Positions 1 through 16,538 of a stretch of DNA of 16,538 bases are shown one piece after another. The position numbers were made by a program, and so were the translations under genes. Each line of letters opens with the position of its first letter. The first letter of the stretch is position 1. The stretch is taken from the IMG/VR virus record IMGVR_UViG_2541047850_000009; one strand, 5' to 3'. The notes beneath the pieces are model-generated. The model made no database searches, had not been told where the DNA came from, and worked only from the letters and a program-made list of their open reading frames with translations. Source of the DNA: a virus (taxonomy: Duplodnaviria > Heunggongvirae > Uroviricota > Caudoviricetes).

Positions 1-1230
1 ATGAGCAGAGCACTTAACAAACTGAGCGATACACAGCTGAGGAAAATCAACGGCACACCCGCCCAAAAAACAGCCTTTCTTAATGACGGTGGAAACCTGA
101 GCGTCAGGCATTCAACCAGTGGCCTTTTAACCTGGTATTTCACTTACAGGGCCGGAACGGGAAGGGGGGCACCACCGGAACGCATTAAGCTGGGAAATTA
201 TCCTGATCTGAGCCTGAAATCAGCCAGGGAAAAAGCCGCCCAGTGTCGCGCATGGCTGGCAGAGGGGAAAAATCCACGTCATGAGCTTAATTACACCGTA
301 CAGGAAGCGTTAAAGCCGGTAACGGTTGGTGATGCGCTCACCTACTGGCTTGAGTCGTACGCAAAGGAAAACCGTGTGGATTATGACCCACTGAAAAAGC
401 GGCTAAATAATCACGTAATACAGCACATTGGCCCTATGCCGCTGGATAAATGCGAGCTACGGCACTGGCTGGCCTGTTTTGATCGGGTGGCAAAGCAAGC
501 CCCTGTTTCCGCCGGGTTCCTGCTACAGACATGCAAGCAGGCGCTTAAGTTCTGCCGGAAGCGGCGCTATGCAATCAGCAACGTTCTTGATGATATGAGT
601 GTGGCGGACGTTGGGAAAAAACCGGATATAAGCGAGCGTGTCTTAAGCAACAAAGAACTTGGCGAATTATTGCAGGCACTGGACAAAAAAATATTCTCCC
701 CCTACTACATCGCGCTAATCCGCCTCCTGATTGTGTTCGGATGCCGGACGGTCGAACTTAGGTTATCGGAGATCGGCGAGTGGGATTTTACCGAAATGCT
801 CTGGACTGTTCCGAAGGAGCACAGCAAAACGAAGGTAGCCATATTCCGGCCCATACCGGAAGCAATACTGCCGTTCGTCACGCAGCTGGTGGAGCAGAAC
901 AAGCACACGGGCTTATTGCTGGGGGAAGTGAAACAGGAAACAAGCGTGTCGCAGTACGGCAGATTAGCGCACAGGAGGCTAAATCACCCTCACTGGTCAC
1001 TACATGACATCCGGCGCACCTTTACAACGATGCTGAACGATTTAGGCGTGGATCCTCACGTCGTGGAGCAGCTTACAGGCCACCAGATGCCAGGAATGCA
1101 GCGAGTTTATAATCATTCCCGTTATCTGGATGCTAAACGCAATGCGCTGGATATGTGGATGGAGCGGTTAGGGATACTGGCGGGAACACATGAAAACGTA
1201 ACCGCACTACCAGTAGCCAGAAGAAAATAA
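1..1230 (+). CDS. int: Tyrosine-type site-specific integrase (P4 / CP4-57-like)
   Basis: 409-aa ORF. C-terminal catalytic region carries the conserved tyrosine-recombinase pattern (HDIRRTF, LTGHQ, terminal VYNHSRY with the catalytic Tyr). N-terminal domain is typical of P4-type integrases. Confidence 0.9.
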   Translation: MSRALNKLSDTQLRKINGTPAQKTAFLNDGGNLSVRHSTSGLLTWYFTYRAGTGRGAPPERIKLGNYPDLSLKSAREKAAQCRAWLAEGKNPRHELNYTVQEALKPVTVGDALTYWLESYAKENRVDYDPLKKRLNNHVIQHIGPMPLDKCELRHWLACFDRVAKQAPVSAGFLLQTCKQALKFCRKRRYAISNVLDDMSVADVGKKPDISERVLSNKELGELLQALDKKIFSPYYIALIRLLIVFGCRTVELRLSEIGEWDFTEMLWTVPKEHSKTKVAIFRPIPEAILPFVTQLVEQNKHTGLLLGEVKQETSVSQYGRLAHRRLNHPHWSLHDIRRTFTTMLNDLGVDPHVVEQLTGHQMPGMQRVYNHSRYLDAKRNALDMWMERLGILAGTHENVTALPVARRK

Positions 1231-1247
1231 TTTTTTTCGTGTTTTTT

Positions 1248-1263
1248 CAGTATGCGCATACTG
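1248..1263. promoter_or_regulatory. Perfect 16-bp palindrome CAGTATGCGCATACTG just downstream of the int stop
   Basis: Read directly from the sequence. Not followed by a T-run on either strand, so a protein-binding site is more likely than an intrinsic terminator. Confidence 0.3.
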
Positions 1264-1286
1264 GATATGCGAACAGATACAACGTG

Positions 1287-1323
1287 CAACAATGAGCAAC
1301 AATGTGGAACAACTACGAACAAG
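1287..1323 (-). repeat. Array of 10-bp-periodic direct repeats (minus-strand reading TTGTTC/TTGTTG + N4); candidate operator array
   Basis: Plus strand reads gcaacaa, gcaacaa, ggaacaa, cgaacaa at 10-bp spacing. The reverse complement matches 7465..7489 at 23 of 25 positions. Confidence 0.5.
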
Positions 1324-1593
1324 AGGCGAAAAAGCGTACGGATTTATAAGTGGCTGATTTTTAATGTGTTACTGGTTTTTATACACTAGCGAATCACTCT
1401 TTAAAGAGCGAGAAAAAAGGCATGGAACAATATTTTATGCCTTTGTATTAACATGAATTTAAAAGATTTTATTCTTACTGTTTCATTTTCTGTAAATCAT
1501 ACATCCTCAGTATTTGCCATTCATCACTCTAGCGGGAACAATACGACACAATAAGACACCTGATGACTCTTTAAGAAACGAAAGGGGGCAATA

Positions 1594-1782
1594 GTGTTAA
1601 GCACTGATCGGTTTATACGTGAAAAAGAATGCAAAAAACTAACCGGCCTTAGCCGTACGTGTCGCTACCGCCTGGAAAAGGCCGGACAATTCCCATCACG
1701 TCGTAAACTTGGCGGTCGTTCCGTTGGCTGGTCTTTATCCGAGGTTCTGGCCTGGAAGGATAGCTGCAAGGCAGTTCATTAA
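1594..1782 (+). CDS. alpA: AlpA/Vis-family winged-helix transcriptional regulator (excisionase-like)
   Basis: 62-aa ORF with GTG start 5 nt after AAAGGGGG. The motif LTGLSRTCRYRLEKAGQFP...KLGGRSVGW matches the AlpA-family pattern (GLSRSTIYR...G.FP.P.KLG.R.V.W). Confidence 0.85.
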   Translation: MLSTDRFIREKECKKLTGLSRTCRYRLEKAGQFPSRRKLGGRSVGWSLSEVLAWKDSCKAVH

Positions 1783-2051
1783 TCACGCTGGCGGCACACA
1801 GCCGCCACACATCAATCATCTGAACACAGAGCTATAACCATGAAGATTGAATATACGCCAGAACGTGGGCGGGGATTCGTTCGCCCTGGTGAAACTGAAA
1901 AACAACAAAATTGGGGTTTTTCAGGCATAACAAAAAGCGCCCAGTTACCTGAGCGCCTTTGTGAACGATTAACCTGCTGCACAAAAAATAAATATGAGCA
2001 TTGGAATTATATCAACTGTGTGAAGAAGCGCCACAATTGCCGGATTACAGG

Positions 2052-2080
2052 CAAAAAAAATGCGACCTATGATGGTCGCA
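2052..2080 (-). terminator. Rho-independent terminator for the leftward small-gene unit
   Basis: 7-bp stem TGCGACC / GGTCGCA with a 6-nt loop (2061..2080). On the minus strand it is followed by a run of 8 T (plus-strand A-run 2053..2060). Confidence 0.5.
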
Positions 2081-2156
2081 AAAATATGATATACATGTTG
2101 ATTACACTATGCATCGACAACGATGCCACATTTTTGGCTGGTTGGCAAATCTGTCA

Positions 2157-2342
2157 TCAGGGCGGACAACAACGCCACGATCTCATCTTTCTTGGGCAAT
2201 TTTTAAGAAAATCCTCAAGGGCAAATCTTTTTGGCCTTGCTTCCTGTTCATGGTCAGGCATTTCATCCATTTCTCTTAATTTTTTTTCTACCTGTCTTTC
2301 AAGTATGGATAATGCGATTTCCCGTAATTCTTCGTTGTTCAT
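2157..2342 (-). CDS. Hypothetical small protein (61 aa)
   Basis: ATG preceded by a strong RBS (CAGGAG, 6-nt spacer). Charged helical-looking N-terminus (MNNEELREIALSILERQVEKKLREMDEM). No family recognised. Confidence 0.5.
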   Translation of the reverse strand: MNNEELREIALSILERQVEKKLREMDEMPDHEQEARPKRFALEDFLKNCPRKMRSWRCCPP

Positions 2343-2399
2343 TGTCTACTCCTGTAAAGAAATGCGCCGTAGTTCCTCACACCACGGCGCTGATAGTTT

Positions 2400-2504
2400 T
2401 TATCCTTTGGGTTCTATGCCGCGTTGCTGTAATTCTTTGCGGATTATTCGCTTTATCCAGGCAGCAAGAGAATCATCGCCGTCCTGTTGTTGTGCCTTTT
2501 CCAT
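2400..2504 (-). CDS. Hypothetical very small protein (35 aa, MEKAQQQDGDDSLAAWIKRIIRKELQQRGIEPKG)
   Basis: Below the ORF-track size cut-off and found by hand translation. Same frame as and just upstream of 2157..2342 (minus), separated by two stops. Weak RBS (GGGAAAAG). Confidence 0.3.
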   Translation of the reverse strand: MEKAQQQDGDDSLAAWIKRIIRKELQQRGIEPKG

Positions 2505-2572
2505 CTTTTCCCGTAAGTCAGGATCTAAACGGAACTGGAACGGAGGATTACCACGCCTTTCGTTTTTGTGTA

Positions 2573-2628
2573 TTGACACGTTAATTACACCTCATGTAAT
2601 GTATTTATGTGTAATGACACATTACACA
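2573..2628. promoter_or_regulatory. Divergent control region with operator-like inverted repeats and a TTGACA -35-like hexamer
   Basis: TTGACA at 2573..2578. Inverted repeat ATTACA-N5-TGTAAT at 2584..2600. Perfect 21-bp palindrome TGTGTAATG-ACA-CATTACACA at 2608..2628. Four TGTAAT/ATTACA half-sites in total, placed between leftward (2504) and rightward (2709) gene starts. Confidence 0.45.
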
Positions 2629-2708
2629 CAATCAACACAAAAAGCAAAGCCCCGCACTGTAGGAGCAGTAACGGGGCTTCTAACCAACAACGTAAACTAG
2701 GAGCCGTT

Positions 2709-2906
2709 ATGGTTGCCGTAAATCATATACCACACCTTGTACACACACAAACGGCCTTTGTGTGGCGTTTTCTGGCACTGAGTGCCGGAGAATCTCAAAT
2801 CATCCACGTAACCGCCTGGACGGAACGCGAAGCGCGTAGCCGTTGCCCGTCCGGTTGTGTTGCTGTATTCGCCGCCCGTATTCGTCAGGGGTCACATCAT
2901 GCGTAA
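2709..2906 (+). CDS. Small conserved protein (66 aa), paralog of the C-terminus of the next gene; possibly Ash/Icd-like (family assignment from memory, unverified)
   Basis: ATG with AGGAG RBS at a 5-nt spacer. Shares FVWRF...VTA.TEREAR...ARIRQG..HA with 2899..3363. Stop overlaps the next start (ATGCGTAA). Confidence 0.6.
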   Translation: MVAVNHIPHLVHTQTAFVWRFLALSAGESQIIHVTAWTEREARSRCPSGCVAVFAARIRQGSHHA

Positions 2907-3363
2907 AAACCGCTTGCAAAAAATTATCACGGGGCTGTATGCTTCCCCCGTCGCCCACATGGCGACCGGGTTTGACAGCCTGAATACATCTGGCGGACAG
3001 CCGCCCACATCCGATAAGCGGTTTTTTTGTGTCCGTAAACCTACCCATACCCGCATTATGGCGGGGCGTAACGGGGGAGCCTTTGTGCTCGCTGGTTTCC
3101 AGATGACCAGTCTGTCAACCCTGTTACGTCTCGCCACCATGTTTGACAGCGTAGTAGCGAGACTCCTTAAAATTCATCTGGGAGCCTTTCACATGGCTGT
3201 ATCCGCACGCCCTTACTTTGTCTGGCGCTTTATGCAGTGCCTGACAGACAGCATTGCAATATTCACCGTTACCGCTGCCACTGAGCGCGAAGCACGCGCA
3301 CAGCTGCCGCACGCACATCTTATTTTTGTCGCCCGTATTCGTCAGGGGGTGTGCCATGCCTGA
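2899..3363 (+). CDS. Hypothetical protein (154 aa) whose C-terminal 50 aa is paralogous to the 2709..2906 product
   Basis: Translationally coupled start. C-terminus RPYFVWRF...TEREAR...ARIRQGVCHA. The same 19-nt DNA string cgcccgtattcgtcagggg occurs at 2873..2891 and 3330..3348. Confidence 0.6.
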   Translation: MRKNRLQKIITGLYASPVAHMATGFDSLNTSGGQPPTSDKRFFCVRKPTHTRIMAGRNGGAFVLAGFQMTSLSTLLRLATMFDSVVARLLKIHLGAFHMAVSARPYFVWRFMQCLTDSIAIFTVTAATEREARAQLPHAHLIFVARIRQGVCHA

Positions 3364-3676
3364 CATGACCAATTACCAGTACCTGATTAATCCGCATTTT
3401 AACTGTGAGCATGATATTGCTAAAAAGGTTTATTCCGCTGCGGATGGGGCTACTGACAATATATCAATGGCTGTTTCGTCAATTGGTAGCCTGATGTGGT
3501 ATGCGTCAGAAAATAAGGAATATGACGAAAAGGCCATGCGCATTGATATGGGTAATATCGGTTTGTTACTGGCAATGCTTGGGCAGTTTGATATTTCGTT
3601 ACGGTGCACCATTGAAAATGCCAAAGATGCATTAAATGCTATAAAGAAAGCGAATACTGATTTAAATCGGGGATAA
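3356..3676 (+). CDS. Hypothetical protein (106 aa), AT-rich gene
   Basis: ATG overlaps the preceding stop (ATGCCTGA); AGGGGG lies 8 nt upstream. GC content looks clearly lower than neighbouring genes by eye. No family recognised. Confidence 0.5.
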   Translation: MPDMTNYQYLINPHFNCEHDIAKKVYSAADGATDNISMAVSSIGSLMWYASENKEYDEKAMRIDMGNIGLLLAMLGQFDISLRCTIENAKDALNAIKKANTDLNRG

Positions 3677-3682
3677 ATAATC

Positions 3683-3982
3683 ATGAGAACATATTTATCT
3701 GGCTTGACTGCCAGCGGTTATGCACACCCCCAAATTATCCCCGGCGCTATTTATCTGGATAAGAACGGTAACAGAGTAACGGTAAAAGAACTGATGTTTG
3801 ACCGAGTGTATTTTATCCGTGATGGCTATTCATTTCTTAGTTCGCTGAACGTGGAGATCTTTATTAGCAGATTCAGGCGGGAAATCCCGCTTTCCAGAAA
3901 TAACCATGTGTCATGTATGGATGTTGATAAAAAACTACAGGAACTAAAAAACATGATTGCCGCGTGGAGAGAGCAGAAATGA
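3683..3982 (+). CDS. Hypothetical protein (99 aa), AT-rich gene
   Basis: ATG 6 nt after the previous stop. Its stop overlaps the primase start (ATGA). No family recognised. Confidence 0.5.
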   Translation: MRTYLSGLTASGYAHPQIIPGAIYLDKNGNRVTVKELMFDRVYFIRDGYSFLSSLNVEIFISRFRREIPLSRNNHVSCMDVDKKLQELKNMIAAWREQK

Positions 3983-6102
3983 AAAAAGCGCCAAATTTAA
4001 AACACCAGCCACGTGACAAAATGACGGAAGTCATCATTTTTGCGGGTAGTGATGCGTGGGCACATGCGAAGCAGTGGCAGGAACAGGACGGGCGACTGGC
4101 TGGCGACAGCGTGCCTCCTGTCTGGCTTGGAGAGCAACAACTTGCCGAACTGGATAAGCTGCAAATTGTGCCGGAAGGCCGAAAATCAGTACGCATATTC
4201 AGGGCCGGACATCTTGAGCCAGTAATGATCAAGGCGATTGGTCAGAAGCTGGCGGCGGCAGGCGTACAGGATGCAAATTTTTACCCTGATGGAATGCACG
4301 GTCAGGAGGTGGAGAACTGGCGCGAATATCTGGCCCGTGAGCGGCAGAATCTTTCTGATGGTCTGGTTATTGAGTTTCCGGTAAAGAAAAAAGATACCGG
4401 AAGCCATAGCGATGACGAATTAAAGCCACGCGTTGAAAGTCGCGCCGATGGTGTTTTCTGGGTAACGCCCAAAGTGGATAAGCAGTCAGGCGAAATTATC
4501 CGGCCTGAGACGTGGTTATGTTCTCCGCTTGAACTACTGGGAACGGGGACGATCGGTAAAGAGCATTACCGCGTGATGCGCTGGAAAAAAACCGCAAACC
4601 ATGAAGTCATCACAATGGCGATCCCGTGTGGTGGTATCGGCGACCGTGACGGCTGGCGGTTACTTAAAGATCACGGGCTGAACGTGACAACCAACGGCAA
4701 ATACAGGGCAATCCTGGCGGACTGGATGCAGTTAAGCGGAAGCCATGAGGAATGGCAGTTAAGCACAACAACGGGCTGGCATTTTGGCGCGTACATCATG
4801 CCGGACGGTTCGATCATTGGTGAATCTGAAAAACCGATCCTGTTTACCGGAAAAAGCGCCGCGATTAACGGTTATTCCGTGGCGGGCACGGCGGATGGCT
4901 GGCGCGACAGCGTGGCGCGGCTGGCTGGCGGTAATGCCTCAATGATGCTGGGTGTGGCAACGTCACTGGCAGCGCCTTTAATTGGCCTTGTGGGTGCTGA
5001 CGGCTTCGGGGTGCATCTTTTCGAACAGTCATCGGCAGGTAAGACCACCACGCAGAACATCGCATCAAGTTTATGGGGAGAGCCGGACGCGCAGCGGCTG
5101 ACCTGGTACGGCACGGCGTTAGGTATTGCCAATGAGGCCGAGGCCCATAATGACGGGCTTTTACCACTGGATGAGATAGGCCAGGCCGGAAATGCGCGGG
5201 AAGTGTCAACGTCTGCTTATACGCTGTTTAACGGTTCAGGGAAATTGCAGGGGGCGAAGGATGGCGGCAACAGGGAGATCAAACACTGGCGAACGGTGGC
5301 AATCAGCACCGGAGAAATGGACGTTGAGACATTCCTCAAAAGTGAGGGGATAAAAGTTAAGGCGGGGCAGCTTGTCCGACTGCTTAACGTTCCGATGGAA
5401 AAAGCCACGAAATTTCACGAATACAGCAACGGTAAGGAACATGCTGACGCGTTAAAGGATGCCTGGACAGCAAATCACGGGGCGGCGGGTCGTGAGTGGG
5501 TTAAATGGCTGGCAGGCCACCAGCAGGAGGCAAAGGATACGGTAAGGGAATGCCGCGAACGGTGGCGCAACCTGATACCGGAGAGCTACGGCGAGCAGGT
5601 CCACCGCGTGGGTGAACGTTTCGCCATACTGGAGGCCGCGCTTGTGCTTTCCGGTCATGTAACTGGCTGGGTCGTGCAGGAATGCCGCGACGCGATACAG
5701 CATAACTTTAATGCCTGGGTGAAGGAGTTCGGCACGGGTAACAGGGAATTTAAACAGATGGTTGAACAGGCTGAGGCGTTTTTGTCGTCGTTTGGGTTTA
5801 GCCGCTACCTTCCGTACCCCAATACAGATGAGCGTGATTTACCGATTAAAGAGCTTGCCGGATACAGAAAAGGGAGCATTCGCAACGAAGATGACGAGAT
5901 GCGCTATTACACGTTCCCGCACGTGTTTGAGAGTGAGATAGCGAAGGGATTTAATCCGGCGCATTTTGCGCGTGCCCTGGATGCTGCCGGAATGCTGGAG
6001 AAGGGAAGCGATCGCCGATACAAAAAAAAGGCGCTGGGCAAGATTGGGGGTAAGCAGCATGTTTTTTACGTGCTGATGTTCCAGCCTGATGATGAAGATT
6101 AA
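3979..6102 (+). CDS. Primase-helicase type replication protein (DUF927 / D5-like NTPase, P4 alpha-like)
   Basis: 707-aa ORF. P-loop-like FEQSSAGKTT and Walker-B-like LLPLDEIG in the central region. Sits immediately upstream of an iteron array. Domain family assigned from memory of typical satellite annotations. Confidence 0.75.
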   Translation: MKKAPNLKHQPRDKMTEVIIFAGSDAWAHAKQWQEQDGRLAGDSVPPVWLGEQQLAELDKLQIVPEGRKSVRIFRAGHLEPVMIKAIGQKLAAAGVQDANFYPDGMHGQEVENWREYLARERQNLSDGLVIEFPVKKKDTGSHSDDELKPRVESRADGVFWVTPKVDKQSGEIIRPETWLCSPLELLGTGTIGKEHYRVMRWKKTANHEVITMAIPCGGIGDRDGWRLLKDHGLNVTTNGKYRAILADWMQLSGSHEEWQLSTTTGWHFGAYIMPDGSIIGESEKPILFTGKSAAINGYSVAGTADGWRDSVARLAGGNASMMLGVATSLAAPLIGLVGADGFGVHLFEQSSAGKTTTQNIASSLWGEPDAQRLTWYGTALGIANEAEAHNDGLLPLDEIGQAGNAREVSTSAYTLFNGSGKLQGAKDGGNREIKHWRTVAISTGEMDVETFLKSEGIKVKAGQLVRLLNVPMEKATKFHEYSNGKEHADALKDAWTANHGAAGREWVKWLAGHQQEAKDTVRECRERWRNLIPESYGEQVHRVGERFAILEAALVLSGHVTGWVVQECRDAIQHNFNAWVKEFGTGNREFKQMVEQAEAFLSSFGFSRYLPYPNTDERDLPIKELAGYRKGSIRNEDDEMRYYTFPHVFESEIAKGFNPAHFARALDAAGMLEKGSDRRYKKKALGKIGGKQHVFYVLMFQPDDED

Positions 6103-6124
6103 TCCCCTGTGTGAGGAAAAAAAT

Positions 6125-6463
6125 TGCGGGTTATGCGGGTTATCCTGTGTATAAGTGTATTAAGTGCATGAATATAAAGGAAACCAATAACCCGCACGTA
6201 ACCCGCAAAAGGGCATTTATAACCCGCAAAAGCACGATTATAACCCGCTGGCGAATAACTGAAGTAACACCGGACAGTCATGCGTAACCCGCAGAAAAAA
6301 ACCGTTTGCGGGTTATTTTGAGCGTTTTGCGGGTTACGTGGTGAGCAAATAATAAACAGGGCGTTTTGCAAAATACTGATATAAAAGGATAAAAAATGGT
6401 TAGCACGCTAAGATAACCCAATAACCCGCATAACCCGCACATGTTTCTATATATATATAAATT
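6125..6463. repeat. Replication origin candidate: iteron array (9-bp TAACCCGCA in both orientations) plus AT-rich tract
   Basis: TGCGGGTTA at 6125, 6134, 6307, 6328. TAACCCGCA at 6188, 6199, 6220, 6285, 6422, 6431, with degenerate copies at 6241 and 6414. AT-rich tttctatatatatataaatt at 6443..6463. Confidence 0.7.
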
Positions 6464-6473
6464 GAGGTGGCAA

Positions 6474-6725
6474 ATGACCAGAACACGCAGAGACAGAACA
6501 GAGCCAAAATATAAAGCGTTAGACATGACTGAGCACACCTTAAAGGTGGCAATCAGAACGATAGACCGCCACACGCGGGAAGGATACGCGAAGGAACATC
6601 CCGACCTGATAAGCGCATTCATGACCACGACGGCGGCAAACTTTGCCACGCTGACAGAGCGGGAGATTGCCGAAGCGGAACAGGTAACAACCATCAACGT
6701 TAAAACCGGAGAGCAGACAGCATGA
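6474..6725 (+). CDS. Hypothetical basic small protein (83 aa)
   Basis: ATG after GAGGTG. Stop overlaps the ssb start (ATGA). Lies between the origin and ssb. No family recognised. Confidence 0.5.
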   Translation: MTRTRRDRTEPKYKALDMTEHTLKVAIRTIDRHTREGYAKEHPDLISAFMTTTAANFATLTEREIAEAEQVTTINVKTGEQTA

Positions 6726-7132
6726 CAGCACAGATAGCGGCTTACGGGCGGCTGGTGGACGACCCGCAGGTAAAACAGACCAGCAAGGGCACACCGATGA
6801 CGCTGGCGCGTATGGCGGTATCTTTGCCATGCAGCCAGGCACAGGACGGACAGGCGACGTTATGGTTATCGGTCATCGCATTTGGCAAACAGGCCGACCA
6901 ACTGGCAGGACATGAGAAAGGCAACGTAATCAGCGTATCCGGCGTGATGCAGATAAGCCAGTGGACCGGACAGAACGGGGAGACGCGTCAGGGTTATCAG
7001 GTCATTGCAGACAGCGTAATCAGTGCCCGTGCGGCACGTCCTGGCGGGAACAGACGCAAAACCACAGGCACACAGGGTAATCAGCCACCAGCGGGAGACG
7101 ATGACCCCTACGGTGATGATATTCCGTTCTGA
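6722..7132 (+). CDS. ssb: Single-stranded DNA-binding protein
   Basis: 136-aa ORF. OB-fold-like N-terminal region, glycine/glutamine-rich linker, and the diagnostic acidic tail DDDPYGDDIPF. Confidence 0.85.
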   Translation: MTAQIAAYGRLVDDPQVKQTSKGTPMTLARMAVSLPCSQAQDGQATLWLSVIAFGKQADQLAGHEKGNVISVSGVMQISQWTGQNGETRQGYQVIADSVISARAARPGGNRRKTTGTQGNQPPAGDDDPYGDDIPF

Positions 7133-7144
7133 GGGGTGGGGACG

Positions 7145-7417
7145 ATGGTACATGACCGCATAGCGGAAGAACTGGAGGCGAAAGGCTTTTACCGGAGAGC
7201 GTCGGCGCGATGGGGTGAAGTCATGCAACTGGTGGAGACAGACAAGGAACGGCATCACATCACGATGCGACGGCTGGAATGTTCCAGGAAGGCACAGAGG
7301 CCACCGGAGCCGCCGGATAATTACGGAGACCTGAAAAAGGCGGTCGATCGCACTTATGCCGAAATGGGTATGGATGGTGCTGGTGATGAAATATGGCGAA
7401 ATTACCAGGACAGATAA
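7145..7417 (+). CDS. PerC-family-like transcriptional regulator
   Basis: 90-aa ORF from the ATG at 7145 (the track start at 7136 is GTG). N-terminal motif DRIAEELEAKGFYRRASARWGEV resembles the PerC/Pch signature (AE.LE..G.WRRAA.RW) as I recall it. Confidence 0.5.
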   Translation: MVHDRIAEELEAKGFYRRASARWGEVMQLVETDKERHHITMRRLECSRKAQRPPEPPDNYGDLKKAVDRTYAEMGMDGAGDEIWRNYQDR

Positions 7418-7423
7418 TCACAC

Positions 7424-7446
7424 AGCCGGAGCAATCCGGCTTTTTG
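7424..7446 (+). terminator. Rho-independent terminator after the PerC-like gene
   Basis: Stem GCCGGA / TCCGGC with GCAA tetraloop, followed by TTTTT. Confidence 0.6.
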
Positions 7447-7464
7447 TCATGTTTTGTAAATTAT

Positions 7465-7494
7465 TTGTTCGTGGTTGTTCCACGTTGTTCGCTG
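7465..7494 (+). repeat. Three head-to-tail 10-bp repeats TTGTTCgtgg TTGTTCcacg TTGTTCgctg; candidate operator array about 210 bp upstream of the capsid gene
   Basis: Exact 10-bp periodicity. Matches the reverse complement of 1299..1323 at 23 of 25 positions and 14939..14953 at 15 of 15. Confidence 0.5.
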
Positions 7495-7566
7495 ACCGGA
7501 TCGGCATATTTTACCCGAACTGAATCATGATTATTCTCGCCAGTGGTGCCAGGACGCTGGGGCCAC

Positions 7567-7614
7567 TTTCCCGCCTGTTAATGTGCTCGCCAATATTCAT
7601 TACCAGGCGGGAAA
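7567..7614 (+). promoter_or_regulatory. 11-bp inverted repeat TTTCCCGCCTG ... CAGGCGGGAAA (26-nt spacer) in the capsid-operon leader
   Basis: Read directly from the sequence. Could be an RNA stem-loop or a dyad protein-binding site. Confidence 0.3.
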
Positions 7615-7704
7615 ATGATCGGTGCGATTGCTGATTTCCTTATGAAAAACGGTTGAGTGTTTGCCGCGTCCTGGAGTTCCTTACTTAACTTCAGGACTTT
7701 TTTT

Positions 7705-8862
7705 ATGCCGAGAATAATCGAATTACGCCAGCAGAAAACCGCCATTAAAAATCAGATGCGCGACATGCTGGAGAACGCGGAAAAAGAAAACCGCAGCCTT
7801 AACGATGCTGAGGGCGCAAAATTTGACGAATTACGCGCTAAAGCTGAATCCCTCGATAAAGACATTTCCCGCCTTGAAGCCATTGCAGACGAAGAGCGCA
7901 GTAAACCAGGCAAAAACAGCCAGACCACTGACCCCGCAGAACTACGCAACTACATTCTGACAGGTGAAACCCGCGCATTAAGTACAGGCGTTCCCGCTGA
8001 TGGTGGTTATACCGTTATCCCCGAACTGAACACCGAAATCATGCGAATGCTGGCGGATGAGTCCACCATGCGCCGCATCTGTACCGTGAAGAAAATCAGC
8101 AGCAACGAGTTTAAGCAGCTTGTTTCCGCTGGCGGTGCGACCGTTAACCACGGTGAAGAGGGTAAGACACGCGAACAGACCAGCACCCCGCAGATTAACG
8201 AGGTGAGCATTAAGCTGTATCCGGTCTATGCGTACCCGCGCACCACACAGGAAATCGTGGATTTTTCCGATGTGGACATCCTTTCATGGCTGACGGGTGA
8301 GATTGGCGACACCTTCACGGAAACCGAAGAAAGCGATCTGGTTGTGGGCGACGGTGACAAAAAAGCAAAAGGTTTTTTATCCGTACCCCGTGCAGAGAAG
8401 AACGACAAAGAGCGTGATTTTGGTACGTTGCAGGTAATTAAACCTTCCGAATCTCTGGCGTGGACATCTGCGGACCCGCTGATCGACCTGAAATTTGCAT
8501 TACGTAAAAAATACCGCAAAAACGCGGTCTGGGTGGTTAACTCCACGACGGCGGCAAAACTTCAGAAGGTGAAGAACGCGAACGGTGATTACATCTGGCG
8601 CGACCGTTTACAGGCGGGTGATCCTGATACGTTACTGGGCCTTCCGGTCGAATATCTGGAGTTTATGCCGGATAACGTTATTGCCCTGGGTGACTTCAAA
8701 CGCGGTTACTACATTGTTGATCACGAAACAGGTGTTCGCACCAGACCGGACAACCTCACAGAGCCGGGCTTCATCAAAATTTTCACGCAGAAATATTTAG
8801 GCGGTGGCGTGGTGGATTCGAACGCGATCAAGATTCTGGAACTGCCACAGGACGACGATTAA
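7705..8862 (+). CDS. Major capsid protein, HK97 fold, with N-terminal scaffold-like (delta) coiled-coil domain
   Basis: 385-aa product. N-terminal 90 aa is coiled-coil-like and charged (IIELRQQKTAIKNQMRDMLENAEK...). Followed by a prohead protease gene. Start chosen at the ATG at 7705 rather than the upstream track start. Confidence 0.88.
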   Translation: MPRIIELRQQKTAIKNQMRDMLENAEKENRSLNDAEGAKFDELRAKAESLDKDISRLEAIADEERSKPGKNSQTTDPAELRNYILTGETRALSTGVPADGGYTVIPELNTEIMRMLADESTMRRICTVKKISSNEFKQLVSAGGATVNHGEEGKTREQTSTPQINEVSIKLYPVYAYPRTTQEIVDFSDVDILSWLTGEIGDTFTETEESDLVVGDGDKKAKGFLSVPRAEKNDKERDFGTLQVIKPSESLAWTSADPLIDLKFALRKKYRKNAVWVVNSTTAAKLQKVKNANGDYIWRDRLQAGDPDTLLGLPVEYLEFMPDNVIALGDFKRGYYIVDHETGVRTRPDNLTEPGFIKIFTQKYLGGGVVDSNAIKILELPQDDD

Positions 8863-8873
8863 CAGCATACAGA

Positions 8874-8901
8874 AGGGGCTTAAAAGCCCCTTTAGTGTTT
8901 T
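8874..8901 (+). terminator. Stem-loop after the capsid gene (partial terminator or attenuator, or stabilising hairpin)
   Basis: Stem AGGGGCT / AGCCCCT with TAAA loop, followed by ttagtgtttt. Confidence 0.4.
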
Positions 8902-8916
8902 ATGGGTGAAAAAATT

Positions 8917-9474
8917 ATGAAGAGTATGGAAATCCGGTCATCGGAAATCACTACCAGCGGAGCCGGTACGCTGACGGGCTACGTTGTTCGCTGGGATAAG
9001 CTTTCAGAACTGCTATGGGGGGAGTTTTACGAAAAATTCCAGCGGGGGGCGTTTACTGAGTGGCTTGCGGCGGGTAATGACGTTCGCGGCCTGTATGAGC
9101 ATGACCACAGCATGTTACTGGGGCGCACCCGTTCCGGCACGCTGAAACTGGAAGAGGACGAAACAGGGTTACGCTTTGAACTGACCCCACCGGATACCAG
9201 TACAGGGCGCGACGTTATCGAACTGGTTAAGCGTGGGGACATCTCGGGGATGAGCTTTGGCTTTCGCTCCCGTAAGGATGTATGGGATACCACAACAGAT
9301 CCATGCGTGCGCACCGTGCTGGTGGCGGAACTATACGAAATTACCGTTACATCCGTACCGGCTTACCCTGATTCCGGCGTGGAGCTGGCCCGCCGCTCCC
9401 TGTACGAGCAGCACCCCGAAAAAATGCCGCGTGCGGATAATCGCCGCTGGTGGGCGGATTTAGCGGGGGTGTGA
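8917..9474 (+). CDS. Prohead (capsid maturation) protease, HK97 family
   Basis: About 185 aa with HK97-protease-like length and position directly after the capsid gene. Alternative in-frame start at 8902. Confidence 0.8.
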   Translation: MKSMEIRSSEITTSGAGTLTGYVVRWDKLSELLWGEFYEKFQRGAFTEWLAAGNDVRGLYEHDHSMLLGRTRSGTLKLEEDETGLRFELTPPDTSTGRDVIELVKRGDISGMSFGFRSRKDVWDTTTDPCVRTVLVAELYEITVTSVPAYPDSGVELARRSLYEQHPEKMPRADNRRWWADLAGV

Positions 9475-9475
9475 T

Positions 9476-10687
9476 ATGTGGCCTTTCAGAAGAAAAAAAG
9501 AGCAGCGCAGCATGACGCTTGATGAGTTTATGGCGCTGGCTGGCACATCGAACACGGGGGCGGGTGAGTACGTATCATCGGGGACAGCGGAATCACTGCC
9601 CGCCGTCATGAACGCCGTGACGGTCATCTCTGAGGCGGTGGCTACCATGCCGTGTTACCTGTACCTGGTACGCAATGAGAAGGGGAAGGAGGCCCGAGAG
9701 TGGTTTGATTCTCATCCGGTCGATCACATCCTCAACGAGCGCCCGAACGCATGGCAAACCCCCTACCAGTTTAAGCGAATGATGATCCGCCACTGCCTGT
9801 TAAACGGTAATGCTTATGCGGTGATTCGGTGGGGGCGTGATGGTTTTCCGGTGGCTTTACATCCTTACCCGCCGCAGTCGGTGAACGTGGAGCAGACAGG
9901 TGAGCATAACTGGCGCTACTGCATCACTGACGCCTACACCGGAAACACCCGCAACTATTTACCGTGGGAGGTTCTCCACCTTCGTTACTCCACGGATGAC
10001 GGTTTTATGGGGCGCTCACCTGTAACCATCTGCCGCGAATCGCTGGGGCTTGGGCTGGCCCAACAACGCCACGGCGCGAGCGTGATGCGTGATGGCATGA
10101 TGGCGGCAGGGGTTATCACGTCAGGCGAGTGGCTGGACGGCGTGAAGGGTAAACAGGCATTAGCCGCACTGGAACGCTACAAAGGGGCCAGAAACGCCGG
10201 AAAAACGCCCATCCTTGAAGGGGGTATGAGCTATCAGCAGCTGGGCATGAGTAATCAGGATGCTGAATGGCTGGCCTCCCGTCGCTTCACCATTGAAGAC
10301 ATCGCCCGAATGTTCAACGTCTCGCCGATTTTTTTGCAGGAATACAGCAACAGCACCTACAGCAATTTCAGCGAGGCAAGCCGCGCATTTCTCACCATGA
10401 CGATGCGCCCGTGGCTGGCGAACTTTGAGCAGCAGATAAAAAACGCCCTGCTGGTGGCCTCGCCTGTACCTGGTATCCGGTATCAGGTGGAGTTTGACAG
10501 CGCGGACCTGTTACGGGCCACACCTGGCGAACGCTTTGCCACCTATGAACGCGGCATCAAATCCGGCGTTATGTGCCCGAACGAAGCCCGCGAACGTGAA
10601 GGGCTGTCCCCGCGTGATGGTGGTGATGAGTTCAGCCAGGCATGGAAACAGGAAGTAAAAATCAGCGAGGGAGAAAAACCGGAATGA
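9476..10687 (+). CDS. Portal protein (HK97-type)
   Basis: 403-aa ORF with portal-like length and composition. Start is 1 nt after the protease stop. Flanked by head genes. Confidence 0.85.
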   Translation: MWPFRRKKEQRSMTLDEFMALAGTSNTGAGEYVSSGTAESLPAVMNAVTVISEAVATMPCYLYLVRNEKGKEAREWFDSHPVDHILNERPNAWQTPYQFKRMMIRHCLLNGNAYAVIRWGRDGFPVALHPYPPQSVNVEQTGEHNWRYCITDAYTGNTRNYLPWEVLHLRYSTDDGFMGRSPVTICRESLGLGLAQQRHGASVMRDGMMAAGVITSGEWLDGVKGKQALAALERYKGARNAGKTPILEGGMSYQQLGMSNQDAEWLASRRFTIEDIARMFNVSPIFLQEYSNSTYSNFSEASRAFLTMTMRPWLANFEQQIKNALLVASPVPGIRYQVEFDSADLLRATPGERFATYERGIKSGVMCPNEAREREGLSPRDGGDEFSQAWKQEVKISEGEKPE

Positions 10688-11022
10688 ACATAGGGCGACT
10701 GCGTGACAGGATAACGATTCAGACCCTGAAACAGACCAGGGATATAACCGGCGAAATACTCGAAACGTGGGTGGACGGTCACACACTCTGGGCAAGCGTG
10801 AACATGATCAGCAGCAAGGAGGCCATTTCATCGGGTGCAGAACTGGCGACTGGAACGGTAAGGATATGGATACGCTACAGGAAGGACATCAACGCCACCA
10901 GCCGGATAAAGGTCAATACGGGGCCGCTGGCGGGGCGTGTACTGAATATCATCGGGCAGCCGCTGCCGGATGCCGCCAGGACACGCCTTGAAATTCTTTG
11001 TCGTGAGGGCGCGGAAAAATGA
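10684..11022 (+). CDS. Head closure / head-tail joining protein
   Basis: 112 aa. N-terminal GRLRDRITIQ...TRD...W matches the head-closure family pattern (G.LR.R.TIQ....TRD). ATGA overlap with the portal stop. Confidence 0.75.
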   Translation: MNIGRLRDRITIQTLKQTRDITGEILETWVDGHTLWASVNMISSKEAISSGAELATGTVRIWIRYRKDINATSRIKVNTGPLAGRVLNIIGQPLPDAARTRLEILCREGAEK

Positions 11023-11315
11023 CAGAAGAACTTATCACCCTGGAAGAAGTGAAACTCCATTGCCGCATCGATGGCGACGAGGAAGACCAGTTAATCAGCG
11101 GATACATTGCCGCATCGCTTGAGGCGTGCCAGATACATATAGGCAGGCGCTTTGATGACGGGCTGGCGTTCACGCCAGCCATAAAGATTGGCTGCATGAT
11201 GTTTATCGCTCACCTGTATGAAAATCGCCAGATTGTCGCGGATAACGCAAAAACACGCGTACCCATGACGATAGGCGCACTCTGGACGGCTTACCGTGAT
11301 GTGGGGGTGTACTGA
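11019..11315 (+). CDS. gp6-like head-tail connector protein
   Basis: 98 aa. N-terminal ITLEEVKLHCRIDGDEEDQLISGYIAAS matches the gp6-like connector pattern (ITLEE.K.HLRID.DDED.LI...I.AA). ATGA overlap with the previous gene. Confidence 0.7.
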   Translation: MTEELITLEEVKLHCRIDGDEEDQLISGYIAASLEACQIHIGRRFDDGLAFTPAIKIGCMMFIAHLYENRQIVADNAKTRVPMTIGALWTAYRDVGVY

Positions 11316-11755
11316 TGCCGTGGCAACCATTAAGACGATGCACAGAACCAGGCTGTAACAGGCGCGTGAAGTCCGGCAAGTGTGAGGAGCACAGGCGGGC
11401 GGCATGGCGTGCAGAGGATGCCAGACGAGGACACCGCCGCGCGCGTGGGTACTCCAGACAGTGGGACAAATACCGCGCCATGTATCTGAGTAAAAACCCG
11501 TTATGCGTGCGATGCCTTGAGAAGGGGATATATACGCCCGCCGTGGTGGTGGATCACATTATCCCCATCGATGGCGGCGATGATGTTCTCTTCTGGCCCG
11601 AATGGAACCATCAACCATTGTGCCAGGCGTGTCATAACCAGAAAACGAAATGGCTTGATCTGGCAACAAAAAGCAAGCGTGCCGCAGGTGGATTTCGTGA
11701 AGAGGAAGAACGGGCCGCTAACCGCAATAACTGGATGTATGACGCTGATGAATGA
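11315..11755 (+). CDS. HNH endonuclease (terminase-associated)
   Basis: Paired Cys motifs (CTEPGC, CVRC, CQACHNQ) and the His-Asn-His core VVDHIIP...WNHQPLC. Sits immediately upstream of terS/terL, as in cos-type HK97-like phages. Confidence 0.88.
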   Translation: MPWQPLRRCTEPGCNRRVKSGKCEEHRRAAWRAEDARRGHRRARGYSRQWDKYRAMYLSKNPLCVRCLEKGIYTPAVVVDHIIPIDGGDDVLFWPEWNHQPLCQACHNQKTKWLDLATKSKRAAGGFREEEERAANRNNWMYDADE

Positions 11756-11921
11756 GCGGAAACAAAACCGCCTTATCCGTGGACTTATAAGGCAGCGTGA
11801 CGCATGGAAGACACAGGAAACAGGGCATAAAGATAAAGCGTCAGGACGCGCAGAACGCATCACAGCGAAGCGATTAACCGACCGTGACCGCGAGGTTATG
11901 GAATGTTTCCGCAATCGCTGA
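11748..11921 (+). CDS. Possible small basic protein (57 aa, MNERKQNRLIRGLIRQRDAWK...)
   Basis: Only the part of track ORF 11517..11921 that does not overlap HNH. No convincing RBS. May instead be non-coding DNA holding the packaging site. Confidence 0.22.
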   Translation: MNERKQNRLIRGLIRQRDAWKTQETGHKDKASGRAERITAKRLTDRDREVMECFRNR

Positions 11922-11924
11922 TGA

Positions 11925-12044
11925 GGCTGTATGACGGGGTGGGGGGCGTTTTCAGGACAAACCCGACCCCGCCGGGCACCGACCGCCTCCTCAAATTTTT
12001 ATGCACGGGAATTTTTTGAAAAATAATCTGGCGAAAAAATAAGC
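11925..12044. other. Candidate cos / packaging-initiation region upstream of terS
   Basis: G-rich (gacggggtggggggcg) then C-rich (cccgaccccgccgggcaccgaccgcctcc) segment, then an AT-rich tract. Lies between HNH and terS, where HNH-dependent cos sites usually sit. Confidence 0.3.
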
Positions 12045-12401
12045 ATGTCAAGACCACCGAAAGCCCCCGCCTACCTGGATGACATCGCCGTGAAGCAGTG
12101 GCGGGAAAAATCGCGGCAGCTTGCGGAACGGGGAGACCTGACCCCCGCCGACTGGAGCAATCTGGAACTGTATTGTGTCAACTACTCCATTTACCGGAAA
12201 GCCGTTGCAGACCTTGCGGCGCGCGGGTTCAGCATTGTTAACAGTCAGGGCGGCGAGAGCAGAAACCCCGCATTAAGCGCAAAATCCGACGCTGAAAGGG
12301 TGATGATAAAAATGGCCTCCTTGCTCGGTTTTGACCCGATAAGCCGCCGTAAAAATCCACCGGAAACAGAAGAAGAGGACGAGCTTGACCGCCTGGAATA
12401 A
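12045..12401 (+). CDS. terS: Terminase small subunit (P27-family-like)
   Basis: 118 aa, directly upstream of and overlapping terL. Acidic C-terminal tail. N-terminus (AVKQWREKSRQLAERGDLTPADWSNLELYC) resembles P27-type TerS. Confidence 0.75.
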   Translation: MSRPPKAPAYLDDIAVKQWREKSRQLAERGDLTPADWSNLELYCVNYSIYRKAVADLAARGFSIVNSQGGESRNPALSAKSDAERVMIKMASLLGFDPISRRKNPPETEEEDELDRLE

Positions 12402-14046
12402 GTACGCAGAAGACGTAAAAACGGGCAAAATTCCGGCCTGTAAACGGCTGAAACAGGCCGTTAAACGGTACTTTTCGGACCTTGAAAGCCCCCTTTACAC
12501 GTTCGATCGTGAGGTTGTGGAGCGGTTTATTGCCTTTTCCAGGGTGTGCCCGCACGTAAAAGGGCCGATGCGTGGCAGACCCATTGAGCTGGAGCCGTGG
12601 CAGCAGTTCGCCTTTGCGTGCATCCTCGGCTTTAAGGTTAAGGCCACCGGACGGCGCAAATACACGAGCGCCTTTATCGAAGTGCCGCGCAAAAATGCGA
12701 AATCCACGACCGCCGCGATTCTGGCTAACTGGTTTCTGATTATGGAGAACGGTCAGCAGGATATCTACACCGCAGCGGTGAGCCGTGACCAGGCGCGGAT
12801 CGTCTTTGATGATGCGCGTCAGATGTGCCTTTTATCCCGACCGTTACGCAGGCGGGTGAATATTCAGGCGCATAAGGTGATGCACCCGAAAAGCAACAGC
12901 CTGTTAAAGCCGCTGGCAGCAAAAGCGGCAACCATCGAGGGAACAAACCCCAGCCTTTCCATCGTGGACGAATACCACTTGCACCCCGATAACGGCGTTT
13001 ATTCCGCGCTTGAGCTGGGGATGGGCGCACGTCCCGAAGGGCTGTTATTTGCTATTACCACATCAGGCAGTAACGTCGTTTCAGCCTGTAAGCAGCACTA
13101 TGATTATTGCTGCCAGATCCTGGACGGCGAAGAGGTCAACGATTCAATTTTTGTACTGATTTACGAACTGGACGACGAAAACGAGGTTGATGATCCGGCG
13201 ATGTGGATAAAGGCGAACCCTAATATTGATGTTTCCGTGGATCGTGAAAAACTGGCCTCAACCATCCAGAAAGCGCGGGGTATTCCGTCGCAGTGGGTGG
13301 AGATGATGACAAAGCGATTTAATATCTGGTGCCAGGGGGCTACCCCGTGGATGGGTAACGGCGCATGGGCTGAGTGTGCCGGAACGTTCACGGAGGAAGA
13401 TTTACACGGCCAGGAGTGTTACGCGGGGCTGGACTTATCATCAACCAGCGATATTTCCAGCGTGTGCTATGCCTTTCCGGTCGGTAAAACCATTATGCTG
13501 GTTTCCCGTCACTATCTGCCGGAATTTCAGCTACAGAACCCCGCCAATAAAAACCGCGCCATCTATCGTCAGTGGGCTAAAGCAGGCTGGATACGCACAA
13601 CGCCTGGCGACTGCATTGATTACGACCGGATCAGAGATGACATCATGCAGGACGCGGAGAAATTTAATATCAGGCTGGTGGGCTTTGATACGTGGAACGC
13701 CACGCATCTCAGAACGCAATTACAGGGGGCAGGTTTTGAGGTGGAGCCGTTCCCGCAAACCTACCTCAGATTCAGTCCGGCGGCGAAATCGTTCGAAGTT
13801 TTTGTTAACCGCAGGGTGATTGTGCATCGTGGCGATCCGGTGTTGTCCTGGTCGATGAGTAACGTCGTGATGCAGAGTGACGCGAACGCCAATATCAAGC
13901 CGAACAAGAAAAAATCACCGAACAAGATAGACCCGAGCGTGGCGGCGCTGATGGCGTTTGGTACATTCCAGGCAGAGCATGAGGATTTTGCTTTTGATAT
14001 AAGCGACAGCCACCGCCAGAAACTGGAAGAATTTAGCGGGGTGTAA
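12385..14046 (+). CDS. terL: Terminase large subunit
   Basis: 553-aa ORF. P-loop-like VPRKNAKST in the N-terminal ATPase region and an acidic nuclease-type C-terminal half. Apparent TTG start at 12385, 5 nt after GAGGA, overlapping the terS end. Confidence 0.88.
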   Translation: MTAWNKYAEDVKTGKIPACKRLKQAVKRYFSDLESPLYTFDREVVERFIAFSRVCPHVKGPMRGRPIELEPWQQFAFACILGFKVKATGRRKYTSAFIEVPRKNAKSTTAAILANWFLIMENGQQDIYTAAVSRDQARIVFDDARQMCLLSRPLRRRVNIQAHKVMHPKSNSLLKPLAAKAATIEGTNPSLSIVDEYHLHPDNGVYSALELGMGARPEGLLFAITTSGSNVVSACKQHYDYCCQILDGEEVNDSIFVLIYELDDENEVDDPAMWIKANPNIDVSVDREKLASTIQKARGIPSQWVEMMTKRFNIWCQGATPWMGNGAWAECAGTFTEEDLHGQECYAGLDLSSTSDISSVCYAFPVGKTIMLVSRHYLPEFQLQNPANKNRAIYRQWAKAGWIRTTPGDCIDYDRIRDDIMQDAEKFNIRLVGFDTWNATHLRTQLQGAGFEVEPFPQTYLRFSPAAKSFEVFVNRRVIVHRGDPVLSWSMSNVVMQSDANANIKPNKKKSPNKIDPSVAALMAFGTFQAEHEDFAFDISDSHRQKLEEFSGV

Positions 14047-14059
14047 TGAGGTCAGCAGC

Positions 14060-14341
14060 ATGACAGAAGCCGAAATAACGGGATTAATCCGCCGCGTTGC
14101 CGGAATCAGCCAGCAGGCTGACGAACAGGCCACGCAGCCGGACAGCGTGACAGCCGAAAACTATGCGCGTGTTGTTGCTGAGGTGATGCGCCGTGATGGT
14201 ATAGAACTTAATGGCGTGGATATGCGCAACATACGAACCAGAGTTCTTGAGTTGCTGGCCTACCGTCGCCGTGTGGAGATGTATCGGGAGAAGGAGAAAA
14301 TAACGTACCACTGGAAGAAGCCGGAGCGGTTGCGGCGGTAA
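14060..14341 (+). CDS. Hypothetical protein (93 aa), last gene of the island
   Basis: ATG 9 nt after GAGG. Arg-rich C-terminus. No family recognised. Confidence 0.45.
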   Translation: MTEAEITGLIRRVAGISQQADEQATQPDSVTAENYARVVAEVMRRDGIELNGVDMRNIRTRVLELLAYRRRVEMYREKEKITYHWKKPERLRR

Positions 14342-14595
14342 CTGGTTGATATTCCCGACGGCCCAAAAATGGGTTGGCTACACCCCTCACAACTACGACA
14401 TTTTCGCAGTTTAATTAATGGTCAGCTTAATCGCTAACCCGCTGATATTTTCGGAAACCTCAATTTGAGGAAGTCGGCGCGGTAACTCGCTGAACTTTAA
14501 GCAAAGCGCAAAATTGCGCTTGCTGAATAATCATTATGATTACGCAGATGATTAAGGAATGACCGAAGGCGGAAATTCGCCTGTGGTTAATGGGG

Positions 14596-14615
14596 GAGTT
14601 GCAGATCTGCAACTC
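14596..14615. repeat. Perfect 20-bp palindrome GAGTTGCAGATCTGCAACTC
   Basis: Read directly. One of several dyads in the non-coding right end, alongside TGGGGATCCCCA at 14847..14858, AAGCGCAA-AA-TTGCGCTT at 14499..14516 and CCGGAA-AAAAA-TTCCGG at 14828..14844. Confidence 0.4.
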
Positions 14616-14938
14616 GACCATGAAACTACGGAAACTACCCGTAGTTTGGGTAGTAAGAGTAACACCCAGATTTTGGGGCTTACTCGTGATACCCAAATTT
14701 GGGGTATCAGTGGCAACCATAACGACTTTCGTTACGGTTGATGCTTTTACCCCATTGGGGGAAAGGTATTACGATAATCATAACACCTACCGAACAGGTA
14801 AAGCCCACCAGCCTGATTAACGTTTAACCGGAAAAAAATTCCGGTAGGTGGGGATCCCCATATCGACATTAACGCCCCTCATGAATTGGTGCGCTTCCCC
14901 CTGGAAAGATGATCCGCCTGTATATTTCTTGTGTCTAT

Positions 14939-14958
14939 TTGTTCCACGTTGTTTCATA
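14939..14958 (+). repeat. Third copy of the TTGTTC repeat motif (TTGTTCCACG TTGTTTCATA), about 120 bp from the phoQ stop
   Basis: 15 of 15 identity with 7475..7489. Confidence 0.45.
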
Positions 14959-14971
14959 CAGTGCACCGAAC

Positions 14972-14993
14972 GGTGTAGTCACTGGTGTAGTCA
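14972..14993 (+). repeat. Tandem direct repeat GGTGTAGTCA (two copies, 12-bp period)
   Basis: Read directly: cGGTGTAGTCAct GGTGTAGTCAtt. Confidence 0.4.
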
Positions 14994-15077
14994 TTTTGCG
15001 ATTTTTGGCACTTTTTGCGGTGCAGATTACTTAATTAAATCAATGGTTTGTCTTGATATAGTGATAAAAGGACATAT

Positions 15078-16538
15078 TTATTCATCTTTCGGCGCAGAAT
15101 GCTGGCGACCAAAAATCACTTCCATCCGCGCACCGCCCAGCATGCTCTCTCCGGCGACGATTTTACCCTCATATTGCTCGGTGATTTCGCGGGCTACCGC
15201 CAGCCCCACACCTTGCCCAGGGCGTAAAGTATCAACCCGTTGACCACGGTCGAAAATGACCTCTCGCTTGCTTAATGGAATACCGGGGCCATCATCCTCG
15301 ACCACAATATAGAGATGCTCGTCGGTTTGCCTTGCAGAAATTTCGACAAACTCGAGGCAATATTTACAGGCGTTATCCAGCACGTTGCCCATCACTTCGA
15401 CAAAATCATTCTGCTCACCAACAAAGCTGATTTCTGGCGAGATATCGAGAGAGATATTGACCCCTTTGCGTTGATACACTTTGTTCAGCGCCGAGGTGAG
15501 ATTGTCCAACAGTGGCGCGACCGGATGCAGCTCGCGGCTAAGCAATGTCCCGCCGCGCATACTGGCACGATGCAGGTAGTAGCCAATTTGCTGTGAAATG
15601 CGGCTGATTTGCTCCAGCATTACCGGCTCAGCATCACTGACGCTCATCTTCTCACTACGCAGAGAACGCAGCGTACTTTGCAGCACCGCCAGTGGCGTTT
15701 TCAGACTATGGGTCAGGTCGGTGAGCGTTGTACGATATTTGTCGTAACGTTCGCGTTCACTTTTTAACAGTCGGTTCAGGTTTCGTACCAGACTGGTCAG
15801 TTCTCGCGTTGTGGCTGGATTGAGCAATTCACGGTTATGTTCTTCCAGTTCGCGGACTTCTTTTGCCAGGGCTTCGATGGGGCGTAAACTCCACCAGGCG
15901 GCGACCCACAGCAGCGGGATCACTAACAGCAGATTGGCTGAGAGCACATAGATAAACCAGCTCCAGACCATATAGGAACTTTTTAGCTCCACCGGAATGG
16001 TATCCACCACCACAATGGTTAACTTTGGCATCCGCGATGTTGCCGGGTAGACGTTTACCGCCACCGAGTGGGTCATCTCCGCGTCGTCATCATCTTCCCG
16101 CACTTCCTGCAACTGTTGCTGTATCGAATGATCTCCACTCAGCAAGAGGCTGGTATCGTTAACATCCGCTTCAATTTCATGAAAACCATTCGATTTCAGC
16201 CAGTCAGGCTGGATCATCTTCATCAGCCAGGGCACGTCACGTTGCGCCCATAAAAGCTGCCCGTTCTCATCATAAATTAGTGTCATCGTGGGGCTTTGCT
16301 TGTCGATATTTTCGGGTAACTCGACATGCAACTTATTGTTTTCCCACTTCGCAAGGGTATAGAACAGATTGCTCTCGCCACGTAACAGCCGAAACGTGGT
16401 TTTATCGAAACTGACGCTATAACCGATCAGCGCAACCATTCCGTAGGCAAGCGAAAGCACCAATACTACTGCTGCCGTTGCTAACAGAAAACGTACCCGC
16501 AGCGAGAGCGGGAAAAAAAGATGCAGTAATTTTTTCAT
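15078..16538 (-). CDS. phoQ: Sensor histidine kinase PhoQ of the PhoP/PhoQ two-component system
   Basis: 486-aa product recognised as PhoQ: two transmembrane segments, a periplasmic sensor with the acidic patch [10 protein letters not shown], the H-box [12 protein letters not shown], and an ATPase domain with DDGPGIP and GQGVGL. Complete ORF with its start at the window end. Confidence 0.96.

Follow-up and report, generated by a model that had tools for sequence, protein, structure and literature searches.

The window (the whole analysed stretch of 16,538 nucleotides) carries at positions 1-15079 an island of about 15.3 kb, which is very probably of a known kind, namely a capsid-forming PICI (cf-PICI), and represents a mosaic allele of EcCIEDL933, the prototype of that kind, inserted in the intergenic region between roxA and phoQ at the phoQ 3' end. 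All 11 core components of the SatelliteFinder cfPICI model were found in it, and a search of 5,426 complete E. coli genomes gave EDL933-type islands at the same roxA-phoQ site as its best matches (88% coverage, 96.5% DNA identity). What is new with respect to the published EcCIEDL933 is an antisense-RNA switch of the P4/P1 type ahead of the replication genes. An earlier note on this DNA had proposed a satellite that produces and packages heads of its own while relying on others for tails, and that might be a capsid-forming PICI, and the match to EcCIEDL933 supports this proposal. Profile-HMM annotation with Pfam and PHROGs recovered intact all the backbone and head or packaging genes that the note had named, and no window ORF matched the tail, holin, endolysin or spanin families of these collections, in keeping with its claim that tail and lysis genes are missing. 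None of the credible small ORFs of the window contains a transmembrane-like segment, and PADLOC returned no matches to defence genes in the window.

The first gene encodes a P4-type tyrosine integrase of 409 aa (1-1230; this and the other genes below lie on the plus strand unless stated otherwise) that matches the Pfam models Arm-DNA-bind_3 (8e-18) and Phage_integrase (1e-16) and is 96.8% identical in amino acid sequence to the EDL933 integrase. Comparison with insert-free E. coli, which the earlier note had suggested for defining the att sites, was informative: the empty K-12 site and both EDL933 junctions place the attR core GGACATATTT at 15070-15079, where it overlaps the phoQ stop codon. 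The right end that the note had set at 15077 is thus 2 nt short, and its left end at position 1 misses attL. The window opens with the int ATG and does not include the int promoter and attL, which are found about 181 bp upstream in six loci with an identical Int protein; in these, roxA adjoins on the left and the att core is 181 bp from int. The position of attL and the left neighbor are taken from these other genomes, the window containing the right junction only. Two GGTGTAGTCA repeats on the plus strand (14972-14993) are candidate arm-type integrase sites, as the doublet recurs in the form GGTGTAGTTA directly upstream of int in locus L003 and in EDL933.

The satellite backbone described in the earlier note (P4-type integrase, AlpA, primase and iteron origin) was borne out by the profile searches and by a count of the iterons. 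AlpA, the master activator of Gram-negative PICIs (1594-1782; Pfam Phage_AlpA 5.7e-17), is 98.4% identical to that of EcCIEDL933, in which an alpA mutant lost induction and transfer (10.1101/2022.09.08.507074). The replication operon begins with a gene for an Icd-like protein of 56 aa (Icd-like protein 2, 3193-3363; NCBIfam phage_ICD_like 1.6e-14), whose end overlaps the start of a gene for a hypothetical 106-aa protein (3356-3676; phrog_15327 2.5e-71, unknown function) that accompanies the same primase in classical PICIs. These are followed by a DUF4222 protein (3683-3982; Pfam DUF4222 1.4e-16), represented by an allele only 30% identical to that of EDL933, and by the replication protein of 707 aa (3979-6102), which is 97.5% identical to its EDL933 counterpart. 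The earlier label of primase for the latter agrees with its match to phrog_1139 DNA primase (1.6e-190), but it is more exactly a primase-helicase of the DUF927/Cch type (Pfam DUF927 1.6e-48). Downstream lies an iteron origin (6126-6438) in which TAACCCGC occurs 11 times, in one orientation or the other; the window contains 12 copies in all against 0.72 expected, a count reached in none of 200 shuffles. The remainder of the module encodes a hypothetical 83-aa protein (6474-6725; phrog_1231 1.3e-51, unknown function; 89.2% identical to EDL933), a single-strand DNA-binding protein (SSB, 6722-7132; Pfam SSB 6.4e-16) and a PerC-family regulator (7145-7417; Pfam PerC 3e-43).

The complete HK97-type head set claimed from the sequence, comprising a capsid protein with a scaffold domain, protease, portal, head closure protein, gp6-like connector, HNH protein, TerS and TerL, was confirmed throughout by Pfam and PHROGs. 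The HK97-fold major capsid protein (7705-8862; Pfam Phage_capsid 2.3e-61, phrog_10 7e-88) has 385 aa with an N-terminal delta (scaffold) region of about 100 aa and is 99.5% identical to the product of EcCIEDL933 gene 1786; its gene most likely starts at 7705, which gives the same length as in EDL933, rather than at 7657. It is followed by the prohead maturation protease of the S78 family (8902-9474; Pfam Peptidase_S78 7e-48; 97.9% identical to EDL933), the portal protein (9476-10687; Pfam Phage_portal 1.4e-90; 99.0%), the head closure protein Hc1 (10684-11022; Pfam Phage_HCP 5e-24, phrog_25), which at 94.6% identity to EDL933 has diverged further than any other named head or packaging protein, and the gp6-type head-tail adaptor Ad1 (11019-11315; Pfam Phage_connect_1 1.5e-11, phrog_40; 99.0%). 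An HNH endonuclease serving as packaging cofactor (11315-11755; Pfam HNH 1.2e-8, phrog_144 1.4e-44; 99.3%) precedes a 60-aa protein (11739-11921; phrog_3173; 98.3%), the positional homologue of EcCIEDL933 gene 1792, a number obtained by counting on from capsid gene 1786. The GC-rich intergenic stretch between these genes and terS (11922-12044) is probably the cos region; the linear record of a related 16.5-kb element, vB_KppS-Ant, begins 14 nt ahead of terS, a start that may be arbitrary. The module closes with the small terminase TerS of the P27 family (12045-12401; Pfam Terminase_4 1.3e-23; 99.2%) and the large terminase TerL (12385-14046; Pfam TerL_ATPase and TerL_nuclease; 98.4%), and the last gene of the island encodes a hypothetical 93-aa protein (14060-14341; phrog_1561 2.9e-56; 87.1%). 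The order capsid-protease-portal-...-HNH-TerS-TerL with the terminase last, to which the earlier note had drawn attention, is that conserved in proteobacterial cf-PICIs (10.1101/2022.09.08.507074).

The island shares with EcCIEDL933 of E. coli O157:H7 EDL933 the roxA-phoQ attachment site, the gene order from int to the last ORF and an iteron origin in the equivalent place, and the named head and packaging proteins of the two are 94.6-99.5% identical, of equal length and free of internal stops; the truncation of head proteins that the earlier note had weighed against its reading is not seen. In EcCIEDL933 each mutant in a gene of the packaging module lost transfer except that in gene 1792, which was severely impaired; the small capsids are encoded by the PICI and only tails, that is the tail genes, are needed from the helper (10.1101/2022.09.08.507074), whose induction acts via AlpA (Alqurainy et al., 10.1101/2022.09.08.507074). 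Its packaging module and that of the helper HK106 show low protein identity, with most phage homologues below 40% (10.1101/2022.09.08.507074). A later cryo-EM study found a T=4 capsid and cleavage of the N-terminus of the capsid protein (He et al., 10.1101/2025.02.11.637232), as opposed to the T=7 capsid of HK97, and tail-less particles accept foreign tails (10.1101/2025.02.11.637232). The likeness of the window to HK97 itself extends to the fold of the capsid protein with its delta domain, the S78 protease, the portal, the gp6-type adaptor, the gp7-type head closure protein and HNH-dependent TerS/TerL cos packaging; unlike HK97, the island has its terminase last and lacks tail, lysis and lysogeny modules. 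Furthermore, the capsid-protease-portal and Hc1-Ad1 blocks each run opposite to the HK97 order.

Compared with EcCIEDL933, the roughly 2 kb that separate alpA from the primase gene (1981-3937) are replaced in the window by a patchwork of three different relatives, and of the two islands only that of the window has a second icd-like gene, a C4/CI-type RNA with its targets and the 106-aa ORF; conversely, about 330 bp of EDL933 sequence that precede the capsid gene and follow perC have no counterpart in the window. The 286-aa gene that had been read after alpA (plus-strand ORF 1840-2700) is probably spurious: it has no match in Pfam, PHROGs or NCBIfam and overlaps and hides a leftward gene (2400-2579, minus strand) for a 59-aa Arc/Mnt-like ribbon-helix-helix (RHH) protein, a candidate repressor divergent from the replication operon. 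This protein is 48-60% identical across loci whose DNA is only 70-85% identical, its top PDB match is the Mnt repressor (E=0.031), and three of four homologues match the Pfam Arc model (E=0.006). Downstream of it is a small leftward ORF of 61 aa (2157-2342, minus strand) of unknown function, which gave no match in family searches and whose start codon is kept at the equivalent position in L011 and L001. The divergent intergenic region (2580-2708) contains a palindrome with 12-nt arms (2605-2631) and 14-nt direct repeats and is a candidate operator and promoter; L011 and L010, which encode a different RHH variant, have a different palindrome there.

Rightward of this region lie a gene for a 65-aa Icd-like protein 1 (2709-2906; NCBIfam phage_ICD_like 5.8e-18) and then, on the plus strand, an a1/b1 target motif of C4 RNA (2937-3028; Rfam c4-a1b1 46.8 bits, gathering score 46.7; b1 TTGACAG 2972-2978, a1 CATCTGG 2987-2993), followed on its 3' side by an IsrK-like terminator hairpin (a sub-threshold IsrK-like match of 35 bits), and the C4/CI-type antisense RNA itself (3054-3141; Rfam RF01695, 72.6 bits, gathering score 45). 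The CI RNA region of P4, which is organized in the same way, reaches 74.9 bits with this model. The a' loop CCAGATGA (3099-3106) and b' CTGTCAA (3112-3118) of the RNA face a second pair of plus-strand targets (3143-3184), b2 TTGACAG (3143-3149) and a2 TCATCTGG (3174-3181), the latter overlapping the Shine-Dalgarno GGGAG of icd-like 2 (3180-3184). Covariation across 11 homologous cassettes strongly supports the a'/a2 and b'/b2 pairing: 97% of cells are paired as against 30-53% in slid controls, and there are 38 double-change cells in 8 pairs, a value reached in none of 500 shuffles. For a1/b1 93% of cells are paired with C4, and the targets in the window match its own RNA perfectly. Judging by homology and covariation, the C4 RNA most likely keeps the icd-hyp106-DUF4222-primase operon off until induction, and the divergent Arc/Mnt-like protein may repress the same promoter region. 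The earlier statement that there is no obvious CI-type repressor therefore stands for CI-type proteins, but overlooks this RNA and the minus-strand gene. EDL933 has no C4 match at the Rfam gathering threshold.

The cassette shares its layout with P4 CI and with P1/P7 immI (c4-icd-ant): an a1b1/IsrK-like element is followed in turn by the C4-family RNA, the downstream targets and a small ORF that comes first in an operon. In P4 too the operon behind the C4-family RNA ends in a primase, the alpha protein, and P1-like plasmids show 75-80% DNA identity to the window from b1 to C4. Changes in C4 specificity are compensated on both partners in the cassette alignment, which resembles the heteroimmunity difference between P1 and P7. 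Unlike in P4 and P1/P7, the cassette of the window is part of a cf-PICI, where it lies ahead of a primase of the DUF927 and not of the P4 alpha type; no ant gene comes after it, and in front of it there are an additional icd-like gene and the divergent RHH gene. Classical E. coli PICIs at the cspD-clpS site (L009, L010, L012 and L013) encode an identical 707-aa primase and a string of 106-aa, DUF4222, 83-aa, SSB and PerC-family genes of matching size, identity having been computed for the primase only, and gave no C4 match at the gathering threshold. Where the window has its HK97-type head and terminase genes, these islands have lambda-type gpE-like and gpD-like genes (L012 and L013 also Nu1-like genes) and need helper capsid machinery, and their integrase and site differ from those of the window.

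This shared backbone could suggest a satellite of the classical PICI or P4 kind, which reshapes the capsids of its helper and makes none itself, as classical PICIs likewise have Int, AlpA, the primase module and PerC, together with the final 93-aa gene or one of equal size in its place (in L009, L012 and L013 the likeness of the last gene is one of size and position only), and the C4/icd cassette is P4-like. However, this reading is practically negligible, as the island encodes the portal, protease, full-length capsid protein, adaptor, head closure protein, HNH protein and TerL, and the SatelliteFinder PICI model forbids cfPICI-specific components such as the portal and the head-tail connector and attachment proteins; moreover, no homologues of Sid, Psu or Delta were found in it, nor the lambda-type gpE, gpD and Nu1 genes of L009-L013. 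It is also extremely unlikely that the island is only the head part of an HK97-like prophage, complete or degraded, whose tail and lysis genes follow just beyond the window, although the window starts exactly at the int ATG without its own left flank, and L006-L008, with an identical Int, have lambdoid remnants (Lom, a fibre C-terminus and NleB) 5-8 kb to the left. The earlier note had regarded such genes in the same element as fatal to its proposal, but attR abuts phoQ on the right, and all six identical-Int loci have roxA, pepT and potA on the left and an att core separated from int by 181 bp, the remnants lying beyond these genes as separate elements. The backbone is of the PICI type common to classical PICIs, and the capsid proteins of full-sized phages of 37-41 kb are at most 40% identical to that of the window, the nearest "phage" capsid records (58-65%) belonging to elements of 15-16.5 kb.

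A further alternative is an inactive or decaying cf-PICI copy that is no longer induced, packaged or transferred, for example due to a recombinant regulatory region incompatible with the rest. The patching of segment 1981-3937 from three relatives, the occurrence of the exact combination in no complete E. coli genome (top coverage 88%) and the absence of about 330 bp of EDL933 between perC and the capsid gene would fit such decay. Yet we consider it very unlikely: all 17 compared ORFs are full length and stop-free, every regulatory block is intact in other islands, and a second cf-PICI, L011, has the same icd1-C4-icd2-primase-head layout. The perfect pairing of the C4 targets with the RNA of the window likewise argues against it, and islands of the E110019 type also do without the 330-bp stretch.

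For the cf-PICI related to EcCIEDL933, we propose that the island is integrated and silent by default, and that the lytic cycle of a helper siphophage would turn on alpA, whose product, as shown for EcCIEDL933 and suggested here by 98% identity, would be needed for excision, replication and transfer. Int would then excise the island at the GGACATATTT core seen here, and, judging from the anatomy of the module, the DUF927 primase-helicase and SSB would replicate the circle from the iteron origin. An extra control layer relative to the prototype would be the C4-type RNA acting through the a2 target on the icd-like 2 ribosome-binding site, the pairing resting on covariation. Small T=4 procapsids are expected to assemble, as in EcCIEDL933 (97.9-99.5% identity), from the capsid protein and its delta domain together with the S78 protease and the portal, while the HNH protein, TerS and TerL, with which packaging was shown for the prototype, would cut the island's own cos, probably at 11922-12044. 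Each head would receive one genome of about 15.3 kb, its small size excluding the helper genome; the adaptor and head closure protein would complete the neck, and the DNA-filled tail-less heads would take tails of the helper or of other phages, as shown for cf-PICIs (10.1101/2022.09.08.507074, 10.1101/2025.02.11.637232), with lysis supplied by the helper. Since the regulatory segment 1981-3937 is unlike that of the prototype, the response to HK106 or HK446 as inducers and, more generally, the range of helpers may differ. Tail compatibility may differ too, as divergence within the late region is greatest in the head closure protein (94.6%) and in the last ORF (87.1%).

Ahead of attR, a repeat search also uncovered about three units of 46 bp (14335-14560), each with an internal hairpin whose stem varies by unit and one of them including the iteron word TAACCCGC; EDL933 has six to seven such hairpin units in front of its attR.

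Profile searches with Pfam and PHROGs recovered every component that the earlier note had listed in describing a satellite backbone joined to a full HK97-type head and packaging set. From window position 1 the genes form one co-oriented string that reaches to about 14341; non-coding DNA comes next, and the right side is closed by phoQ on the minus strand (15078-16538). The string begins with genes for a P4-type integrase (1-1230), AlpA (1594-1782), a DUF4222 protein (3683-3982), a DUF927/Cch-type primase-helicase (3979-6102), an SSB (6722-7132) and a PerC protein (7145-7417). It continues with those for an HK97-type capsid protein (7705-8862), an S78 prohead protease (8902-9474), a portal (9476-10687), the head closure protein Hc1 (10684-11022), a gp6-type adaptor, Ad1 (11019-11315), an HNH protein (11315-11755), a P27-family TerS (12045-12401) and TerL (12385-14046). 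All head and packaging components are full length and score above the curated Pfam cut-offs. Of the 12 copies of the iteron word TAACCCGC in the window, 11 lie within 6126-6438, directly after the replication gene. The expectation for the whole window is 0.72 copies, and 12 copies were reached in 0 of 200 shuffles. The reported absence of tail and lysis genes was likewise upheld, as Pfam, PHROGs and NCBIfam gave no match to tail, holin, endolysin or spanin families for any credible ORF, and no transmembrane-like stretch was found among the credible unassigned small ORFs. PADLOC found no defence genes in the window, which also contains no tRNA genes, and a scan of it for promoter consensus returned fewer matches than shuffled sequence.

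In a set of 5,426 complete E. coli genomes, all 5,426 match some part of the window, which is expected given that it includes phoQ, and 102 hold an island covering at least 80% of it. The best full-length matches are O157:H7 islands at the same site, including that of EDL933 (88% coverage, 96.5% identity), which is EcCIEDL933, the prototype of the capsid-forming PICIs (cf-PICIs). The nine proteins from capsid to TerL have the same lengths as their EDL933 counterparts without internal stops, and are nearly identical to them in sequence (capsid 99.5%, protease 97.9%, portal 99.0%, head closure 94.6%, adaptor 99.0%, HNH 99.3%, the homologue of gene 1792 98.3%, TerS 99.2% and TerL 98.4%). Among the named head and packaging proteins head closure has diverged most, with a trailing 93-aa ORF lower still at 87.1%; the connector region, which holds head closure, is reported to vary between islands (10.1101/2025.02.11.637232). 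The capsid-protease-portal-connectors-HNH-TerS-TerL order, whose terminase-last arrangement had been singled out in the earlier note, is real and equals that conserved in proteobacterial cf-PICIs (bioRxiv 10.1101/2022.09.08.507074).

The SatelliteFinder core for cfPICIs has 11 components, namely 3 backbone genes and 8 capsid/packaging genes (PMC10085698), and by matching to the published component list all 11 were found in the window. The left half supplies the integrase, the AlpA-type regulator and the primase-replicase, none of the forbidden tail, holin or lysis components was found, and the element occupies about 15 kb at a specific site, the left junction being deduced from related loci. 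A classical PICI is a poor description of such an island, for the corresponding SatelliteFinder model forbids portal and head-tail connector or attachment proteins (PMC10085698), and the island encodes portal, adaptor and head closure as well as TerL. Assignment to the P4-like satellites fails as well: searches of Pfam, PHROGs and NCBIfam revealed neither Sid, Psu or Delta nor an alpha-type (toprim) primase, the replication protein being of DUF927/Cch type. Nor does a complete or defective HK97-like prophage fit, for the attR-bounded DNA contains no tail, lysis or CI/Cro-type modules, and the flanks are phoQ and, in related loci, roxA. The shared site, the 96.5% DNA identity over 88% of the window and the complete core instead support the cf-PICI membership suggested in the earlier note, and point to an allele of EcCIEDL933, an element of a kind already known. 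The main result is accordingly a confirmation, in that raw sequence alone had recovered a real and recently described satellite class. Members of this class make their own T=4 capsids, package themselves and can take tails from different phages, which allows them to cross species boundaries, and the present allele adds no new principle to that account.

Comparison of the window and both EDL933 island junctions with the empty site of K-12, in which roxA and phoQ are spaced by 75 bp, defined the att core GGACATATTT at 15070-15079, overlapping the phoQ stop codon. The window starts at the int start codon, so attL lies to its left. An identical 409-aa integrase is encoded at six loci, and in 6/6 the att core lies 181 bp upstream of int, with roxA, pepT and potA as the left neighbors in 6/6; the intervening stretch of about 181 bp has no called gene in the related loci. 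We infer that attL lies 181 bp upstream of position 1, which together with attR at 15070-15079 would give an island of about 15.3 kb. Of the extent originally proposed (1-15077), the right end thus moves to 15079 and the left end falls outside the window. Two further corrections are that the capsid gene most likely starts at 7705 and that regulators had been overlooked; otherwise the observation was borne out. The suggestion that the element might continue just outside with tail or lysis genes finds no support, as the right flank is phoQ and every related locus contradicts such genes on the left. Some genomes with the identical integrase (L006-L008) do contain the terminal part of a lambdoid prophage (Lom, a fibre C-terminus and an NleB effector) in the pot operon region, 5-10 kb left of int; because potA, pepT and roxA lie between it and the island, it is a separate resident phage in the neighborhood. 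Doublets of GGTGTAGT(C/T)A were observed near both island ends, at 14972-14993 in the window, about 77-98 bp inside attR, and at 9955-9976 of a related locus (L003), 25-46 bp upstream of int. These are probably arm-type integrase binding sites.

Among deposited phages, the capsid proteins of those of full size (37-41 kb) reach no more than 40% identity to that of the island, and the only closer ones (58-65%) belong to 'phages' of 15-16.5 kb with the size and layout of cf-PICIs, vB_KppS-Ant and Pasteurella Pmp8 among them. The capsid protein of vB_KppS-Ant (LR881103.1, 16,548 bp, 'Escherichia phage') is 65% identical and the record shows the full cf-PICI gene layout; the capsid protein of Pmp8 is 58% identical, and that of Salmonella phage As1, another record close to cf-PICI size, only 34%. 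A 765-aa 'tape measure' gene of vB_KppS-Ant lies directly after terL, a variable cargo position, and its label may be a mis-annotation.

The biology of the prototype has been described in published work. Induction of EcCIEDL933 by the helpers HK106 and HK446 needs alpA; its capsids, built of island-encoded protein, measure 46 x 42 nm by negative-stain EM; loss of each packaging gene abolishes transfer, except for the small gene 1792, whose loss severely impairs it; and mutations in helper capsid or terminase genes have no effect on its transfer, for which helper tail genes are required (bioRxiv 10.1101/2022.09.08.507074). A capsid structure at 3.24 Å revealed a T=4 particle of 47.5 nm diameter with a cleaved capsid protein N-terminus, and cf-PICIs were found to release tail-less filled heads that can take the tails of other phages (10.1101/2025.02.11.637232). 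Because the proteins are 94.6-99.5% identical to those of EcCIEDL933, helper induction, small capsids of its own, exclusive self-packaging and a need for helper tails are likely to hold for the window island by analogy. Given this near-identity, the steps known from the prototype would run as follows: a helper lytic cycle would switch on alpA, Int would excise the island, and the DUF927 protein with SSB would replicate it, starting at the iterons. T=4 procapsids would then be built from capsid protein, protease and portal; HNH, TerS and TerL would cut the island's own cos and pack one genome per head; adaptor and head closure would finish the neck; and helper or foreign tails would join, with lysis of the cell by the helper. 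The cos site is predicted at 11922-12044 from the HNH-cos-terS arrangement of HK97-type packaging and from the start of the linear vB_KppS-Ant record, although mapping from that start is only suggestive, as it is possibly arbitrary.

Despite its overall closeness to the prototype the island is a mosaic. Pairwise BLAST against EDL933 shows that most of 1981-3937 has no counterpart there; the window also lacks about 330 bp that EDL933 has between perC and the capsid gene, and its stretch before attR is shorter. The segment 1783-3350 is instead 98.9% identical to E110019-type islands, which have the identical Int and an AAA_25 replicase, and from 3330 onward the sequence matches a module comprising a 106-aa hypothetical protein, DUF4222 and primase. 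An identical 707-aa primase is encoded by classical PICIs at cspD|clpS (L009, L010, L012 and L013) and by another cf-PICI at pntB (L011), all of which carry it within the same string of genes for the 106-aa, DUF4222, 83-aa, SSB and PerC-family proteins. The four classical PICIs also carry lambda-type gpE-like and gpD-like genes, and two of them (L012, L013) Nu1-like genes as well. Judged by these sequences, the shared primase string clearly reflects an exchange of modules between the PICI and cf-PICI families; exchange of left halves between PICIs and cfPICIs has been described before (PMC10085698). What the window island has in common with P4, by comparison, is limited to the C4/CI RNA-icd cassette and the types of integrase and AlpA. 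The island illustrates that cf-PICIs swap regulatory and replication modules with both classical PICIs and P4-like elements.

With the element itself already known, the leftover interest is in two regulators overlooked in the earlier note, which had recorded no obvious CI-type repressor: a C4/CI-type RNA and a hidden gene for a probable ribbon-helix-helix (RHH) protein. The antisense RNA at 3054-3141 matches the Rfam C4 model (RF01695) with 72.6 bits against a gathering score of 45, and an a1/b1 target motif lies upstream at 2937-2986 (c4-a1b1, 46.8 bits against a gathering score of 46.7), with an IsrK-like terminator hairpin, below the Rfam threshold, between the two. C4 is flanked by two icd-like ORFs (2709-2906 and 3193-3363), the second of which opens the icd2-hyp106-DUF4222-primase string, where stops and starts overlap or nearly abut. 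The P4 immunity region yields the same three Rfam matches in the same order (C4 74.9, IsrK 60.8 and a1b1 44.1 bits), the P4 cassette standing upstream of an operon that ends in the alpha primase. The P4 'cI ORF' and the 168-aa ORF of the window, compared as proteins, show no similarity, as expected if both are artefacts over an RNA gene.

The cassette was found in 705 of the 5,426 E. coli genomes, at 230 chromosomal places and 654 on P1-like plasmids. All six chromosomal places inspected lie in satellite-type islands and adjoin icd-like genes, and the three inspected with wide flanks all contain int, an HTH regulator and a primase gene; the P1-like plasmid cassettes are canonical c4-icd-ant. 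Alignment of 11 cassettes shows 10 different sequences for the hairpin-2 loop a' (3099-3106), and for every one of them a1 (2987-2993) and a2 (3174-3181) have changed in a complementary way; the junction b' (3112-3118) exists in two versions, both with corresponding b1 and b2. Pairing of C4 with a2/b2 gave standard pairs in 97% of cells as against 30-53% in slid controls (38 double-change cells, 8 pairs; observed value reached in 0/500 shuffles), and that of a1/b1 with C4 gave 93% as against 20-43% (28 double-change cells, 7 pairs; observed value likewise reached in 0/500 shuffles). This site-by-site covariation was used in place of RNAduplex-type energies, which, computed for full-length C4 against its flanks, rated shuffles as more stable than the real sequence for a1/b1. 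The RNA shows these sequence marks of the C4 family: a model match above gathering, an upstream a1/b1 and compensated a2/b2 pairing.

Since a2 overlaps the Shine-Dalgarno sequence of icd-like 2 (3180-3184), C4 most likely represses the replication operon in the manner of P1 and P4, by a translation block, premature termination or both. EcCIEDL933 has no C4 at the Rfam gathering threshold; the RNA-based immunity switch, with its strong covariation support, is a property of some cf-PICIs. A literature search returned no paper with both 'C4 antisense' and PICI, and a recent survey reports Icd-like proteins in most of the satellites catalogued there. We put forward, with confidence evenly balanced, the proposal that many E. 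coli satellites, including the window cf-PICI and excluding EcCIEDL933, gate their replication operon by a P4/P1-type antisense RNA whose hypervariable a' defines many heteroimmune classes, and that this RNA forms a repression layer with the RHH gene. If so, many mutually heteroimmune classes would be common to satellites and P1-like phage-plasmids, C4 specificity could shape which co-resident elements cross-silence each other, and C4 and the RHH gene could constitute a repression layer outside the AlpA-centred accounts of Gram-negative PICI control consulted here. Both offer testable leads on the silencing of these elements.

The RHH gene lies in the region after alpA, where a 286-aa plus-strand ORF (1840-2700; 247 aa in its EDL933 RefSeq counterpart) was considered as a real gene and rejected as probably spurious, as it has no family match and conservation follows the minus-strand frame. 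That conserved frame is a 59-aa minus-strand ORF (2400-2579), which retains 48-60% protein identity in relatives with no more than 70-85% identity at the DNA level. Searches with its profile return weak but consistent RHH matches (Mnt repressor E=0.031, Arc E=1.3); Pfam Arc matches three of four homologues, and NCBIfam YlcI/YnfO falls below threshold. The gene and the icd/C4/primase operon point away from each other, separated by 129 bp that contain a 12-nt-arm palindrome, and an unannotated homologue is present in EDL933. Its sequence and setting make the Arc/Mnt-like protein a candidate repressor, to be taken as a lead, and the 'gene downstream of alpA' of RefSeq and the cf-PICI papers probably masks this small leftward regulator. 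Within the divergent intergenic region (2580-2708) the palindrome TTATGTGTAATG/CATTACACACAA occupies 2605-2631, and a conserved hairpin AAGCCCCG...CGGGGCTT (2647-2679) immediately precedes icd-like 1; islands whose RHH variant differs have another palindrome, ATGGTAATTACC, twice. Downstream of the RHH gene are a conserved terminator-like hairpin (2390-2364) and then a 61-aa minus-strand ORF (2157-2342).

Several smaller features accompany the packaging genes and the right end. The interval from perC to the capsid gene contains two strong terminator-like hairpins with T-runs (7424-7441 and 7668-7697). The second stops 8 nt short of the capsid ATG, a hint of antitermination or of a separate late promoter for the packaging operon. 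The extra 330 bp of EDL933 in this interval hold a 74-aa ORF. Between the last ORF and attR are tandem units of about 46 bp (GGTAACNNGNTGATATT... with an internal hairpin whose stem differs by unit), about three in the window (14335-14560) and six to seven in EDL933 (18430-18900 of its compared locus, L001); one unit contains the iteron word, and it is tempting to speculate that they form a second replication site like crr of P4. Finally, the PerC-family regulator carried by the island at 7145-7417 could touch host virulence regulation in LEE-positive strains; a PerC homologue of the PICI EcCIMP1 is reported to repress LEE1 expression (PMC11773190).

What the first reader, a model, noticed from the sequence alone, without database searches (positions are those of the whole stretch)
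2157..2708. Divergent operator-like control region with a leftward two-gene micro-operon and no recognisable repressor
Between the leftward start at 2504 and the rightward start at 2709 lie four TGTAAT/ATTACA half-sites, including a perfect 21-bp palindrome (2608..2628) and a TTGACA hexamer. This looks like a dimeric-repressor operator overlapping divergent promoters. Yet the leftward unit encodes only two tiny proteins (35 and 61 aa) with no obvious helix-turn-helix, and it ends at a clean terminator (2052..2080). The palindromes may be bound by a helper-phage or host protein, or one of the tiny proteins may be an unconventional regulator.
Basis: partly seen in the sequence, partly recalled or inferred. 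Interest (0 to 1): 0.5.

Follow-up and report, generated by a model that had tools for sequence, protein, structure and literature searches.

The report
Arc-like repressor, operators and antisense RNA
The operator-like repeats are real, but the "missing" repressor is the neighbouring 59-residue Arc-like (ribbon-helix-helix) protein, overlooked because its GTG start codon was missed, and next to it lies a conserved, undescribed antisense RNA; together they probably keep the replication genes of this phage satellite switched off.

Summary
Four TGTAAT/ATTACA hexamers, a 9+3+9 inverted repeat and a TTGACA lie at the stated coordinates, and no shuffle reproduces the cluster. The reading "no recognisable repressor" does not hold. 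The first leftward ORF starts at GTG 2579 (59 aa, not 35). It belongs to a conserved family with a ribbon-helix-helix fold and a PHROG "Arc-like repressor" match.

Across about 80 related loci, the protein's DNA-reading beta-strand comes in five classes. Each class has its own 11-12 bp palindrome, usually at -41 and -11 from the start codon.

TTGACA is the -35 of the rightward promoter. It is built into repressor codons 1-3 in 60 of 76 loci. The operators lie in that promoter's spacer and at its start site.

The region also holds a strand-specific terminator hairpin (59 G·U against 4 A·C). Together with a fixed -10 box inside the first codons of the rightward gene, it predicts a roughly 75-nt antisense RNA over that gene's ribosome site. 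This RNA is absent from Rfam.

The 61-aa ORF is an orphan. All binding and transcription are inferred, not measured. The module is a new member of a known kind, resembling P22 immI and pMV158 CopG/RNAII.

The parts
2400..2579 (-). Gene for a 59-aa ribbon-helix-helix (Arc-like) repressor with a GTG start. Predicted beta-strand is PPFQFRL (residues 12-18); helices at 20-33 and 38-53.
2573..2578 (+). -35 hexamer TTGACA of the rightward promoter P_R, encoded on the opposite strand by repressor codons 1-3 (G-TG TCA A).
   Evidence: In 60 of 76 distinct related loci the best rightward sigma-70 match has TTGACA at this exact place, in all five repressor classes. Near-invariant column block in the class A alignment.
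2597..2602 (+). -10 hexamer TAATGT of P_R with an 18-nt spacer (alternative register TGTAAT 2595-2600, 16-nt spacer). Predicted start about 2609.
   Evidence: TAATGT/TAGTGT in class A; TATAGT, TATGAT, TATTAT or TATATT (11/12 matches) in other classes at the same place. A related copy has TTGACA-16-TATAAT (L002). Transcription not measured.
2579..2590 (.). Proximal operator. Read in the repressor's direction it is GTGTAATTAACG. It lies in the P_R spacer and between the repressor's SD (GAGG) and its start codon.
   Evidence: Classes C and D (and some B/E loci) have a full class-specific palindrome at this position (-11); in class A the site is degenerate.
2609..2620 (.). Distal operator GTGTAATGACAC, one mismatch from the palindrome GTGTAATTACAC, inside inverted repeat 2608-2628. 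It covers +1..+12 of P_R and the candidate -10 of the repressor's own promoter.
   Evidence: 39 of 43 class A loci have this 12-mer (2 or fewer mismatches), nearly all at -41 or -40; none of 23 B/E loci do.
2568..2579 (.). Third operator-like 12-mer GTGTATTGACAC inside repressor codons 1-4 (weak evidence).
   Evidence: 2 mismatches. Synonymous positions of these codons are nearly invariant.
2619..2624 (-). Candidate -10 (TAATGT) of the repressor's own promoter P_L. The -35 would be TTGCTT at 2647-2642. This is a weak match.
   Evidence: About 18 of 76 loci have their best leftward match with the -10 ending at -36 to -40. In the window it scores only about 6/12 by my own count. Read-through from the antisense promoter is an alternative source of repressor mRNA.
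2636..2680 (-). Intrinsic terminator read leftward: hairpin 2680-2646 plus a U-run (GCUUUUUGUG).
   Evidence: Scan. RNAalifold: 14 pairs, 11 with compensatory changes. 59 G·U against 4 A·C; alifold -20.3 (minus strand) against -8.5 kcal/mol (plus strand). T-rich tail in 38 of 38 sequences.
2682..2714 (-). 5' stem-loop of the antisense RNA. The loop carries CUCC (anti-Shine-Dalgarno) and the 5' arm carries CAU (anti-start codon).
   Evidence: Fold, z = -3.15. Helix 1: 88.5% paired, 3 of 5 pairs with double changes.
2722..2727 (-). -10 box TATGAT of the antisense promoter, inside codons 5-7 of the rightward gene (weak -35 TTGTGT at 2750-2745).
   Evidence: 67 of 75 distinct loci have a TAnnnT hexamer at the same offset; it is TATAAT in six, including Pasteurellaceae loci and E. 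coli Nissle. The surrounding DNA is conserved whatever protein is encoded.
2640..2715 (-). Predicted cis-antisense RNA of about 75 nt, complementary to the leader, SD (AGGAG 2699-2703) and ATG (2709-2711) of the rightward operon.
   Evidence: Covariance model R1 finds one copy on the repressor strand in nearly every related locus: 83 hits in 85 sources. No Rfam family matches. Ends are inferred, not mapped.
2709..2906 (+). First rightward gene (Icd-like, 65 aa), the predicted target of both the repressor and the antisense RNA.
   Evidence: NF033153, E 5.8e-18.
2364..2390 (-). 10-bp hairpin just after the repressor stop codon, with a weak U-tract (AUUUCUUUA). Probably a partial terminator.
   Evidence: A terminator-like hairpin follows the repressor gene in 24 of 79 related loci.
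2157..2342 (-). 61-aa orphan ORF. It is not a conserved part of the module.
   Evidence: No family hit. 2 homologues. The downstream slot holds varied ORFs in relatives.
2052..2080 (-). Strong intrinsic terminator ending the leftward unit.
   Evidence: 7 pairs, T8.
2937..3141 (+). Context: second control layer of P1/P4 type. C4 target a1/b1 (2937-2986), terminator, then C4 antisense RNA (3054-3141).
   Evidence: Rfam RF03163 46.8 bits and RF01695 72.6 bits. 76-80% identity to the P1, P7 and D6 c4 regions.

Best explanation
Positions 2568-2727 are the master control switch of a capsid-forming phage satellite.

1. The 59-aa leftward gene (GTG 2579) encodes a ribbon-helix-helix (Arc-like) repressor.
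2. Its dimers bind 12-bp palindromes of the type GTGTAATTACAC.
   - The distal site is 2609-2620.
   - The proximal site is 2579-2590.
   - A third site at 2568-2579 is possible.
3. The rightward promoter P_R has its -35 (TTGACA 2573-2578) written into repressor codons 1-3, and its -10 at 2597-2602.
4. The proximal operator fills the P_R spacer and the distal one covers its start site. Bound repressor therefore blocks RNA polymerase at P_R. It also blocks the repressor's own weak leftward promoter, which gives autoregulation.
5. A second lock is a leftward antisense RNA of about 75 nt.
   - It starts from a -10 box (2727-2722) inside the first codons of the rightward gene.
   - It ends at the hairpin and U-run at 2680-2636.
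   - Its 5' hairpin loop presents an anti-Shine-Dalgarno sequence to the complementary loop of the mRNA leader. This would block translation of the first rightward gene, or trigger its decay.
6. In this island a P1/P4-type C4 RNA downstream adds a third lock.

Shown here: the sequence features, their conservation, the covariation and the predicted fold. Inferred: DNA binding, repression, the transcript ends, and how the helper phage or AlpA lifts the block.
For: Repressor identity:
- The GTG or ATG start and the N-terminus are conserved. RefSeq annotates the 59-aa CDS.
- The AF2 model has two helices after an extended N-terminus.
- phrog_228 'Arc-like repressor', E 2.5e-6.

Repressor-operator pairing:
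- There are five beta-strand classes, each with its own palindrome. Most sites lie near -41 (range about -38 to -60) and at -11.
- The A motif is found in 39 of 43 class A loci and 0 of 23 B/E loci.
- The C-terminal helix and the flanking RNA element stay the same across classes.
- In other E. coli islands a different RHH-like protein (YlcI/YnfO family) with different repeats (GTGAATACC) replaces the cassette, next to the same hairpin.

Promoter P_R: TTGACA is at the identical place in 60 of 76 loci, with a -10 located 17-18 bp downstream scoring up to 11/12. One variant reads TTGACA-16-TATAAT.

Antisense RNA:
- The hairpin is strand-asymmetric and followed by a T-run.
- Covariation: 93.5% of cells paired, 13 pairs with double changes, and 0 of 500 shuffles reached any measure.
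- A TAnnnT box sits at a fixed offset in 67 of 75 loci.
- The covariance model gave 83 hits in 85 sources, all on the repressor strand.

The hexamer cluster is non-random.
Against: - There are no expression or binding data.
- No Pfam RHH model is matched, and NCBIfam hits are below cut-off. Profile searches of the PDB by sequence find nothing meaningful.
- Foldseek E-values are about 1 because the protein is so short.
- The beta-strand is not formed in the monomer model.
- The class A proximal site is degenerate (3 mismatches).
- The class A P_R -10 (TAATGT) and the repressor's own promoter are weak matches. The standard scan reports no promoter in 2505-2708.
- Operator and gene are tightly linked, so part of the class-to-motif association could reflect shared descent.
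- The -35 of the antisense promoter is poor (3-4 of 6).
Confidence: 0.7

Rival explanations
1. One reading: the palindromes are operators for a helper-phage or host protein, and the island has no repressor of its own at this locus.
For: No Pfam DNA-binding domain is detected in either small ORF. The literature says the existence of a repressor in Gram-negative PICIs is unclear and that AlpA is an activator (PMC6092414).
Against: With the right start codon the adjacent protein is Arc-like. The palindromes change together with that protein's beta-strand, while a host factor would be constant across these hosts. Whole repressor-plus-operator cassettes are exchanged as units.
Confidence: 0.07
2. 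The RHH protein is only the autoregulating antitoxin or regulator of a small leftward cargo cassette (a toxin-antitoxin-like or moron unit with the 61-aa ORF). It does not control the rightward operon.
For: Weak similarity to the VapB, HicB and RHH_7 antitoxin-type families. JGI names some homologues 'predicted HicB family'. Variable small ORFs, some lipoprotein-like, follow the gene in relatives.
Against: There is no conserved downstream partner. The 61-aa ORF has 2 homologues. 24 of 79 loci have a terminator directly after the RHH gene. The conserved neighbour is the divergent promoter, whose -35 lies inside the RHH start codon region and whose spacer and start site carry the operators.
Confidence: 0.1
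3. The repeated hexamers are just promoter elements: the mirrored TGTAATGT motifs are the -10 regions of two overlapping, oppositely oriented promoters, not protein-binding sites.
For: TGTAATGT occurs at 2595-2602 (+) and 2626-2619 (-), exactly where the -10 hexamers of P_R and of a candidate P_L fall.
Against: In other classes the -10 and -35 hexamers stay sigma-70-like while separate class-specific palindromes appear (GGTAATTACC, TTGTAATTACAA, GTGTCAGACAC), each usually in two copies. This dual use is compatible with the main explanation.
Confidence: 0.08
4. The conserved hairpin 2646-2680 acts in the rightward mRNA leader (stability or translational control), and no antisense RNA exists.
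For: The hairpin can also form on the plus strand in this window, where the arms are perfect. A leader hairpin holding the SD in its loop is also predicted on the plus strand.
Against: 59 G·U pairs against 4 A·C on the minus strand. The consensus fold is -20.3 against -8.5 kcal/mol. 34 of 38 sequences are more stable on the minus strand. The U-run is on the minus strand only. A positionally fixed -10 box lies upstream on that strand.
Confidence: 0.12

Closest known systems
Phage P22 immI region (Arc and Mnt ribbon-helix-helix repressors, overlapping Pant/Pmnt promoters, sar antisense RNA). The comparison rests on my own knowledge of the P22 literature.
   Same: A small RHH repressor binds palindromic operators in a region of overlapping, oppositely oriented promoters. 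A short cis-antisense RNA covers the ribosome-binding site of the first gene of the repressed operon. The best profile hit of the protein is 'Arc-like repressor', and Arc structures are among the fold matches.
   Different: There is no detectable sequence homology to Arc or Mnt beyond the fold. The repressed operon encodes Icd-like proteins, C4 RNA and a primase-helicase, not an antirepressor. The -35 of the target promoter is inside the repressor's start codon region. The antisense promoter lies inside the target gene's first codons.
Plasmid copy-control pairs: pMV158 CopG (RHH) with RNAII, and R1 CopB with CopA. From my own knowledge.
   Same: A tiny transcriptional repressor and a countertranscript RNA jointly limit expression of a replication initiator. 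The antisense RNA has a 5' recognition hairpin and a terminator hairpin. CopG and the Sulfolobus copy-control protein ORF56 are among the fold matches.
   Different: Here the repressor gene is divergent from the replication operon rather than its first gene. The element is an integrated satellite, so the circuit probably sets quiescence versus induction rather than steady-state copy number.
P1/P7 immI and P4 immunity (C4/CI antisense RNA with icd)
   Same: The downstream part of the rightward operon is a true homologue: C4 RNA at 72.6 bits, a1/b1 target at 46.8 bits, and Icd-like ORFs.
   Different: C4 acts in trans on a2/b2-type sites and runs in the same direction as its target. The new RNA is a true cis-antisense transcript. 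C4 is present in only 1 of 20 related loci tested, so the two systems are independent. P1 controls immI with C1, not with an RHH protein.
YlcI/YnfO family proteins of E. coli prophages and islands
   Same: They occupy the same position, divergent from the same hairpin and Icd-like gene, in many E. coli islands including strain Nissle. There is a weak match of the 59-aa protein to NF041551 (E 5e-4) and to phrog_949. An in-register hhalign alignment gives 33% identity over 40 residues.
   Different: Those proteins are 101 aa, against 59 aa here. Scores are below family cut-offs and the hhalign E-value is 0.11. Their repeats differ (GTGAATACC). The family itself has no tested function.

Membership tests
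Ribbon-helix-helix (Arc/MetJ/CopG) superfamily | An N-terminal beta-strand followed by two helices, in about 45 residues | tested here: met
Ribbon-helix-helix (Arc/MetJ/CopG) superfamily | Significant match to a curated RHH sequence model | tested here: inconclusive
   Pfam: none above cut-off (RHH_7 E 0.033 in 1 of 30 members; HicB E 0.054 in 4 of 30). NCBIfam YlcI_YnfO_N scores 20 bits against a 30-bit cut-off. PHROG 228 'Arc-like repressor' E 2.5e-6. PDB sequence searches were negative.
Ribbon-helix-helix (Arc/MetJ/CopG) superfamily | Forms an obligate dimer whose paired beta-strands insert into the major groove | not testable with these tools
   Only a monomer could be modelled. In that model the strand is unpaired and of low confidence (pLDDT 49-66 for residues 1-20).
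Ribbon-helix-helix (Arc/MetJ/CopG) superfamily | Binds repeated or palindromic operators at its own promoter | tested here: inconclusive
   Class-specific palindromes co-vary with the beta-strand at fixed positions. This is strong comparative support, but there is no binding assay.
Cis-encoded antisense (countertranscript) RNA | Own promoter on the strand opposite the target | tested here: inconclusive
   A TAnnnT -10 box lies at a fixed offset in 67 of 75 loci, and it is TATAAT in six. The -35 is weak. No transcript data.
Cis-encoded antisense (countertranscript) RNA | Intrinsic terminator on that strand, and a conserved structure with covariation | tested here: met
   G·U asymmetry of 59 against 4, a U-run, 13 pairs with double changes, and 0 of 500 shuffles reaching the observed values.
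Cis-encoded antisense (countertranscript) RNA | Overlaps the translation-initiation region of the target | tested here: met
   The predicted RNA (2715-2640) covers the ATG at 2709-2711 and the SD at 2699-2703.
Any Rfam family | Score at or above the gathering threshold | tested here: not met
   There is no hit in 2636-2727 at gathering score. The best is rnk_pseudo at 24 bits against a threshold of 55.
Type II toxin-antitoxin operon (RHH antitoxin with toxin) | A conserved toxin gene immediately downstream, co-transcribed | tested here: not met
   The downstream ORFs are variable or absent. The 61-aa ORF has 2 homologues and no family. A hairpin separates the two genes.
Capsid-forming PICI (context of the element) | Integrase, AlpA, a replication module, and its own capsid, protease, portal, connector, HNH, TerS and TerL genes, without tail or lysis genes | tested here: met
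   The list of defining features comes from preprint 10.1101/2025.02.11.637232.

The most novel reading that the evidence does not exclude
The RHH repressor and cis-antisense RNA module may be the long-sought repression system that keeps Gram-negative PICIs and cf-PICIs quiescent. Its exchangeable beta-strand and operator cassettes would define 'immunity groups' among satellites. Induction by the helper phage, directly or through AlpA, would work by overcoming this double lock.
Probability: 0.35. Interest if true: 0.7.

Novelty: new member of a known kind. Interest (0 to 1): 0.55.

Why it matters
For Gram-negative phage-inducible islands only an activator (AlpA) is known. [quoted passage not shown] The cf-PICI papers I read mention no repressor.

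This locus supplies a concrete, widely conserved candidate. It is a tiny Arc-like repressor with readable specificity classes, wired onto the replication-operon promoter, together with an undescribed antisense RNA over that operon's ribosome site.

The RNA element accompanies the repressor in Enterobacterales, Orbaceae and Pasteurellaceae. About a quarter of complete E. coli genomes match some part of the 2000-3400 query, mostly the hairpin and Icd-like segment.

The model is directly testable with a few reporters and gel shifts. The beta-strand-to-operator pairs would also make a compact set of orthogonal repressors.

Tried and rejected
- Pfam and NCBIfam scans of both small ORFs gave no hit above cut-off.
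- PDB sequence searches with the single protein and with the profile gave nothing meaningful.
- The standard promoter scan found no promoter in 2505-2708, because it requires at least 4 of 6 matches in each hexamer. A relaxed, position-aware comparison across loci was needed.
- Rfam searches of the whole window and of 2560-2780 at E up to 10 gave only chance hits for the antisense region.
- The homologue search with the 61-aa ORF found 2 proteins, so no function can be proposed.
- A search for further GTGTAATTACAC-like sites in the window found none beyond chance outside the control region. There is thus no sign that the repressor also controls the packaging operon.
- The idea that the RHH/antisense module depends on C4 was rejected, since C4 was present in 1 of 20 loci.
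- Literature searches for a described repressor or antisense RNA in cf-PICIs or PICIs found none.
- The 286-aa plus-strand ORF 1840-2700 was dismissed as spurious. It runs antisense through two genes and across two terminators.

Full report
CONTEXT. The window is an integrated satellite of about 15 kb.
- It carries a tyrosine integrase (1-1230) and AlpA (1594-1782).
- A rightward operon holds two Icd-like ORFs, a DUF4222 protein, a DUF927 primase-helicase (3964-6102) and an SSB.
- Further on are its own capsid, prohead protease, portal, head-completion, connector, HNH, TerS and TerL genes, with no tail genes.
- This is the architecture described for capsid-forming PICIs (10.1101/2025.02.11.637232).
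- A near-identical copy (98.8%) lies next to roxA in E. coli E110019.

OBSERVATION.
- The four TGTAAT/ATTACA hexamers (2584, 2595, 2610, 2621), the TTGACA (2573-2578), the inverted repeat and the terminator at 2052-2080 are all present.
- Four hexamers within 50 bp never arose in 2000 whole-window or 5000 local dinucleotide-preserving shuffles.
- The '21-bp palindrome' is really 9+3+9.

THE MISSED REPRESSOR.
- The first leftward ORF runs on upstream of ATG 2504 to GTG 2579, giving 59 aa.
- A search found 117 homologues across Enterobacterales, Orbaceae and Pasteurellaceae, most of them exactly 59 aa. The extra 24 N-terminal residues (MSTHKNERRGNPPFQFRLDPELR) are the best-conserved part of one subfamily.
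- In 80 genomic loci the start is GTG or ATG at the same place. RefSeq annotates the 59-aa CDS.
- The pattern is a short strand (PPFQFRL), then helix, turn (DGD-S) and helix.
- AlphaFold gives two confident helices after an extended N-terminus.
- Foldseek hits are almost exclusively ribbon-helix-helix proteins: NikR N-domain, Arc, CopG, CopA_SO, AmrZ, PutA and ParD, at 0.7-0.9 A over 35-39 residues.
- PHROG 228 'Arc-like repressor' matches at E 2.5e-6.
- Pfam and NCBIfam do not reach their cut-offs. Membership therefore rests on fold plus one profile match.

REPRESSOR AND OPERATOR CHANGE TOGETHER.
- The homologues share an almost identical second helix (WIKRIIRKELQ.RGIEPKG) but fall into five beta-strand classes.
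- Each class has its own palindrome upstream of the gene, usually once about 40 bp upstream and once overlapping the SD-start spacer:
  - PPFQFRL with GTGTAATTACAC;
  - PQYQMRL with (T)GGTAATTACC(A);
  - DQYQIRL with TTGTAATTACAA;
  - KQIALRV and KQIAFRV with GTGTC(A/T)GACAC or AGTGTCATACACT.
- The class A 12-mer (2 or fewer mismatches) is present in 39 of 43 class A loci and in 0 of 23 B/E loci.
- Several half-sites have changed in concert while the flanking RNA element and the C-terminal helix stayed put. Simple linkage is therefore a poor explanation.
- By inference from RHH geometry, the alternate residues 13, 15 and 17 face the DNA.
  - They read P-Q-R in class A, Q-Q-R in C and D, and Q-A-R in B and E.
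  - Q15 goes with a TAATTA core, and A15 with a C(A/T)G core.
- In other E. coli islands, including strain Nissle, a 101-aa YlcI/YnfO-family protein occupies the same slot next to the same hairpin and Icd-like gene. It also has an RHH-like sequence pattern and its own repeats (GTGAATACC).
- The repressor-operator unit is thus an exchangeable cassette. Most partial E. coli matches begin at query positions 635-708 (window about 2634-2707), at or just right of the terminator's T-run.

THE RIGHTWARD PROMOTER.
- In 60 of 76 distinct loci, and in all classes, the best rightward sigma-70 match has a perfect TTGACA formed by the reverse complement of the repressor's (A/G)TG-TCA-A.
- A -10 follows 17-18 bp downstream. 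It scores up to 11/12 in classes B-D and reads TAATGT in class A.
- These codons are nearly invariant at synonymous sites.
- One duplicated copy reads TTGACA-16-TATAAT.
- In the window this gives a -35 at 2573-2578, a -10 at 2597-2602 and a start near 2609.
- The proximal operator (2579-2590) fills the spacer, and the distal operator (2609-2620) covers +1 to +12. That geometry predicts direct repression.
- The repressor's own promoter is weak. The best candidate has its -10 at 2624-2619, a position shared by about 18 loci. Read-through from the antisense promoter is an alternative source of repressor mRNA.

THE ANTISENSE RNA.
- Between the operators and the rightward start codon lies a hairpin (2646-2680).
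- In 38 diverse loci it keeps its pairing through compensatory changes: 14 pairs, 11 of them with double changes.
- It is strongly strand-specific. There are 59 G·U against 4 A·C on the repressor strand. The consensus energy is -20.3 against -8.5 kcal/mol. A T-run follows on that strand only.
- A terminator pointing left, upstream of the repressor's promoter, implies a transcript arriving from the right.
- At a fixed offset upstream there is a TAnnnT -10 box in 67 of 75 distinct loci. The hexamers include TATGCT, TAGACT, TATGAT and TATAAT. The window has TATGAT at 2727-2722.
- This box lies inside the first codons of the rightward gene. The N-terminal peptide (..TQTRPKF..) and its DNA are conserved whether the gene is Icd-like or a primase.
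- Between promoter and terminator, a stem-loop presents CCUC/CUCC in its loop and CAU in its stem, again with covariation.
- Over the whole structure 93.5% of cells are paired, 13 pairs have double changes, and 0 of 500 shuffles reach any measure. Slid controls fall to 37-51% paired.
- A covariance model finds one copy per control region, always on the repressor strand. It gave 83 hits in 85 sources, including loci not used to build it.
- Rfam has no such family.
- The predicted RNA of about 75 nt (about 2715 to 2640) is fully complementary to the SD and ATG of the first rightward gene. Its form is that of a classical countertranscript.

OTHER LAYERS AND NON-PARTS.
- Downstream, Rfam detects the P1/P4-type C4 RNA and its a1/b1 target. 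Only 1 of 20 related loci has C4, so it is an add-on.
- The 61-aa ORF has no family and two homologues. It is separated from the repressor gene by a hairpin, and in relatives it is replaced by varied small ORFs or by a terminator.

COMPARISON AND VERDICT.
- In logic the module resembles P22 immI (Arc/Mnt and sar) and plasmid copy-control pairs (CopG and RNAII).
- It is a new member of those known kinds, not a new kind.
- Its interest lies in where it sits. For Gram-negative PICIs the literature knows only the activator AlpA and calls a repressor 'unclear'.
- Nothing here was measured. Binding, repression, transcript ends and the induction route remain inference.

Noticed in passing
window 2937-3141 (+): A complete P1/P7/P4-type RNA immunity unit lies between two Icd-like ORFs: the c4 a1/b1 target (46.8 bits), an isrK-like terminator (35 bits, below threshold) and C4 antisense RNA (72.6 bits). 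It is 76-80% identical to the P1, P7 and D6 c4 regions.
   Followed up: partly
window 2571-2579 (-) and related loci: The conserved N-terminus M-S-(T/I) of the repressor seems dictated by DNA. Its codons are the reverse complement of the -35 TTGACA of the divergent promoter, and synonymous positions are nearly invariant.
   Followed up: yes
window 2709-2760 (+); L003-L082: The first roughly 12 residues of the rightward gene (MAD..TQTRPKF / MVAVNHIPHLVHTQT) are conserved whether the protein is Icd-like or a primase fusion (Xenorhabdus loci). This fits constraint by the embedded antisense promoter rather than by protein function.
   Followed up: partly
L002 3074-4463 (E. coli 2013C-4282): Two control modules lie in tandem. 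The left one has the 59-aa repressor, its operators, the antisense element and a truncated rightward gene. The right, active one has a YlcI/YnfO-type protein with GTGAATACC repeats. This looks like a footprint of cassette replacement by recombination.
   Followed up: partly
window 2660-2674 and 2698-2712: A 15-nt direct repeat (TAGGAGCAGTAACGG / TAGGAGCCGTTATGG) puts a copy of the Shine-Dalgarno region into the loop of the terminator hairpin. The antisense RNA of this island would therefore carry two anti-SD loops. The repeat is not seen in most relatives.
   Followed up: no
window 1840-2700 (+): A 286-aa open frame runs antisense through both leftward genes and across two terminators. It is almost certainly spurious but could mislead gene callers.
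   Followed up: no
L005, L009, L019, L046 (just downstream of the repressor gene): Several relatives carry a 45-55-aa ORF with a lipoprotein-type signal (for example MKKIIILAAVLIVAAFLLKSC...) in the slot held by the 61-aa ORF here. This may be a variable cargo position.
   Followed up: no
L055 5912-5977 and L065 5529-5594: The Rfam int-alpA RNA motif (RF02996) is present in Pasteurellaceae relatives. It was not detected between int and alpA of this window.
   Followed up: no
window 2709-2906 (+): The Icd-like protein also matches PHROG families labelled 'transcriptional repressor' (phrog_1743 E 1.8e-22, phrog_6196 E 3.3e-17). The label conflicts with the NCBI name 'host cell division inhibitor', and I did not check it.
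   Followed up: no
window 2044-2049, 2101-2106, 2428-2433: Three more TGTAAT/ATTACA hexamers lie in the leftward unit, so 7 of the window's 12 fall within 2044-2626. None forms a 12-mer operator-like site, and they may simply reflect the AT-rich composition (42% GC against 51%).
   Followed up: partly

Follow-up and report, generated by a model that had tools for sequence, protein, structure and literature searches.

A P1/P4-type leader with a putative C4 antisense RNA switch between two Icd-like genes in a phage satellite

Two similar small genes of the Icd/Kil type follow each other between positions 2709 and 3363 of the window, by which we mean the whole 16,538-nucleotide stretch of the Caudoviricetes record IMGVR_UViG_2541047850_000009, and the DNA linking them contains the gene of an antisense RNA of the C4 family. 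On balance, a capsid-forming satellite of the PICI type probably has its immunity and early-operon leader here, built like P1 immI (c4-icd-ant) and the P4 immunity region (seqA-CI-seqC-kil/eta-epsilon), with a block by C4 and an Eta-like escape from it. A first-pass annotation had taken the second gene for the shared domain fused to an extra 100-residue N-terminal region; because this N-terminal stretch is the DNA of an antisense RNA switch, we see no new fused protein but rather a P1/P4-type RNA-controlled operon leader. The RNA switch itself is known from phages, and the window appears to hold a variant of such a leader in a phage satellite.

The first gene, icd-1 (ORF A, 2709..2906; all features lie on the plus strand unless stated otherwise), is preceded by the Shine-Dalgarno (SD) sequence TAGGAG at 2698..2703 and would encode a 65-residue Icd/Kil-like leader cistron, whose stop codon overlaps ATG 2899 of the long ORF B (2899..3363, 154 residues), the counterpart of P4 eta. 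Residues 17-65 of A and 107-154 of B are identical at 25 of 49 positions (51%, BLASTP E 4e-12), so that the similarity to the ORF B C-terminus pointed out previously, which a proper alignment might have dissolved, is confirmed. Both products pass the curated cutoff of 25 bits (whole-protein HMM score) of NCBIfam NF033153 phage_ICD_like ('host cell division inhibitor Icd-like'), icd-1 with 64.7 bits over residues 17-60 and ORF B with 49.9 bits over residues 107-149, and the same model gives 52.6 bits for P1 Icd and 73.9 bits for the P4 'cI' CDS. PGAP also gives the Icd-like name to both ORFs in E. coli, annotating the 154-residue form as one protein, and the Icd/Ash naming proposed earlier was in this sense apt. 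Expression of P1 Icd or P4 Kil inhibits cell division or kills the cell. Pfam yielded no matches for either ORF and the PDB sequence search none either. An AF2 model of icd-1 from a 30-sequence alignment has a beta-beta-alpha-beta layout of modest confidence (pLDDT 68.7) and gives no functional lead, because the best Foldseek match in the PDB reaches only E 2.1. The two similar small genes themselves are real.

The similarity extends to the DNA. The window has two exact copies of the 19-mer CGCCCGTATTCGTCAGGGG, one at 2873..2891, where it codes for ARIRQG, and one at 3330..3348 (0.00 occurrences expected in 200 shuffles), and it extends to a 24-nucleotide repeat of 92% identity with a spacing of 457 bp, the left copy marking the left edge of a 457-bp unit that is present or absent among relatives. 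Both genes overlap the next start codon by 8 nucleotides, icd-1 with ATGCGTAA at 2899..2906 and ORF B with ATGCCTGA at 3356..3363. The repeated string and the repeated stop/start overlap had thus been read correctly, but the coupling junction is not peculiar to this pair, as 105 of 107 Icd-like genes in the relatives end with such an overlap, their partners being about nine different downstream genes. The DNA similarity between the two genes begins at the SD that precedes ATG 3193 inside ORF B (CTAGGAGCCGTT-ATG versus CTGGGAGCCTTTCAC-ATG), where no protein domain boundary lies. We attribute both the paralogy and the duplicated junction to the Icd 3' end acting as a conserved coupling adaptor and recombination point.

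What does the N-terminal part of the long ORF consist of? Codons 1-98 overlie a c4-a1b1 element, a terminator-like hairpin, the C4 antisense RNA gene and the target sites a2 and b2, and the peptide MAGRNGGAFVLAGFQMTSLSTLLRLATM is simply the C4 RNA gene read as codons. This gene, a homologue of the P4 CI RNA, lies at 3054..3141 and matches Rfam RF01695 over model positions 1-87 of 87 with 72.6 bits against a gathering score of 45 (E 8e-13). Its predicted fold (MFE −46.4 kcal/mol, z −6.4) leaves a' (CTGTCAA, 3112..3118) unpaired and places b' (CCAGATGA, 3099..3106) in a loop, and alignment to P1 c4 predicts the mature RNA at 3060..3138. RNAs of the C4 type are processed from the operon transcript to a stable RNA of about 77 nucleotides that represses in trans. 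Upstream lies the c4-a1b1 element with decoy or target sites, the equivalent of P4 seqA (2937..2986), which with 46.8 bits barely reaches the gathering score of 46.7 of RF03163; it includes site a1 (TTGACAG, 2972..2978), and site b1 (CATCTGG, 2987..2993) follows just past the match. The terminator-like hairpin (CAGCCGC..GCGG, then U7; 2998..3028), predicted by folding and conserved in P1, forms the 3' part of an isrK-like match (RF01394, 2950..3028) that with 35.2 bits stays under the gathering score of 50; isrK passes in P4 and in locus L002 with 60.8 and 66 bits. A putative internal sigma-70 promoter, TTGCAA-N18-TATGCT at 2914..2943, agrees with the consensus at 8 of 12 positions and aligns with the −35 and −10 hexamers of the P1 promoter P1c4 (former P51b); a consensus promoter scan picked up neither this promoter nor the one proposed upstream.

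Downstream of the RNA gene follow target site a2 (TTGACAG, 3143..3149) and target site b2 (TCATCTGG, 3174..3181), the latter overlapping the SD sequence GGGAG at 3180..3184. As in C4 RNAs, complements of a' and b' flank the gene on either side, and b2 lies at the ribosome binding site of the next gene; b' with b2 is the best duplex of b' within 2600..6100 (−22.0 kcal/mol). The ribosome binding site of icd-1 was rejected as a C4 target, neither b' nor a' forming a duplex there. Among 15 cassettes the triplets a1/a'/a2 and b1/b'/b2 covary three ways, with two a-types and five b-types changing together, and cognate b' with b2 duplexes range from −14.1 to −22.6 kcal/mol whereas non-cognate ones mostly lie between −5 and −12. 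The gene whose SD is covered, the short form of icd-2 (3193..3363, 56 residues, Icd/Kil-like by the NF033153 match at ORF B residues 107-149), is nested in frame in ORF B, and its stop codon overlaps ATG 3356. Its SD and ATG are invariant in 14 of 14 aligned non-P1 cassette relatives, P1 has its own SD under b2, and its position matches P1 icd and P4 kil. From its sequence context, ATG 3193 is the predicted C4-regulated start.

The closest model for the architecture is P4, in which C4 (CI) is found at 8420..8507 and isrK/a1b1 (seqA) at 8615..8705, and in which the Icd-like domain ends the old 'cI' CDS, a 65-residue ORF is nested and the frame is open over at least 211 codons. Common to both are the order isrK/a1b1 (seqA), terminator, CI RNA, SD and Icd-like gene of about 60 residues (Kil 65), the nesting of kil in a long open frame that starts in the overlap with the upstream gene's stop, the 8-nucleotide overlap with the next gene (GTGCGTAA with epsilon in P4, against ATGCGTAA and ATGCCTGA) and a primase gene downstream. 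In the window, ATG 2899 overlaps the icd-1 stop, no stop codon follows up to 3363 and ATG 3193 is in frame. According to PMC10111431, which cites Forti et al. 1999, P4 CI and seqA terminate the transcript of a promoter inside eta, Kil is a truncated form of Eta, and Eta, whose translation prevents termination, is coupled to the upstream alpA homologue. Since the P4 layout is the same (CI RNA inside eta, kil nested, coupling to the next gene), the long ORF would be Eta-like, and we infer its translation by this analogy. The two regions differ in the upstream coupled partner, which is vis/alpA in P4 and a second Icd/Kil-like gene beside a divergent ylcI-like gene here. Kil and icd-2 are very diverged, the sole P4 alignment being that of Kil with icd-1 at 27% identity. 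The C4 RNA of the window belongs to the P1 sequence subtype, and the long ORF therefore lacks a match to Pfam PF10554 Phage_ASH: neither ORF B nor 3058..3360 gives one at E ≤ 1. P4 Eta (82.4 bits) and the C4 translation of L002 (50.7 bits) exceed the threshold of 26 bits of this family, which therefore covers the seqA-CI region.

The P1 immI operon, in the account of Riedel and colleagues from 1993, reportedly runs a1 b1 - c4 RNA - a2 b2 - icd - ant1/ant2. The same order was given before (Citron and Schuster 1990), and the P1 record annotates a1, b1, c4, a2, b2, icd and ant1 in the order of the window. From a1 to a2, positions 2950..3155 share about 85-90% DNA identity with P1 immI; both have the same a' (CTGTCAA), their promoter hexamers align, and in each the icd SD is covered by b2 and icd overlaps the gene that follows. 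P1 differs in the specificity of b', b1 and b2 (CACTAAC, against CCAGATGA in the window), in having neither an upstream Icd gene nor an open frame across c4, and in the downstream gene, which is Ant in P1 and an unrelated 106-residue protein here. The isrK - orf45 - anrP region of Salmonella Gifsy-1 also has an isrK-like element and terminator upstream of a C4-like RNA (STnc1160). Its short orf45 overlaps this RNA and is translated, and an AUGA junction couples it to anrP (PMC4825925). The isrK match of the window stays under the gathering score (35.2 against 50); the short RNA of Gifsy-1 activates translation and does not repress it, with no involvement of an Icd-like gene (PMC4825925).

Upstream of icd-1 and divergent from it (minus strand, 2400..2579) lies a gene for a 59-residue regulator of the YlcI/YnfO family or Arc-like, a candidate repressor of the upstream promoter. 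It scores 20 bits with NCBIfam NF041551, under the cutoff of 30, and matches PHROG 228 'Arc-like repressor' at E 2.5e-6, and PGAP names a 96.8%-identical copy 'YlcI/YnfO family protein'. Between the two genes, a perfect 9-bp inverted repeat without strand assignment, TGTGTAATG-ACA-CATTACACA (2608..2628), probably marks an operator within the region of the upstream promoter. The icd-1 leader contains a GC-rich hairpin (2649..2677), which reads as an intrinsic terminator on the minus strand and whose stem is kept in relatives with three different loops. A 286-codon ORF at 1840..2700, which might be what is left of an alpA-coupled Eta, had no family matches. Downstream, the 106-residue gene (3356..3676), translationally coupled to icd-2 and placed where P1 has ant and P4 has epsilon, matches PHROG 15327 (unknown function) at E 2.5e-71 and nothing in Pfam; a relationship to P4 ORF106 was discarded, as a comparison revealed no similarity. 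The operon cargo continues with a DUF4222 gene (3683..3982) and a DUF927 primase-helicase gene (3964..6102), and by analogy to P4 this replication module, 3683..6102, is presumed to be under C4 control.

Although the region had been assigned to a P4-like satellite, this holds for its regulatory part, which is homologous to the P4 immunity region, and not for the element itself. P4-like satellites have sid, psu and delta but lack their own capsid genes; PHROG scans found major head, protease, portal, adaptor, HNH, TerS and TerL genes in the island, and none of sid, psu and delta among the scanned ORFs. With capsid, portal and terminase genes of its own, the island is cf-PICI-like rather than P4-like.

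How might such a leader work? If P1 and P4 are a guide, C4 would be processed from a transcript that starts at a weak constitutive promoter (2914..2943). Pairing of C4 with a2 and b2 would block translation of icd-2, and through loss of coupling and premature termination the 106-residue, DUF4222 and primase-helicase genes would stay silent. If the upstream promoter beside ylcI fires, icd-1 would be translated and ribosomes could re-initiate at 2899 and cross the target sites as the Eta-like long form. Ribosomes reading through the target sites would thereby let upstream-promoter transcripts escape C4. Rho-dependent polarity, RNase P processing and control by YlcI are borrowed from P1 and P4 or guessed.

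The escape depends on translation of the long ORF, and the same RNA module could also operate if the 154 codons were never translated, only the 56-residue icd-2 being real, ATG 2899 a relic of the adaptor at the Icd 3' end and icd-1 a mere leader of upstream-promoter transcripts. We consider this rather unlikely, though it is the rival that we take most seriously. The Icd of P1 is a short form, stop codons interrupt the ORF B frame across P1 c4, the amino acids of codons 1-98 follow the RNA elements and match no protein family, and locus L132 tolerates a frameshift in the cassette frame. The Icd frame crosses the cassette with no stops, against four and seven in the other two frames; a single frame would be open by chance in about 3% of cases, which is not negligible, and in each of three divergent cassette lineages the shuffle probability is 0.016-0.04. 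The shifted frame of type D variants is likewise stop-free by chance in the window, over 111 nucleotides, so that openness there required no extra change. Since nearly all of the ORF B sequence is fixed by RNA function, inherited openness is hard to tell from selection, and since the tandem units are closely related, the independent lineages are few. Against the untranslated ORF, 16 of 17 units preceded by an Icd-like gene keep the frame open, their ±1 indels always totalling 0 mod 3 and so restoring it. The frame is open in three divergent cassette lineages with an upstream coupled ORF and closed in P1 and L011, which both lack an upstream ORF. Moreover, P4 eta with the same layout is reported as translated and functional (PMC10111431), and Gifsy-1 orf45 is translated across a C4-like RNA and coupled to anrP (PMC4825925). 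The conserved open frame, the genuine shared C-terminal domain and the treatment of the 154-residue form as one protein by PGAP would also suit two true paralogous modulators, the second with an added N-terminal domain, that diversified towards helper or host functions, as the first-pass annotation proposed. This we regard as very improbable, because residues 1-98 are encoded by c4-a1b1, the terminator-like hairpin, C4 and a2/b2, vary by three-way RNA covariation and not by protein-like substitution, find no match in Pfam, NCBIfam or the PDB and are interrupted by stops in P1, and because b' targets the invariant SD and ATG at 3193.

The tandem could also be a neutral, transient recombination product of two satellites sharing the Icd 3' end, with icd-1 or the cassette on its way to being lost and no two-promoter logic behind it. 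The arrangement is indeed a minority form: icd-1 has 80 close relatives in IMG/VR, of which 14 carry a C4 cassette after the icd-1-like gene, and it occurs in 109 of 5426 complete E. coli genomes. NZ_CP042892, from a strain with the island, matches 2850..3200 at 100% identity. A narrow C4 pattern run over viral contigs returned 4 loci only, and a degenerate pattern over genome contigs was too loose, with 120 chance matches in unrelated phyla, so that L012-L131 were left out. Deletion forms and hybrid icd-1/icd-2 proteins are common. L005 lacks exactly 2873..3329, the 457-bp unit, and has a single icd of the icd-1 type coupled directly to the 106-residue gene; megablast breakpoints fall at 2892 and 3330 of the window, and L010 and L211 each have two units stacked. 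Yet the tandem persists with at least four b- and two a-specificities while its context stays the same (86-100% identity), which argues for long-lived diversification inside the arrangement, and in both genes SDs, frames and junctions are intact, so that we hold a merely transient origin to be improbable. The duplication, formerly seen as diversification of a modulator function, is better described as an RNA-immunity cassette being gained, lost and stacked as a module. Judged from these comparisons, the 457-bp unit (C4 cassette and icd-2) appears to be gained, lost or stacked at the Icd 3' end. A more speculative extension, which we offer tentatively and with less confidence than doubt, is that the Icd/Kil leader and C4 cassette form a portable, stackable 'RNA lock', the conserved Icd 3' end with its 19-bp repeat and stop/start overlap being a universal coupling adaptor and recombination joint at which satellites swap, delete or stack a/b specificities in series; an Icd cistron upstream, once coupled into the Eta-like frame, would provide a promoter-specific bypass of all locks.

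These results correct an annotation, as the 154-residue 'Icd-like protein' of 109 complete E. coli genomes, in which no RNA gene is annotated, consists for two thirds of the C4 immunity RNA and its target sites, and Pfam Phage_ASH likewise spans the seqA-CI RNA region of P4. Induction control in satellites of the PICI type is customarily discussed within the frame of AlpA. The analysis describes a capsid-forming PICI whose replication operon is headed by an RNA immunity switch of the P4/P1 type. It also brings together a natural set of at least five b-site and two a-site specificities in an otherwise near-identical background, with relatives carrying no, one or two cassettes, which suits the study of sRNA specificity, satellite cross-immunity and translation-dependent escape from antisense control. 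If the 'RNA lock' reading were true, it would give a general design rule for how satellites of the PICI and P4 type evolve immunity groups and helper responses.

The two Icd-like genes of the window, ORF A (icd-1, 2709..2906, plus strand, 65 aa) and ORF B (2899..3363, plus strand, 154 aa), are paralogous, as the first-pass annotation had claimed, residues 17-65 of ORF A and 107-154 of ORF B being identical at 25 of 49 positions in a protein alignment (E 4e-12). The duplicated DNA string and coupling junction described there are also borne out: the exact 19-mer CGCCCGTATTCGTCAGGGG, for which the chance expectation is none, occurs at both 2873..2891 and 3330..3348, and each ORF is closed by an 8-nt stop/start overlap with the next gene (ATGCGTAA at 2899..2906 and ATGCCTGA at 3356..3363). 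The DNA likeness opens at the Shine-Dalgarno sequence (CTAGGAGCCGTT-ATG in ORF A, CTGGGAGCCTTTCAC-ATG at the internal in-frame ATG 3193 of ORF B) and stops at the overlapping junction, so that the repeated unit is a Shine-Dalgarno sequence, a ~60-codon gene and a junction, not a protein domain joined to other sequence. The Icd-like naming given there agrees with NCBIfam NF033153 ('host cell division inhibitor Icd-like', cutoff 25 bits), which both ORFs pass with 64.7 and 49.9 bits, respectively; a Pfam profile search returned no matches for ORF A or ORF B. An AlphaFold2 model of the icd-1 product (pLDDT 68.7) has a beta-beta-alpha-beta layout, and a fold search with it gave no match.

What then occupies the DNA of the ~100 residues that had been taken for an extra N-terminal region of ORF B? 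Rfam places three RNA elements there: c4-a1b1 (2937..2986, 46.8 bits, gathering score 46.7), an isrK-like element (2950..3028) that has a hairpin with a U-tract and, at 35.2 bits, stays below the gathering score, and the C4 antisense RNA (3054..3141, 72.6 bits, gathering score 45). The ORF B peptide MAGRNGGAFVLAGFQMTSLSTLLRLATM is the translated C4 gene. The target sites a1 (TTGACAG, 2972..2978) and b1 (CATCTGG, 2987..2993) lie upstream of C4, a2 (TTGACAG, 3143..3149) and b2 (TCATCTGG, 3174..3181) downstream, b2 overlapping the Shine-Dalgarno GGGAG (3180..3184) of ATG 3193. In the predicted fold of the C4 segment (-46.4 kcal/mol, z -6.4) the pairing segment a' (CTGTCAA, 3112..3118) is unpaired and b' (CCAGATGA, 3099..3106) sits in a hairpin loop. 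Right after the icd-1 stop, AAAAACCGCTT (2905..2915) is complementary at 11 of 11 positions to AAGCGGTTTTT (3016..3026), the 3' arm of the terminator-like hairpin; it could work as an anti-terminator, expected only in transcripts from an upstream promoter, or the match could be chance, and the complementarity is not conserved in P4. Junction and cassette (2850..3200) were found in 109 of 5426 complete E. coli genomes at a coverage of at least 80%, and four of four genomes among the matches listed are annotated 'Icd-like (x2)'. At an E. coli locus 96.8% identical to the window, PGAP likewise calls both ORFs Icd-like, uses the 154-aa form and leaves the RNA gene out.

The RNA switch looks functional, with a specificity of its own. 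Among 15 aligned cassettes from IMG/VR loci, E. coli genomes and P1 there are two a-site types (TTGACAG/CTGTCAA and TTAGCAG/CTGCTAA) and five b-site types, each of which switches in concert at all three positions, and the Shine-Dalgarno sequence and ATG are unchanging in the 14 non-P1 cassettes. Predicted b' x b2 duplexes reach -14.1 to -22.6 kcal/mol for cognate and mostly -5 to -12 for non-cognate pairs. Within 2600..6100 the top predicted target of b' is b2 (-22.0 kcal/mol) and no C4 pairing is predicted at the icd-1 ribosome-binding site, which points to the 56-aa icd-2 starting at 3193 (3193..3363) as the C4-regulated gene and places icd-1 outside C4 control.

The same arrangement is known from phages P1 and P4. 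By tblastn, ORF B matches the P1 immI region, where the a1-to-a2 DNA is ~85-90% identical to the window and the record lists, in matching order, a1, b1, c4, a2, b2, icd and ant1; unlike in the window, stops within c4 and beyond a2 break the corresponding P1 frame, which leaves P1 Icd as the short protein only. In P4, Rfam identifies C4 as CI RNA (8420..8507) and isrK/c4-a1b1 as seqA (8615..8705), and an Icd-like domain (73.9 bits) ends the old 'cI protein' CDS; the label 'transcriptional repressor' carried by the PHROG families of both window ORFs probably goes back to this outdated annotation of P4 cI as a protein gene. The anatomy of P4 matches that of the window, long nested ORF included, with a 65-aa ORF with its own Shine-Dalgarno nested in a frame open for at least 211 codons, whose start codon overlaps the vis/ORF88 stop (ATGA) and whose end overlaps epsilon (GTGCGTAA). 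In P4, a constitutive promoter within eta yields a transcript that is terminated via CI-seqA pairing and processed to CI, Eta, the translation of which averts termination, is itself translated solely from an upstream promoter and in coupling with the alpA homologue, and Kil is the truncated form of Eta (PMC10111431, summarising Forti et al., 1999). C4 and isrK matches were also noted in Gram-negative PICIs (PMC10111431), and the C4-like RNA of Gifsy-1 is overlapped by an ORF that is translated, with coupling to the following gene (PMC4825925). Pfam Phage_ASH (PF10554) matches P4 Eta residues 22-146, that is the seqA-CI region (8365..8767, minus strand), and the literal translation of the C4 gene in the relative locus L002 (3556..3723), but not ORF B of the window; the 'protein' similarity therefore tracks the RNA subtype. 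PGAP 'ash family protein' calls sit on isrK plus C4, and what defines the Phage_ASH family is for the most part the DNA of RNA genes.

Is the long ORF translated? Between ATG 2899 and ATG 3193 the Icd frame has no stops, the other two frames four and seven. Of 17 cassette units downstream of an Icd-like gene, 16 keep the Icd frame open, the sole exception (L132) having lost one T from the U-tract; the +/-1 indels that variant cassettes carry at b1, the terminator loop, the b' loop and inside C4 always total 0 mod 3 (lengths 294, 294, 294 and 297 nt). The frame is open in each of three divergent cassette lineages (window type, L002 isrK type and P4), with a shuffle probability of 0.016-0.04 per lineage, a comparison that rests on few lineages. 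In all three the upstream ORF either overlaps the long-ORF start with its stop or is fused to the long ORF; in P1 and the relative locus L011 a promoter lies directly upstream and the frame has 2 and 8 stops, respectively. A further caveat is that the shifted frame in which type D variants are read is likewise stop-free in the window sequence. On balance, we lean slightly towards the long form being translated as an Eta-like bypass.

The cassette is gained, lost and stacked. In the relative locus L005, 95-97% identical on both flanks, exactly 2873..3329 (457 bp) is missing and a sole icd is coupled straight to the same 106-aa gene, and in many genomes megablast breakpoints map to window positions 2892 and 3330, at one end of each 19-mer. 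Of the 80 IMG/VR loci in which an icd-1-like gene is present, 66 carry a single icd, 13 carry icd-C4-icd and one carries icd-C4-icd-C4-icd, a layout also seen in L010. Two C4 cassettes of unlike type, isrK/ASH and P1, stand in series in L010 (3112..4105) and L211 (1629..2634), with different b specificity and an Icd-like gene after each. Hybrid proteins with an N-terminal icd-1 and a C-terminal icd-2 part were found, and L002 carries a different cassette within its icd-1-like gene. The conserved Icd 3' end thus appears to serve as a recombination joint. Across the loci examined, 105 of 107 Icd-like genes end in an overlapping start codon (-5, -8 or -1), and the genes that follow them are of about nine unrelated kinds, so that the coupling junction is a property of the Icd-like family.

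The island had been labelled a P4-like satellite, a label that does not fit its own major head, protease, portal, connector, TerS and TerL genes; by gene content its layout is that of a capsid-forming PICI. An integrase (1..1230), an AlpA/Vis-like excisionase (1594..1782) and a divergent YlcI/Arc-like gene (2400..2579) precede the Icd/C4 module, which is followed by a DUF4222 gene, a DUF927 primase-helicase, SSB and a full head and packaging set (6400..14050; HK97-type major head protein, protease, portal, head closure, adaptor, HNH, TerS, TerL). A YlcI-like gene stands upstream of icd-1 in only 26 of 80 relatives, so the upstream regulator itself is exchangeable. Between ylcI and icd-1, a perfect 9-bp inverted repeat, TGTGTAATG-ACA-CATTACACA (2608..2628), with more TGTAAT copies close by, is a likely operator of divergent promoters. 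A conserved GC hairpin in the icd-1 leader (2649..2677) retains its stem with three different loops among relatives; the window loop TAGGAGCAGTAACGG resembles the icd-1 ribosome-binding site TAGGAGCCGTTATGG, the minus strand reads as an intrinsic terminator immediately upstream of ylcI, and a 47-nt stretch around the hairpin also matches E. coli genomes without an annotated gene there. A 286-codon plus-strand ORF (1840..2700), antisense through ylcI, has no Pfam or PHROG match; its relatives are PGAP 'Icd-like, incomplete' pseudogenes, and in L002 the corresponding frame spans 432 codons without a stop between the alpA end and the icd stop. The 286-codon ORF may be what is left of an Eta-like frame coupled to alpA, or it may lie open antisense to ylcI by chance. 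At the other end of the island, a 486-aa minus-strand ORF (15078..16538) that continues past the window end, with a PHROG 857 match (unknown function, E 5e-159) and a weak match to a kinase-like family, may be accessory or defence cargo.

How could these elements work together? The promoter-like TTGCAA-N18-TATGCT (2914..2943), which aligns with P51b of P1, would drive C4 production, and C4 would block the icd-2 Shine-Dalgarno; the replication genes coupled to it downstream would thereby be silenced, in the manner of P1 and P4. From a promoter adjoining the 2608..2628 palindrome, transcripts would arise on which icd-1 is translated; ribosomes re-initiating at 2899 would traverse the target sites, and expression would escape C4. 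The finding is genuine, but most of it is accounted for by what is known of P1 and P4. New is that, in an island of the capsid-forming PICI type, a second Icd/Kil cistron replaces vis/alpA as the coupled upstream partner, and that the cassette is removable and stackable and comes in several specificities; the locus is also a clear example of an RNA gene hidden by protein annotation.

Follow-up and report, generated by a model that had tools for sequence, protein, structure and literature searches.

The two small genes that lie directly 5' of the replication gene in this Escherichia coli phage satellite are probably one allele of an exchangeable segment in the early operon of a capsid-forming PICI (cf-PICI), and not a defence island. 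The second gene, orfB, is at the level of its sequence a divergent new member of the known DUF4222/RgdR family, and the first, orfA, encodes a conserved helical-hairpin protein of a very small, satellite-restricted family. The window analysed here, i.e. the whole stretch of 16,538 nt, is an E. coli phage satellite by its gene content (Pfam, PHROG and NCBIfam profiles). The features that matter for the argument are listed below in window coordinates; comparison loci are given as L001 and so on.

1-1230: integrase gene.
1594-1782: AlpA gene (Pfam and PHROG hits).
2400-2579, reverse strand: Arc/YlcI-like gene.
2937-2986, plus strand: a1/b1 sites targeted by the C4 antisense RNA (Rfam RF03163, borderline at 46.8 bits against a gathering threshold of 46.7).
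3054-3141, plus strand: C4 antisense RNA gene of the P1 immI/P4 cI type (RF01695, full-length, 72.6 bits against 45).
3193-3363, plus strand: icd2, with the Shine-Dalgarno sequence and ATG of orfA in its 3' end (NCBIfam NF033153, 53.7 bits against 25).
3325-3358, plus strand: left junction (…CGCCCGTATTCGTCAGGGGGTGTGCCATG), from blastn breakpoints against L002-L006 and the junction alignment.
3356-3676, plus strand: orfA, 106 aa (ATG at 3356, stop at 3676).
3359-3937, plus strand: exchangeable low-GC block, a mosaic replacement segment, from blastn breakpoints against sister islands.
3683-3982, plus strand: orfB, 99 aa (ATG at 3683, stop at 3982).
3979-6102, plus strand: replication initiator, a DUF927 primase/helicase (PF06048, E 1.6e-48; phrog_1139).
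6118-6465: probable origin of replication, with ten exact TGCGGGTTA iterons in both orientations around an AT-rich stretch.

The island is a cf-PICI of the OI-51/EcCIEDL933 type adjoining phoQ, which forms the right end of the window. It has an integrase, AlpA, a primase and its own capsid, protease, portal, head-tail connector, HNH and terminase genes, and no tail or lysis genes. This assignment was made from Pfam and PHROG matches (AlpA, primase, SSB), from the whole-window match, which is located beside phoQ, and from the PGAP annotation of a locus in E. coli NMBU-W12E19 (L001) that corresponds to window positions 2645-6200 at 97-98% identity and whose head and packaging genes are called capsid, protease, portal, head-closure, connector, HNH and terminase. 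Taken as a whole, the window is matched best by the O-island 51 variants of O157:H7 and its relatives, with 88% coverage and 96.5% identity; none of the complete E. coli genomes searched was found to hold the whole window, and the early region is among the parts that differ. OI-51/CP-933C has been identified as a PICI (Flockhart et al. 2012; Fillol-Salom et al. 2018, PMC6092414), and was named cf-PICI EcCIEDL933 in later work.

On the plus strand, the early genes follow each other in the order icd1, a1/b1, C4 RNA, icd2, orfA, orfB and primase, icd1 and icd2 being two Icd-like small genes 5' of the cassette; from icd2 onward, the genes overlap or are separated by gaps of a few bases. A small gene, SSB, and then a full HK97-type head and packaging module follow 3' of the primase. 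The TGCGGGTTA iterons (10 found, 0.14 expected) are all located at 6125-6439, with zero elsewhere; the cassette itself is thereby ruled out as the origin of replication, since 10 of 10 iterons fall outside it.

The initial annotation had described two ORFs of 106 and 99 aa at 3356-3982 that looked markedly AT-rich compared to the island, and we find the same coordinates and the same bias in composition. orfA has a GC content of 0.399 and orfB one of 0.417; for the two together it is 0.405, compared with 0.516 in the island (1-14400) and 0.54 in the flanking icd2 and primase genes. In a sliding-window check across the 16.5 kb, 0.7% of all 627-nt windows were as low in GC as the cassette, and these form two minima, one at the cassette and one in the int-alpA intergenic region. 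GC also falls at 6000-6600, which corresponds to the probable origin. There is little or no space between the genes: orfA has its ATG 8 nt within icd2, orfA and orfB are 6 nt apart, and the stop of orfB overlaps the primase start as ATGA (3979-3982). A scan for plus-strand promoter or terminator sites within the cassette found none, and promoter-like sites were fewer than in shuffled sequences.

Both genes are under purifying selection, with dN/dS values of 0.06-0.5 among six alleles; together with the length that is kept in orfA homologues at 30-39% identity, this identifies orfA and orfB as real coding genes. The intact cassette is present in 471 of 5,426 complete E. coli genomes (~9%), and in those genomes three kinds of replication gene are found beside it. 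In existing annotation, the pair appears as 'hypothetical protein' and 'DUF4222 domain-containing protein'.

The two genes had been thought to match no known family, which does not hold for orfB: its residues 17-67 match Pfam DUF4222 (PF13973) at 60.2 bits, with a cut-off of 27 and an E-value of 1.4e-16, and the protein also matches phrog_285 (E 2.7e-21). RgdR (ECs1581) of OI-51 is a DUF4222 protein (PMC3378721, PMC10877973), and the DUF4222 gene of O157:H7 strain DEC4E (L003:7164-7463), which has the published R20-G21-D22 motif, is RgdR. BLASTP aligns orfB with this protein of OI-51/CP-933C/EcCIEDL933 end to end (residues 1-99, 33% identity, E 1e-15), both being 99 aa long. The two share the near-invariant N-terminal segment SGLTASG and the core residues I23, D26, R46, G48, Y49, F60 and F64, and their genes have the same initiator-overlapping position in the same kind of island and at the same chromosomal site (roxA-phoQ). 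In a 52-sequence DUF4222 alignment, the positions that are invariant or nearly so are G7 and T9-G12 (the SGLTASG motif), G21, I23, Y24, D26, G29, V32, K35, R46, G48, Y49, V57, F60, F64, S77, Q86, M91, R96 and K99. orfB differs from RgdR in carrying PGA instead of RGD at residues 20-22, in its GC content (0.42 vs 0.48-0.51), and in its upstream neighbour, which is orfA for orfB and a 77-80-aa protein in RgdR-type islands; the latter has no detectable homology to orfA, and a relationship between these two same-position proteins was rejected (hhalign probability 0.2%).

RgdR binds DNA non-specifically and with low affinity, activates LEE1, represses motility and has an effect on Congo red binding (PMC3378721, PMC10877973). 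As a full-length homologue of a protein that activates LEE1 and represses motility (PMC3378721), orfB could be read as a host-virulence regulator that is selected for switching on LEE and type III secretion and for repressing motility, and the island does have a PerC-family gene (position as annotated in the 98%-identical L001). We nonetheless consider this reading very unlikely. In the RgdR variant of strain ED1a, the R20C substitution abolishes both the activation of type III secretion and DNA binding (PMC3378721), and in orfB the same site reads P20-G21-A22, so that the host-regulatory activity of RgdR is not simply transferable to orfB. Arg20 is not conserved across the DUF4222 family in the 52-sequence alignment, the overall identity is the 33% given above, and DUF4222 also occurs in LEE-negative E. 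coli, with the 59-aa core in phages of Klebsiella, Salmonella and Yersinia.

In every E. coli locus opened (L001-L007, L018-L021), a DUF4222 gene of 294-300 nt runs onto the start of the replication initiator via ATGA; the overlap is seen in 12 of 12 loci, and the initiators that follow are of the DUF927, 'DNA primase family', 'primase-like DNA-binding' and RepA-family helicase kinds. The orfB-type allele was found in 474 of the 5,426 complete genomes, with the replication-gene overlap in 38 of 40 sampled rows, and RgdR-type alleles were found in 1,459 genomes, with the overlap in all 34 sampled full-length matches. All E. coli PICIs analysed in an earlier study encode RgdR (Fillol-Salom et al. 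2018, PMC6092414). Since DUF4222 overlaps the initiator in every full-length E. coli copy sampled, orfB is a position-fixed core gene and not cargo, and the family belongs to the early operon, in association with the replication region. This synteny is suggestive of a functional link between DUF4222 and replication. The initial annotation had named a housekeeping-type replication accessory factor as the finding that would speak against its own proposal; orfB approaches this by synteny only.

In tblastn searches against 50,697 phage records, orfB had zero matches, as did orfA. RgdR, in contrast, has matches to a protein of 59 aa that consists of the core alone and is encoded by temperate phages of Escherichia, Klebsiella, Salmonella, Shigella and Yersinia. 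These DUF4222 proteins of lambdoid phages (vB_EcoS-733R5, SfV, Stx phages) share the barrel core, corresponding to RgdR 24-68, and have neither the N-terminal SGLTASG segment nor the C-terminal helix; they too are encoded in the early operon just 5' of the replication genes, and in one group the gene overlaps the start of gene O. An example of the latter is Escherichia phage vB_EcoS-733R5, whose unannotated 59-aa DUF4222 ORF (L014:3980-4159) overlaps with the start codon of replication protein O. SfV and an Stx1 phage have the DUF4222 ORF between a cII-like gene and the replication genes, directly 5' of an Ash-family gene, which is unlike the arrangement in the satellite. The ORF of these phages is masked by an over-extended annotation in another frame. 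Synteny across species was assessed on few metagenomic loci, with a scan of contigs based on the DUF4222 alignment and overly strict patterns yielding one locus.

For orfB, AlphaFold2 with the 52-sequence alignment predicts a small barrel of five strands (residues 20-66, pLDDT ~90) and a C-terminal helix (78-98), preceded by an N-terminus that is modelled at low confidence yet bears the conserved SGLTASG motif; the predicted fold is that of a Tudor/SH3-like barrel with a C-terminal helix. The modelled barrel resembles bacterial Tudor-like domains that interact with RNA polymerase, namely the N-terminal domain of CarD/CdnL and the C-terminal domain of UvrD/PcrA, at identities of 8-17%, which is a resemblance in fold class only, and FeoA, KOW, eukaryotic Tudor domains and VapX match equally well. 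A PDB search with the family profiles of both orfA and orfB returned no solved-structure relative, the chance matches having E-values of at least 0.02.

For orfA, the statement that the gene matches no recognised family stands as far as Pfam and NCBIfam and significant matches in PADLOC are concerned. The protein does match phrog_15327, whose function is uncharacterised, over its full length (residues 1-106 on profile positions 1-106 of 106, E 2.5e-71). A word-indexed search of 5.8 billion proteins, clustered at 90% identity, gave 19 clusters, all of them close and mainly from E. coli, and 14 matches were obtained among 1.84 billion cluster representatives. One of these 14, a eukaryotic TPR protein (P0161), was regarded as a repeat-amplified chance similarity.

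Two distant orfA homologues could be placed on contigs (L008 and L012), both in satellite-like islands with an integrase, HTH/AlpA, an Icd-like gene, small genes, and a RepA-type helicase or Zn-ribbon/Toprim primase; L008 additionally has a protease-capsid fusion. In L008 the homologue begins 8 nt within the Icd-like gene, as in the window, and in L012 it comes third among the small genes 3' of the Icd-like gene. orfA is hence found in the run between an Icd-like gene and a replication gene in three diverged satellite lineages, two of which have its start within the Icd-like gene; in neither L008 nor L012 is DUF4222 the next gene. The GC content of the distant homologues is 0.48 and 0.56, against 0.47 and 0.555 for their own loci. 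Low GC was therefore rejected as a trait of the orfA family, and is a property of the E. coli allele.

The AlphaFold2 model of orfA is a two-helix hairpin (helices 19-51 and 58-105, pLDDT 78.5) with generic structure matches only, and no significant BFVD or PDB sequence match was found to accompany the helical-hairpin comparison. WXG100/ESAT-6 proteins are hairpins of ~100 aa with WXG in the turn and a link to type VII secretion; orfA has no WXG motif, its identity to WXG100/EsxA-like hairpins is 5-11%, hundreds of unrelated coiled coils score alike, and we do not assign it to this group.

That orfA and orfB form a self-contained module of two proteins that act only on each other, for instance a toxin-antitoxin system or another obligate cognate pair, we hold to be extremely improbable. 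In one locus (L021), an RgdR-type DUF4222 comes after orfA, the distant orfA homologues in L008 and L012 precede unrelated small genes, DUF4222 is found alone in phages, and no toxin or antitoxin family in Pfam or NCBIfam matches either protein. These observations weaken the notion of a module, and the two genes are not an obligate pair.

The picture of an exchangeable segment comes from the breakpoints of homology. In blastn comparisons with sister islands, similarity stops at about 3350-3359, at the 3' end of icd, and returns at 3938, the final 45 nt of orfB being conserved backbone. The initial annotation had described the whole of 3356-3982 as atypical in composition; the block is indeed atypical, but by its homology breakpoints it extends from 3359 to 3937. 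The left junction (3325-3358) forms a direct repeat, D2, with 2868-2891. Its sequence …CGCCCGTATTCGTCAGG(G/A)GGTGTGCCATG… is kept in 11 E. coli loci, and it provides a Shine-Dalgarno-like run together with the start codon of the respective next gene; from this spacing, the junction would appear to be a translational-coupling site. The right junction always ends in ATGA.

The slot between icd and the replication gene holds five different sets of 1-4 small ORFs in seven related islands, and a DUF4222 allele is always retained in it. In L005, the primase region is 96.4% identical to that of the window, and three other small ORFs and an RgdR-type allele replace 3360-3937. The identical 627 nt (100%) occur in a different small PICI beside cspD/clpS (L020). 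The slot is thus as variable and atypical as had been proposed. Its AT-richness is general, as the 77-80-aa gene at the same position in RgdR-type islands has a GC content of 0.39-0.40. We suggest that the block moves between satellites by homologous recombination at the two junctions.

The surroundings of the cassette have counterparts in P1 and P4. The P1 immI layout is c4, icd, ant, and ant likewise starts inside the end of icd. The window shares with P1 immI the C4 RNA, the upstream a1/b1 targets and the downstream Icd-like ORF; unlike in P1 immI, the Icd-like gene is not followed by an Ant/KilAC/AntA antirepressor gene, and neither orfA nor orfB has an antirepressor match in Pfam, NCBIfam or annotated PHROG. 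In P4, the 'cI' ORF ends in an Icd-like motif, and 3' of it come epsilon, ORF151, ORF106 and the alpha primase. The P4 left operon and the window share the order of C4-family immunity RNA, Icd-like ORF, small genes and primase. orfA and orfB are hence located where P4 has the helper-derepressing epsilon and P1 has its antirepressor. Similarity of orfA or orfB to P4 epsilon, ORF151, ORF106, the cI ORF or ORF88 was looked for and none was found (hhalign probabilities of at most 8.6%). The only signal, between DUF4222 and the N-terminus of ORF151 (hhalign E 0.004, probability 8.6%), is weak and was not accepted, and tblastn of orfA and orfB against the phage collection including P4 gave no matches. 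Rfam detects C4 RNA in the window, L001, L004 and L006, and not in L002, L003, L005, L007, L008 or L012; since L002 has the same cassette, the C4 module is context and not intrinsic to it.

The variability and AT-richness of the slot could also indicate anti-phage or helper-interference cargo, as the initial annotation had proposed, with orfA for example an antirepressor or inhibitor like P4 epsilon. The zero matches for this orfB allele and for orfA among the 50,697 phage records would fit, as would the presence of the helper-derepression gene epsilon in the same slot of P4, and of ant in the slot 3' of c4-icd in P1 immI. We regard this explanation as unlikely. In PADLOC (PADLOC-DB 2.0), the best match was orfA to DdmE at E 0.032 and 10.5 bits, which is not significant, and orfB had none; orfB is of a core, position-fixed family; and neither similarity to P4 epsilon, ORF151 or ORF106 nor a Pfam Ant/KilA domain is seen. 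The immune hotspots of cf-PICIs are expected on either side of the packaging module (10.1101/2025.02.11.637232), i.e. elsewhere in the island, and published EcCIEDL933 affects helper fitness negligibly (PMC10085698). The proposal of anti-phage cargo was thus not borne out, and the initial interpretation as a whole is partly supported; the position of orfA makes a part in helper interference possible.

Under our preferred explanation, an exchangeable early-operon segment, translation after induction would pass from icd2 to orfA, orfB and primase via their tight spacing, and the arrangement of the start and stop codons does suggest that these four genes may be translationally coupled. DUF4222 would by this coupling be made together with the replication initiator. 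We suggest that it acts, by way of its Tudor/SH3-like barrel, as a small accessory regulator of the early or replication programme and is associated with DNA or RNA polymerase. What RgdR does to host genes (LEE1 up, motility down) would then be a by-product of particular alleles, and the orfB allele, without Arg20, would be unlikely to reproduce it. orfA may be a protein-binding adaptor, as judged by its position, which corresponds to that of epsilon in P4 and of the antirepressor in P1.

Several observations run against this explanation. Some lambdoid phages have an Ash-family gene and not an initiator after DUF4222, the published effects of RgdR concern host transcription and not satellite replication, orfA is without an informative sequence or structural relative, and the C4 RNA is missing from several islands with the same cassette (L002).

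A bolder idea, which we think decidedly unlikely, is that DUF4222 proteins serve temperate phages and satellites as replication-coupled licensing factors. By binding DNA or RNA polymerase, their small Tudor-like barrel might lift H-NS-type silencing in AT-rich early regions and at origins, and the interchangeable alleles, together with upstream hairpins such as orfA, might set host or helper specificity. In our own reading, the RgdR phenotypes (LEE1 up, motility down, Congo red binding up) resemble those of an hns mutant.

The cassette is not a new kind of system; it is a common, already annotated pair, and it no longer counts among the likely new defence systems. Two by-products of the analysis are useful, the universal coupling of DUF4222 to the initiator and the plug-in junctions. 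The two junctions supply a ribosome-binding site and a start codon for the gene that is plugged in, which is of use for the annotation and engineering of PICIs. To our knowledge, RgdR has so far been described solely as a virulence regulator of O157:H7, and what it does for its own satellite has never been explained. The finding that DUF4222, including an allele without RGD, overlaps the satellite initiator whatever the type of the initiator points to an early or replication function of this family that can be tested.

The Icd-like gene lying 5' of orfA has a conserved 3' end, both in the window (3325-3358) and at the equivalent sites of the E. coli loci L001-L006 and L018-L021. This end forms a "docking" junction, in that it supplies a Shine-Dalgarno-like run and a start codon to any small gene located downstream, and a near-copy of it is found at 2868-2891, where icd1, the first Icd-like gene, ends. 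In E. coli DETEC-S792 (L021:3001-3627), orfA is followed by a DUF4222 gene in which residues 1-7 are orfB-like while the rest is RgdR-type, with R19-P20-G21-D22 present; this segment is a natural recombinant.

Downstream, the DUF4222 gene is followed directly by an initiator gene with a conserved N-terminal domain of ~125 amino acids (phrog_2850), which is common to three kinds of initiator: DUF927, DNA primase family and RepA-family helicase.

Window 3979-4350: phrog_2850 N-terminal domain, also present in the initiator genes of L002-L007.

This domain is a candidate partner of DUF4222. Directly 3' of the primase gene, ten exact copies of the iteron TGCGGGTTA, in both orientations, surround an AT-rich stretch (window 6118-6465), against 0.14 copies expected by chance; replication probably starts from this origin-like region, which accounts for another GC dip of the window.

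DUF4222 sequences also occur in lambdoid phages:

L014:3980-4159 (Escherichia phage vB_EcoS-733R5): 59-aa DUF4222 ORF.
L016:3001-3180 (SfV): 59-aa DUF4222 ORF.
L017:3001-3162 (Stx1 phage): DUF4222 match.

The ORF is without annotation in both lambdoid phages examined by ORF listing: in vB_EcoS-733R5 it is covered by an opposite-strand gene call, and in SfV it falls, in a different frame, within the 5' part of an Ash-family gene that is annotated too long at that end. The match in the Stx1 phage is likewise out of frame, beneath a gene annotated 'Ant'.

A 154-aa ORF at window 2899-3363 encloses a C4 antisense RNA gene (3054-3141) together with its a1/b1 target sites (2937-2986); in L001, a 98%-identical locus, PGAP labels this ORF 'Icd-like protein'. 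The 154-aa call is probably over-extended, and the true second icd gene is likely 3193-3363. Within orfB, the 14-nt sequence ATGTTTGACCGAGT (3794-3807) resembles ATGTTTGACAGCGT (3139-3152), directly 3' of the C4 RNA; this near-copy may be due to chance or may be an additional C4-related site. In the sister island L006, a match to the Hfq-binding sRNA isrK (66 bits vs 50) lies just 5' of the C4 RNA (L006:4204-4280), while the window, unlike this island, has no isrK match.

The right end of the window places the island between roxA and phoQ, the site occupied by O-island 51:

Window 15078-16538, minus strand: phoQ.

None of the complete E. coli genomes in the collection holds the window in full (best coverage 88%), and its backbone and early region thus make up a new mosaic. 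The gene at 7136-7417 matches the position of a 'PerC family transcriptional regulator' in the near-identical L001, so that the island has homologues of two distinct LEE1 activators, PerC and RgdR.

What the first reader, a model, noticed from the sequence alone, without database searches (positions are those of the whole stretch)
6125..6463. Iteron-type replication origin immediately downstream of the primase-helicase gene
About eleven copies of the 9-mer TAACCCGCA (both orientations, irregular spacing) span 6125..6439 and end in an AT-rich tract (6443..6463). This is the classic layout of satellite and PICI origins, where the Pri-Rep protein binds iterons beside its own gene. A lone copy of the same 8-mer (TAACCCGC at 14446..14453) in the right-end non-coding region is noted but could be chance.
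Basis: partly seen in the sequence, partly recalled or inferred. Interest (0 to 1): 0.55.

Follow-up and report, generated by a model that had tools for sequence, protein, structure and literature searches.

The report
Satellite replication origin with twelve repeats
The repeats are real and are very probably the replication origin of an E. coli phage satellite, where the satellite's own primase-helicase docks; this is an already described kind of origin, though here it is built from two six-site modules that lie kilobases apart in sister elements.

Summary
Observation confirmed. There are 10 exact copies and 1 one-mismatch copy of TAACCCGCA in 6125-6439. A degenerate 12th copy lies at 6414-6421, and a pure A/T run at 6448-6463. 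Chance does not explain this (0 of 200 shuffles).

The window is an E. coli capsid-forming PICI-type satellite, about 97% identical at this spot to O157:H7 Sakai 'prophage Sp7'. The array starts 23 nt after the stop of a DUF927 primase-helicase.

The same layout follows homologous genes in about ten enterobacterial genera, but the repeat word changes. The word tracks the last ~35-70 residues of the protein, not its helicase core. An E. albertii protein is 94% identical in the core and 22% in the tail, and its word is different.

It matches the published PICI/SaPI origin design, so this is a new member of a known kind.

New detail: the array is two six-site units. In relatives they are split by 2-11 kb, as in P4 crr/ori, and the distant unit still carries the cognate word.

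The lone copy is at 14435, not 14446, and is at chance level.

The parts
3979..6102 (+). Pri-Rep gene (707 aa). It has an N-terminal domain shared with other PICI primases, a DUF927 AAA+ helicase core, and a C-terminal winged-helix domain.
   Evidence: Pfam DUF927 at 1.6e-48 and sub-threshold HTH_56 at residues 637-706. PHROG 'DNA primase' at 1.6e-190. PDB 8tch, a SaPI Rep, at E 1e-12 over residues 229-602. NCBIfam Cch1 at 3e-10.
5650..6099 (+). Coding region for the C-terminal 150 aa, the predicted origin-binding winged-helix domain. The specificity-determining tail is residues 671-702 (nt 5989-6084).
6125..6142 (-). Left unit: two abutting sites (9-bp step), TGCGGGTTA TGCGGGTTA on the + strand.
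   Evidence: Conserved in all classes at the same position.
6143..6187 (.). Left AT-rich spacer (69% AT). It contains a DnaA-box consensus match, TTATACACA, at 6146-6154 on the minus strand.
   Evidence: The spacer is partly conserved across classes. The DnaA-box count in the window is not above chance.
6188..6249 (+). Left unit: four phased sites at 6188, 6199, 6220 and 6241 (steps 11, 21, 21). The last is the variant TAACCCGCT.
6285..6293 (+). Right unit: a solitary forward site, 22 nt before the first reverse site.
   Evidence: The same position is occupied in L008, L009, L013, L016, L024 and L026.
6307..6336 (-). Right unit: two phased reverse sites at 6307 and 6328 (21-bp step).
6337..6413 (.). 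Right AT-rich spacer (65% AT; the lowest GC of the region is 0.32 at 6350-6409). Its 3' half is well conserved among E. coli relatives.
6414..6439 (+). Right unit: abutting sites. These are the degenerate TAACCCAA at 6414-6421 followed by exact copies at 6422 and 6431.
6444..6463 (.). T-rich stretch plus a (TA)n tract (TTTC TATATATATATAAATT). It always follows the abutting sites of the right unit and is the candidate unwinding element.
   Evidence: Consensus GTTTTGTnTATATATA is kept across repeat-word classes and also where the unit lies at an island's far end. P4 ori and crr likewise have an A/T run after an abutting doublet.
6474..7132 (+). Downstream genes: an 83-aa protein of unknown function (6474-6725) and the island's single-strand DNA-binding protein (6722-7132).
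14435..14443 (+). Lone TAACCCGCT. It is not part of the origin and is at chance level.
   Evidence: It is not at the position where split islands carry their distal unit.

Best explanation
The 6125-6463 stretch is the replication origin of this capsid-forming PICI-type satellite.

It holds twelve 9-bp sites (TAACCCGCA) arranged as two six-site units. Each unit has 21-bp-phased sites, an AT-rich spacer, and two or three abutting sites in the opposite orientation. The right unit ends in a (TA)n tract.

Shown here:
- The sites are conserved far better than the DNA between them.
- The layout is shared by homologous islands in many genera.
- The site sequence changes together with the C-terminal winged-helix tail of the adjacent DUF927 primase-helicase.
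- That domain has the fold of the C-terminal domain (CTD) of SaPIbov1 Rep.

Inferred from work on SaPI Rep proteins:
- The hexameric Pri-Rep binds the sites through its six winged-helix domains without ATP.
- It melts the AT-rich DNA and loads itself as a helicase, probably one hexamer per six-site unit, giving two forks.
- Its N-terminal domain primes, the island's SSB (6722-7132) coats the single strands, and the host polymerase extends.
For: Clustering far above chance.

Position 23 nt after the stop of a DUF927 helicase gene homologous to SaPI Rep and Cch.

The same layout occurs after homologues in Escherichia, Winslowiella, Cedecea, Serratia, Rahnella, Pantoea, Citrobacter, Yersinia, Pectobacterium, Tenebrionibacter and Apirhabdus, with seven different words.

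The word tracks the protein tail:
- L007 is 94% identical to the window protein in the helicase core but 22% in the tail, and its word is TTGTCCCA.
- L008 and L023 are 73-74% identical in the core and 72-78% in the tail, and their word is TAACCCAC, one base different.
- Proteins with different N-terminal architectures (about 700 aa versus about 900 aa with TOPRIM) share both tail and word.

Distant units carry the cognate word, so adjacency alone does not explain the correlation. This holds for L033 (7.5 kb), L029, L030 and L027 (8-11 kb), L032 (2.2 kb) and L024 (2.1 kb).

Sites are 96-98% conserved against 65-79% for non-site columns.

Published design: PICI origins lie 3' of pri-rep, with two iteron sets flanking an AT-rich region, shown to function in EcCICFT073 (PMC6092414). 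SaPI Rep's C-terminal winged helix binds 6-12 iterons downstream of rep, and deleting the CTD abolishes origin binding (PMC9371898).
Against: No binding or replication experiment exists for this element in the literature I could search.

Right units with exact TAACCCGC words also occur in islands whose primase is P4 alpha-like and has its own, different iterons (L031, L028). They also occur in an island with a truncated primase (L034). So a unit can persist without a cognate protein in cis.

Rows in the conservation and covariation tests are phylogenetically related, so the p-values overstate independence.

No Pfam primase domain was detected in this 707-aa protein at E <= 0.01.

The 'one hexamer per six-site unit' step is numerology plus analogy and was not tested.

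A regulatory role for the right unit on downstream genes is not excluded.
Confidence: 0.85

Rival explanations
1. The array, or its right unit, is mainly a transcriptional control region. Protein bound to the repeats would switch a promoter in the (TA)n tract that drives the downstream genes (hyp-ssb-perC and the capsid genes).
For: The right unit ends 10 nt before the start codon at 6474. In L033 and L034 the right unit sits directly upstream of a perC-family gene, followed by TATCTATATAAT. The TATATATA element is conserved irrespective of repeat word.
Against: No sigma-70-type promoter was found in 5900-6700. The ribosome-binding site begins 2 nt after the tract, which leaves almost no leader. 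In L027, L029, L030, L031 and L032 the same unit with the same tract lies at the island's right end with no island gene downstream. The left unit has no gene to control. P4 ori and crr show the same doublet-plus-A/T-run arrangement. A secondary regulatory role is not excluded.
Confidence: 0.08
2. The repeats are a packaging signal (cos or pac accessory sites) bound by the island's small terminase.
For: The island encodes its own HNH, TerS and TerL. In several relatives the right unit lies in the non-coding right end, where packaging sites of satellites are often placed.
Against: The word co-varies with the primase tail. Islands without any capsid or terminase genes (L027, L032) carry both units. 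The sequence downstream of the distal unit is the same in L031 and L032 while the words differ. No similarity to the lambda cos end was found in these regions.
Confidence: 0.03
3. The two units have different jobs, as in P4. One is the true start site and the other is a cis-acting enhancer, copy-control or handcuffing site bound by the same protein, rather than two equivalent helicase-loading pads.
For: In relatives the units are separable by 2-11 kb. In the P4 record, crr lies immediately 3' of the alpha gene and ori 4.5 kb away, both with the same octamer. The units differ in which side is phased and which is abutting, and only the right unit has the (TA)n tract.
Against: Nothing here discriminates. 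This is a refinement of the best explanation, not an alternative to origin function. The six sites per unit and the mirror-image arrangement of the two units (inverted repeats I1 and I2) fit two equivalent pads equally well.
Confidence: 0.3

Closest known systems
Replication origins of Gram-negative PICIs (EcCICFT073 and others; Fillol-Salom et al. 2018, PMC6092414)
   Same: Both lie immediately 3' of the pri-rep gene. Both have iterons in two opposed sets flanking AT-rich DNA, in an island that is transcribed rightward with int, alpA and perC-type genes.
   Different: The tested EcCICFT073-type island has a P4 alpha-like primase with the word TGTCTACC (L031). Here the initiator is a DUF927 helicase and the word is TAACCCGCA. 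The present element is a capsid-forming PICI. I found no description of its origin, of the two six-site units, or of the split layout in the papers searched.
SaPI origins and Rep / PriRep self-loading helicases (Qiao et al. 2022, PMC9371898; PDB 8tch)
   Different: SaPI iterons are penta- or hexanucleotides; here the word is 9 bp. There are two AT-rich spacers instead of one, the host is Gram-negative, and a different N-terminal domain is fused.
Satellite phage P4 ori / crr with the alpha primase-helicase (GenBank NC_001609)
   Same: Both are satellites. A short word in both orientations is clustered immediately 3' of the primase-helicase gene (crr), with a second cluster kilobases away (ori). 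An abutting doublet is followed by an A/T run. The split islands L027, L029, L030, L032, L033 and L024 reproduce this bipartite plan.
   Different: The window protein has no detectable similarity to alpha. The word differs (TGTTCACC in P4). In the window the two clusters are fused into one 340-bp region. The crr is two direct 120-bp repeats, whereas here the units are arranged as mirror images.
Iteron plasmids (pSC101, RK2, R6K, P1, F)
   Same: Repeated initiator sites at about 21-22-bp phasing next to an AT-rich unwinding region (general knowledge; review PMC4980987 listed but not read).
   Different: Those iterons are 17-22 bp direct repeats bound by a WH1-WH2 Rep, which recruits host DnaB. 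Here the sites are 9 bp, occur in both orientations, and the initiator is itself the helicase.

Membership tests
PICI/SaPI-type Rep-iteron origin | Located immediately downstream of the pri-rep (initiator-helicase) gene | tested here: met
   The first site begins 23 nt after the stop codon at 6100-6102.
PICI/SaPI-type Rep-iteron origin | Two sets of short repeats in opposite orientation flanking an AT-rich region | tested here: met
   This arrangement occurs twice: 6125-6142(-) | 6143-6187 (69% AT) | 6188-6249(+), and 6307-6336(-) | 6337-6413 (65% AT) | 6414-6439(+).
PICI/SaPI-type Rep-iteron origin | Six to twelve iterons | tested here: met
   Twelve sites, counting one degenerate copy. Relatives have 6 per unit and 12 per full array. 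The word is 9 bp rather than the 5-6 nt reported for SaPIs.
PICI/SaPI-type Rep-iteron origin | Cognate initiator is a Rep-type AAA+ helicase with a C-terminal winged-helix domain | tested here: met
PICI/SaPI-type Rep-iteron origin | Iteron sequence specific to the cognate Rep | tested here: met
   Comparative evidence only. There are seven word classes, each with its own C-terminal tail. Distal units are cognate in 6 of 6 islands that have an intact DUF927 gene.
PICI/SaPI-type Rep-iteron origin | Rep binds and melts the origin; rep plus ori drive autonomous replication | not testable with these tools
   Needs EMSA or footprinting and a plasmid maintenance assay.
P4 ori/crr system | Initiator homologous to the P4 alpha protein | tested here: not met
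   BLASTP of the window protein against alpha gave no significant hit. L028 and L031 primases are 41-48% identical to alpha 290-771.
P4 ori/crr system | Type-1 octamer TGTTCACC | tested here: not met
   The word here is TAACCCGCA. TGTTCACC occurs in P4 and next to the L028 primase.
P4 ori/crr system | Two separate cis elements kilobases apart | tested here: not met
   They are contiguous in the window. The feature is met in relatives L024, L027, L029, L030, L032 and L033.
Iteron plasmid origin (RepA/pi/TrfA type) | 17-22-bp direct iterons bound by a WH1-WH2 Rep protein that recruits host DnaB | tested here: not met
   The sites are 9 bp and occur on both strands. The initiator carries its own helicase.
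Terminase recognition site (cos/pac) | Sequence linked to the packaging genes and their specificity | tested here: not met
   The units are present in islands that lack packaging genes (L027, L032). The word follows the primase tail. There is no similarity to lambda cos.

The most novel reading that the evidence does not exclude
The array is not one origin but two autonomous six-site loading modules. They happen to be fused here, and in sister islands they sit kilobases apart.

The distal module also survives as an 'orphan', with intact words, in islands that have an unrelated P4 alpha-type primase or a truncated one. A Pri-Rep from one resident satellite could therefore fire, or interfere with, replication on another satellite. 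That would be a trans-acting replication and incompatibility network among co-resident satellites.
Probability: 0.2. Interest if true: 0.6.

Novelty: new member of a known kind. Interest (0 to 1): 0.38.

Why it matters
It pins down the cis-acting replication element of the EcCIEDL933-type capsid-forming satellites, which occur in hundreds of E. coli genomes including O157:H7.

It also gives a ready specificity code of seven repeat words, each paired with a winged-helix tail. That code can guide tail-swap experiments, compatibility predictions and the design of satellite-based vectors.

The two-module architecture, its split form and the orphan modules suggest testable ideas. These concern how self-loading helicases are placed for bidirectional replication, and whether co-resident satellites cross-talk.

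The basic claim itself (iterons next to pri-rep) is what the field already expects.

Tried and rejected
- AlphaFold on the C-terminal 150 aa with a 22-sequence alignment gave pLDDT 47.8 and was discarded. A 71-sequence alignment fixed this.
- A profile of the C-terminal domain against PDB sequences found nothing meaningful. Only fold comparison did.
- Pfam HTH_56 stays below its cut-off (23.9 against 26.2 bits; 4 of 12 members). I treat it as a hint only.
- The sigma-70 promoter scan of 5900-6700 found none. The one terminator-like hit is weak and on the minus strand.
- IHF consensus gave no enrichment.
- The DnaA-box consensus has one exact match, in the left spacer at 6146-6154, partly kept in relatives. 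The window-wide count is at chance, so no claim is made.
- Rfam found nothing in the array.
- The idea that the sequence next to distal units is a lambda-type cos came from memory. A short-word BLAST against the lambda left end gave only 8-10-nt chance matches, so it was dropped.
- The lone TAACCCGC at 14435 as a P4-crr-like second site was rejected. It is at chance frequency, and it lies about 270 bp from the position homologous to where split islands carry the distal unit.
- A literature search for P4 crr details was unhelpful. I used the annotated P4 GenBank record instead.
- The small ORFs across the array (6111-6287 +, 6099-6371 -, 6278-6697 -) are not annotated in RefSeq relatives. The conservation pattern is site-wise, not codon-wise, so they are treated as non-coding.

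Full report
OBSERVATION

Reading 5900-6800 and searching TAACCCGCA with up to one mismatch gives 14 hits in the window. Eleven of them lie inside 6125-6439.
- Ten are exact: minus strand at 6125, 6134, 6307 and 6328; plus strand at 6188, 6199, 6220, 6285, 6422 and 6431.
- One is a variant, TAACCCGCT at 6241.

Two hundred dinucleotide-preserving shuffles gave a mean of 4.4 hits, and none reached 14. The exact 8-mer is expected about 0.5 times per window and occurs 12 times.

A further degenerate copy, TAACCCAA at 6414-6421, is an exact copy in relatives. The array therefore has twelve sites.

The A/T tract is real. It is a pure A/T run at 6448-6463.

- The spacing is not irregular. The steps are 9, 11, 21, 21, 44, 22, 21 and 9, which is one or two helical turns.
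- The lone distal 8-mer is at 14435-14442, not 14446-14453.
- That lone copy is at chance level. There are three one-mismatch hits outside the array against 4.4 expected.

CONTEXT

The window is an E. coli phage satellite of the capsid-forming PICI type. Its genes are:
- integrase, 1-1230
- DUF4222 protein, 3683-3982
- a 707-aa DUF927 primase-helicase, 3979-6102
- the array
- an 83-aa protein of unknown function, 6474-6725
- SSB, 6722-7132
- a PerC-family regulator, 7136-7417
- HK97-type capsid, protease, portal, connectors, HNH, TerS and TerL

It is 98.6% identical over 3.9 kb to an island inserted in tqsA of strain E110019. The array region is 96.8% identical to 'prophage Sp7' of O157:H7 Sakai. 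No phage record matches. RefSeq annotates no gene across the array.

WHAT THE RELATIVES SHOW

I fetched loci that encode relatives of the primase-helicase from one genome per species and counted 8-mers downstream of each stop codon.

Every locus has the same picture. It runs: two or three abutting reverse sites, a gap of about 45-60 bp, forward sites at steps 11, 21 and 21, one more forward site, two reverse sites 21 bp apart, a second gap, and two or three abutting forward sites.

The word differs between groups:
- TAACCCGCA in E. coli
- TAACCCAC in Winslowiella and Tenebrionibacter
- TGAACCACG in Cedecea
- TGAACCAAC in Pantoea, Citrobacter, Rahnella, Yersinia, Serratia, Pectobacterium and Apirhabdus
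- TTGTCCCA in E. albertii
- TTATCCCA in Serratia oryzae and Pantoea rodasii
- GAACCGRC in Rahnella woolbedingensis

A multiple alignment shows the layout in register across classes. It also shows a word-independent conserved tail, GTTTTGTnTATATATA, after the last abutting sites.

The architecture is conserved, and only the word changes.

THE WORD FOLLOWS THE PROTEIN'S C-TERMINAL TAIL

I aligned the last 560 residues of 20 proteins. Identity within and between word classes was:
- Helicase core (residues 200-560): 0.78 within, 0.71 between.
- Last 32 residues before the acidic end (671-702): 0.85 within, 0.36 between.

The informative cases are these:
- The E. albertii protein (L007) is 94% identical to the window protein in the core but 22% in the tail, and its word is unrelated.
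- L008 and L023 are 73-74% identical in the core and 72-78% in the tail, and their word differs by one base.
- Tails of the TTGTCCCA and TTATCCCA classes resemble each other, as do their words.
- Proteins of about 700 aa and of about 900 aa (with TOPRIM) share the same tail and word when they are in the same class.

IS THIS ONLY PHYSICAL LINKAGE?

The 3' end of the gene abuts the array, so the two could simply be co-inherited. Islands in which the array is split answer this objection.
- In E. coli strains ExPEC XM, CFSAN064036 and JP538, the left six sites follow the gene. The other six lie 8-11 kb away in the non-coding right end, with the same word.
- In strain YJ6, which belongs to the TGAACCAAC class, the second unit is 7.5 kb away and carries TGAACCAAC.
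- In strain CV839-06, of the TTGTCCCA class, it is 2.2 kb away and carries TTGTCCCA/GTGGGACAG.
- In Serratia fonticola it is 2.1 kb away and cognate.

In all six islands that have an intact DUF927 gene, the distant unit matches.

CONSERVATION

Among E. coli units of the TAACCCGCA class, site positions are 96-98% identical to the window. Other positions are 65-79% identical (Fisher p 3e-12 and 7e-24, but the rows are related). Parts of the spacers are also conserved.

SIX SITES PER UNIT

A tolerant count shows six sites in nearly every single unit and twelve in nearly every full array (a few show 4-5 per unit or 10-13 per array).

In E. coli genomes the left unit is found in 252 genomes and the right unit in 300. 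The two are contiguous, as here, in 141 of 5426.

THE PROTEIN

The core (residues 229-602) matches the SaPI 'pathogenicity island protein' 8tch at E 1e-12 and the SCCmec helicase Cch. NCBIfam gives Cch1.

Sequence methods gave only a sub-threshold HTH_56 ('Cch helix-turn-helix') match at the C-terminus.

A first structure model from a shallow alignment was unusable. After collecting distant homologues, the C-terminal 150 residues modelled at pLDDT 88.1. The model has two long helices followed by a helix-turn-helix with a beta wing.

- generic winged-helix domains after these

Foldseek agrees on the top two.

The hypervariable tail corresponds to the wing, which is rich in Arg and Lys (RRYKKKALGKIGGKQ in the window). 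The helix before it also differs between classes.

PUBLISHED FRAMEWORK

Fillol-Salom et al. [quoted passage not shown] They showed pri-rep-ori function for EcCICFT073.

Qiao et al. 2022 (PMC9371898) report the following for SaPI Reps:
- They are hexamers.
- Their C-terminal winged-helix domain recognises the iterons.
- Six to twelve iterons lie right after rep, with an AT-rich centre.
- Deleting the C-terminal domain abolishes origin binding.
- Two hexamers are thought to self-load.

The capsid-forming PICI papers I could read do not describe the origin.

The annotated P4 record places crr, with TGTTCACC octamers in both orientations, immediately 3' of the alpha gene, and ori 4.5 kb away. An A/T run follows the abutting doublets in both.

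MECHANISM

Shown here:
- Twelve conserved, helically phased sites in two units, with AT-rich spacers and a terminal (TA)n tract.
- Site sequence coupled to the winged-helix tail of the adjacent helicase.
- The fold and homology of that protein to SaPI Rep.

Inferred:
- The hexameric Pri-Rep docks through its winged helices and opens the AT-rich DNA.
- It loads itself, probably one hexamer per six-site unit, to give two forks.
- It primes through its N-terminal domain, helped by the island's SSB.

I put the origin reading at 0.85. The step 'one hexamer per unit' is much less certain.

RIVALS

A promoter or operator role for the right unit has some support. It abuts the next gene here and precedes perC in L033 and L034. 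But there is no sigma-70 match, there is almost no leader, and the same unit stands at island ends with nothing downstream.

A packaging site is unlikely. Islands without packaging genes keep both units (L027, L032), the word follows the primase, and there is no similarity to lambda cos.

A P4-like division of labour between the two units remains open. In that model one unit is the start site and the other a cis enhancer or copy-control site. This is a refinement of the origin reading rather than a contradiction of it.

UNEXPLAINED

Right units with intact TAACCCGC words occur in two islands whose primase is P4 alpha-like and has its own adjacent iterons:
- strain F11, in the cspD-clpS island, with the word TGTCTACC
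- strain EC12, with the word TGTTCACC as in P4

Those primases are 41-48% identical to alpha. Their first 140-160 residues are 69-76% identical to the window protein.

A right unit also persists in strain D2, where the primase gene is truncated.

These could be relics of recombination, or sites that let a co-resident island's Pri-Rep act in trans. The data do not decide between the two.

VERDICT

The feature is a new member of a known kind of origin. The added value lies in three things: the two-module anatomy, its split form in relatives, and the pairing of each repeat word with a protein tail.

Noticed in passing
window 2937-3141 (+): Rfam finds a C4 antisense RNA (RF01695, 72.6 bits) at 3054-3141 and its a1/b1 target elements (RF03163) at 2937-2986. 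They lie just upstream of an Icd-like cell-division-inhibitor ORF. This is a P1/P7-type antisense immunity module inside the satellite.
   Followed up: no
L027 16531-16684; L029 27987-28139; L030 29210-29362; L032 18561-18680; L033 23789-23910; L024 5992-6115: In these relatives the second six-site unit is not beside the first. It lies 2-11 kb away, usually in the island's non-coding right end, and still carries the word cognate to the island's DUF927 protein. This is a bipartite layout like P4 crr/ori.
   Followed up: yes
L031 17983-18136 (E. coli F11, cspD-clpS island); L028 15326-15470 (E. coli EC12); L034 15983-16104 (E. coli D2): These are 'orphan' right units with intact words. They occur in islands whose primase is P4 alpha-like with different adjacent iterons (TGTCTACC in L031, TGTTCACC in L028), or whose DUF927 gene is truncated (L034).
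   Followed up: partly
window 3979-~4455 (primase residues 1-159); L028 3757-~4180; L031 11163-~11650: The first 140-160 residues of the window's DUF927 protein are 69-76% identical to the N-terminus of P4 alpha-like PICI primases, while the rest is unrelated. This points to modular shuffling of the N-terminal domain, the helicase and the origin-binding domain. Pfam assigns no domain to this N-terminus.
   Followed up: partly
window ~14596-14715: A palindrome-rich module of about 120 bp (GAGTTGCAGATCTGCAACTC...ACTACGGAAACTACCCGTAGT...GATACCCAAATTTGGGGTATC) lies in the right-end non-coding region. It recurs, sometimes twice, in the right ends of related islands (90% identity to L028 15601-15721; two copies in L029), immediately upstream of their distal origin unit. 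Its function is unknown.
   Followed up: no
window 7136-7417 (+): The PerC-family regulator gene corresponds to pchE of O157:H7 Sakai prophage Sp7. PICI-encoded PerC homologues are reported to act on the LEE pathogenicity island (PMC6092414).
   Followed up: no
window 6146-6154 (-): An exact DnaA-box consensus, TTATACACA, lies in the left AT-rich spacer next to the abutting doublet. It is kept in L003 and L030 and as TTATGCACA in L027. The window-wide count of such matches is at chance.
   Followed up: partly
window 6448-6459; L029 ~28150; L030 ~29375: The (TA)n run after the right unit varies in length between close relatives, from 4 to 7 TA repeats. This is the pattern expected from slippage.
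   Followed up: no

Follow-up and report, generated by a model that had tools for sequence, protein, structure and literature searches.

The window analysed here, a 16,538-nt stretch of DNA from IMG/VR virus record IMGVR_UViG_2541047850_000009, carries an island of ~15 kb next to phoQ (Table 1). It combines int, alpA and a primase gene with genes for capsid, protease, portal, connectors, HNH endonuclease, TerS and TerL, and has no tail or lysis genes. Judged by this gene content and by its site, the island is a capsid-forming PICI (cf-PICI) of the EcCIEDL933/O-island 51 type. EcCIEDL933, which is O-island 51, CP-933C or Sp7 of Escherichia coli O157:H7, likewise adjoins phoQ, and its published organisation is the same as that of the window (bioRxiv 2022.09.08.507074). 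The order int-alpA-DUF927 primase-ssb-perC-capsid...terL-phoQ is common to the window and EDL933. Two overlapping ORFs (2607-2906 and 2857-3363) match the transcriptional-repressor PHROGs 1743 and 6196 via a shared C-terminal motif, and their EDL933 counterpart carries the annotation Icd-like host cell division inhibitor. A 290-bp non-coding gap (11756-12044) separates the HNH gene from terS; in cos packaging systems that depend on HNH, this is where the cos site usually lies.

The gene under study, perC, is read from an ATG to a TAA at 7415-7417 and encodes a protein of 90 amino acids (MVHDRIAEELEAKGFYRRASARWGEVMQLVETDKERHHITMRRLECSRKAQRPPEPPDNYGDLKKAVDRTYAEMGMDGAGDEIWRNYQDR). An in-frame GTG at 7136 is a possible alternative start; the homologues in our alignment all begin with MVHD. 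Directly 5' of perC, and in the same frame, lies ssb, and the ssb-perC pair recurs in EDL933, in CFT073 and in IMG/VR cf-PICI loci. A promoter scan of positions 6400-8000 found no sigma-70-like promoter on either strand, and from this and the spacing of only 12 nt between the ssb stop and the perC start, perC would seem to close the upstream operon as its last cistron and is probably co-transcribed with ssb. Six bases beyond the perC stop, a terminator scan picked out a hairpin with a stem of 7 bp, five of them G-C, and a loop of 4, followed at once by a T-run. The element folds with a dG of -13.2 kcal/mol (z -4.26), a stability that none of 200 shuffles reached, and as a G+C-rich hairpin with a T-run it has the predicted properties of a Rho-independent terminator. 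It is kept in 28 of the 32 distinct perC-leader configurations that we compared.

Table 1. Features of the island and of the perC region, in window coordinates
Feature	Position	Strand	Evidence or description
P4-type integrase with arm-DNA-binding domain	1-1230		Pfam
AlpA	1594-1782		Pfam
DUF4222 gene	between alpA and primase in list order		Pfam
DUF927 primase	3964-6102		Pfam
ssb, 136 aa	6722-7132	+	Pfam SSB PF00436, E 6.4e-16
ssb-perC spacer, 12 nt	7133-7144	+	purine-rich Shine-Dalgarno-like run GGGGTGGGGACG
perC (pchE-type gene)	7145-7417	+	PF06069 full length; five predicted helices
Predicted intrinsic terminator of the perC cassette	7424-7446	+	hairpin AGCCGGAGCAATCCGGCT (7424-7441) + TTTTT
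Capsid-leader start, outside the perC cassette	7453-7490	+	box TTTGTAAATTATTTGT + three TTGTTC repeats, 10-bp phase
11-bp hairpin + T7 abutting the capsid ATG, outside the perC cassette	7668-7704	+	dG -16.0 kcal/mol, z -3.9
HK97-type major capsid	7705-8862		Pfam
Prohead protease, portal, head completion protein, connector, HNH endonuclease	listed after capsid		Pfam
TerS, TerL	to 14046		Pfam
phoQ	15078-16538	-	Pfam

The PerC protein and its relation to PchE

The preliminary description of this DNA had placed perC as the last gene before a strong terminator, a TTGTTC array and a long capsid leader, and had assigned its product to the PerC/Pch-like family from an N-terminal motif. The coordinates and fold statistics bear out the anatomy, and the family assignment proved correct in a profile search, in which the protein matched Pfam PF06069 (PerC transcriptional activator) at 146.6 bits, above the gathering score of 22.6 (E 2.7e-43). 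Residues 1-89 align to positions 1-89 of the 90-position profile, and the match thus takes in the entire protein, beyond an N-terminal motif. The protein also matched PHROG 994 (E 2.9e-46), and by these profile matches its membership of the PerC family is near certain. Homologues were found in Escherichia, Salmonella and Citrobacter. In an alignment of 17 of them, 17 columns are invariant, including an N-terminal core made up of G14, Y16-R17-R18-A19 and A21-R22-W23. The 90-aa cf-PICI protein has the traits of the family, namely a small size (~80-105 aa), the N-terminal core and carriage on an Enterobacteriaceae mobile element. The median dN/dS among ten alleles is 0.28, and perC is therefore under purifying selection.

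An AlphaFold2 model of the protein is all-helical, with five helices and a pLDDT of 82.6, and the confidence exceeds 90 over the first 50 residues, which correspond to the conserved core. As modelled, the protein is without a helix-turn-helix or other recognisable DNA-binding fold. Searches of the PDB with the model (Foldseek) gave no fold match better than E 2.4, and a sequence search for a solved homologue returned nothing significant, so that a mechanism based on the fold cannot be claimed for PerC. The protein scored 19.1 bits against the model of the ANR (AraC negative regulator) family (NCBIfam NF033650), below the 32-bit cut-off for membership; the sub-threshold resemblance covers residues 7-52 (E 8.6e-4). 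ANR (Aar-type) proteins are small and helical like PerC and bind AraC-type activators or H-NS; for PerC, such binding is a candidate only. Annotation labels the PerC family, and related PHROGs too, as transcriptional activators. This label and the position of perC as the last gene ahead of the capsid operon favour the proposal, raised in the preliminary description, that PerC is the late activator of the island; made from the end of the early or replication transcript, it would switch on the capsid-packaging operon via the array or leader. The model without a DNA-binding fold speaks against this proposal.

The closest well-described relative of the window protein is PchE of EDL933 (EDL933_RS08690, WP_000233299.1), with 86.7% amino-acid and 91.6% nucleotide identity. 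Both proteins have 90 residues, of which 12 differ, and both genes have ssb upstream, a terminator and the capsid operon downstream, and a site next to phoQ. EDL933, unlike the window, has an extra 74-aa ORF and a second terminator copy between perC and the capsid leader. The gene in OI-51/Sp7, next to phoQ, was named PchE by Flockhart 2011 (PMC3378721). The high identity to the EDL933/Sakai PchE and the OI-51-type synteny by phoQ identify the window perC, at the level of sequence, as a pchE allele; in E. coli, pchE is the PerC homologue assigned to group 3. A 100% nucleotide match to it was found in E. coli AR_0013. Because 1,098 of 5,426 complete E. coli genomes carry pchE-like sequences, named 'PerC family transcriptional regulator' by PGAP, the gene is already known and annotated. 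A tblastn search of 50,697 phage records showed PerC to be almost absent from them, the one exception being an unannotated 1.6-kb record. In EDL933 and many O157 genomes, a frameshifted RefSeq 'trigger factor' pseudogene overlaps the 3' end of pchE and the terminator (L003 8242-8357, in our locus numbering); it looks like an annotation artefact.

The capsid leader and the TTGTTC arrays

The leader of the capsid gene (7447-7704) is 258 nt long, and a 264-nt segment that runs from 7447 to just inside the capsid gene has significantly more structure than shuffled sequences (z -3.6); an Rfam scan of 7000-8000 gave chance-level matches only. The TTGTTC repeats at 7465, 7475 and 7485 keep an exact 10-bp phase and begin 19 nt beyond the T-run of the perC terminator. 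The box at 7453 is common to cf-PICIs without perC. In the form TTTGTAAAT(TATTTGT), which occupies 7453-7468 of the window, it is also found in loci L045-L053 and in about half of loci L063-L142. Even among cf-PICIs with capsids of only about 66-77% identity, the capsid leader opens with the TTTGTAAAT box; phased TGTT(T/C) repeats come next, to which a sister lineage usually adds a G+C hairpin and T-run ~35-45 nt further on. The region resembles a conserved promoter/operator in which a terminator lies close to the promoter. Since the leader has no sigma-70-like promoter, some activator would be needed for the capsid operon, and this point speaks for a late activator encoded nearby.

At the other end of the leader, the hairpin that abuts the capsid ATG holds the AGGA Shine-Dalgarno sequence of the capsid gene in its 3' arm, and could be a terminator requiring read-through, a translational block, or both. 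A further long hairpin lies in between, at 7567-7614 (TTCCCGCCTG...CAGGCGGGAA), and the PerC-less lineage has a different stem in a similar place (GTCCACCCGG...CCGGGTGGAC in L045-L050). A 9-bp G+C hairpin with a T-rich tail (8872-8893) is found between the end of the capsid gene and the protease gene (8902), where it might serve as an attenuator that sets the capsid:protease ratio. We also considered the capsid leader as a target of H-NS, an idea to which its composition (GC 0.42-0.50) gives no backing.

Further TTGTTC arrays, likewise in 10-bp phase, occur elsewhere in the island. One (1288-1325, - strand, 4-5 repeats) lies just downstream of int on the opposite strand, and another (14926-14954, + strand) lies near the right, attR-side end, ~125 bp from phoQ; in all, the array pattern was matched five times in the window against 0.15 times in shuffles. 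EDL933 has another array on the attL side, between roxA and int (L003 1018-1055, + strand), and the CFT073 PICI retains the array after int. The arrays are present in the PerC-bearing group of window, EDL933 and CFT073 and were not seen in the PerC-less lineage, where a search for the leader repeat elsewhere in the islands gave background matches only (16-19 of 28). Such a distribution is in favour of PerC as the protein that acts on the leader; the additional arrays at int and the att arms, which are typical of Int or Xis sites, tell against it. Because the arrays stand at both att arms and beside int, and because Int and AlpA are both encoded here, these two proteins are the likelier binders, and the pattern suggests that the arrays are integrase arm-type and/or AlpA (Xis-like) sites reused at the capsid control region. 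By Pfam, the island Int carries an arm-DNA-binding domain and AlpA is a Xis-like wHTH protein. For the latter we take a Xis/Vis-like role to be the safer analogy. A Pseudomonas-type AlpA antiterminator acting at the leader terminators was rejected: the island AlpA has 62 residues and is essentially the HTH domain alone. In the Pseudomonas protein the DNA-contact residues are 128-142, and an N-terminal segment forms a ring in the RNA exit channel (PMC9371919).

perC and the capsid leader assort independently

To compare perC and the leader across islands, we used IMG/VR loci found via a capsid protein at least 97% identical to that of the window, and every such locus with enough upstream sequence holds a PerC-family ORF. 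In over 40 cf-PICI loci of E. coli, identity to the window was ~92-100% for the leader but 56-100% for PerC, where the latter had not been deleted; this pattern is hard to reconcile with a late activator acting through the leader. The variants include an 82-aa CFT073-type allele, a 93-aa form, a C-terminally altered form (L010) and one in which the N-terminal core has been lost and the leader and capsid gene are intact (L024). Between the perC stop and the leader box, five spacings occur (35, 51, ~389, ~405 and 443 nt), and between the window and EDL933 perC has a dS of 0.21 and the adjacent non-coding leader differs by 3.6%. A variable perC, a near-constant leader and such unequal divergence point to mosaicism, not to co-evolution.

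Two reference islands show where the boundary of the exchanged segments may lie. The PICI of CFT073, which shares the site, int and alpA with the window, has ssb-perC, the same terminator hairpin and a second hairpin, and then an unrelated leader, which is without a TTGTTC array and precedes lambda-type capsid and decoration homologues; here a perC with its terminator coexists with a late leader that lacks the array through which it was supposed to act. In EDL933, the perC terminator is present twice, flanking the 74-aa ORF, and the box, array and leader come only after the second copy. Taken together, the two arrangements imply that the terminator belongs with perC and the array with the capsid module. 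The 74-aa ORF between perC and the leader of EDL933 (in the stretch L003 8274-8650, to be compared with 7418-7452 of the window, where the ORF is missing) is also present in many other islands. Similar small ORFs (motif ...HGF..H.LSGE......EQ.D.L...L) lie directly 5' of the leader in L051, L053, L063 and L064; they belong to no Pfam family, and some are in islands without perC.

In the sister lineage, whose capsids are ~70% identical to that of the window and which has int, alpA and terL where the sequence reaches, a search of 80 cf-PICI loci with an HMM built from the family found no PerC. Nor did Pfam identify a PerC among ten ORFs upstream of the leader in seven sister islands, L053 (capsid 66% identical to the window's) and EDL933. 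About half of the 80 PerC-less loci still keep the TTTGTAAAT box, the phased TGTT repeats and, usually, the hairpin with its T-run, a further argument against PerC as the late activator. The converse arrangement was met in a profile search of contigs with the PerC alignment, which confirmed at least two loci, in E. albertii and E. ruysiae. Their PerC homologues (58% and 47% identity) are encoded after a ProQ/FinO gene, and the islands have unrelated cargo downstream (autotransporter adhesin, hypothetical proteins) and no TTGTTC arrays, which again counts against the late-activator proposal. In E. albertii, this cargo is encoded on the opposite strand and is an AIDA/pertactin autotransporter. 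The second island group, in which perC follows ProQ/FinO and not ssb, comprises L001 (9462-9998), L002 (9462-10004) and E. coli H55 and H59-H63.

PerC is thus missing from loci that have the capsid operon and its control region (the 80 PerC-less loci, and L024, which has lost the core), and the protein and the putative cis site do not co-vary, CFT073, L001 and L002 having PerC without a downstream array. With perC alleles and leader assorting independently, a PerC-less sister lineage and an unrelated leader in CFT073, the suggestion that PerC is the late activator of the island found no support. Within the lineage of the window, the TTGTTC arrays are linked to PerC and to the types of int and alpA, and the comparison cannot fully separate them. 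Dedicated late activators of satellites and their helpers include the zinc-finger activators Delta of P4 and Ogr of P2 and the LtrC-type activators of SaPIs and phages. PerC shares with these the position of a small protein encoded just upstream of a satellite morphogenesis/packaging operon, but it has a single cysteine and so no zinc-finger cysteines, it does not always accompany the late operon, and no site co-varies with it.

Published functions of PerC-family proteins

Two further members of the family, PerC (BfpW), from the EAF plasmid of EPEC, and PchA/B/C, from lambdoid prophages of EHEC, activate LEE1/ler, the function to which the family owes its name; they share with the window protein the Pfam family, the ELEAKG-YRRAA-RW core and carriage on mobile elements. 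The window protein differs from the PchABC type, which has 104 residues, exists as near-identical copies in lambdoid prophages and is encoded after a phage lysis cassette (holin/Rz1): it is only ~43% identical to it, and an NCBIfam scan returned no PchABC-type (group-1 Pch) model. PchA activates LEE1 by displacing H-NS/StpA/Hha, and the activation vanishes once the silencers are deleted; the authors argue against the need for a strict upstream activating sequence (PMC4764244). PchE changes ler by <2-fold, a minimal effect when PchA, B and C each reach at least 4-fold (PMC5931665), in line with the account of Porter 2005 given in PMC11773190, by which the PchE group has little or no effect on LEE1/ler.

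Other host functions respond to PchE. Its over-expression strongly represses csgD, curli and biofilm, and deletion of pchE slightly raises curli (PMC6265319); PchE also increases flhDC and flagellar expression (PMC7369912). These host phenotypes come mostly from plasmid over-expression. The pchE transcript has a low steady level in uninduced cells and drops >6-fold after SOS/prophage induction (PMC6265319), the opposite of what a late activator would lead one to expect; the drop was seen in a strain in which Sp7 genes overall went down, where the island was perhaps simply not induced (PMC5931665).

That some E. coli PICIs carry PerC variants was noted by Fillol-Salom et al. (PMC6092414). One PerC-like PICI protein, EcCIMP1_025, represses LEE1 (PMC11773190). 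Its gene lies on a PICI with AlpA and primase, like that of the window, but the repression was seen in Citrobacter rodentium and EcCIMP1 is not capsid-forming; the protein is ~40% identical to those of EDL933 and CFT073, and its authors noted the same distant ANR resemblance (PMC11773190). In published cf-PICI work, including bioRxiv 2022.09.08.507074, we found no mention of perC, and the published PchE and cf-PICI work yielded no experiment on a role of perC in the PICI life cycle.

A host-directed accessory regulator as the favoured reading

We favour, with a probability of roughly 0.6, the reading that the window perC is a pchE allele which, together with its terminator, forms an exchangeable cassette and encodes an accessory trans regulator of host genes, not the switch of the capsid operon. 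Gene and terminator behave as a unit that recombines independently of the downstream sequence, in a variable slot between the replication and packaging genes of E. coli PICIs. PerC would be made in small amounts by the resident island, and its targets in trans would be host promoters, not the capsid operon of the island. By analogy with PchA, it may remodel H-NS/StpA/Hha repression complexes and would then not need to recognise a strict upstream activating sequence. Such remodelling fits a small protein made of helices only, for which the model shows no DNA-binding fold and which bears a sub-threshold likeness to ANR. The outcome for the host would be the published PchE effects, that is, repression of csgD and curli, higher flagellar expression and little change, if any, in LEE1/ler. 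The terminator would keep read-through of the perC block out of the capsid operon, which has its own conserved control region, more plausibly served by Int and/or AlpA or by a helper-phage factor. Of the two functions that the preliminary description had offered for PerC, action on host genes agrees with the PchE literature (PMC6265319, PMC7369912, PMC5931665), and the role of late activator is made unlikely.

Three observations sit less easily with a host-directed regulator. The position at the replication/packaging junction is kept in E. coli PICIs with different packaging modules, which would fit a role in the life cycle; the TTGTTC arrays track the PerC-bearing group, although this is confounded with int and alpA type; and the allele of the window departs from the PchE that has been studied at 12 of 90 residues, the host phenotypes of the latter being mostly those of over-expression.

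A doubtful alternative is that PerC helps the satellite indirectly, as a general anti-silencer or anti-regulator or as a tuner of helper or host regulators, with no dedicated site in the leader. The displacement of H-NS/StpA/Hha by PchA in the way described above (PMC4764244), the weak ANR-family resemblance over residues 7-52 and the abundance of PchE-type perC in E. coli (1,098/5,426 genomes) next to its near absence from phage records all accord with such a role. It is weakened by a capsid leader that is not markedly AT-rich and by the other cf-PICI lineages, which manage without PerC. A bolder form of the idea, distinctly doubtful in our estimate, would make PchE-type PerC proteins satellite-specific life-cycle factors, which at induction might lift nucleoid silencing from the island or redirect the regulators of host or helper, as might be suggested by their being common at the replication/packaging junction of PICIs with differing packaging modules and essentially absent from sequenced phages; the reported 'virulence' phenotypes would then be side effects.

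The late-activator idea is made unlikely by the comparative and published evidence set out in the preceding sections, for all the appeal of its position, its family label and its promoter-poor leader. That the perC ORF is a decaying or non-functional passenger remnant is highly improbable: truncated or fused copies exist (L024, L010 and the 82-aa CFT073-type allele), but most alleles keep the length of 90 aa, the 17 invariant columns, the dN/dS of 0.28 and the full-length Pfam match point to a maintained protein, and both over-expression and deletion phenotypes have been published for the orthologue PchE (PMC6265319).

Implications

As a gene, perC is of limited consequence, being a pchE allele that is already annotated, in a well-described type of island. 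The useful result is a negative one, namely that the adjacency of perC to the capsid operon is not to be taken as a regulatory link. The search for the late switch of cf-PICIs would accordingly turn away from PerC and towards better candidates, which are the TTTGTAAAT box with its phased repeats, the leader hairpins, Int, AlpA and helper factors.

Follow-up and report, generated by a model that had tools for sequence, protein, structure and literature searches.

Putative AlpA operator arrays at the att arms, upstream of alpA and before the capsid operon of a capsid-forming phage-inducible chromosomal island

Introduction

Three head-to-tail copies of the hexamer TTGTTC, set exactly 10 bp apart, lie 215 nt before the capsid ATG (7706) in the DNA analysed here, a stretch of 16,538 nucleotides (IMG/VR record IMGVR_UViG_2541047850_000009) that is called the window throughout. 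The same word recurs at a 10-bp period between int and alpA and again near the right end of the element. These arrays, designated sites A, B and C, respectively (Table 1), raise the question of which protein recognizes them and what a single recognition event would control. An earlier note on this DNA, made from the sequence alone, had named the small AlpA-like protein of the element as the candidate binder and had suggested that one protein could couple excision to the switching on of the capsid genes.

According to Pfam annotation, the window encodes a P4-type integrase, AlpA, a DUF4222 protein, a DUF927 Rep, SSB, PerC, and an HK97-type head/packaging module, whose operon is ordered capsid, protease, portal, head completion protein, connector, HNH, TerS, and TerL. 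E. coli chromosome is found from ~15070 onward, beginning with phoQ, and in relatives for which the left flank is present the island sits between roxA and phoQ and spans ~15.3 kb. The att core was located by alignment of both island-chromosome junctions with the unoccupied site of BW25113. The presence of int, alpA, rep, and a complete HK97-type module, the lack of tail genes, a size of ~15 kb, and a fixed chromosomal site identify the window, on its sequence, as a capsid-forming phage-inducible chromosomal island (PICI) of the EcCIEDL933 type. Because the segment from 6100 to 9000 is ~96% identical to islands in O157:H7 genomes, it is taken to be a close relative of EcCIEDL933, the prototype of the capsid-forming PICIs (bioRxiv 10.1101/2022.09.08.507074).

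Table 1. Positions of the features discussed in the text, given in the window unless another locus is named.
Feature	Position	Strand	Description
int	1..1230	+	P4-type tyrosine integrase; PF13356, 8e-18 (N-terminal arm-binding domain); PF00589, 1.4e-16
Site B	1277..1333	-	5-6 units between int stop and alpA, inverted relative to alpA: TTTTTC 1328-1333 (weak), TTGTTC 1317-1322 and 1307-1312, TTGTTG 1297-1302 and 1287-1292, TTGTAT 1277-1282
alpA	1594..1782	+	62-aa AlpA/Vis/TorI-type winged-helix protein; PF05930, 5.7e-17
rep	3964-6102		DUF927 helicase-type Rep with a helix-turn-helix at its C-terminus
perC	7136-7417		PerC (Pfam)
Intrinsic-terminator-like hairpin and T-run	7424..7446	+	After perC, upstream of site A
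Site A	7465..7490	+	Three exact TTGTTC units (7465, 7475, 7485), 10-bp period, before the capsid operon
Capsid/packaging operon	7706..14046	+	HK97-type; Pfam matches, coordinates from the ORF list and the L001 annotation
Site C	14929..14958	+	attR (P) arm: TTGTGT 14929 (weaker), TTGTTC 14939, TTGTTT 14949
Doubled 12-mer, GGTGTAGTCACT / GGTGTAGTCATT	14972..14995	+	Right arm, after site C; motif occurs once in the window
att core, GGACATATTT	15070-15079	+	Marks the right island end; overlaps phoQ at its 3' end
TTGTTC arrays downstream of alpA	L013 12210-12225; L072 1455-1480		cspD-type islands
TorR boxes, CTGTTCATAT x2	L247 1473-1492		torC promoter

AlpA as an excisionase-type protein

AlpA carries the PHROG label 'excisionase and transcriptional regulator' and is 42% identical to Vis of P4 and 29% identical to TorI over 42 residues. 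Residues Y28 and R45 of TorI, whose mutation impairs binding to attL (PMC3509656), align with Y25 and R42 of AlpA, and both are conserved. In an AlphaFold2 model of AlpA obtained from the single sequence (pLDDT 78), a strand and two helices are followed by a wing of two strands and one last helix. Among known structures, the model comes closest to the GIsul2 excisionase (8c3t, TM-score 0.73-0.78), and the next matches are RdfS, Pukovnik Xis, and MerR-type domains. As modelled, AlpA has an excisionase fold, and the Pfam match (PF05930), the homology to TorI and Vis, and the predicted fold all mark it as a small winged-helix excisionase encoded by the element itself. A search of the genome contigs with AlpA found three loci, two of which are unrelated elements.

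Published genetics of related islands indicates what AlpA can do. In EcCICFT073, AlpA supplied alone from a plasmid activates PalpA and triggers excision, and AlpA is needed for excision, while expression of a Pint-lacZ fusion is unchanged by AlpA (PMC6092414). In EcCIEDL933, arabinose-induced alpA has been used for capsid production (bioRxiv 10.1101/2025.02.11.637232); since induction of alpA yields capsids, AlpA appears to be sufficient, directly or indirectly, for the capsid operon. No description of the DNA target of AlpA was found in the literature searched.

The TTGTTC arrays

Sites A and B share 23 of 25 nt in a repeat search (7465-7489 versus 1298-1322, 92%), and sites A and C share 15 of 15, the sequence TTGTTCCACGTTGTT being present at both 7475-7489 and 14939-14953. 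The same word thus stands at att and at promoter regions remote from att. Within the window, the paired motif TTGTTCN4TTGTTC, allowing up to one mismatch, occurs five times versus 0.15 expected, a count that was reached in 0 of 200 shuffles, and all five matches fall in sites A, B, and C. The single hexamer is not enriched in the window overall (15 versus 11 expected); its density is 3.94 per kb in non-coding DNA versus 0.48 per kb in coding DNA (binomial p = 1.5e-4). When the window is scanned without regard to motif, for any hexamer present three times at 10-11 bp, these arrays are the only ones recovered. Together with a fourth array described below, there are four sites at which 3 to 6 units follow one another head to tail with a 10-bp period, that is, at least three repeats about one helical turn apart. 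In an IMG/VR scan with TTGTTC x3, most of the matches outside the enterobacterial PICIs are unrelated perfect tandem repeats in other phages.

These results bear out the positions that had been given for the three arrays as well as the 23-of-25 and 15-of-15 matches between them. The earlier note had also stated that a similar density of the motif inside coding regions would speak against its proposal; because TTGTTC is concentrated in non-coding DNA, that objection fails. The arrays had, however, been described as lying at three intergenic control points, and although all three are real, site C belongs to the attR arm and is no promoter-type control point. The extent of two arrays had been underestimated as well, since site B has 5-6 units (1277-1333) and site C has the extra weaker unit at 14929.

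The att arms

Site C is located ~120-140 nt from the att core and is kept at the right end of every related island examined. A fourth array, which would fall just outside the window, is seen in relatives 55-90 nt 5' of the int start codon, where it reads TTGTTC cagc TTGTTT cacg TTGTAG ccct TTGTGC (L001 2912-2947). Both arrays are accompanied by a second element. On the right arm, site C is followed by a doubled 12-mer (Table 1); on the left arm, GGTGTAGTTAAT x2 comes directly after the fourth array (L001 2953-2976), giving the order core, TTGTTC(G/C) array, doubled 12-mer, int ATG. Each attP arm bears the doubled 12-mer, GGTGTAGTnAnT x2, once, and on both arms the array sits 5-13 nt 5' of it. 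As both ends carry the pair, a module consisting of a 10-bp-period array and a doubled 12-mer would be present on each attP arm of the excised circle, in the same orientation, with the centres of the doublets ~91 bp before and ~140 bp after the att core. With the core mapped against the empty site, the array is thus positioned inside the att arm, beside putative integrase arm sites.

The word that makes up the doubled 12-mer varies with the integrase clade. It is GGTGTAGT here and at the cspD site, where the Int N-terminal domain is 80% identical, TGTATTGC in a helper-embedded PICI (HE-PICI; 52% identical), and GGGGGCA in P4 (30%). Its position is that of the P4 'attP arm sequence repeat' and of the HE-PICI doublet (PMC10111431), and the doublets supply four half-sites, which is the number that an Int tetramer needs. 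For these three reasons (the change of word with the integrase, the match to the P4 position, and the four half-sites) the doubled 12-mer is probably an arm-type site for the N-terminal domain of Int, and the product of int is proposed as the partner of the att-arm sites.

The assignments could in principle be exchanged, such that the TTGTTC arrays would be the arm-type sites of the Int N-terminal domain, another protein would occupy the doubled 12-mer, and Int would regulate at sites A and B. The integrase does have an arm-binding domain (PF13356), two of the four arrays are on att arms, arm-type sites are often adjacent direct repeats, and Tommasini et al. left the choice between Int and AlpA open for the doubled motif (PMC10111431). 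We nevertheless consider this arrangement unlikely. It is the doubled 12-mer, and not TTGTTC, that tracks the integrase clade and that P4 annotates as the arm repeat, and it is the doublets whose four half-sites fit an Int tetramer. TTGTTC is retained in the HE-PICI island despite the changed doublet word, and an HE-PICI whose Int is 42% identical keeps an exact TTGTTC x3 before its capsid gene. In addition, a distance on the kilobase scale separates sites A and B from the core (>1.4 kb for site B), and in KplE1 the GTTCG-type sites belong to the excisionase rather than to the integrase.

Two other observations concern the arms. A sigma-70-like promoter on the minus strand (14909-14937; TAGACA, 17 nt, GATCAT) abuts site C and faces an 86-aa ORF (14720-14460) for which no family match was found; this promoter, too, might be controlled by a protein bound at site C. 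Moreover, a scan of IMG/VR with the GGTGTAGT doublet also picks up low-GC phages with Tn916-like integrases, elements that are non-homologous but have a similar layout. In three loci that were checked (L145, L203, L178), GGTGTAGTnAnTGGTGTAGT stands beside the 3' end of the Tn916-like integrase gene, and in L157/L203 and L237 10-bp-period arrays of other words (GCATATCTT x3, TATCGYA x3) are found just before GGTGTAGTnAnTGGTGTAGT. The array-plus-doublet layout recurs in this unrelated integrase family.

The array upstream of alpA

An alignment of five alleles of the int-alpA spacer, including that of EcCICFT073, which carries an array of the site B type there, allows the hexamers of site B to be compared with the DNA between them. 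Of the 24 hexamer columns, 20 are invariant, and identity over them is 90%; for the 12 spacer columns the figures are 3 and 56% (Fisher p = 0.001); the int-alpA region as a whole averages 74% identity. This pattern suggests that selection acts on the hexamer word upstream of alpA while the spacers drift. The inverted array is present in 28 of the 31 loci whose AlpA is at least 87% identical, and in L236, one of the three exceptions, it is degenerate.

A different situation is found in islands at the cspD/clpS site, which have an AlpA allele that is 66-68% identical. In none of nine such islands is there a TTGTTC array upstream of alpA; in five of the nine it is replaced by AATATC-N4 x3 (L004 2791-2818, L007 3791-3818, L100, L102, L164). 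In the cspD/clpS islands, TTGTTCG arrays are retained on the two att arms and ahead of the capsid gene, and two islands of the cspD type have a TTGTTC array of 2-3 units immediately after alpA, where the next block of genes begins (Table 1).

Within the PICI family, conservation of TTGTTC is the same with every allele of Int or AlpA, and because of this invariance, covariation cannot separate AlpA from Int or from a host factor. A host protein, such as a response regulator of the OmpR/PhoB family that would bend the DNA at att and regulate at the two promoters, would agree with the presence of one word in islands with differing Int and AlpA alleles, and there is a precedent for the spacing: TorR recognizes CTGTTCATAT decamers with a 10-bp period, and its boxes in the torC promoter are contiguous and share TGTTC with the arrays. 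A host binder is still quite unlikely. Beyond the PICIs, the word at the equivalent position does change, being TTGTTC for PICI AlpA, YYGTCC for P4 Vis and probably for AlpA of CP4-57, and G(T/A)(T/C)CG for TorI, and this difference among related elements indicates a binder that is encoded by the element. In the PICI arrays, position 7 of the unit is occupied by C or G in 83 cases out of 86 and by A in the other 3, whereas the tor boxes have A at this position, followed by TAT. Finally, it is AlpA alone, supplied from a plasmid, that activates PalpA and triggers excision in EcCICFT073 (PMC6092414).

The int-alpA region of the window also contains a perfect 16-bp palindrome, CAGTATGCGCATACTG, at 1248-1263, in the interval that separates site B from the end of int. 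Some alleles of the alpA spacer (the window, L160, L009) keep this palindrome but that of EcCICFT073 does not, and it could be an operator for a dimeric regulator.

The leader of the capsid operon

Site A is embedded in a block (~7450-7495) that reads TTTTGTAAATTAT-TTGTTC-GYGG-TTGTTC-CASR-TTGTTC-nnTGA and is near-invariant between two lineages of leader. Elsewhere, these lineages are by eye about half identical, with many mismatches and gaps, and the capsid genes that lie behind them are 42% identical. In the aligned sequences, the block is the sole near-invariant stretch between the two lineages. In L092 and L124, homology to the other leaders begins ~20 nt 5' of the array.

The terminator-like hairpin that follows perC has a counterpart in the L004-type leader, where a hairpin and T-run of different sequence occur at the same place. 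Because this hairpin splits the upstream genes from site A, the capsid operon probably has a promoter of its own. A scan for a consensus sigma-70 promoter near site A found none, and for this reason candidate -35 and -10 elements were placed by eye. The candidate promoter, a weak one, consists of TTGTTC at 7485-7490, a 16-nt spacer, and TATTTT at 7507-7512; from this arrangement we infer where the promoter lies. Two hairpins are seen in the capsid leader, at 7564-7617 and 7668-7704, and one of them has 20-nt arms that are 90% complementary. The other is terminator-like, with seven consecutive T; it stops one base short of the capsid ATG and is not kept in the other lineage.

Site A is found only in islands that have an HK97-type packaging module, and classical PICIs with an identical AlpA have no array before their capsid genes. 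Given this distribution, and since small terminases often recognize direct repeats, site A might be thought to be a small-terminase or packaging signal that has no functional relation to the other arrays and has its word in common with them by descent or chance. Such a role is very unlikely, as several points stand against it. The cos site of an HK97-type system, which we presume to lie beside HNH and TerS, would here be expected in the gap at 11755-12045. The matches of site A to site B (23/25) and to site C (15/15) include the spacers, which makes an independent origin unlikely, and the setting of site A is promoter-like, just past a terminator and ~215 nt before the first gene. TerS itself is an unlikely binder, because the arm and alpA arrays also occur in classical PICIs, which have a different packaging module.

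It is extremely unlikely that the arrays are iterons for the replication initiator, which would form an ori and a cis-replication region as the type I repeats TGTTCACC do in P4. There is a superficial likeness to the P4 alpha iteron (TGTTCACC versus TGTTCCAC), and the sites are dispersed, as are ori and crr of P4. The window, however, has a separate, dense field of iterons, ATAACCCGCA, at 6110-6450. Lying just past the end of rep, this field comprises at least 10 copies of (A)TAACCCGCA in direct or inverted orientation and is probably the replication origin of the island. The TTGTTC arrays persist in islands whose replication gene encodes a primase-type Rep or a RepA-type helicase; in all, the arrays accompany three types of Rep and two packaging modules, unchanged, which argues that neither Rep nor TerS is the binder. 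Rep iterons were excluded as an explanation on these two grounds, the different word at 6110-6450 and the constancy of the arrays across the three Rep types.

Relation to known excisionase systems

At the attL of KplE1 (CPS-53), TorI binds five sites with the cores GTTCG, GATCG, and GTCCG; three TorI sites, 10 bp apart, are located directly before the -35 of PintS and are followed by the IntS arm sites and then by intS (PMC2951348). The KplE1 sequence acaGTTCGtcatgGTTCGcttcaGATCGTTGACA was verified in K-12. The PICI units read TTGTTCG or TTGTTCC, the TorI core GTTCG. Like the PICI, the TorI/IntS system has a small winged-helix excisionase, homologous to AlpA, with cooperative GTTCG-type sites spaced 10 bp apart, placed between the core and the Int arm sites and overlapping the int promoter region, and its integrase is of the same type. 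Unlike in the PICI, TorI sites are described on attL only, PintS is repressed, and no structural operon is known to be activated by TorI; the PICI arrays are on both arms and at two internal promoter regions, and AlpA is an activator.

The attP of P4 is likewise laid out as a 10-bp-period array, a doubled 12-mer, and int. In P4, the annotated 'attP arm sequence repeats' consist of doubled 12-mers at distances of 76 and 134 bp from the core, and ahead of the doublet nearer to int the sequence reads TCGTCC tgcg TCTTCC gagg TTGTCC gttg AAATCC. For this YYGTCC array (~3966-4010, minus strand, L243), just 5' of the int-proximal doublet, no annotation was found. Vis, like AlpA, is annotated as both an excisionase and a transcriptional regulator, and it is said to regulate the P4 late promoters, in work attributed to Polo (1996) and Cali (2004). 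P4 differs from the PICI in its word, YYGTCC, in having no capsid of its own, and in a sid-delta-psu operon that is activated mainly by proteins of the Delta/Ogr type. According to one source, Vis bends att DNA and its sites overlap Pint (PMC7498355); another credits it with attP binding in EMSA and footprinting (PMC2603039). In PMC2603039 and PMC2951348, Vis is mostly reported as a negative regulator that also binds RNA. CP4-57 (L008 2745-2795) appears to be similarly built, having a TAGGCCCA doublet and units that are irregularly spaced (11, 9, and 14 nt).

Apl of 186 and Cox of P2 are also dual-purpose excisionases that use direct repeats one turn apart at att and in a promoter region (PMC7498355), and Cox in addition activates a promoter of another element, PLL of P4. 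Unlike AlpA, however, Apl and Cox belong to an unrelated sequence family, repress their own switch region, and have sites of up to 6-7 units.

For HE-PICI, Tommasini, Mageeney and Williams (2023) described a doubled motif, tgTGTATTGCa, 81 and 132 bp from the attP centre (PMC10111431). It agrees with the one described here in being a doubled 12-mer, present once per arm and co-oriented, ~81 bp up and 132 bp down versus ~91 and 140 bp. That paper differs in that the adjacent 10-bp-period array was not reported and Int or AlpA was left undecided as the binder, and the word is TGTATTGC rather than GGTGTAGT.

AlpA of P. aeruginosa shares its name with the PICI protein and is likewise a positive regulator that recognizes a promoter DNA element. 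It has a helix-turn-helix at residues 128-142, forms a ring in the RNA exit channel, and uses a single GGGACG between -35 and -10 (PMC9371919). As that protein is much larger and forms such a ring, a 62-aa AlpA cannot work in the same way. Q-like antitermination of this kind was therefore ruled out, on the size of the P. aeruginosa protein and its single GGGACG element and, further, on the hairpin that abuts the capsid ATG, which is not kept in the second leader lineage.

Lambda Xis sites and TorR boxes resemble the PICI arrays in having a core of TGT(T/A) or GTTC and a spacing of one turn, which hints at possible cross-talk. The cores of lambda Xis, TGTTG and TGTAG, are about one helical turn apart (L248 132-170), and Xis-like words are present among the PICI units, namely TTGTTG, twice, at site B and TTGTAG on the attL arm (L001 2932-2937). 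The arrays might accordingly be docking sites common to AlpA and to the excisionase of a lambdoid helper phage, although this is decidedly unlikely. If it were true, helper Xis, made on prophage induction, would bind site B and would be the helper signal that has been sought for alpA, and helper excision would start the satellite program.

A model for AlpA action

AlpA is probably the protein that binds the TTGTTC arrays, a conclusion that is drawn from homology and from the architecture of the sites. We put the probability of the full reading, in which the TTGTTC(S)NNN arrays are AlpA operator arrays that drive excision, expression of alpA itself, and the capsid genes, at roughly two in three. 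In this model, AlpA, as a small MerR-like protein of the excisionase family, would bind head to tail, one protomer per helical turn, and would bend the DNA. On the att arms, a filament of AlpA beside the doubled GGTGTAGT arm sites of Int would assist Int in assembling the excisive complex. At site B, the array would mediate the known positive autoregulation of AlpA. At site A, where the last unit is at the -35 position, a weak promoter lying beyond the perC terminator would be switched on by AlpA. In this way, a single helper-induced protein could bring about excision, self-locking expression, and capsid production.

Four points do not fit this model simply: the islands with AATATC, the inversion of site B, the unresponsive Pint, and the classical PICIs that lack an array before their capsid genes. 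All arrays other than site B point toward the downstream gene, and Pint of EcCICFT073 does not respond even though an array is present 55-90 nt 5' of int. These misfits do not contradict binding by AlpA; the regulatory logic varies among islands. The proposal of the earlier note, that AlpA binds the arrays and thereby couples excision to the capsid genes, remains the best-supported reading, given TorI, P4, the fold, and the genetics, although the picture it drew was incomplete. The array on the left arm, 5' of int, and the doubled GGTGTAGT motif had been missed, and while the inverted array between int and alpA is present as claimed, the significance of its inversion relative to alpA, and its absence with the other alpA allele, had been overlooked.

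Conclusions

The kind of mechanism suggested here is a familiar one, in which a dual-function excisionase acts through direct-repeat operators located both at att and at promoters; Vis, Apl, Cox, and TorI are precedents. What is new is a set of predicted binding sites for the PICI AlpA family, which had not been described before in the literature searched. AlpA acts as master switch in the phage-inducible chromosomal islands of Gram-negative bacteria, and an operator TTGTTC(S)NNN with a 10-bp period at four sites would explain its roles in excision, self-induction, and capsid production by one interaction. The published 'doubled attP motif' would then be assigned to the integrase and not to AlpA. 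The array signature would help to annotate att arms and AlpA regulons in many uncharacterised islands, and the TTGTTC sites would offer mutational handles with which excision could be uncoupled from capsid expression; such handles would be of use given that the capsids released by these islands, filled with DNA but lacking tails, cross species boundaries. More generally, the arrangement suggests how capsid-forming islands tie capsid production to excision.

Follow-up and report, generated by a model that had tools for sequence, protein, structure and literature searches.

The 16,538-nt stretch of DNA analysed here (the window) very probably carries a capsid-forming PICI (cf-PICI) of the EcCIEDL933 type, seated beside phoQ, with positions 11936-12026 as its own cos site of the HK97-style 3'-cos kind. 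That such an island packages itself with its own HNH, TerS and TerL proteins is already published and is the definition of cf-PICIs—own packaging, helper tails only—so that this main idea opens no new question. What is new here is only the base-pair position of the cut: in the literature searched, we found no base-pair cos position for cf-PICIs.

EcCIEDL933, the prototype capsid-forming PICI, and the window are ~97% identical and share a chromosomal locus (roxA ... phoQ). Genes other than those of packaging were assigned as follows.

1-1230: integrase (PF13356 and PF00589).
3964-6102: DUF927 primase-helicase (domain match).
7657-8862: head gene, major capsid protein (PF05065).
8902-9474: head gene, prohead protease (PF04586).
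9476-10687: head gene, portal (PF04860).
10642-11022: head gene, head closure/adaptor/connector (PF05521).
11019-11315: head gene, head closure/adaptor/connector (PF05135).
15078-16538, minus strand: phoQ.

The annotation of EcCIEDL933, at 97% identity, includes an HTH regulator, SSB and PerC. The element in the window possesses what is expected of a cf-PICI: an integrase with a regulation/replication module (AlpA-type regulator, primase/helicase), a complete head module of its own (capsid, prohead protease, portal, head closure/adaptor, connector) and packaging genes of its own, arranged hnh-terS-terL. Neither the window's ORF list nor the annotation of the orthologous element contains a tail module or lysis genes. 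The size appears to agree with the 10-18 kb of cf-PICIs; the left att lies beyond the window, and the island ends before phoQ. Up to 5 cf-PICI copies occur in some E. coli genomes.

The packaging module is 97% identical to that of EcCIEDL933 at the DNA level and preserves its order (capsid, protease, portal, head closure, connector, HNH, small ORF, terS, terL, ORF), and the 123-bp gap that bears cos is identical at 122 of 123 positions. The two elements differ by one SNP in the predicted cohesive 10-mer (11983 is C in the window and A in EcCIEDL933), and neither the early/regulatory region (~1981-4023) nor the stretch past the last ORF (14354-14711) is collinear between them.

In EcCIEDL933, mutants of the island packaging module abolish island transfer, while mutants in the HK106 homologues of these genes lose phage transfer and keep island transfer; every packaging-module mutant but that of hypothetical gene 1792 was fully transfer-negative, and helper-induced transfer uses small capsids made by the island and tails from the helper (bioRxiv 10.1101/2022.09.08.507074, Alqurainy et al.). 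HNH, TerS and TerL of EcCIEDL933 are thus among the genes that island transfer requires, and the homologous head and packaging genes of the helper are dispensable for it. The independence from the helper's TerS that the original prediction had envisaged is therefore shown by genetics in an element ~97% identical to the window. DNA of a related island, KpCIDSM30104, re-anneals via cohesive ends (He et al., bioRxiv 10.1101/2025.02.11.637232).

The packaging genes lie directly behind the head genes.

11315-11755, plus strand: HNH endonuclease, a gp74-like packaging accessory nuclease (PF01844, E 1.2e-8; phrog_144, E 1.4e-44).
11748-11921 (alternative start 11739), plus strand: gene for a small basic protein of 57 aa, overlapping the HNH 3' end.
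12045-12401, plus strand: terS, small terminase of the P27 family (PF05119, E 1.3e-23; phrog_83).
12385-14046, plus strand: terL, HK97 gp2-like large terminase with ATPase and nuclease (PF03354 TerL_ATPase, PF20441 TerL_nuclease).

Differences from the EcCIEDL933 orthologues amount to one amino acid in HNH, one in TerS and nine in TerL. The HNH translation shows CxxC...DH...N...CxxCH motifs and is 39% identical to HK97 gp74 (E 3e-19), and TerL is 27% identical to HK97 gp2 (E 1e-46); with a gp2-like TerL and a gp74-like HNH of the same Pfam families, the island has both of these hallmarks of an HK97-type system. Its TerS, however, stands outside the HK97 gp1 family: it showed no similarity to gp1 (BLASTP E 2.5; hhalign probability 0.1%), belongs to P27/PF05119 where the HK97 protein has no Pfam match, and returned no PDB relative by sequence search. 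The system thus appears, by analogy, to work like the HK97 cos, yet with a TerS unrelated to the gp1 family.

Everything from which the original prediction set out—HNH, terS, terL, the gap, and in it a G-rich followed by a C-rich segment—is present: HNH stop and terS start are 289 bp apart, GGGGTGGGGGG occupies 11936-11946 and CACCGACCGCCTCCTC 11977-11992. The same prediction was to fall if the ORF at 11748-11921 proved a real, conserved protein that left no room for a site. As to the former, its pattern of conservation marks this ORF as a genuine gene. It matches phrog_3173 over residues 4-60 (E 4e-36; RefSeq label hypothetical protein), 18 islands from various genera keep its C-terminus (...ERDRELxECFRNR*), codon positions 1/2/3 have identities of 0.72/0.78/0.51, and the stop position is fixed, with TGA, TAG and TAA each used there. 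Among the islands compared, it is missing from those of Pasteurellaceae, Aeromonas, Citrobacter and Leclercia. As to the latter, the objection did not hold: 123 bp remain between the ORF end and terS, and the site lies within them. EcCIEDL933 gene 1792 corresponds to either this small ORF or the ORF at 14060-14341 of the window.

The position of the cut was taken from contigs of relatives whose TerL is ~81% identical to the window's. IMGVR_UViG_3300022664_000095 (source sample 3300022664, a virome or bulk metagenome) is a 15,518-bp linear contig with an internal int, that is, in the excised permutation. It starts with CTCAAATTTTT... (at greater length, CTCAAATTTTTACGCACGG...), corresponding to window position 11990 and with the terS ATG at its position 61, and ends with ...GGCAC (at greater length, ...CAGGACAAAACCCAAGCCGCAAGGCAC), corresponding to 11979, with no terminal overlap. 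In intact relatives, exactly 10 nt (CACCCGCCCC) lie between that end and that start, equivalent to window positions 11980-11989. LR881103.1 ("vB_KppS-Ant", KpCIDSM30104), a virion-derived Nextera XT/SPAdes assembly of lysate DNA, is without 69 nt (21 + 10 + 38) that the integrated copy in K. pneumoniae ATCC 13883 has around this point. Both linear assemblies, from different samples and of different sequence variants, end inside the HNH-terS gap, and the relatives accordingly have fixed termini between the HNH gene and terS.

Since end repair degrades 3' overhangs, 3'-cos phages yield linear assemblies without the overhang (PMC5557969); by this logic, the lack of the 10 nt at the contig ends, where a duplication might have stood, points to 3' polarity. 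We infer that the pattern reflects a 3' cohesive end of 10 nt, like the 10-nt 3' overhangs of HK97 (PMC9410871, PMC11331095), and that the window is cut at the same place, with predicted nicks at 11979/11980 on the bottom strand and 11989/11990 on the top strand. The cleavage site had originally been sought within 11931-11990, and the 10-mer predicted from the relatives' ends falls at the 3' edge of that segment.

Further contigs were searched for such ends. Of 42 metagenome contigs none carried the left-end motif at a contig end and all crossed the site unbroken, which is expected for integrated copies and adds no support; among the matches listed for viral contigs, there were no further terminal ones. 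A scan with the window-type upstream block returned one end-adjacent contig (L442, from an isolate draft genome), which stops 1 nt into the 10-mer and is ambiguous, and the 80 close relatives retrieved from viral contigs through TerS were mostly proviruses cut from isolate genomes, uninformative on termini. In a phage collection of 50,697 records, the island site was present in 3 only: Ant and P12620-1, both lysate-derived assemblies with cf-PICI sequence, and one short unverified lysate contig.

Projected onto the window, the cos region divides into five blocks.

11936-11958, plus strand: conserved upstream cos element (block A), the G-run GGGGTGGGGGG followed by CGTTTTCAGGAC.
11959-11979, plus strand: mostly variable spacer, ending in ...GGGCAC, where the right end is predicted to have its final base pair.
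11980-11989, plus strand: predicted 10-nt 3' cohesive end, CGACCGCCTC.
11990-12003, plus strand: CTCAAATTTTTATG, the first 14 bp of the left end as predicted for packaged DNA; no other non-coding block is as well conserved.
12003-12026, plus strand: predicted small-terminase recognition region, GCACGGGAATTTTTT at +14..+28 and then GAAAAATAA.

Block A sits within the final ~45 bp of the predicted packaged right end and may be contacted by a nuclease or signal termination in the manner of cosQ. A variant of it, GGGGTGGGGGAGGTTTTCAGGAC, which characterizes the Klebsiella/88%-TerS group and is 2 nt off the window, occurs exactly in at least 120 viral contigs. Within a single window, the G-run alone is statistically unremarkable: its pattern GGGGNGGGGG occurs once where 0.17 occurrences are expected, and at least one match turned up in 30 of 200 shuffles. 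The block pattern is nevertheless not a chance one, because it is conserved across islands.

To measure this conservation, we compared 27 unique sequences from 43 loci, a set retrieved by TerS protein only and hence unbiased with respect to DNA. G-run, cut site and T-tract align gap-free in all 27 islands, which come from Enterobacterales, Aeromonas and Pasteurellaceae. Mean pairwise identity is 0.755 in the G-run block, 0.82 in the cohesive 10-mer, 0.945 in the 14 nt past the cut, 0.80 in the T-tract and 0.70-0.80 in the predicted TerS region, with terS third codon positions at 0.51. The spacer at 11959-11976 has an identity of 0.50, equal to the synonymous-site level, at invariant length, while the stretch from G-run to T-tract is conserved to the same degree as codon positions one and two. 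The left-end 14-mer CTCAAATTTTTAYG is 94.5% identical pairwise and the G-run and T-tract stay 65 nt apart, although cf-PICI proteins have diverged to 60-80% identity.

The layout of this region is that of HK97: the HNH gene immediately precedes cos and terS-terL immediately follow, TerL and HNH are homologous, and the cohesive end predicted for the island has the same length of 10 nt and would share the 3' polarity. In HK97, HK022 and HK106, the G-run lies 42 nt upstream of the mapped cos cut, with the record boundary taken as the cut, and about as far from the predicted cut in the island; the T-tract starts at +24 in the three phages and at +23 in the window, the distance from G-run end to T-run start is 65 nt in all four, and the cut falls ~50-55 bp upstream of terS in island and HK97 group alike. 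The minimal TerS site of HK97 spans +15..+29 (CTAACCCGATTTTTT) and includes an A-tract (PMC11331095). Its positional analogue in the island is 12003-12017, and by this analogy the island TerS may bind at about these positions.

The cos sequences themselves differ from those of HK97, HK022 and HK106. Only ~4 of 10 cohesive-end positions match HK97, taking its overhang to be the last 10 nt of the record, and at about +18..+20 the island has GGG where HK97 has CCC. Island and HK97 cos score a pairwise z of ~3.9 against mononucleotide shuffles, a weak similarity as sequence, and a cf-PICI cos profile searched with nhmmer against the whole HK97 genome found its best match at the cos junction with E = 0.56, which is not significant alone and lends positional support only. 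The sequence difference agrees with published work in which island and helper packaging exclude one another; together with the lack of a true phage carrier among the 50,697 records, it bears out the proposal of an island-specific cos.

The contig ends could be assembly artefacts, produced by a graph branch between variants or by low coverage of a GC-rich stretch, with the real cos elsewhere in the HNH-terS gap or the island. For the isolate contig L442, which also ends 1 nt into the 10-mer, a graph branch is the easier explanation in a draft genome, and the islands do differ from one another at 10-mer positions 2, 3 and 9. A bubble would, however, drop only the interval between variable positions, yet positions 1 and 10 are conserved. 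Moreover, two independent assemblies of different samples and variants break at one place, both in the excised permutation, and the gap has the length of the HK97 overhang at a position that is the conservation maximum and fits the HK97 geometry. We therefore regard an artefact as improbable. For headful (pac) packaging starting from a site in this region, nothing specific speaks beyond the fact that TerS genes often hold pac sites in other systems; against the fixed, non-overlapping ends in the assemblies of two relatives, the reported re-annealing of cohesive ends (bioRxiv 10.1101/2025.02.11.637232) and the HNH gene beside an HK97-type TerL, an arrangement typical of cos phages, it is hardly credible.

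Being directly upstream of terS and including an A/T-rich tract that could be an UP-element or bent DNA, the conserved blocks might instead serve mainly the transcriptional or translational control of terS-terL (promoter, operator or antitermination), and a control element could also overlap cos. That control is their main role seems quite unlikely, given that 11600-12200 contains neither a sigma-70-like plus-strand promoter nor a terminator-like site, that contig termini fall inside the blocks and that the physically mapped cos of HK97 shares the layout. In addition, the blocks of Haemophilus, Rodentibacter and Bisgaard islands keep their spacing though inserted palindromes of 60-120 bp precede terS, and in some Pasteurellaceae islands the predicted TerS block stays with the cos core despite such an insertion. 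A hairpin or cruciform as the functional signal was likewise considered and rejected as very improbable: the G-rich (11935-11944) and C-rich (11962-11971) arms do form a 10-nt inverted repeat of 90% complementarity in the window, but the 3' arm falls within the variable spacer, without complementarity in most other islands, and 11922-12044 has an ordinary folding energy (z = -0.87; matched by 35 of 200 shuffles).

If 11936-12026 is the cos of a self-packaging island, as we favour, packaging would run as follows. Once the island has been induced, excised and replicated, its own P27-family TerS would bind just downstream of the cut, at ~12003-12017 with its T-tract; the island's TerL and gp74-like HNH would then make staggered nicks (11979/11980 bottom, 11989/11990 top) that leave 10-nt 3' ends CGACCGCCTC. 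Packaging would begin at the terS-proximal end (CTCAAATTTTT...), so that terS and terL enter first, followed by the joined att site and int and then by the replication and head genes, and would stop at the next cos, with HNH, the small ORF and block A going last into the small island-made capsid.

The gain is a testable base-pair prediction of the nicks and a minimal cos cassette of about 11936-12026, which could be used for packageable plasmids for cf-PICI capsids and for cos-knockout controls. Mature-form cf-PICI genomes should become recognizable in viromes by their start (CTCAAATTTTT) and end (...GGCAC), and records with a wrong annotation could be corrected, among them "vB_KppS-Ant", which had been presented as a filamentous phage. 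More tentatively, cf-PICIs may share a quasi-universal cos, such that the terminase of any induced cf-PICI could package co-resident or defective cf-PICIs across species; we consider this possible, if rather unlikely. Were it true, the geometry would be set by the TerL-HNH pair and not by TerS, and discrimination against the helper would come down to few bases, for example GGG versus CCC at +18..+20.

Compared with known systems, the island differs from the phages HK97, HK022 and HK106, whose cos layout it shares, in being without tail, lysis and immunity genes. Like the cos-type SaPIs, represented by SaPIbov5, and P4, it is a satellite packaged by a cos mechanism, and an HNH protein is likewise needed by the helpers of SaPIbov5; those satellites carry a copy of the helper cos and use the helper terminase, whereas cos, terminase and HNH of the island are its own and distinct from the helper's. 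With EcCICFT073, an Rpp-type E. coli PICI, and with the Ppi/TerS-type pac SaPIs it has in common that it is phage-inducible and built on a similar int-alpA-rep backbone. These elements re-programme or replace the helper TerS and still need the helper's TerL and capsid proteins, in contrast to the island in the window, which encodes its own TerS, TerL, HNH and whole head.

The gene list of the 16.5-kb window, which holds neither tail nor lysis genes, comprises the following features.

Annotated features of the window
1-1230, tyrosine integrase (int)
3964-6102, DUF927 primase-helicase
7657-8862, HK97-fold major capsid protein
8902-9474, prohead protease
9476-10687, portal
10642-11022, head-completion protein
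11019-11315, gp6-like connector
11315-11755, HNH endonuclease
12045-12401, P27-family small terminase (terS)
12385-14046, large terminase (terL)
14060-14341, 93-aa ORF directly 3' of terL, matching phrog_1561 and without a Pfam match
15078-16538, phoQ, on the strand opposite to the island genes

Megablast located the HNH–cos–terS segment in 489-534 of 5,426 complete E. coli genomes (489 with the HNH-to-terS query), always on the chromosome, with up to five copies per genome and identities falling mainly into two bands (~95-99% and ~82-87%). The EDL933 copy is flanked by roxA and phoQ (the corresponding Sakai element is annotated as prophage Sp7) and aligns with the window at 96-97% identity across int, the replication genes and the entire packaging module. 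This element is EcCIEDL933, the prototype capsid-forming phage-inducible chromosomal island (cf-PICI), and the system is an already known one, the EcCIEDL933-type packaging module. Positions ~1981-4023 and 14354-14711 are not collinear with EcCIEDL933, sharing only short patches of 87-95% identity, so that the early/regulatory module and the right-end segment of the island differ from those of the prototype. The 93-aa ORF is conserved in EcCIEDL933; at the same position, one relative (L286) encodes a 199-aa protein with a weak match to lambda tail-assembly protein I, and the record vB_KppS-Ant (LR881103.1; hereafter Ant) a 765-aa ORF annotated as tape measure protein. Since these genes are quite different among relatives, the position is a variable accessory slot.

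The original prediction held that the island packages from its own cos with its own terminase, independently of the helper's TerS, and the published genetics of EcCIEDL933 bear this out. Alqurainy et al. mutated every packaging-module gene and lost transfer in all cases but one, mutation of ‘hypothetical gene 1792’ causing a severe reduction; mutation of the homologues in the helper phage HK106 abolished phage transfer and left island transfer intact, the helper's tail genes alone being required (bioRxiv 10.1101/2022.09.08.507074). The key inference was thus already in print. A base-pair mapping of a cf-PICI cos was not found in the searchable literature on these islands.

The expected layout of an HNH gene upstream of terS with a gap of ~290 bp is present, 289 bp separating the HNH end (11755) from the terS start (12045), and so are the G-rich and then C-rich segments (GGGGTGGGGGG at 11936-11946; CACCGACCGCCTCCTC at 11977-11992). 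By the statistics of the window alone, the G-run stands out only mildly, its pattern matching once against 0.17 expected and at least once in 30 of 200 shuffles. The data give no support to a functional G/C hairpin (fold z-score -0.87, with one of the arms falling inside the variable spacer), and no promoter-like or terminator-like sites were detected on the plus strand near cos (11600-12200).

The small ORF at 11748-11921 (alternative start 11739), encoding a small basic protein and overlapping the HNH 3' end, had been named as a possible objection, should it prove a real, conserved gene that leaves no room for a site. It is indeed real and conserved: it matches phrog_3173 (E 4e-36), occurs in 18 islands from several genera with the C-terminus ...ERDRELxECFRNR* kept, shows identities of 0.72/0.78/0.51 at codon positions 1/2/3, and stops at an identical position across islands with all three stop codons in use. 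The other half of the objection falls away, 123 non-coding bp remaining 3' of 11921. Across these 123 bp the window and EcCIEDL933 differ only at 11983 (C versus A), within the predicted cohesive 10-mer, a position that evidently tolerates change. The ORF is conserved in Enterobacterales cf-PICIs and missing from those of Pasteurellaceae, Aeromonas, Citrobacter and Leclercia; together with the 14060-14341 ORF, it is one of two candidates for the ‘hypothetical gene 1792’ of EcCIEDL933.

The ends of related sequences place the cut. Distant blastn of window 11700-12100 against 50,697 phage records returned only three hits, including Ant and Klebsiella phage P12620-1, and no phage carrying the island's site in that collection. 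The publication of Ant (PMC8006926) describes a filamentous ssDNA phage and a novel genus; the database name is ‘Escherichia phage vB_KppS-Ant’. Gene content and >99% identity to K. pneumoniae DSM 30104 identify it as cf-PICI KpCIDSM30104, represented in the mature linear permutation. The 16,548-bp contig derives from a lysate raised on that strain (Nextera XT library, SPAdes, no re-ordering described) and is laid out as the excised permutation, with terS at 23, int mid-contig, and HNH plus the small ORF at the far end. Its final sequence is ...GGGGTGGGGGAGGTTTTCAGGAC and its initial one ACGAAAAGGAAAACAGTAAGTTATG, and these lie exactly 69 nt apart in the integrated copy of K. pneumoniae ATCC 13883, a strain that we equate with DSM 30104. 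It follows that the lysate assembly is linear and lacks the junction. The 69 nt divide into 21 + 10 + 38 nt around the cohesive 10-mer. Tagmentation libraries recover molecule ends poorly, and we read the flanking losses (21 and 38 nt) as reflecting this.

A second, independent and sharper case is IMGVR_UViG_3300022664_000095 (15,518 bp, int internal), which opens with CTCAAATTTTTACGCACGGTGATTTTTTTGAAAATAAAAC..., placing the terS ATG at 61, and closes with ...TTTTCAGGACAAAACCCAAGCCGCAAGGCAC, with no terminal overlap. In all intact relatives, ...GGCAC and CTCAAA... are separated by 10 nt exactly, CACCCGCCCC or a close variant. As set out in the PhageTerm paper (PMC5557969), 3' overhangs are lost to end repair, so that a 3'-cos phage sequenced from clean particle DNA yields a linear contig bounded by the termini and without the cohesive sequence. 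HK97 has 10-nt 3' overhangs (PMC9410871, PMC11331095). As predicted, cleavage very probably falls within the HNH–terS gap, where the linear assemblies of two relatives break.

Predicted ends in the window, transferred from relatives
11979 (...GGGCAC), last base of the packaged right end
11980-11989 (CGACCGCCTC), cohesive 10-mer
11990, first base of the left end

That the breaks are an assembly artefact is unlikely, even though an isolate-derived contig (L442, IMGVR_UViG_2563366883_000010) ends at the same point: two independent breaks share one site with an exact 10-nt gap, the contigs concerned are in the excised permutation, and the break site coincides with the conservation peak. L442 matches the window exactly here and ends ...GGGCACC at the equivalent of 11980, 1 nt inside the predicted 10-mer; it could represent packaged linear DNA in culture or a graph branch between island copies. 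Headful packaging is contradicted by the fixed ends in relatives' assemblies and by the cohesive ends reported for KpCIDSM30104 (bioRxiv 10.1101/2025.02.11.637232). In PQ569648.1 (P12620-1), a 106.5-kb ‘complete genome’, a ~15.5-kb cf-PICI segment at the 3' end (~90640-106503) extends from the beginning of terS to a point 5 nt short of the small-ORF stop; the assembly is apparently chimeric, its break again lying inside the gap.

For footprinting, 43 loci from species-representative genomes were retrieved by TerS protein alignment only, avoiding motif-selected DNA sets; they cover Klebsiella, Citrobacter, Enterobacter, Kosakonia, Pantoea, Erwinia, Rahnella, Serratia, Pectobacterium, Aeromonas and several Pasteurellaceae. 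From G-run to T-tract the alignment of 27 unique sequences contains zero gaps, and the mapped terminus coincides exactly with the conservation maximum.

Mean pairwise identity (27 unique sequences)
Flank 5' of block A (the conserved upstream element with the G-run), 0.42
11934-11958, block A, 0.755
11959-11976, spacer, 0.50
11980-11989, cohesive 10-mer, 0.82
11990-12003, first 14 nt of the left end, 0.945
12004-12011, 0.70
12012-12027, T-tract to AAAATAA, 0.80
12028-12041, RBS-proximal stretch, 0.44
terS codon positions 1/2/3, 0.85/0.88/0.51

The conserved stretch from the C-rich tract to AAAATAA, the downstream part of the core, sits 60-120 bp upstream of terS in Haemophilus, Rodentibacter and Bisgaard Taxon 46; its retention despite this displacement argues for a self-contained DNA element beyond a mere terS leader. 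The 60-120 bp insert between core and terS (Haemophilus sp. FF7, Rodentibacter, Bisgaard Taxon 46) consists of short palindromic units of the CCAATTTTGG / CCAAATTTGG type. The same blocks are seen in Pasteurella Pmp7 and Pmp8 (TerL 68% identical). At least nine loci in the draft genome of Pasteurellaceae bacterium Macca encode the same TerS, of cf-PICI type and 67-69% identical to that of the window; so many copies are unusual for a satellite. In Shigella flexneri SFBU1023 (CP182556.1), which reads ...GGACAAACCCGACCCCGCC/TACCTGG, ~95 bp between direct repeats of CCCCGCC are deleted (window ~11972-12067), and with them the cohesive end, left end, T-tract and first terS codons, leaving what is probably an immobilised relic.

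Taken together, the HNH–terS gap very probably holds the island's cos site. To the known system our analysis adds predicted nicks at 11979/11980 and 11989/11990, giving a 10-nt 3' end, and a predicted minimal cassette of ~90 bp (11936-12026), near-invariant in cf-PICIs from several bacterial families and sharing its geometry with HK97.

HK97, HK022 and the helper HK106 have near-identical cos junctions, in the order GGGCAGGGGGGGGG, 42 nt, cut, GTTTGAATTTAACGCTAACCCGATTTTTTT, with terS at +50. Island and HK97 share this layout, with 65 nt from G-run end to T-run start in either case; the T-run begins at +23 (island) or +24 (HK97), and terS at +56 or +50, respectively. The minimal HK97 TerS-binding site spans +15..+29, A-tract included (PMC11331095), and by analogy only, the predicted island site would be its positional counterpart, GCACGGGAATTTTTT at 12003-12017. 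As sequence, the likeness is weak (pairwise alignment z ~3.9); a cf-PICI cos profile run against the whole HK97 genome has the cos junction as its top match, but with E = 0.56. The predicted recognition bases of the helper-type cos differ from the island's, and the cohesive ends match at ~4 of 10 positions if the HK97 overhang corresponds to the final 10 nt of the record; such a difference would fit the published mutual exclusivity of island and helper packaging. Homology of island TerL to HK97 gp2, and of island HNH to gp74, is clear, whereas BLASTP and profile comparison found no similarity between island TerS and gp1 (HK97 TerS). The island would therefore work like an HK97 cos with a TerS of another family.

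Follow-up and report, generated by a model that had tools for sequence, protein, structure and literature searches.

The window, the whole stretch of DNA analysed here, is 16,538 nt long. Judged from its sequence, it carries a capsid-forming PICI (cf-PICI) of the OI-51/CP-933C/EcCIEDL933 family, about 15 kb in size and located between roxA and phoQ. The roxA–phoQ locus is the site of OI-51 and EcCICFT073 (PMC3378721), and EcCIEDL933 is the prototype cf-PICI (bioRxiv 10.1101/2022.09.08.507074). Pfam matches in the window include an integrase, a DUF927 primase, an HK97-type capsid protein, protease, portal, HNH, TerS and TerL. The integrase, at window positions 1–1230, combines PF13356 Arm-DNA-bind_3 (E = 8e-18) with PF00589. 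The gene content is that of a cf-PICI of 10–15 kb: int, alpA, primase and origin are accompanied by the island's own HK97-type capsid, protease, portal, head-tail adaptors, HNH, TerS and TerL, while tail and lysis genes are absent according to Pfam, PHROG and the RefSeq annotation of close relatives. The last island gene encodes a 93-aa protein, and between its end and phoQ lies the stretch described below, 14342–15077.

As the original prediction held, the stretch contains no credible ORF. Its five ORFs of 49–131 aa have no family match in PHROG, the longest plus-strand frame carries 1-nt and 9-nt deletions in natural variants, and PGAP leaves most genomes without annotation beneath the matching region. 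Hidden small genes were ruled out by the missing PHROG matches and the frame-breaking indels. ARAGORN finds no tRNA or tmRNA. The terminator scan, which looked for a G+C-rich hairpin with a U-tract behind it, returns for 14342–15077 a single weak match, at the 93-aa gene's stop codon, in line with the predicted lack of a clear terminator. Given this lack, transcription running on from the island genes could yield RNA antisense to phoQ, as suggested earlier. For the proposed structured non-coding RNA, a covariance-model scan of window 13900–15400 on both strands matched nothing in Rfam at E up to 1.

The density of palindromes is confirmed. Perfect stems of 6 bp or more, with loops of up to 8 nt, number 21 in the stretch, against 2.05±1.8 in 500 dinucleotide shuffles (max 10) and a mean of 2.4 (max 9) in 37 further 736-bp tiles taken from the window. 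For stems of 8 bp or longer the count is 6, with 0.15 expected. In 120-nt windows over about 14440–14800 either strand folds with z-scores of −4 to −7; over 14840–15080 the z-scores are close to 0. The perfect 20-bp palindrome GAGTTGCAGATCTGCAACTC (14596–14615) and the tandem GGTGTAGTCA (14972–14981 and 14984–14993) lie exactly where they had been placed, and the interleaved repeats are real (GAAACTAC twice, and AAACTACGG/CCGTAGTTT within 14623–14647). Three further elements exist at coordinates shifted by 2–5 nt: the 12-bp palindrome TGGGGATCCCCA is at 14849–14860 rather than 14847–14858, the 8-bp-arm dyad AAGCGCAAAATTGCGCTT at 14504–14521 rather than 14499–14516, and the ACCCA..TGGGG near-palindromes at 14664–14678 and 14690–14706 rather than 14669..14705. 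Boxes matching the IHF consensus, and a Chi site that is conserved, also lie in the region and had been overlooked.

Comparison with island-free K-12 places the junction at 15070–15079 and not at 14342, so the 735-bp stretch is island DNA. Host intergenic DNA is ruled out, since the stretch is missing from K-12. The boundary is marked by the 10-bp identity block GGACATATTT. Because the island's own attL falls outside the window, the core was sought in relatives 98% identical in the stretch, and GGACATATTT is found in attL and attR of both FORC_042 and CFT073. The attL reads ..GTGAAGTATGGACATATTT|TATCAATTAG and the attR ..GATAAAAGGACATATTT|ATTCATC. The K-12 attB is GTGAAGTATGGGCATATTTATTCATC, and at the phoQ stop attB is given as GGGCATATTT. 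The same non-coding DNA accompanies a sister island inserted in tqsA, with an integrase 89% identical and a different core, ATAACAGCA. The junction of the medically relevant OI-51/EcCIEDL933/EcCICFT073 family is thereby pinned to the phoQ stop codon. Since insertion exchanges the sequence downstream of phoQ, the phoPQ mRNA of strains carrying the island could have a different 3′ end.

The stretch consists of two unrelated parts, an att arm (14798–15079) and a non-coding mosaic (14342–14797). The palindrome-rich part is separable from att function and unrelated to it. The features of the first part are as follows.

14798–15069, no strand: P arm of attP, ~90% identical with EcCICFT073 and, up to 15043, also shared with tqsA-site islands
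14805–14812, minus strand: Chi site CCACCAGC (= GCTGGTGG on the minus strand)
14827–14845, no strand: palindrome ACCGGAAAAAAATTCCGGT inside the arm
14849–14860, no strand: palindrome TGGGGATCCCCA inside the arm, also in CFT073
14939–14956, plus strand: direct repeats TTGTTCCA-cg-TTGTTTCA with 10-bp spacing, candidate AlpA/excisionase or Int arm sites
14972–14993, plus strand: tandem GGTGTAGTCA x2 with 12-bp period, candidate integrase arm-type sites
15038–15050, plus strand: IHF consensus AATCAATGGTTTG, 20 bp from the core
15070–15079, strand not applicable: att core GGACATATTT, overlapping the phoQ stop codon (15078–15080)

We read the segment 14798–15079 as the P arm plus core of attP, a routine integration-site arm. 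The proposed right att site is thus upheld within the last ~140–280 bp, and the remainder of the 735 bp is not att. The suggestion of integrase and excisionase binding sites holds in that the layout fits arm-type Int, IHF and possibly AlpA sites, which are candidates by position and repetition. The arm has no excess of structure (folding z = +0.4 for 14798–15069). The core-proximal IHF consensus is kept in all phoQ-site islands examined (L006, L007, L080), and the whole window has 3 IHF consensus sites against 0.63 expected. The Chi site is kept at the equivalent place in L002, L006, L007, L009 and L080. With up to one mismatch, GGTGTAGTCA has 7 matches against 1.15 expected, both exact copies being the pair at 14972–14993; the tandem pair recurs on the arm next to int in CFT073, FORC_042 and the tqsA-site island. 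More copies of TTGTTCCA occur at 1305, 1423 and 7475, a phased TTGTTS array lies downstream of int at ~1255–1320, and the attL arm has four such TTGTTY repeats in identical order. A block of ~55 bp, TTGTTCCA-nn-TTGTTTCA ... GGTGTAGTnA x2, lies ~75 bp from the core and recurs as a direct repeat on the int-proximal arm. This arm-type block is retained in the tqsA-site island despite the different core, and window 14939–14991 matches the CFT073 attL arm (L080, 1352–1404) at 77%. The P4-type integrase would link the arm sites to the core through its N-terminal Arm-DNA-binding domain, IHF would bend the DNA at attP, and AlpA may recognise the TTGTTY repeats, phased at 10 bp, during excision.

The second part begins at the end of the 93-aa gene and contains the following features.

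14060–14341, plus strand: last island gene; its product is a basic, helical protein of 93 aa, and the gene is the constant partner upstream of core B
14339–14351, minus strand: perfect IHF consensus TATCAACCAGTTA, overlapping the stop of the 93-aa gene; first copy of the CGGTAAC..TGATATT box
14336–14590, plus strand: module A, three copies of the box (14336, 14432, 14480) alternating with short hairpins; repeat family D1
14361–14374, 14458–14470, 14504–14521 and 14528–14542: hairpins of module A, GCCCAAAAATGGGT, CCTCAATTTGAGG, AAGCGCAAAATTGCGCTT and TAATCATTATGATTA, respectively
14562–14587: terminator-like hairpin of module A, without U-tract, upstream of core B
14591–14713, plus strand: core B, a conserved element of ~120 nt with four hairpins
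14590–14621: SL1 of core B, including the 20-bp palindrome 14596–14615
14623–14647: SL2 of core B
14648–14694: SL3 of core B
14687–14709: alternative hairpin of core B, TGATACCC..GGGTATCA
14700–14754, plus strand: SL4, a long imperfect hairpin, also in the cf-PICI relatives L006 and L007 and not in EcCICFT073

Seen across relatives, 14342–14797 is a non-coding mosaic that appears to evolve through duplication and swapping of small modules, which it has in common with other PICI lineages. The first unit of IHF-like box plus hairpin takes in the 3′ end of the 93-aa gene. Module A units number about 7 in L006 and none in L007, in which the TerS protein is identical, yet 14335–14711 is missing. 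The box itself occurs four times in the O157-type L006 and three times in CFT073, on a single strand throughout. CFT073 has box-plus-hairpin units and no B. A BLAST block at 14712–15100 covers SL4 in relatives, while the CFT073 match begins only at 14798. Two other identities were tried for module elements: a Fur box at 14526–14536 was judged a mere AT-rich palindrome (11/19 consensus positions by eye), and lambda boxB/nut-like hairpins were dropped because the loops misfit.

Core B is widely distributed: it is ~92–100% identical in >100 viral and metagenome contigs, with occurrences in 68+73 IMG/VR stretches and 61 metagenome stretches, and many E. coli genomes match the stretch in this segment alone. 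A genome has a median of one copy (max 6), and all copies with examined context (L001–L011) are at a PICI right end. Position and orientation are kept in 68/74 cases, with a homologue of the 93-aa protein 48–526 bp, mostly 48–51 bp, upstream of the 20-bp palindrome. This protein matches PHROG 1561 (E = 2.9e-56), a family without assigned function; it has no match in Pfam or PDB and no recognisable DNA-binding domain, and its AlphaFold model (pLDDT 58.7) is not usable. Its identity with Rpp was ruled out, as there are zero PDB-chain matches and the solved RppC structure (PMC6739421) is not among them. A contig scan with a single protein as query gave one locus only. A cargo hotspot with B at its left border was ruled out: in 26 loci having at least 2.5 kb of downstream sequence, what comes within 1 kb of B is mostly host genes, a second island or the remnant of a prophage rather than cargo.

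Islands that share core B differ in integrase, replicase and packaging system, and this bears on whether the region is the island's packaging (cos) site or replication origin. Its place immediately after the terminase genes and one iteron-like 8-mer, TAACCCGC at 14435, would suit such a role. However, B does not co-vary with terminase type: it is found with P27-type TerS, 165-aa TerS, lambda Nu1-type TerS or none, and L007 does without A and B although it has the same TerS. Moreover, in lambda-type islands the lambda cosN precedes terS or the 93-aa gene (L010, L011, L080), so a cos site is contradicted for B. An origin is ruled out as well, because the actual iteron origin, with at least 12 TTGCGGGTTA iterons, is clustered at 6118–6460, and because the region is still 98% identical in FORC_042, where the replicase differs. 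We therefore regard either function as extremely unlikely. Core B is not present in EcCICFT073 or in O157-type islands of the EcCIEDL933 family (L006), which makes its role dispensable; it is an accessory element outside the excision-replication-packaging core.

Core B folds very strongly on both strands. The minimum free energy is −80.7 kcal/mol on the plus strand (z −7.9) and −77.6 on the minus strand (z −10.0). The covariation signal is weak among the 39 variants, which are very similar to one another. Over 34 pairs, pairing is kept in 98.4% of cells for the plus strand and in 97.2% for the minus strand, and one pair is fully compensated from A-T to C-G in two sequence backgrounds. Sites that pair only by wobble favour the plus strand in 5 cases and the minus strand in 3, an asymmetry that is not significant. 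Loops and linkers show the same degree of conservation as the stems, and conservation begins just ~10 nt ahead of SL1. The centre of the palindrome varies from GATC to GATT, the behaviour expected of a loop. The 20-bp palindrome also occurs by itself in L036, followed by other sequence.

A strong fold on either strand could reflect a single-stranded DNA signal for a host factor, such as a primosome-assembly or primase (ssi) site on the displaced strand in rolling-circle replication of the excised island. The independence of B from integrase, replicase and terminase types is what a host-factor site would show, sites for other host factors (IHF, Chi) cluster in the region, and core B adjoins an iteron origin cassette in L017, L027, L039, L056 and L087. 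In the first four of these a second B lies on the opposite side (the cassette flanked on both sides is elsewhere given as five contigs). The present origin, however, is 8 kb from B, and the islands of EcCICFT073 and O157 type manage without it; this signal is improbable in our estimate.

The perfect 20-bp dyad and the tight linkage of B to the gene of a small basic protein also raise the reading of the palindromes as double-stranded binding sites of a protein encoded by the island, either the 93-aa protein or a regulator, with the 20-bp palindrome as operator. The isolated palindrome of L036, with its changed downstream sequence, would agree with this. Against it, the commonest natural variant (GATTTG) breaks the centre of the dyad, the neighbouring hairpins have unrelated stems that one protein could not read, stems of 5–7 bp carry no meaning in duplex DNA, and the 93-aa protein lacks a recognisable DNA-binding domain. 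We consider an operator very unlikely.

Another question is whether 14342–14797 has a function at all. The region could be a set of recombination scars in a variable 3′ region, with B a recently spread fragment. Mosaicism is extreme and its breakpoints fall on module edges, the modules resemble a duplicated 3′ end of the 93-aa gene, and apparently intact islands exist without A and B. The low divergence of B, 7.8% against 17.4% for the adjoining 93-aa gene (87 comparisons), could likewise stem from recent recombinational spread and not from selection. Nevertheless, hairpins exceed shuffles about 10-fold, B diverges at about half the rate of its neighbour, and its position and orientation are constant in the 68/74 cases. 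The hairpins are also kept despite differing stems: at the equivalent position other islands have hairpins with at least six different stems. The hairpin just 5′ of B varies in this way around a constant A-rich loop, which speaks for selection on structure. We assign a functionless region a low probability.

An attP arm followed inward by a non-coding mosaic with core B is the overall explanation that we adopt with modest confidence. For the B-containing part, a structured 3′UTR of the late operon is our best guess, and a tentative one. The segment 14342–14797 would be transcribed with the late (capsid/terminase) operon, and the 3′UTR would serve as a 3′-end barrier or insulator before attP and int in the excised circle; it would likewise insulate from the convergent phoQ. 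In lambda-type PICIs (e.g. L005) the plus strand has, downstream of B, an intrinsic terminator whose tail is U-rich; this and the 5 versus 3 wobble sites speak for a plus-strand RNA. By eye, a hairpin and then a T-run stand at the equivalent place in L007. Several observations go against a 3′UTR. Both strands of B fold equally well; B has here no U-tract terminator after it, the terminator-like hairpin (14562–14587) being upstream; and the role leaves unexplained the two B copies around the iteron origin cassette (five contigs). The conservation of loops on a par with stems is unexpected for a mere exonuclease barrier.

That conservation of loops and linkers is compatible with accessory cargo in the form of a trans-acting sRNA, cut from the 3′ end of the late-operon/93-aa transcript and directed at RNA or protein targets of the host or helper phage. 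Hairpins followed by a U-tailed terminator, as in lambda-type PICIs, are the usual shape of a 3′UTR-derived sRNA, and the life cycle of the island does not depend on B. Accessory and immune cargo is known to reside at the 3′ end of PICIs (PMC11364771), which would suit this reading. On the other side, no promoter-like site brackets core B in the window and conserved sequence sets in no more than ~10 nt ahead of SL1; B is here without a downstream terminator; Rfam is blank at E up to 1; 50,697 phage records show no similarity at E up to 1e-5; and a full-text literature search for the core B sequence gave no match. No counterpart was found among known EHEC small RNAs, Esr41 being located in OI-43. 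In the Hfq-CRAC paper Sp7, OI-51, CP-933C and the neighbouring ECs loci are absent, and the supplement gave phoQ alone. A trans-acting sRNA is thus quite unlikely. Somewhat less remote, and still unlikely, is the broader view that core B and its obligatory upstream hairpin are a structured RNA, a non-coding cargo of unrelated E. coli satellite lineages. Such an RNA could be a 3′UTR-derived regulator or could act in cis on RNA polymerase or on RNase handling of the late transcript. If so, its effect would be on the interplay of satellite with helper or host rather than on the excision-replication-packaging cycle.

The att arm is routine and supplies candidate Int, IHF and AlpA sites. Core B is undescribed in Rfam and in the literature searched, and no mention of a right-end non-coding region was found in the literature searched on EcCICFT073 and EcCIEDL933. 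To our knowledge, the accessory cargo of phage satellites has so far been protein-coding. If B is functional, it would be a non-coding accessory module of phage satellites; if it is functionless, the region is still a clear case of satellite 3′ ends evolving by shuffling of hairpin modules.

The right part of the stretch resembles the attP of lambda and of the P4 family (Arm-DNA-bind_3). Both have a short core in common with attB, an IHF consensus by the core, direct-repeat arm sites in each arm at a distance of ~75 bp from the core, and int adjoining one arm, and in both insertion restores the 3′ end of the host gene. The site sequences, in contrast, seem particular to the present island family, and giving the TTGTTY repeats to Int or to AlpA is guesswork.

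The mosaic resembles REP/BIME elements, especially the IHF-containing BIME-1 (RIP/RIB): short imperfect palindromes are extragenic at operon 3′ ends, the IHF consensus is interleaved, and unit duplication expands or contracts the array. Unlike REP, which is dispersed round the chromosome, the copies here are confined to PICI right ends and have heterogeneous stems. A REP element itself was ruled out, since the 34-nt REP consensus is unmatched at up to 3 mismatches; the 13-nt REP core pattern has only chance-level matches, all outside the region.

Core B shares with structured 3′UTRs and 3′UTR-derived sRNAs of enterobacteria its place right after a stop codon, the same orientation and stable hairpins. 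It differs from such sRNAs in that here it has no following terminator and no Rfam match. Core B may also resemble processive antiterminator RNAs such as put of HK022, with its two stable hairpins and single-nucleotide spacer. SL1 and SL2 are likewise one nucleotide apart, and in some islands B is just upstream of a terminator; put, however, is near the operon start, whereas B is at the operon end.

A further likeness is to the right ends of the characterised E. coli PICIs EcCICFT073 and EcCIEDL933. These have the same roxA–phoQ site, ~90% identity over 14798–15079, the same 93-aa last gene and box-plus-hairpin units. In contrast to them, the present island has the additional core B and SL4-type sequence.

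The non-coding stretch at 14342–15077, between the gene of a 93-aa protein and phoQ, is indeed rich in palindromes, and the features originally listed in it are real. The 20-bp palindrome (14596–14615) and the tandem GGTGTAGTCA (14972–14993) lie exactly where they had been placed. The TGGGGATCCCCA palindrome (14849–14860), the 8-bp-arm dyad (14504–14521) and the ACCCA..TGGGG near-palindromes (14664–14678 and 14690–14706) are present, but shifted by 2–5 nt. The stretch holds 21 perfect stems (at least 6 bp, loop up to 8 nt) versus 2.05 ± 1.8 in dinucleotide shuffles (largest 10, n = 500) and a mean of 2.4 in other window tiles. For 120-nt windows the folding z-score is −4 to −7 over about 14440–14800, whichever strand is taken, and about 0 over 14840–15080. 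The claim that no credible ORF lies here is borne out: no PHROG family matched, and frame-breaking indels occur in natural variants. PGAP annotates almost nothing, and a scan of 14342–15077 found no intrinsic terminator and no promoter of note. In one genome only, PGAP calls a 50-aa 'hypothetical protein' (L009 3154–3306) with its ATG just 5' of the 20-bp palindrome. This is most likely an annotation artefact, since other genomes lack the call and its frame is broken in natural variants.

The window extends from the integrase start codon to the phoQ start codon, and its architecture is that of a capsid-forming phage-satellite island (cf-PICI). The following features were assigned, the first five by Pfam and PHROG:

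1–1230, P4-type tyrosine integrase with arm-binding domain
3964–6102, DUF927 primase
11315–11755, HNH endonuclease
12045–12401, P27-family TerS
12385–14046, TerL
14060–14341, last gene, 93-aa protein, PHROG 1561, no assigned function
6118–6460, replication origin, at least 12 iterons TTGCGGGTTA/TAACCCGCAA in both orientations
885, 6751, 9318, 9446, 10450 and 13674, plus strand, Chi sites (GCTGGTGG)
5517, 7085, 10895 and 14805, minus strand, Chi sites (GCTGGTGG)

An HK97-type major capsid protein, prohead protease and portal were also assigned, and no tail or lysis genes were found in the window. The iterons surround an A+T-rich stretch immediately 3' of the primase gene and mark the island's origin. 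The G+C-rich gap that separates terS from the HNH gene (11930–12000, GACGGGGTGGGGGGCG...CCCGACCCCGCCGGGCACCGACCGCC) is, by analogy with HK97-type phages, a likely candidate for the cos site. Ten Chi sites in 16.5 kb compare with about 0.5 for an 8-mer occurring at random, a density some three times the mean for E. coli. That at 14805 is kept in all related islands. Chi sites may protect against RecBCD in concatemer formation or packaging. The roxA–phoQ locus is also the site of O157:H7 OI-51/CP-933C/Sp7 and of the CFT073 island (PMC3378721), and the prototype cf-PICI is EcCIEDL933 (bioRxiv 10.1101/2022.09.08.507074).

The junction with the host does not fall at 14342, where it would have made this DNA ordinary intergenic sequence. 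Alignment with island-free K-12, whose roxA–phoQ spacer is only 75 bp and reads ...GTGAAGTATGGGCATATTTATTCATC... (its TTA being the complement of the phoQ stop codon), puts it at 15070–15079, and host intergenic DNA is thereby ruled out. In FORC_042 (98% identical to 14342–15077) and CFT073, the left junction reads ...GTGAAGTATGGACATATTT followed by TATCAATTAG, and the right one ...GATAAAAGGACATATTT followed by ATTCATC. The identity block GGACATATTT corresponds to 15070–15079 and overlaps the phoQ stop codon (15078–15080), so that 14342–15069 is island DNA. Independent support comes from a sister island inserted in tqsA, which carries the same non-coding DNA with 95% identity up to 15043. In K-12, an 11-bp inverted repeat GTTAAGCATCC...GGATGCTTAAC lies 3' of phoQ (L003 3742–3792). 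Insertion at the phoQ stop codon shifts it by about 15 kb, to the attL side, and the DNA downstream of phoQ in island carriers is therefore att-arm DNA, in which a scan found no terminator-like site.

The part next to phoQ, 14798–15079, is very probably the right att site that the original prediction had proposed, given the identity block, arm repeats on both island sides and an IHF consensus near the core. From 14798 to 15100 the window is about 90% identical to EcCICFT073, whose packaging module differs and which elsewhere in the stretch shares only one short similar unit. Two repeat blocks lie within the arm, TTGTTCCA-cg-TTGTTTCA at 14939–14956 and the tandem pair at 14972–14993. Both recur on the int-proximal arm in CFT073, FORC_042 and the tqsA-site island, with order and orientation kept, about 75 bp from the core on either arm. 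The tqsA-site integrase is 89% identical, with substitutions mostly in its N-terminal half; its island has unchanged arm blocks and a different core (ATAACAGCA), which indicates that the blocks track the integrase family and not the target. The perfect IHF consensus (15038–15050), kept in all phoQ-site islands examined, is 20 bp away from the core. Just past the 3' end of int, ahead of an AlpA-like gene (1594–1782), a roughly 10-bp-phased array of 5–6 TTGTTS repeats (1255–1320, minus strand) has a motif identical to that in both att arms; we infer that Int or AlpA may read the TTGTTY repeats. The absence of unusual structure in the arm fits protein-binding duplex DNA, and the att part is ordinary.

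The hairpins of 14342–14797 were divided into modules by comparison with relatives. Module A (14336–14590) has three copies of the box CGGTAAC-nn-G-n-TGATATT, each followed by a short hairpin, the first copy taking in the 93-aa gene's stop codon. The box matches the IHF consensus perfectly or almost so (background 0.22 per kb in all loci compared); four perfect boxes occur in the O157-type island L006 (about 7 units) and three in CFT073. At equivalent positions across islands the hairpins have wholly different stems (ACGC/GCGT, GCCCA/TGGGT, AGTGCA/TGCACT, GGCG/CGCC, GAAATT/AATTTC, CCAGT/ACTGG) and retain an A-rich loop. Stems of 5–7 bp are meaningless in duplex DNA, so their change points to selection on a single-stranded form, RNA or ssDNA. 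A competing explanation is that 14342–14797 is non-functional recombination debris; a related island (L007) with an identical TerS protein lacks the whole of 14335–14711 and has there, by eye, a hairpin and then a T-run.

Among the 1,318 E. coli genomes hit by the query, only the segment 14591–14713 (core B) matched in many, and exact-pattern scans located copies in 68 and 73 IMG/VR and 61 metagenome stretches, about 92–100% identical throughout. Its fold comprises SL1 (the 20-bp palindrome plus a 4-bp helix), SL2, SL3 and GATACCC/GGGTATC as an alternative hairpin, with minimum free energies of −80.7 kcal/mol on the plus strand (z −7.9) and −77.6 kcal/mol on the minus (z −10.0). A homologue of the 93-aa gene lies upstream in 68 of 74 instances, most commonly at 48–51 bp. 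In the most distant class core B diverges by 7.8% versus 17.4% for that gene, about half. Its islands are integrated at three or more sites (phoQ, tqsA, tRNA-Ile/mug) and have varied replicases (DUF927 primase, RepA-type helicase, other primases) and varied packaging (P27-type TerS, 165-aa TerS, lambda Nu1-type TerS with lambda cosN upstream, or no TerS); it also adjoins a truncated lambdoid prophage. Given this variety, core B cannot be explained as a cos, ori or Int site. EcCICFT073 and EcCIEDL933 are prototypes mobilised experimentally, and core B is absent from EcCICFT073 and the O157-type EcCIEDL933-family islands (L006), so it is accessory. Accessory cargo is known to sit at the 3' end of PICIs (PMC11364771); core B itself usually lies <1 kb from the island end (26 loci with long downstream sequence) and is thus not a cargo border.

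Lambda-type PICIs carry the unit cosN, Nu1-like terS, 93-aa gene, core B and terminator, and in 30 of 70 flanks core B has a Chi site adjoining its 5' edge. In many genomes such a PICI is directly joined to the head module of a lambdoid prophage, with a 5'-truncated gene at the start of the module (L010 2125–4477, L011, about 15 of the 26 IMG/VR loci whose downstream sequence is long), which suggests recurrent fusion. CFT073 has two inverted lambda cosN (GGGCGGCGACCT) upstream of the 93-aa gene, at 11059 (+) and 11798 (−) of L080, in agreement with the published cos1 and cos2 of EcCICFT073 (PMC6092414).

Because the copies of core B are so alike, evidence for RNA over DNA is thin. Across 34 pairs in 39 highly similar variants, pairing is kept in 98.4% of cells for the plus strand and 97.2% for the minus, and five variable sites pair only on the plus (G-U) and three only on the minus. 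One pair of the last hairpin is fully compensated from A-T to C-G in two different backgrounds, with mismatched intermediates. Variable columns make up 13/68 in stems versus 16/49 in unpaired positions. The palindromes could instead be a protein operator, but the centre of the 20-bp one varies like a loop, GATC becoming GATT in the commonest variant, which argues against a strict operator or Dam-site role. Core B may also be an ssDNA site for a host factor, a reading favoured by five contigs in which it neighbours an iteron origin cassette. In four of these (L017, about 4531–5090; L027, L039, L056) two direct copies 434 bp apart flank the cassette, whose TTGCGGGTTA iterons are those of 6118–6460; in L087 a single copy is seen, then the iterons. 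The double arrangement looks like a Campbell-type insertion through core B or an origin relocated to the island right end.

We tentatively propose that 14342–14797 would form a structured 3'UTR belonging to the late operon. Of the readings considered, this one agrees with most observations: it follows the last gene at a constant distance and in one orientation, its tiny hairpins point to selection at the level of structure, other islands have terminators at this place or after it, no promoter is present, and the region is dispensable. Lambda-type PICIs have an intrinsic terminator 3' of core B on the plus strand; the homologous hairpin in the window is 5' of core B and has no U-tract. A 3'UTR-derived sRNA is a rival; a structured non-coding RNA had been part of the original prediction, which as a whole is partly supported, and the Rfam covariance-model scan of both strands of 13900–15400 matched no family at E up to 1. 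Comparison with 50,697 phage records showed no similarity at E up to 1e-5, and a literature search gave no paper containing the core B sequence. The hairpin part, core B included, is an undescribed form of element types already known, namely REP/BIME-like arrays and structured 3'UTRs, and its function is putative.
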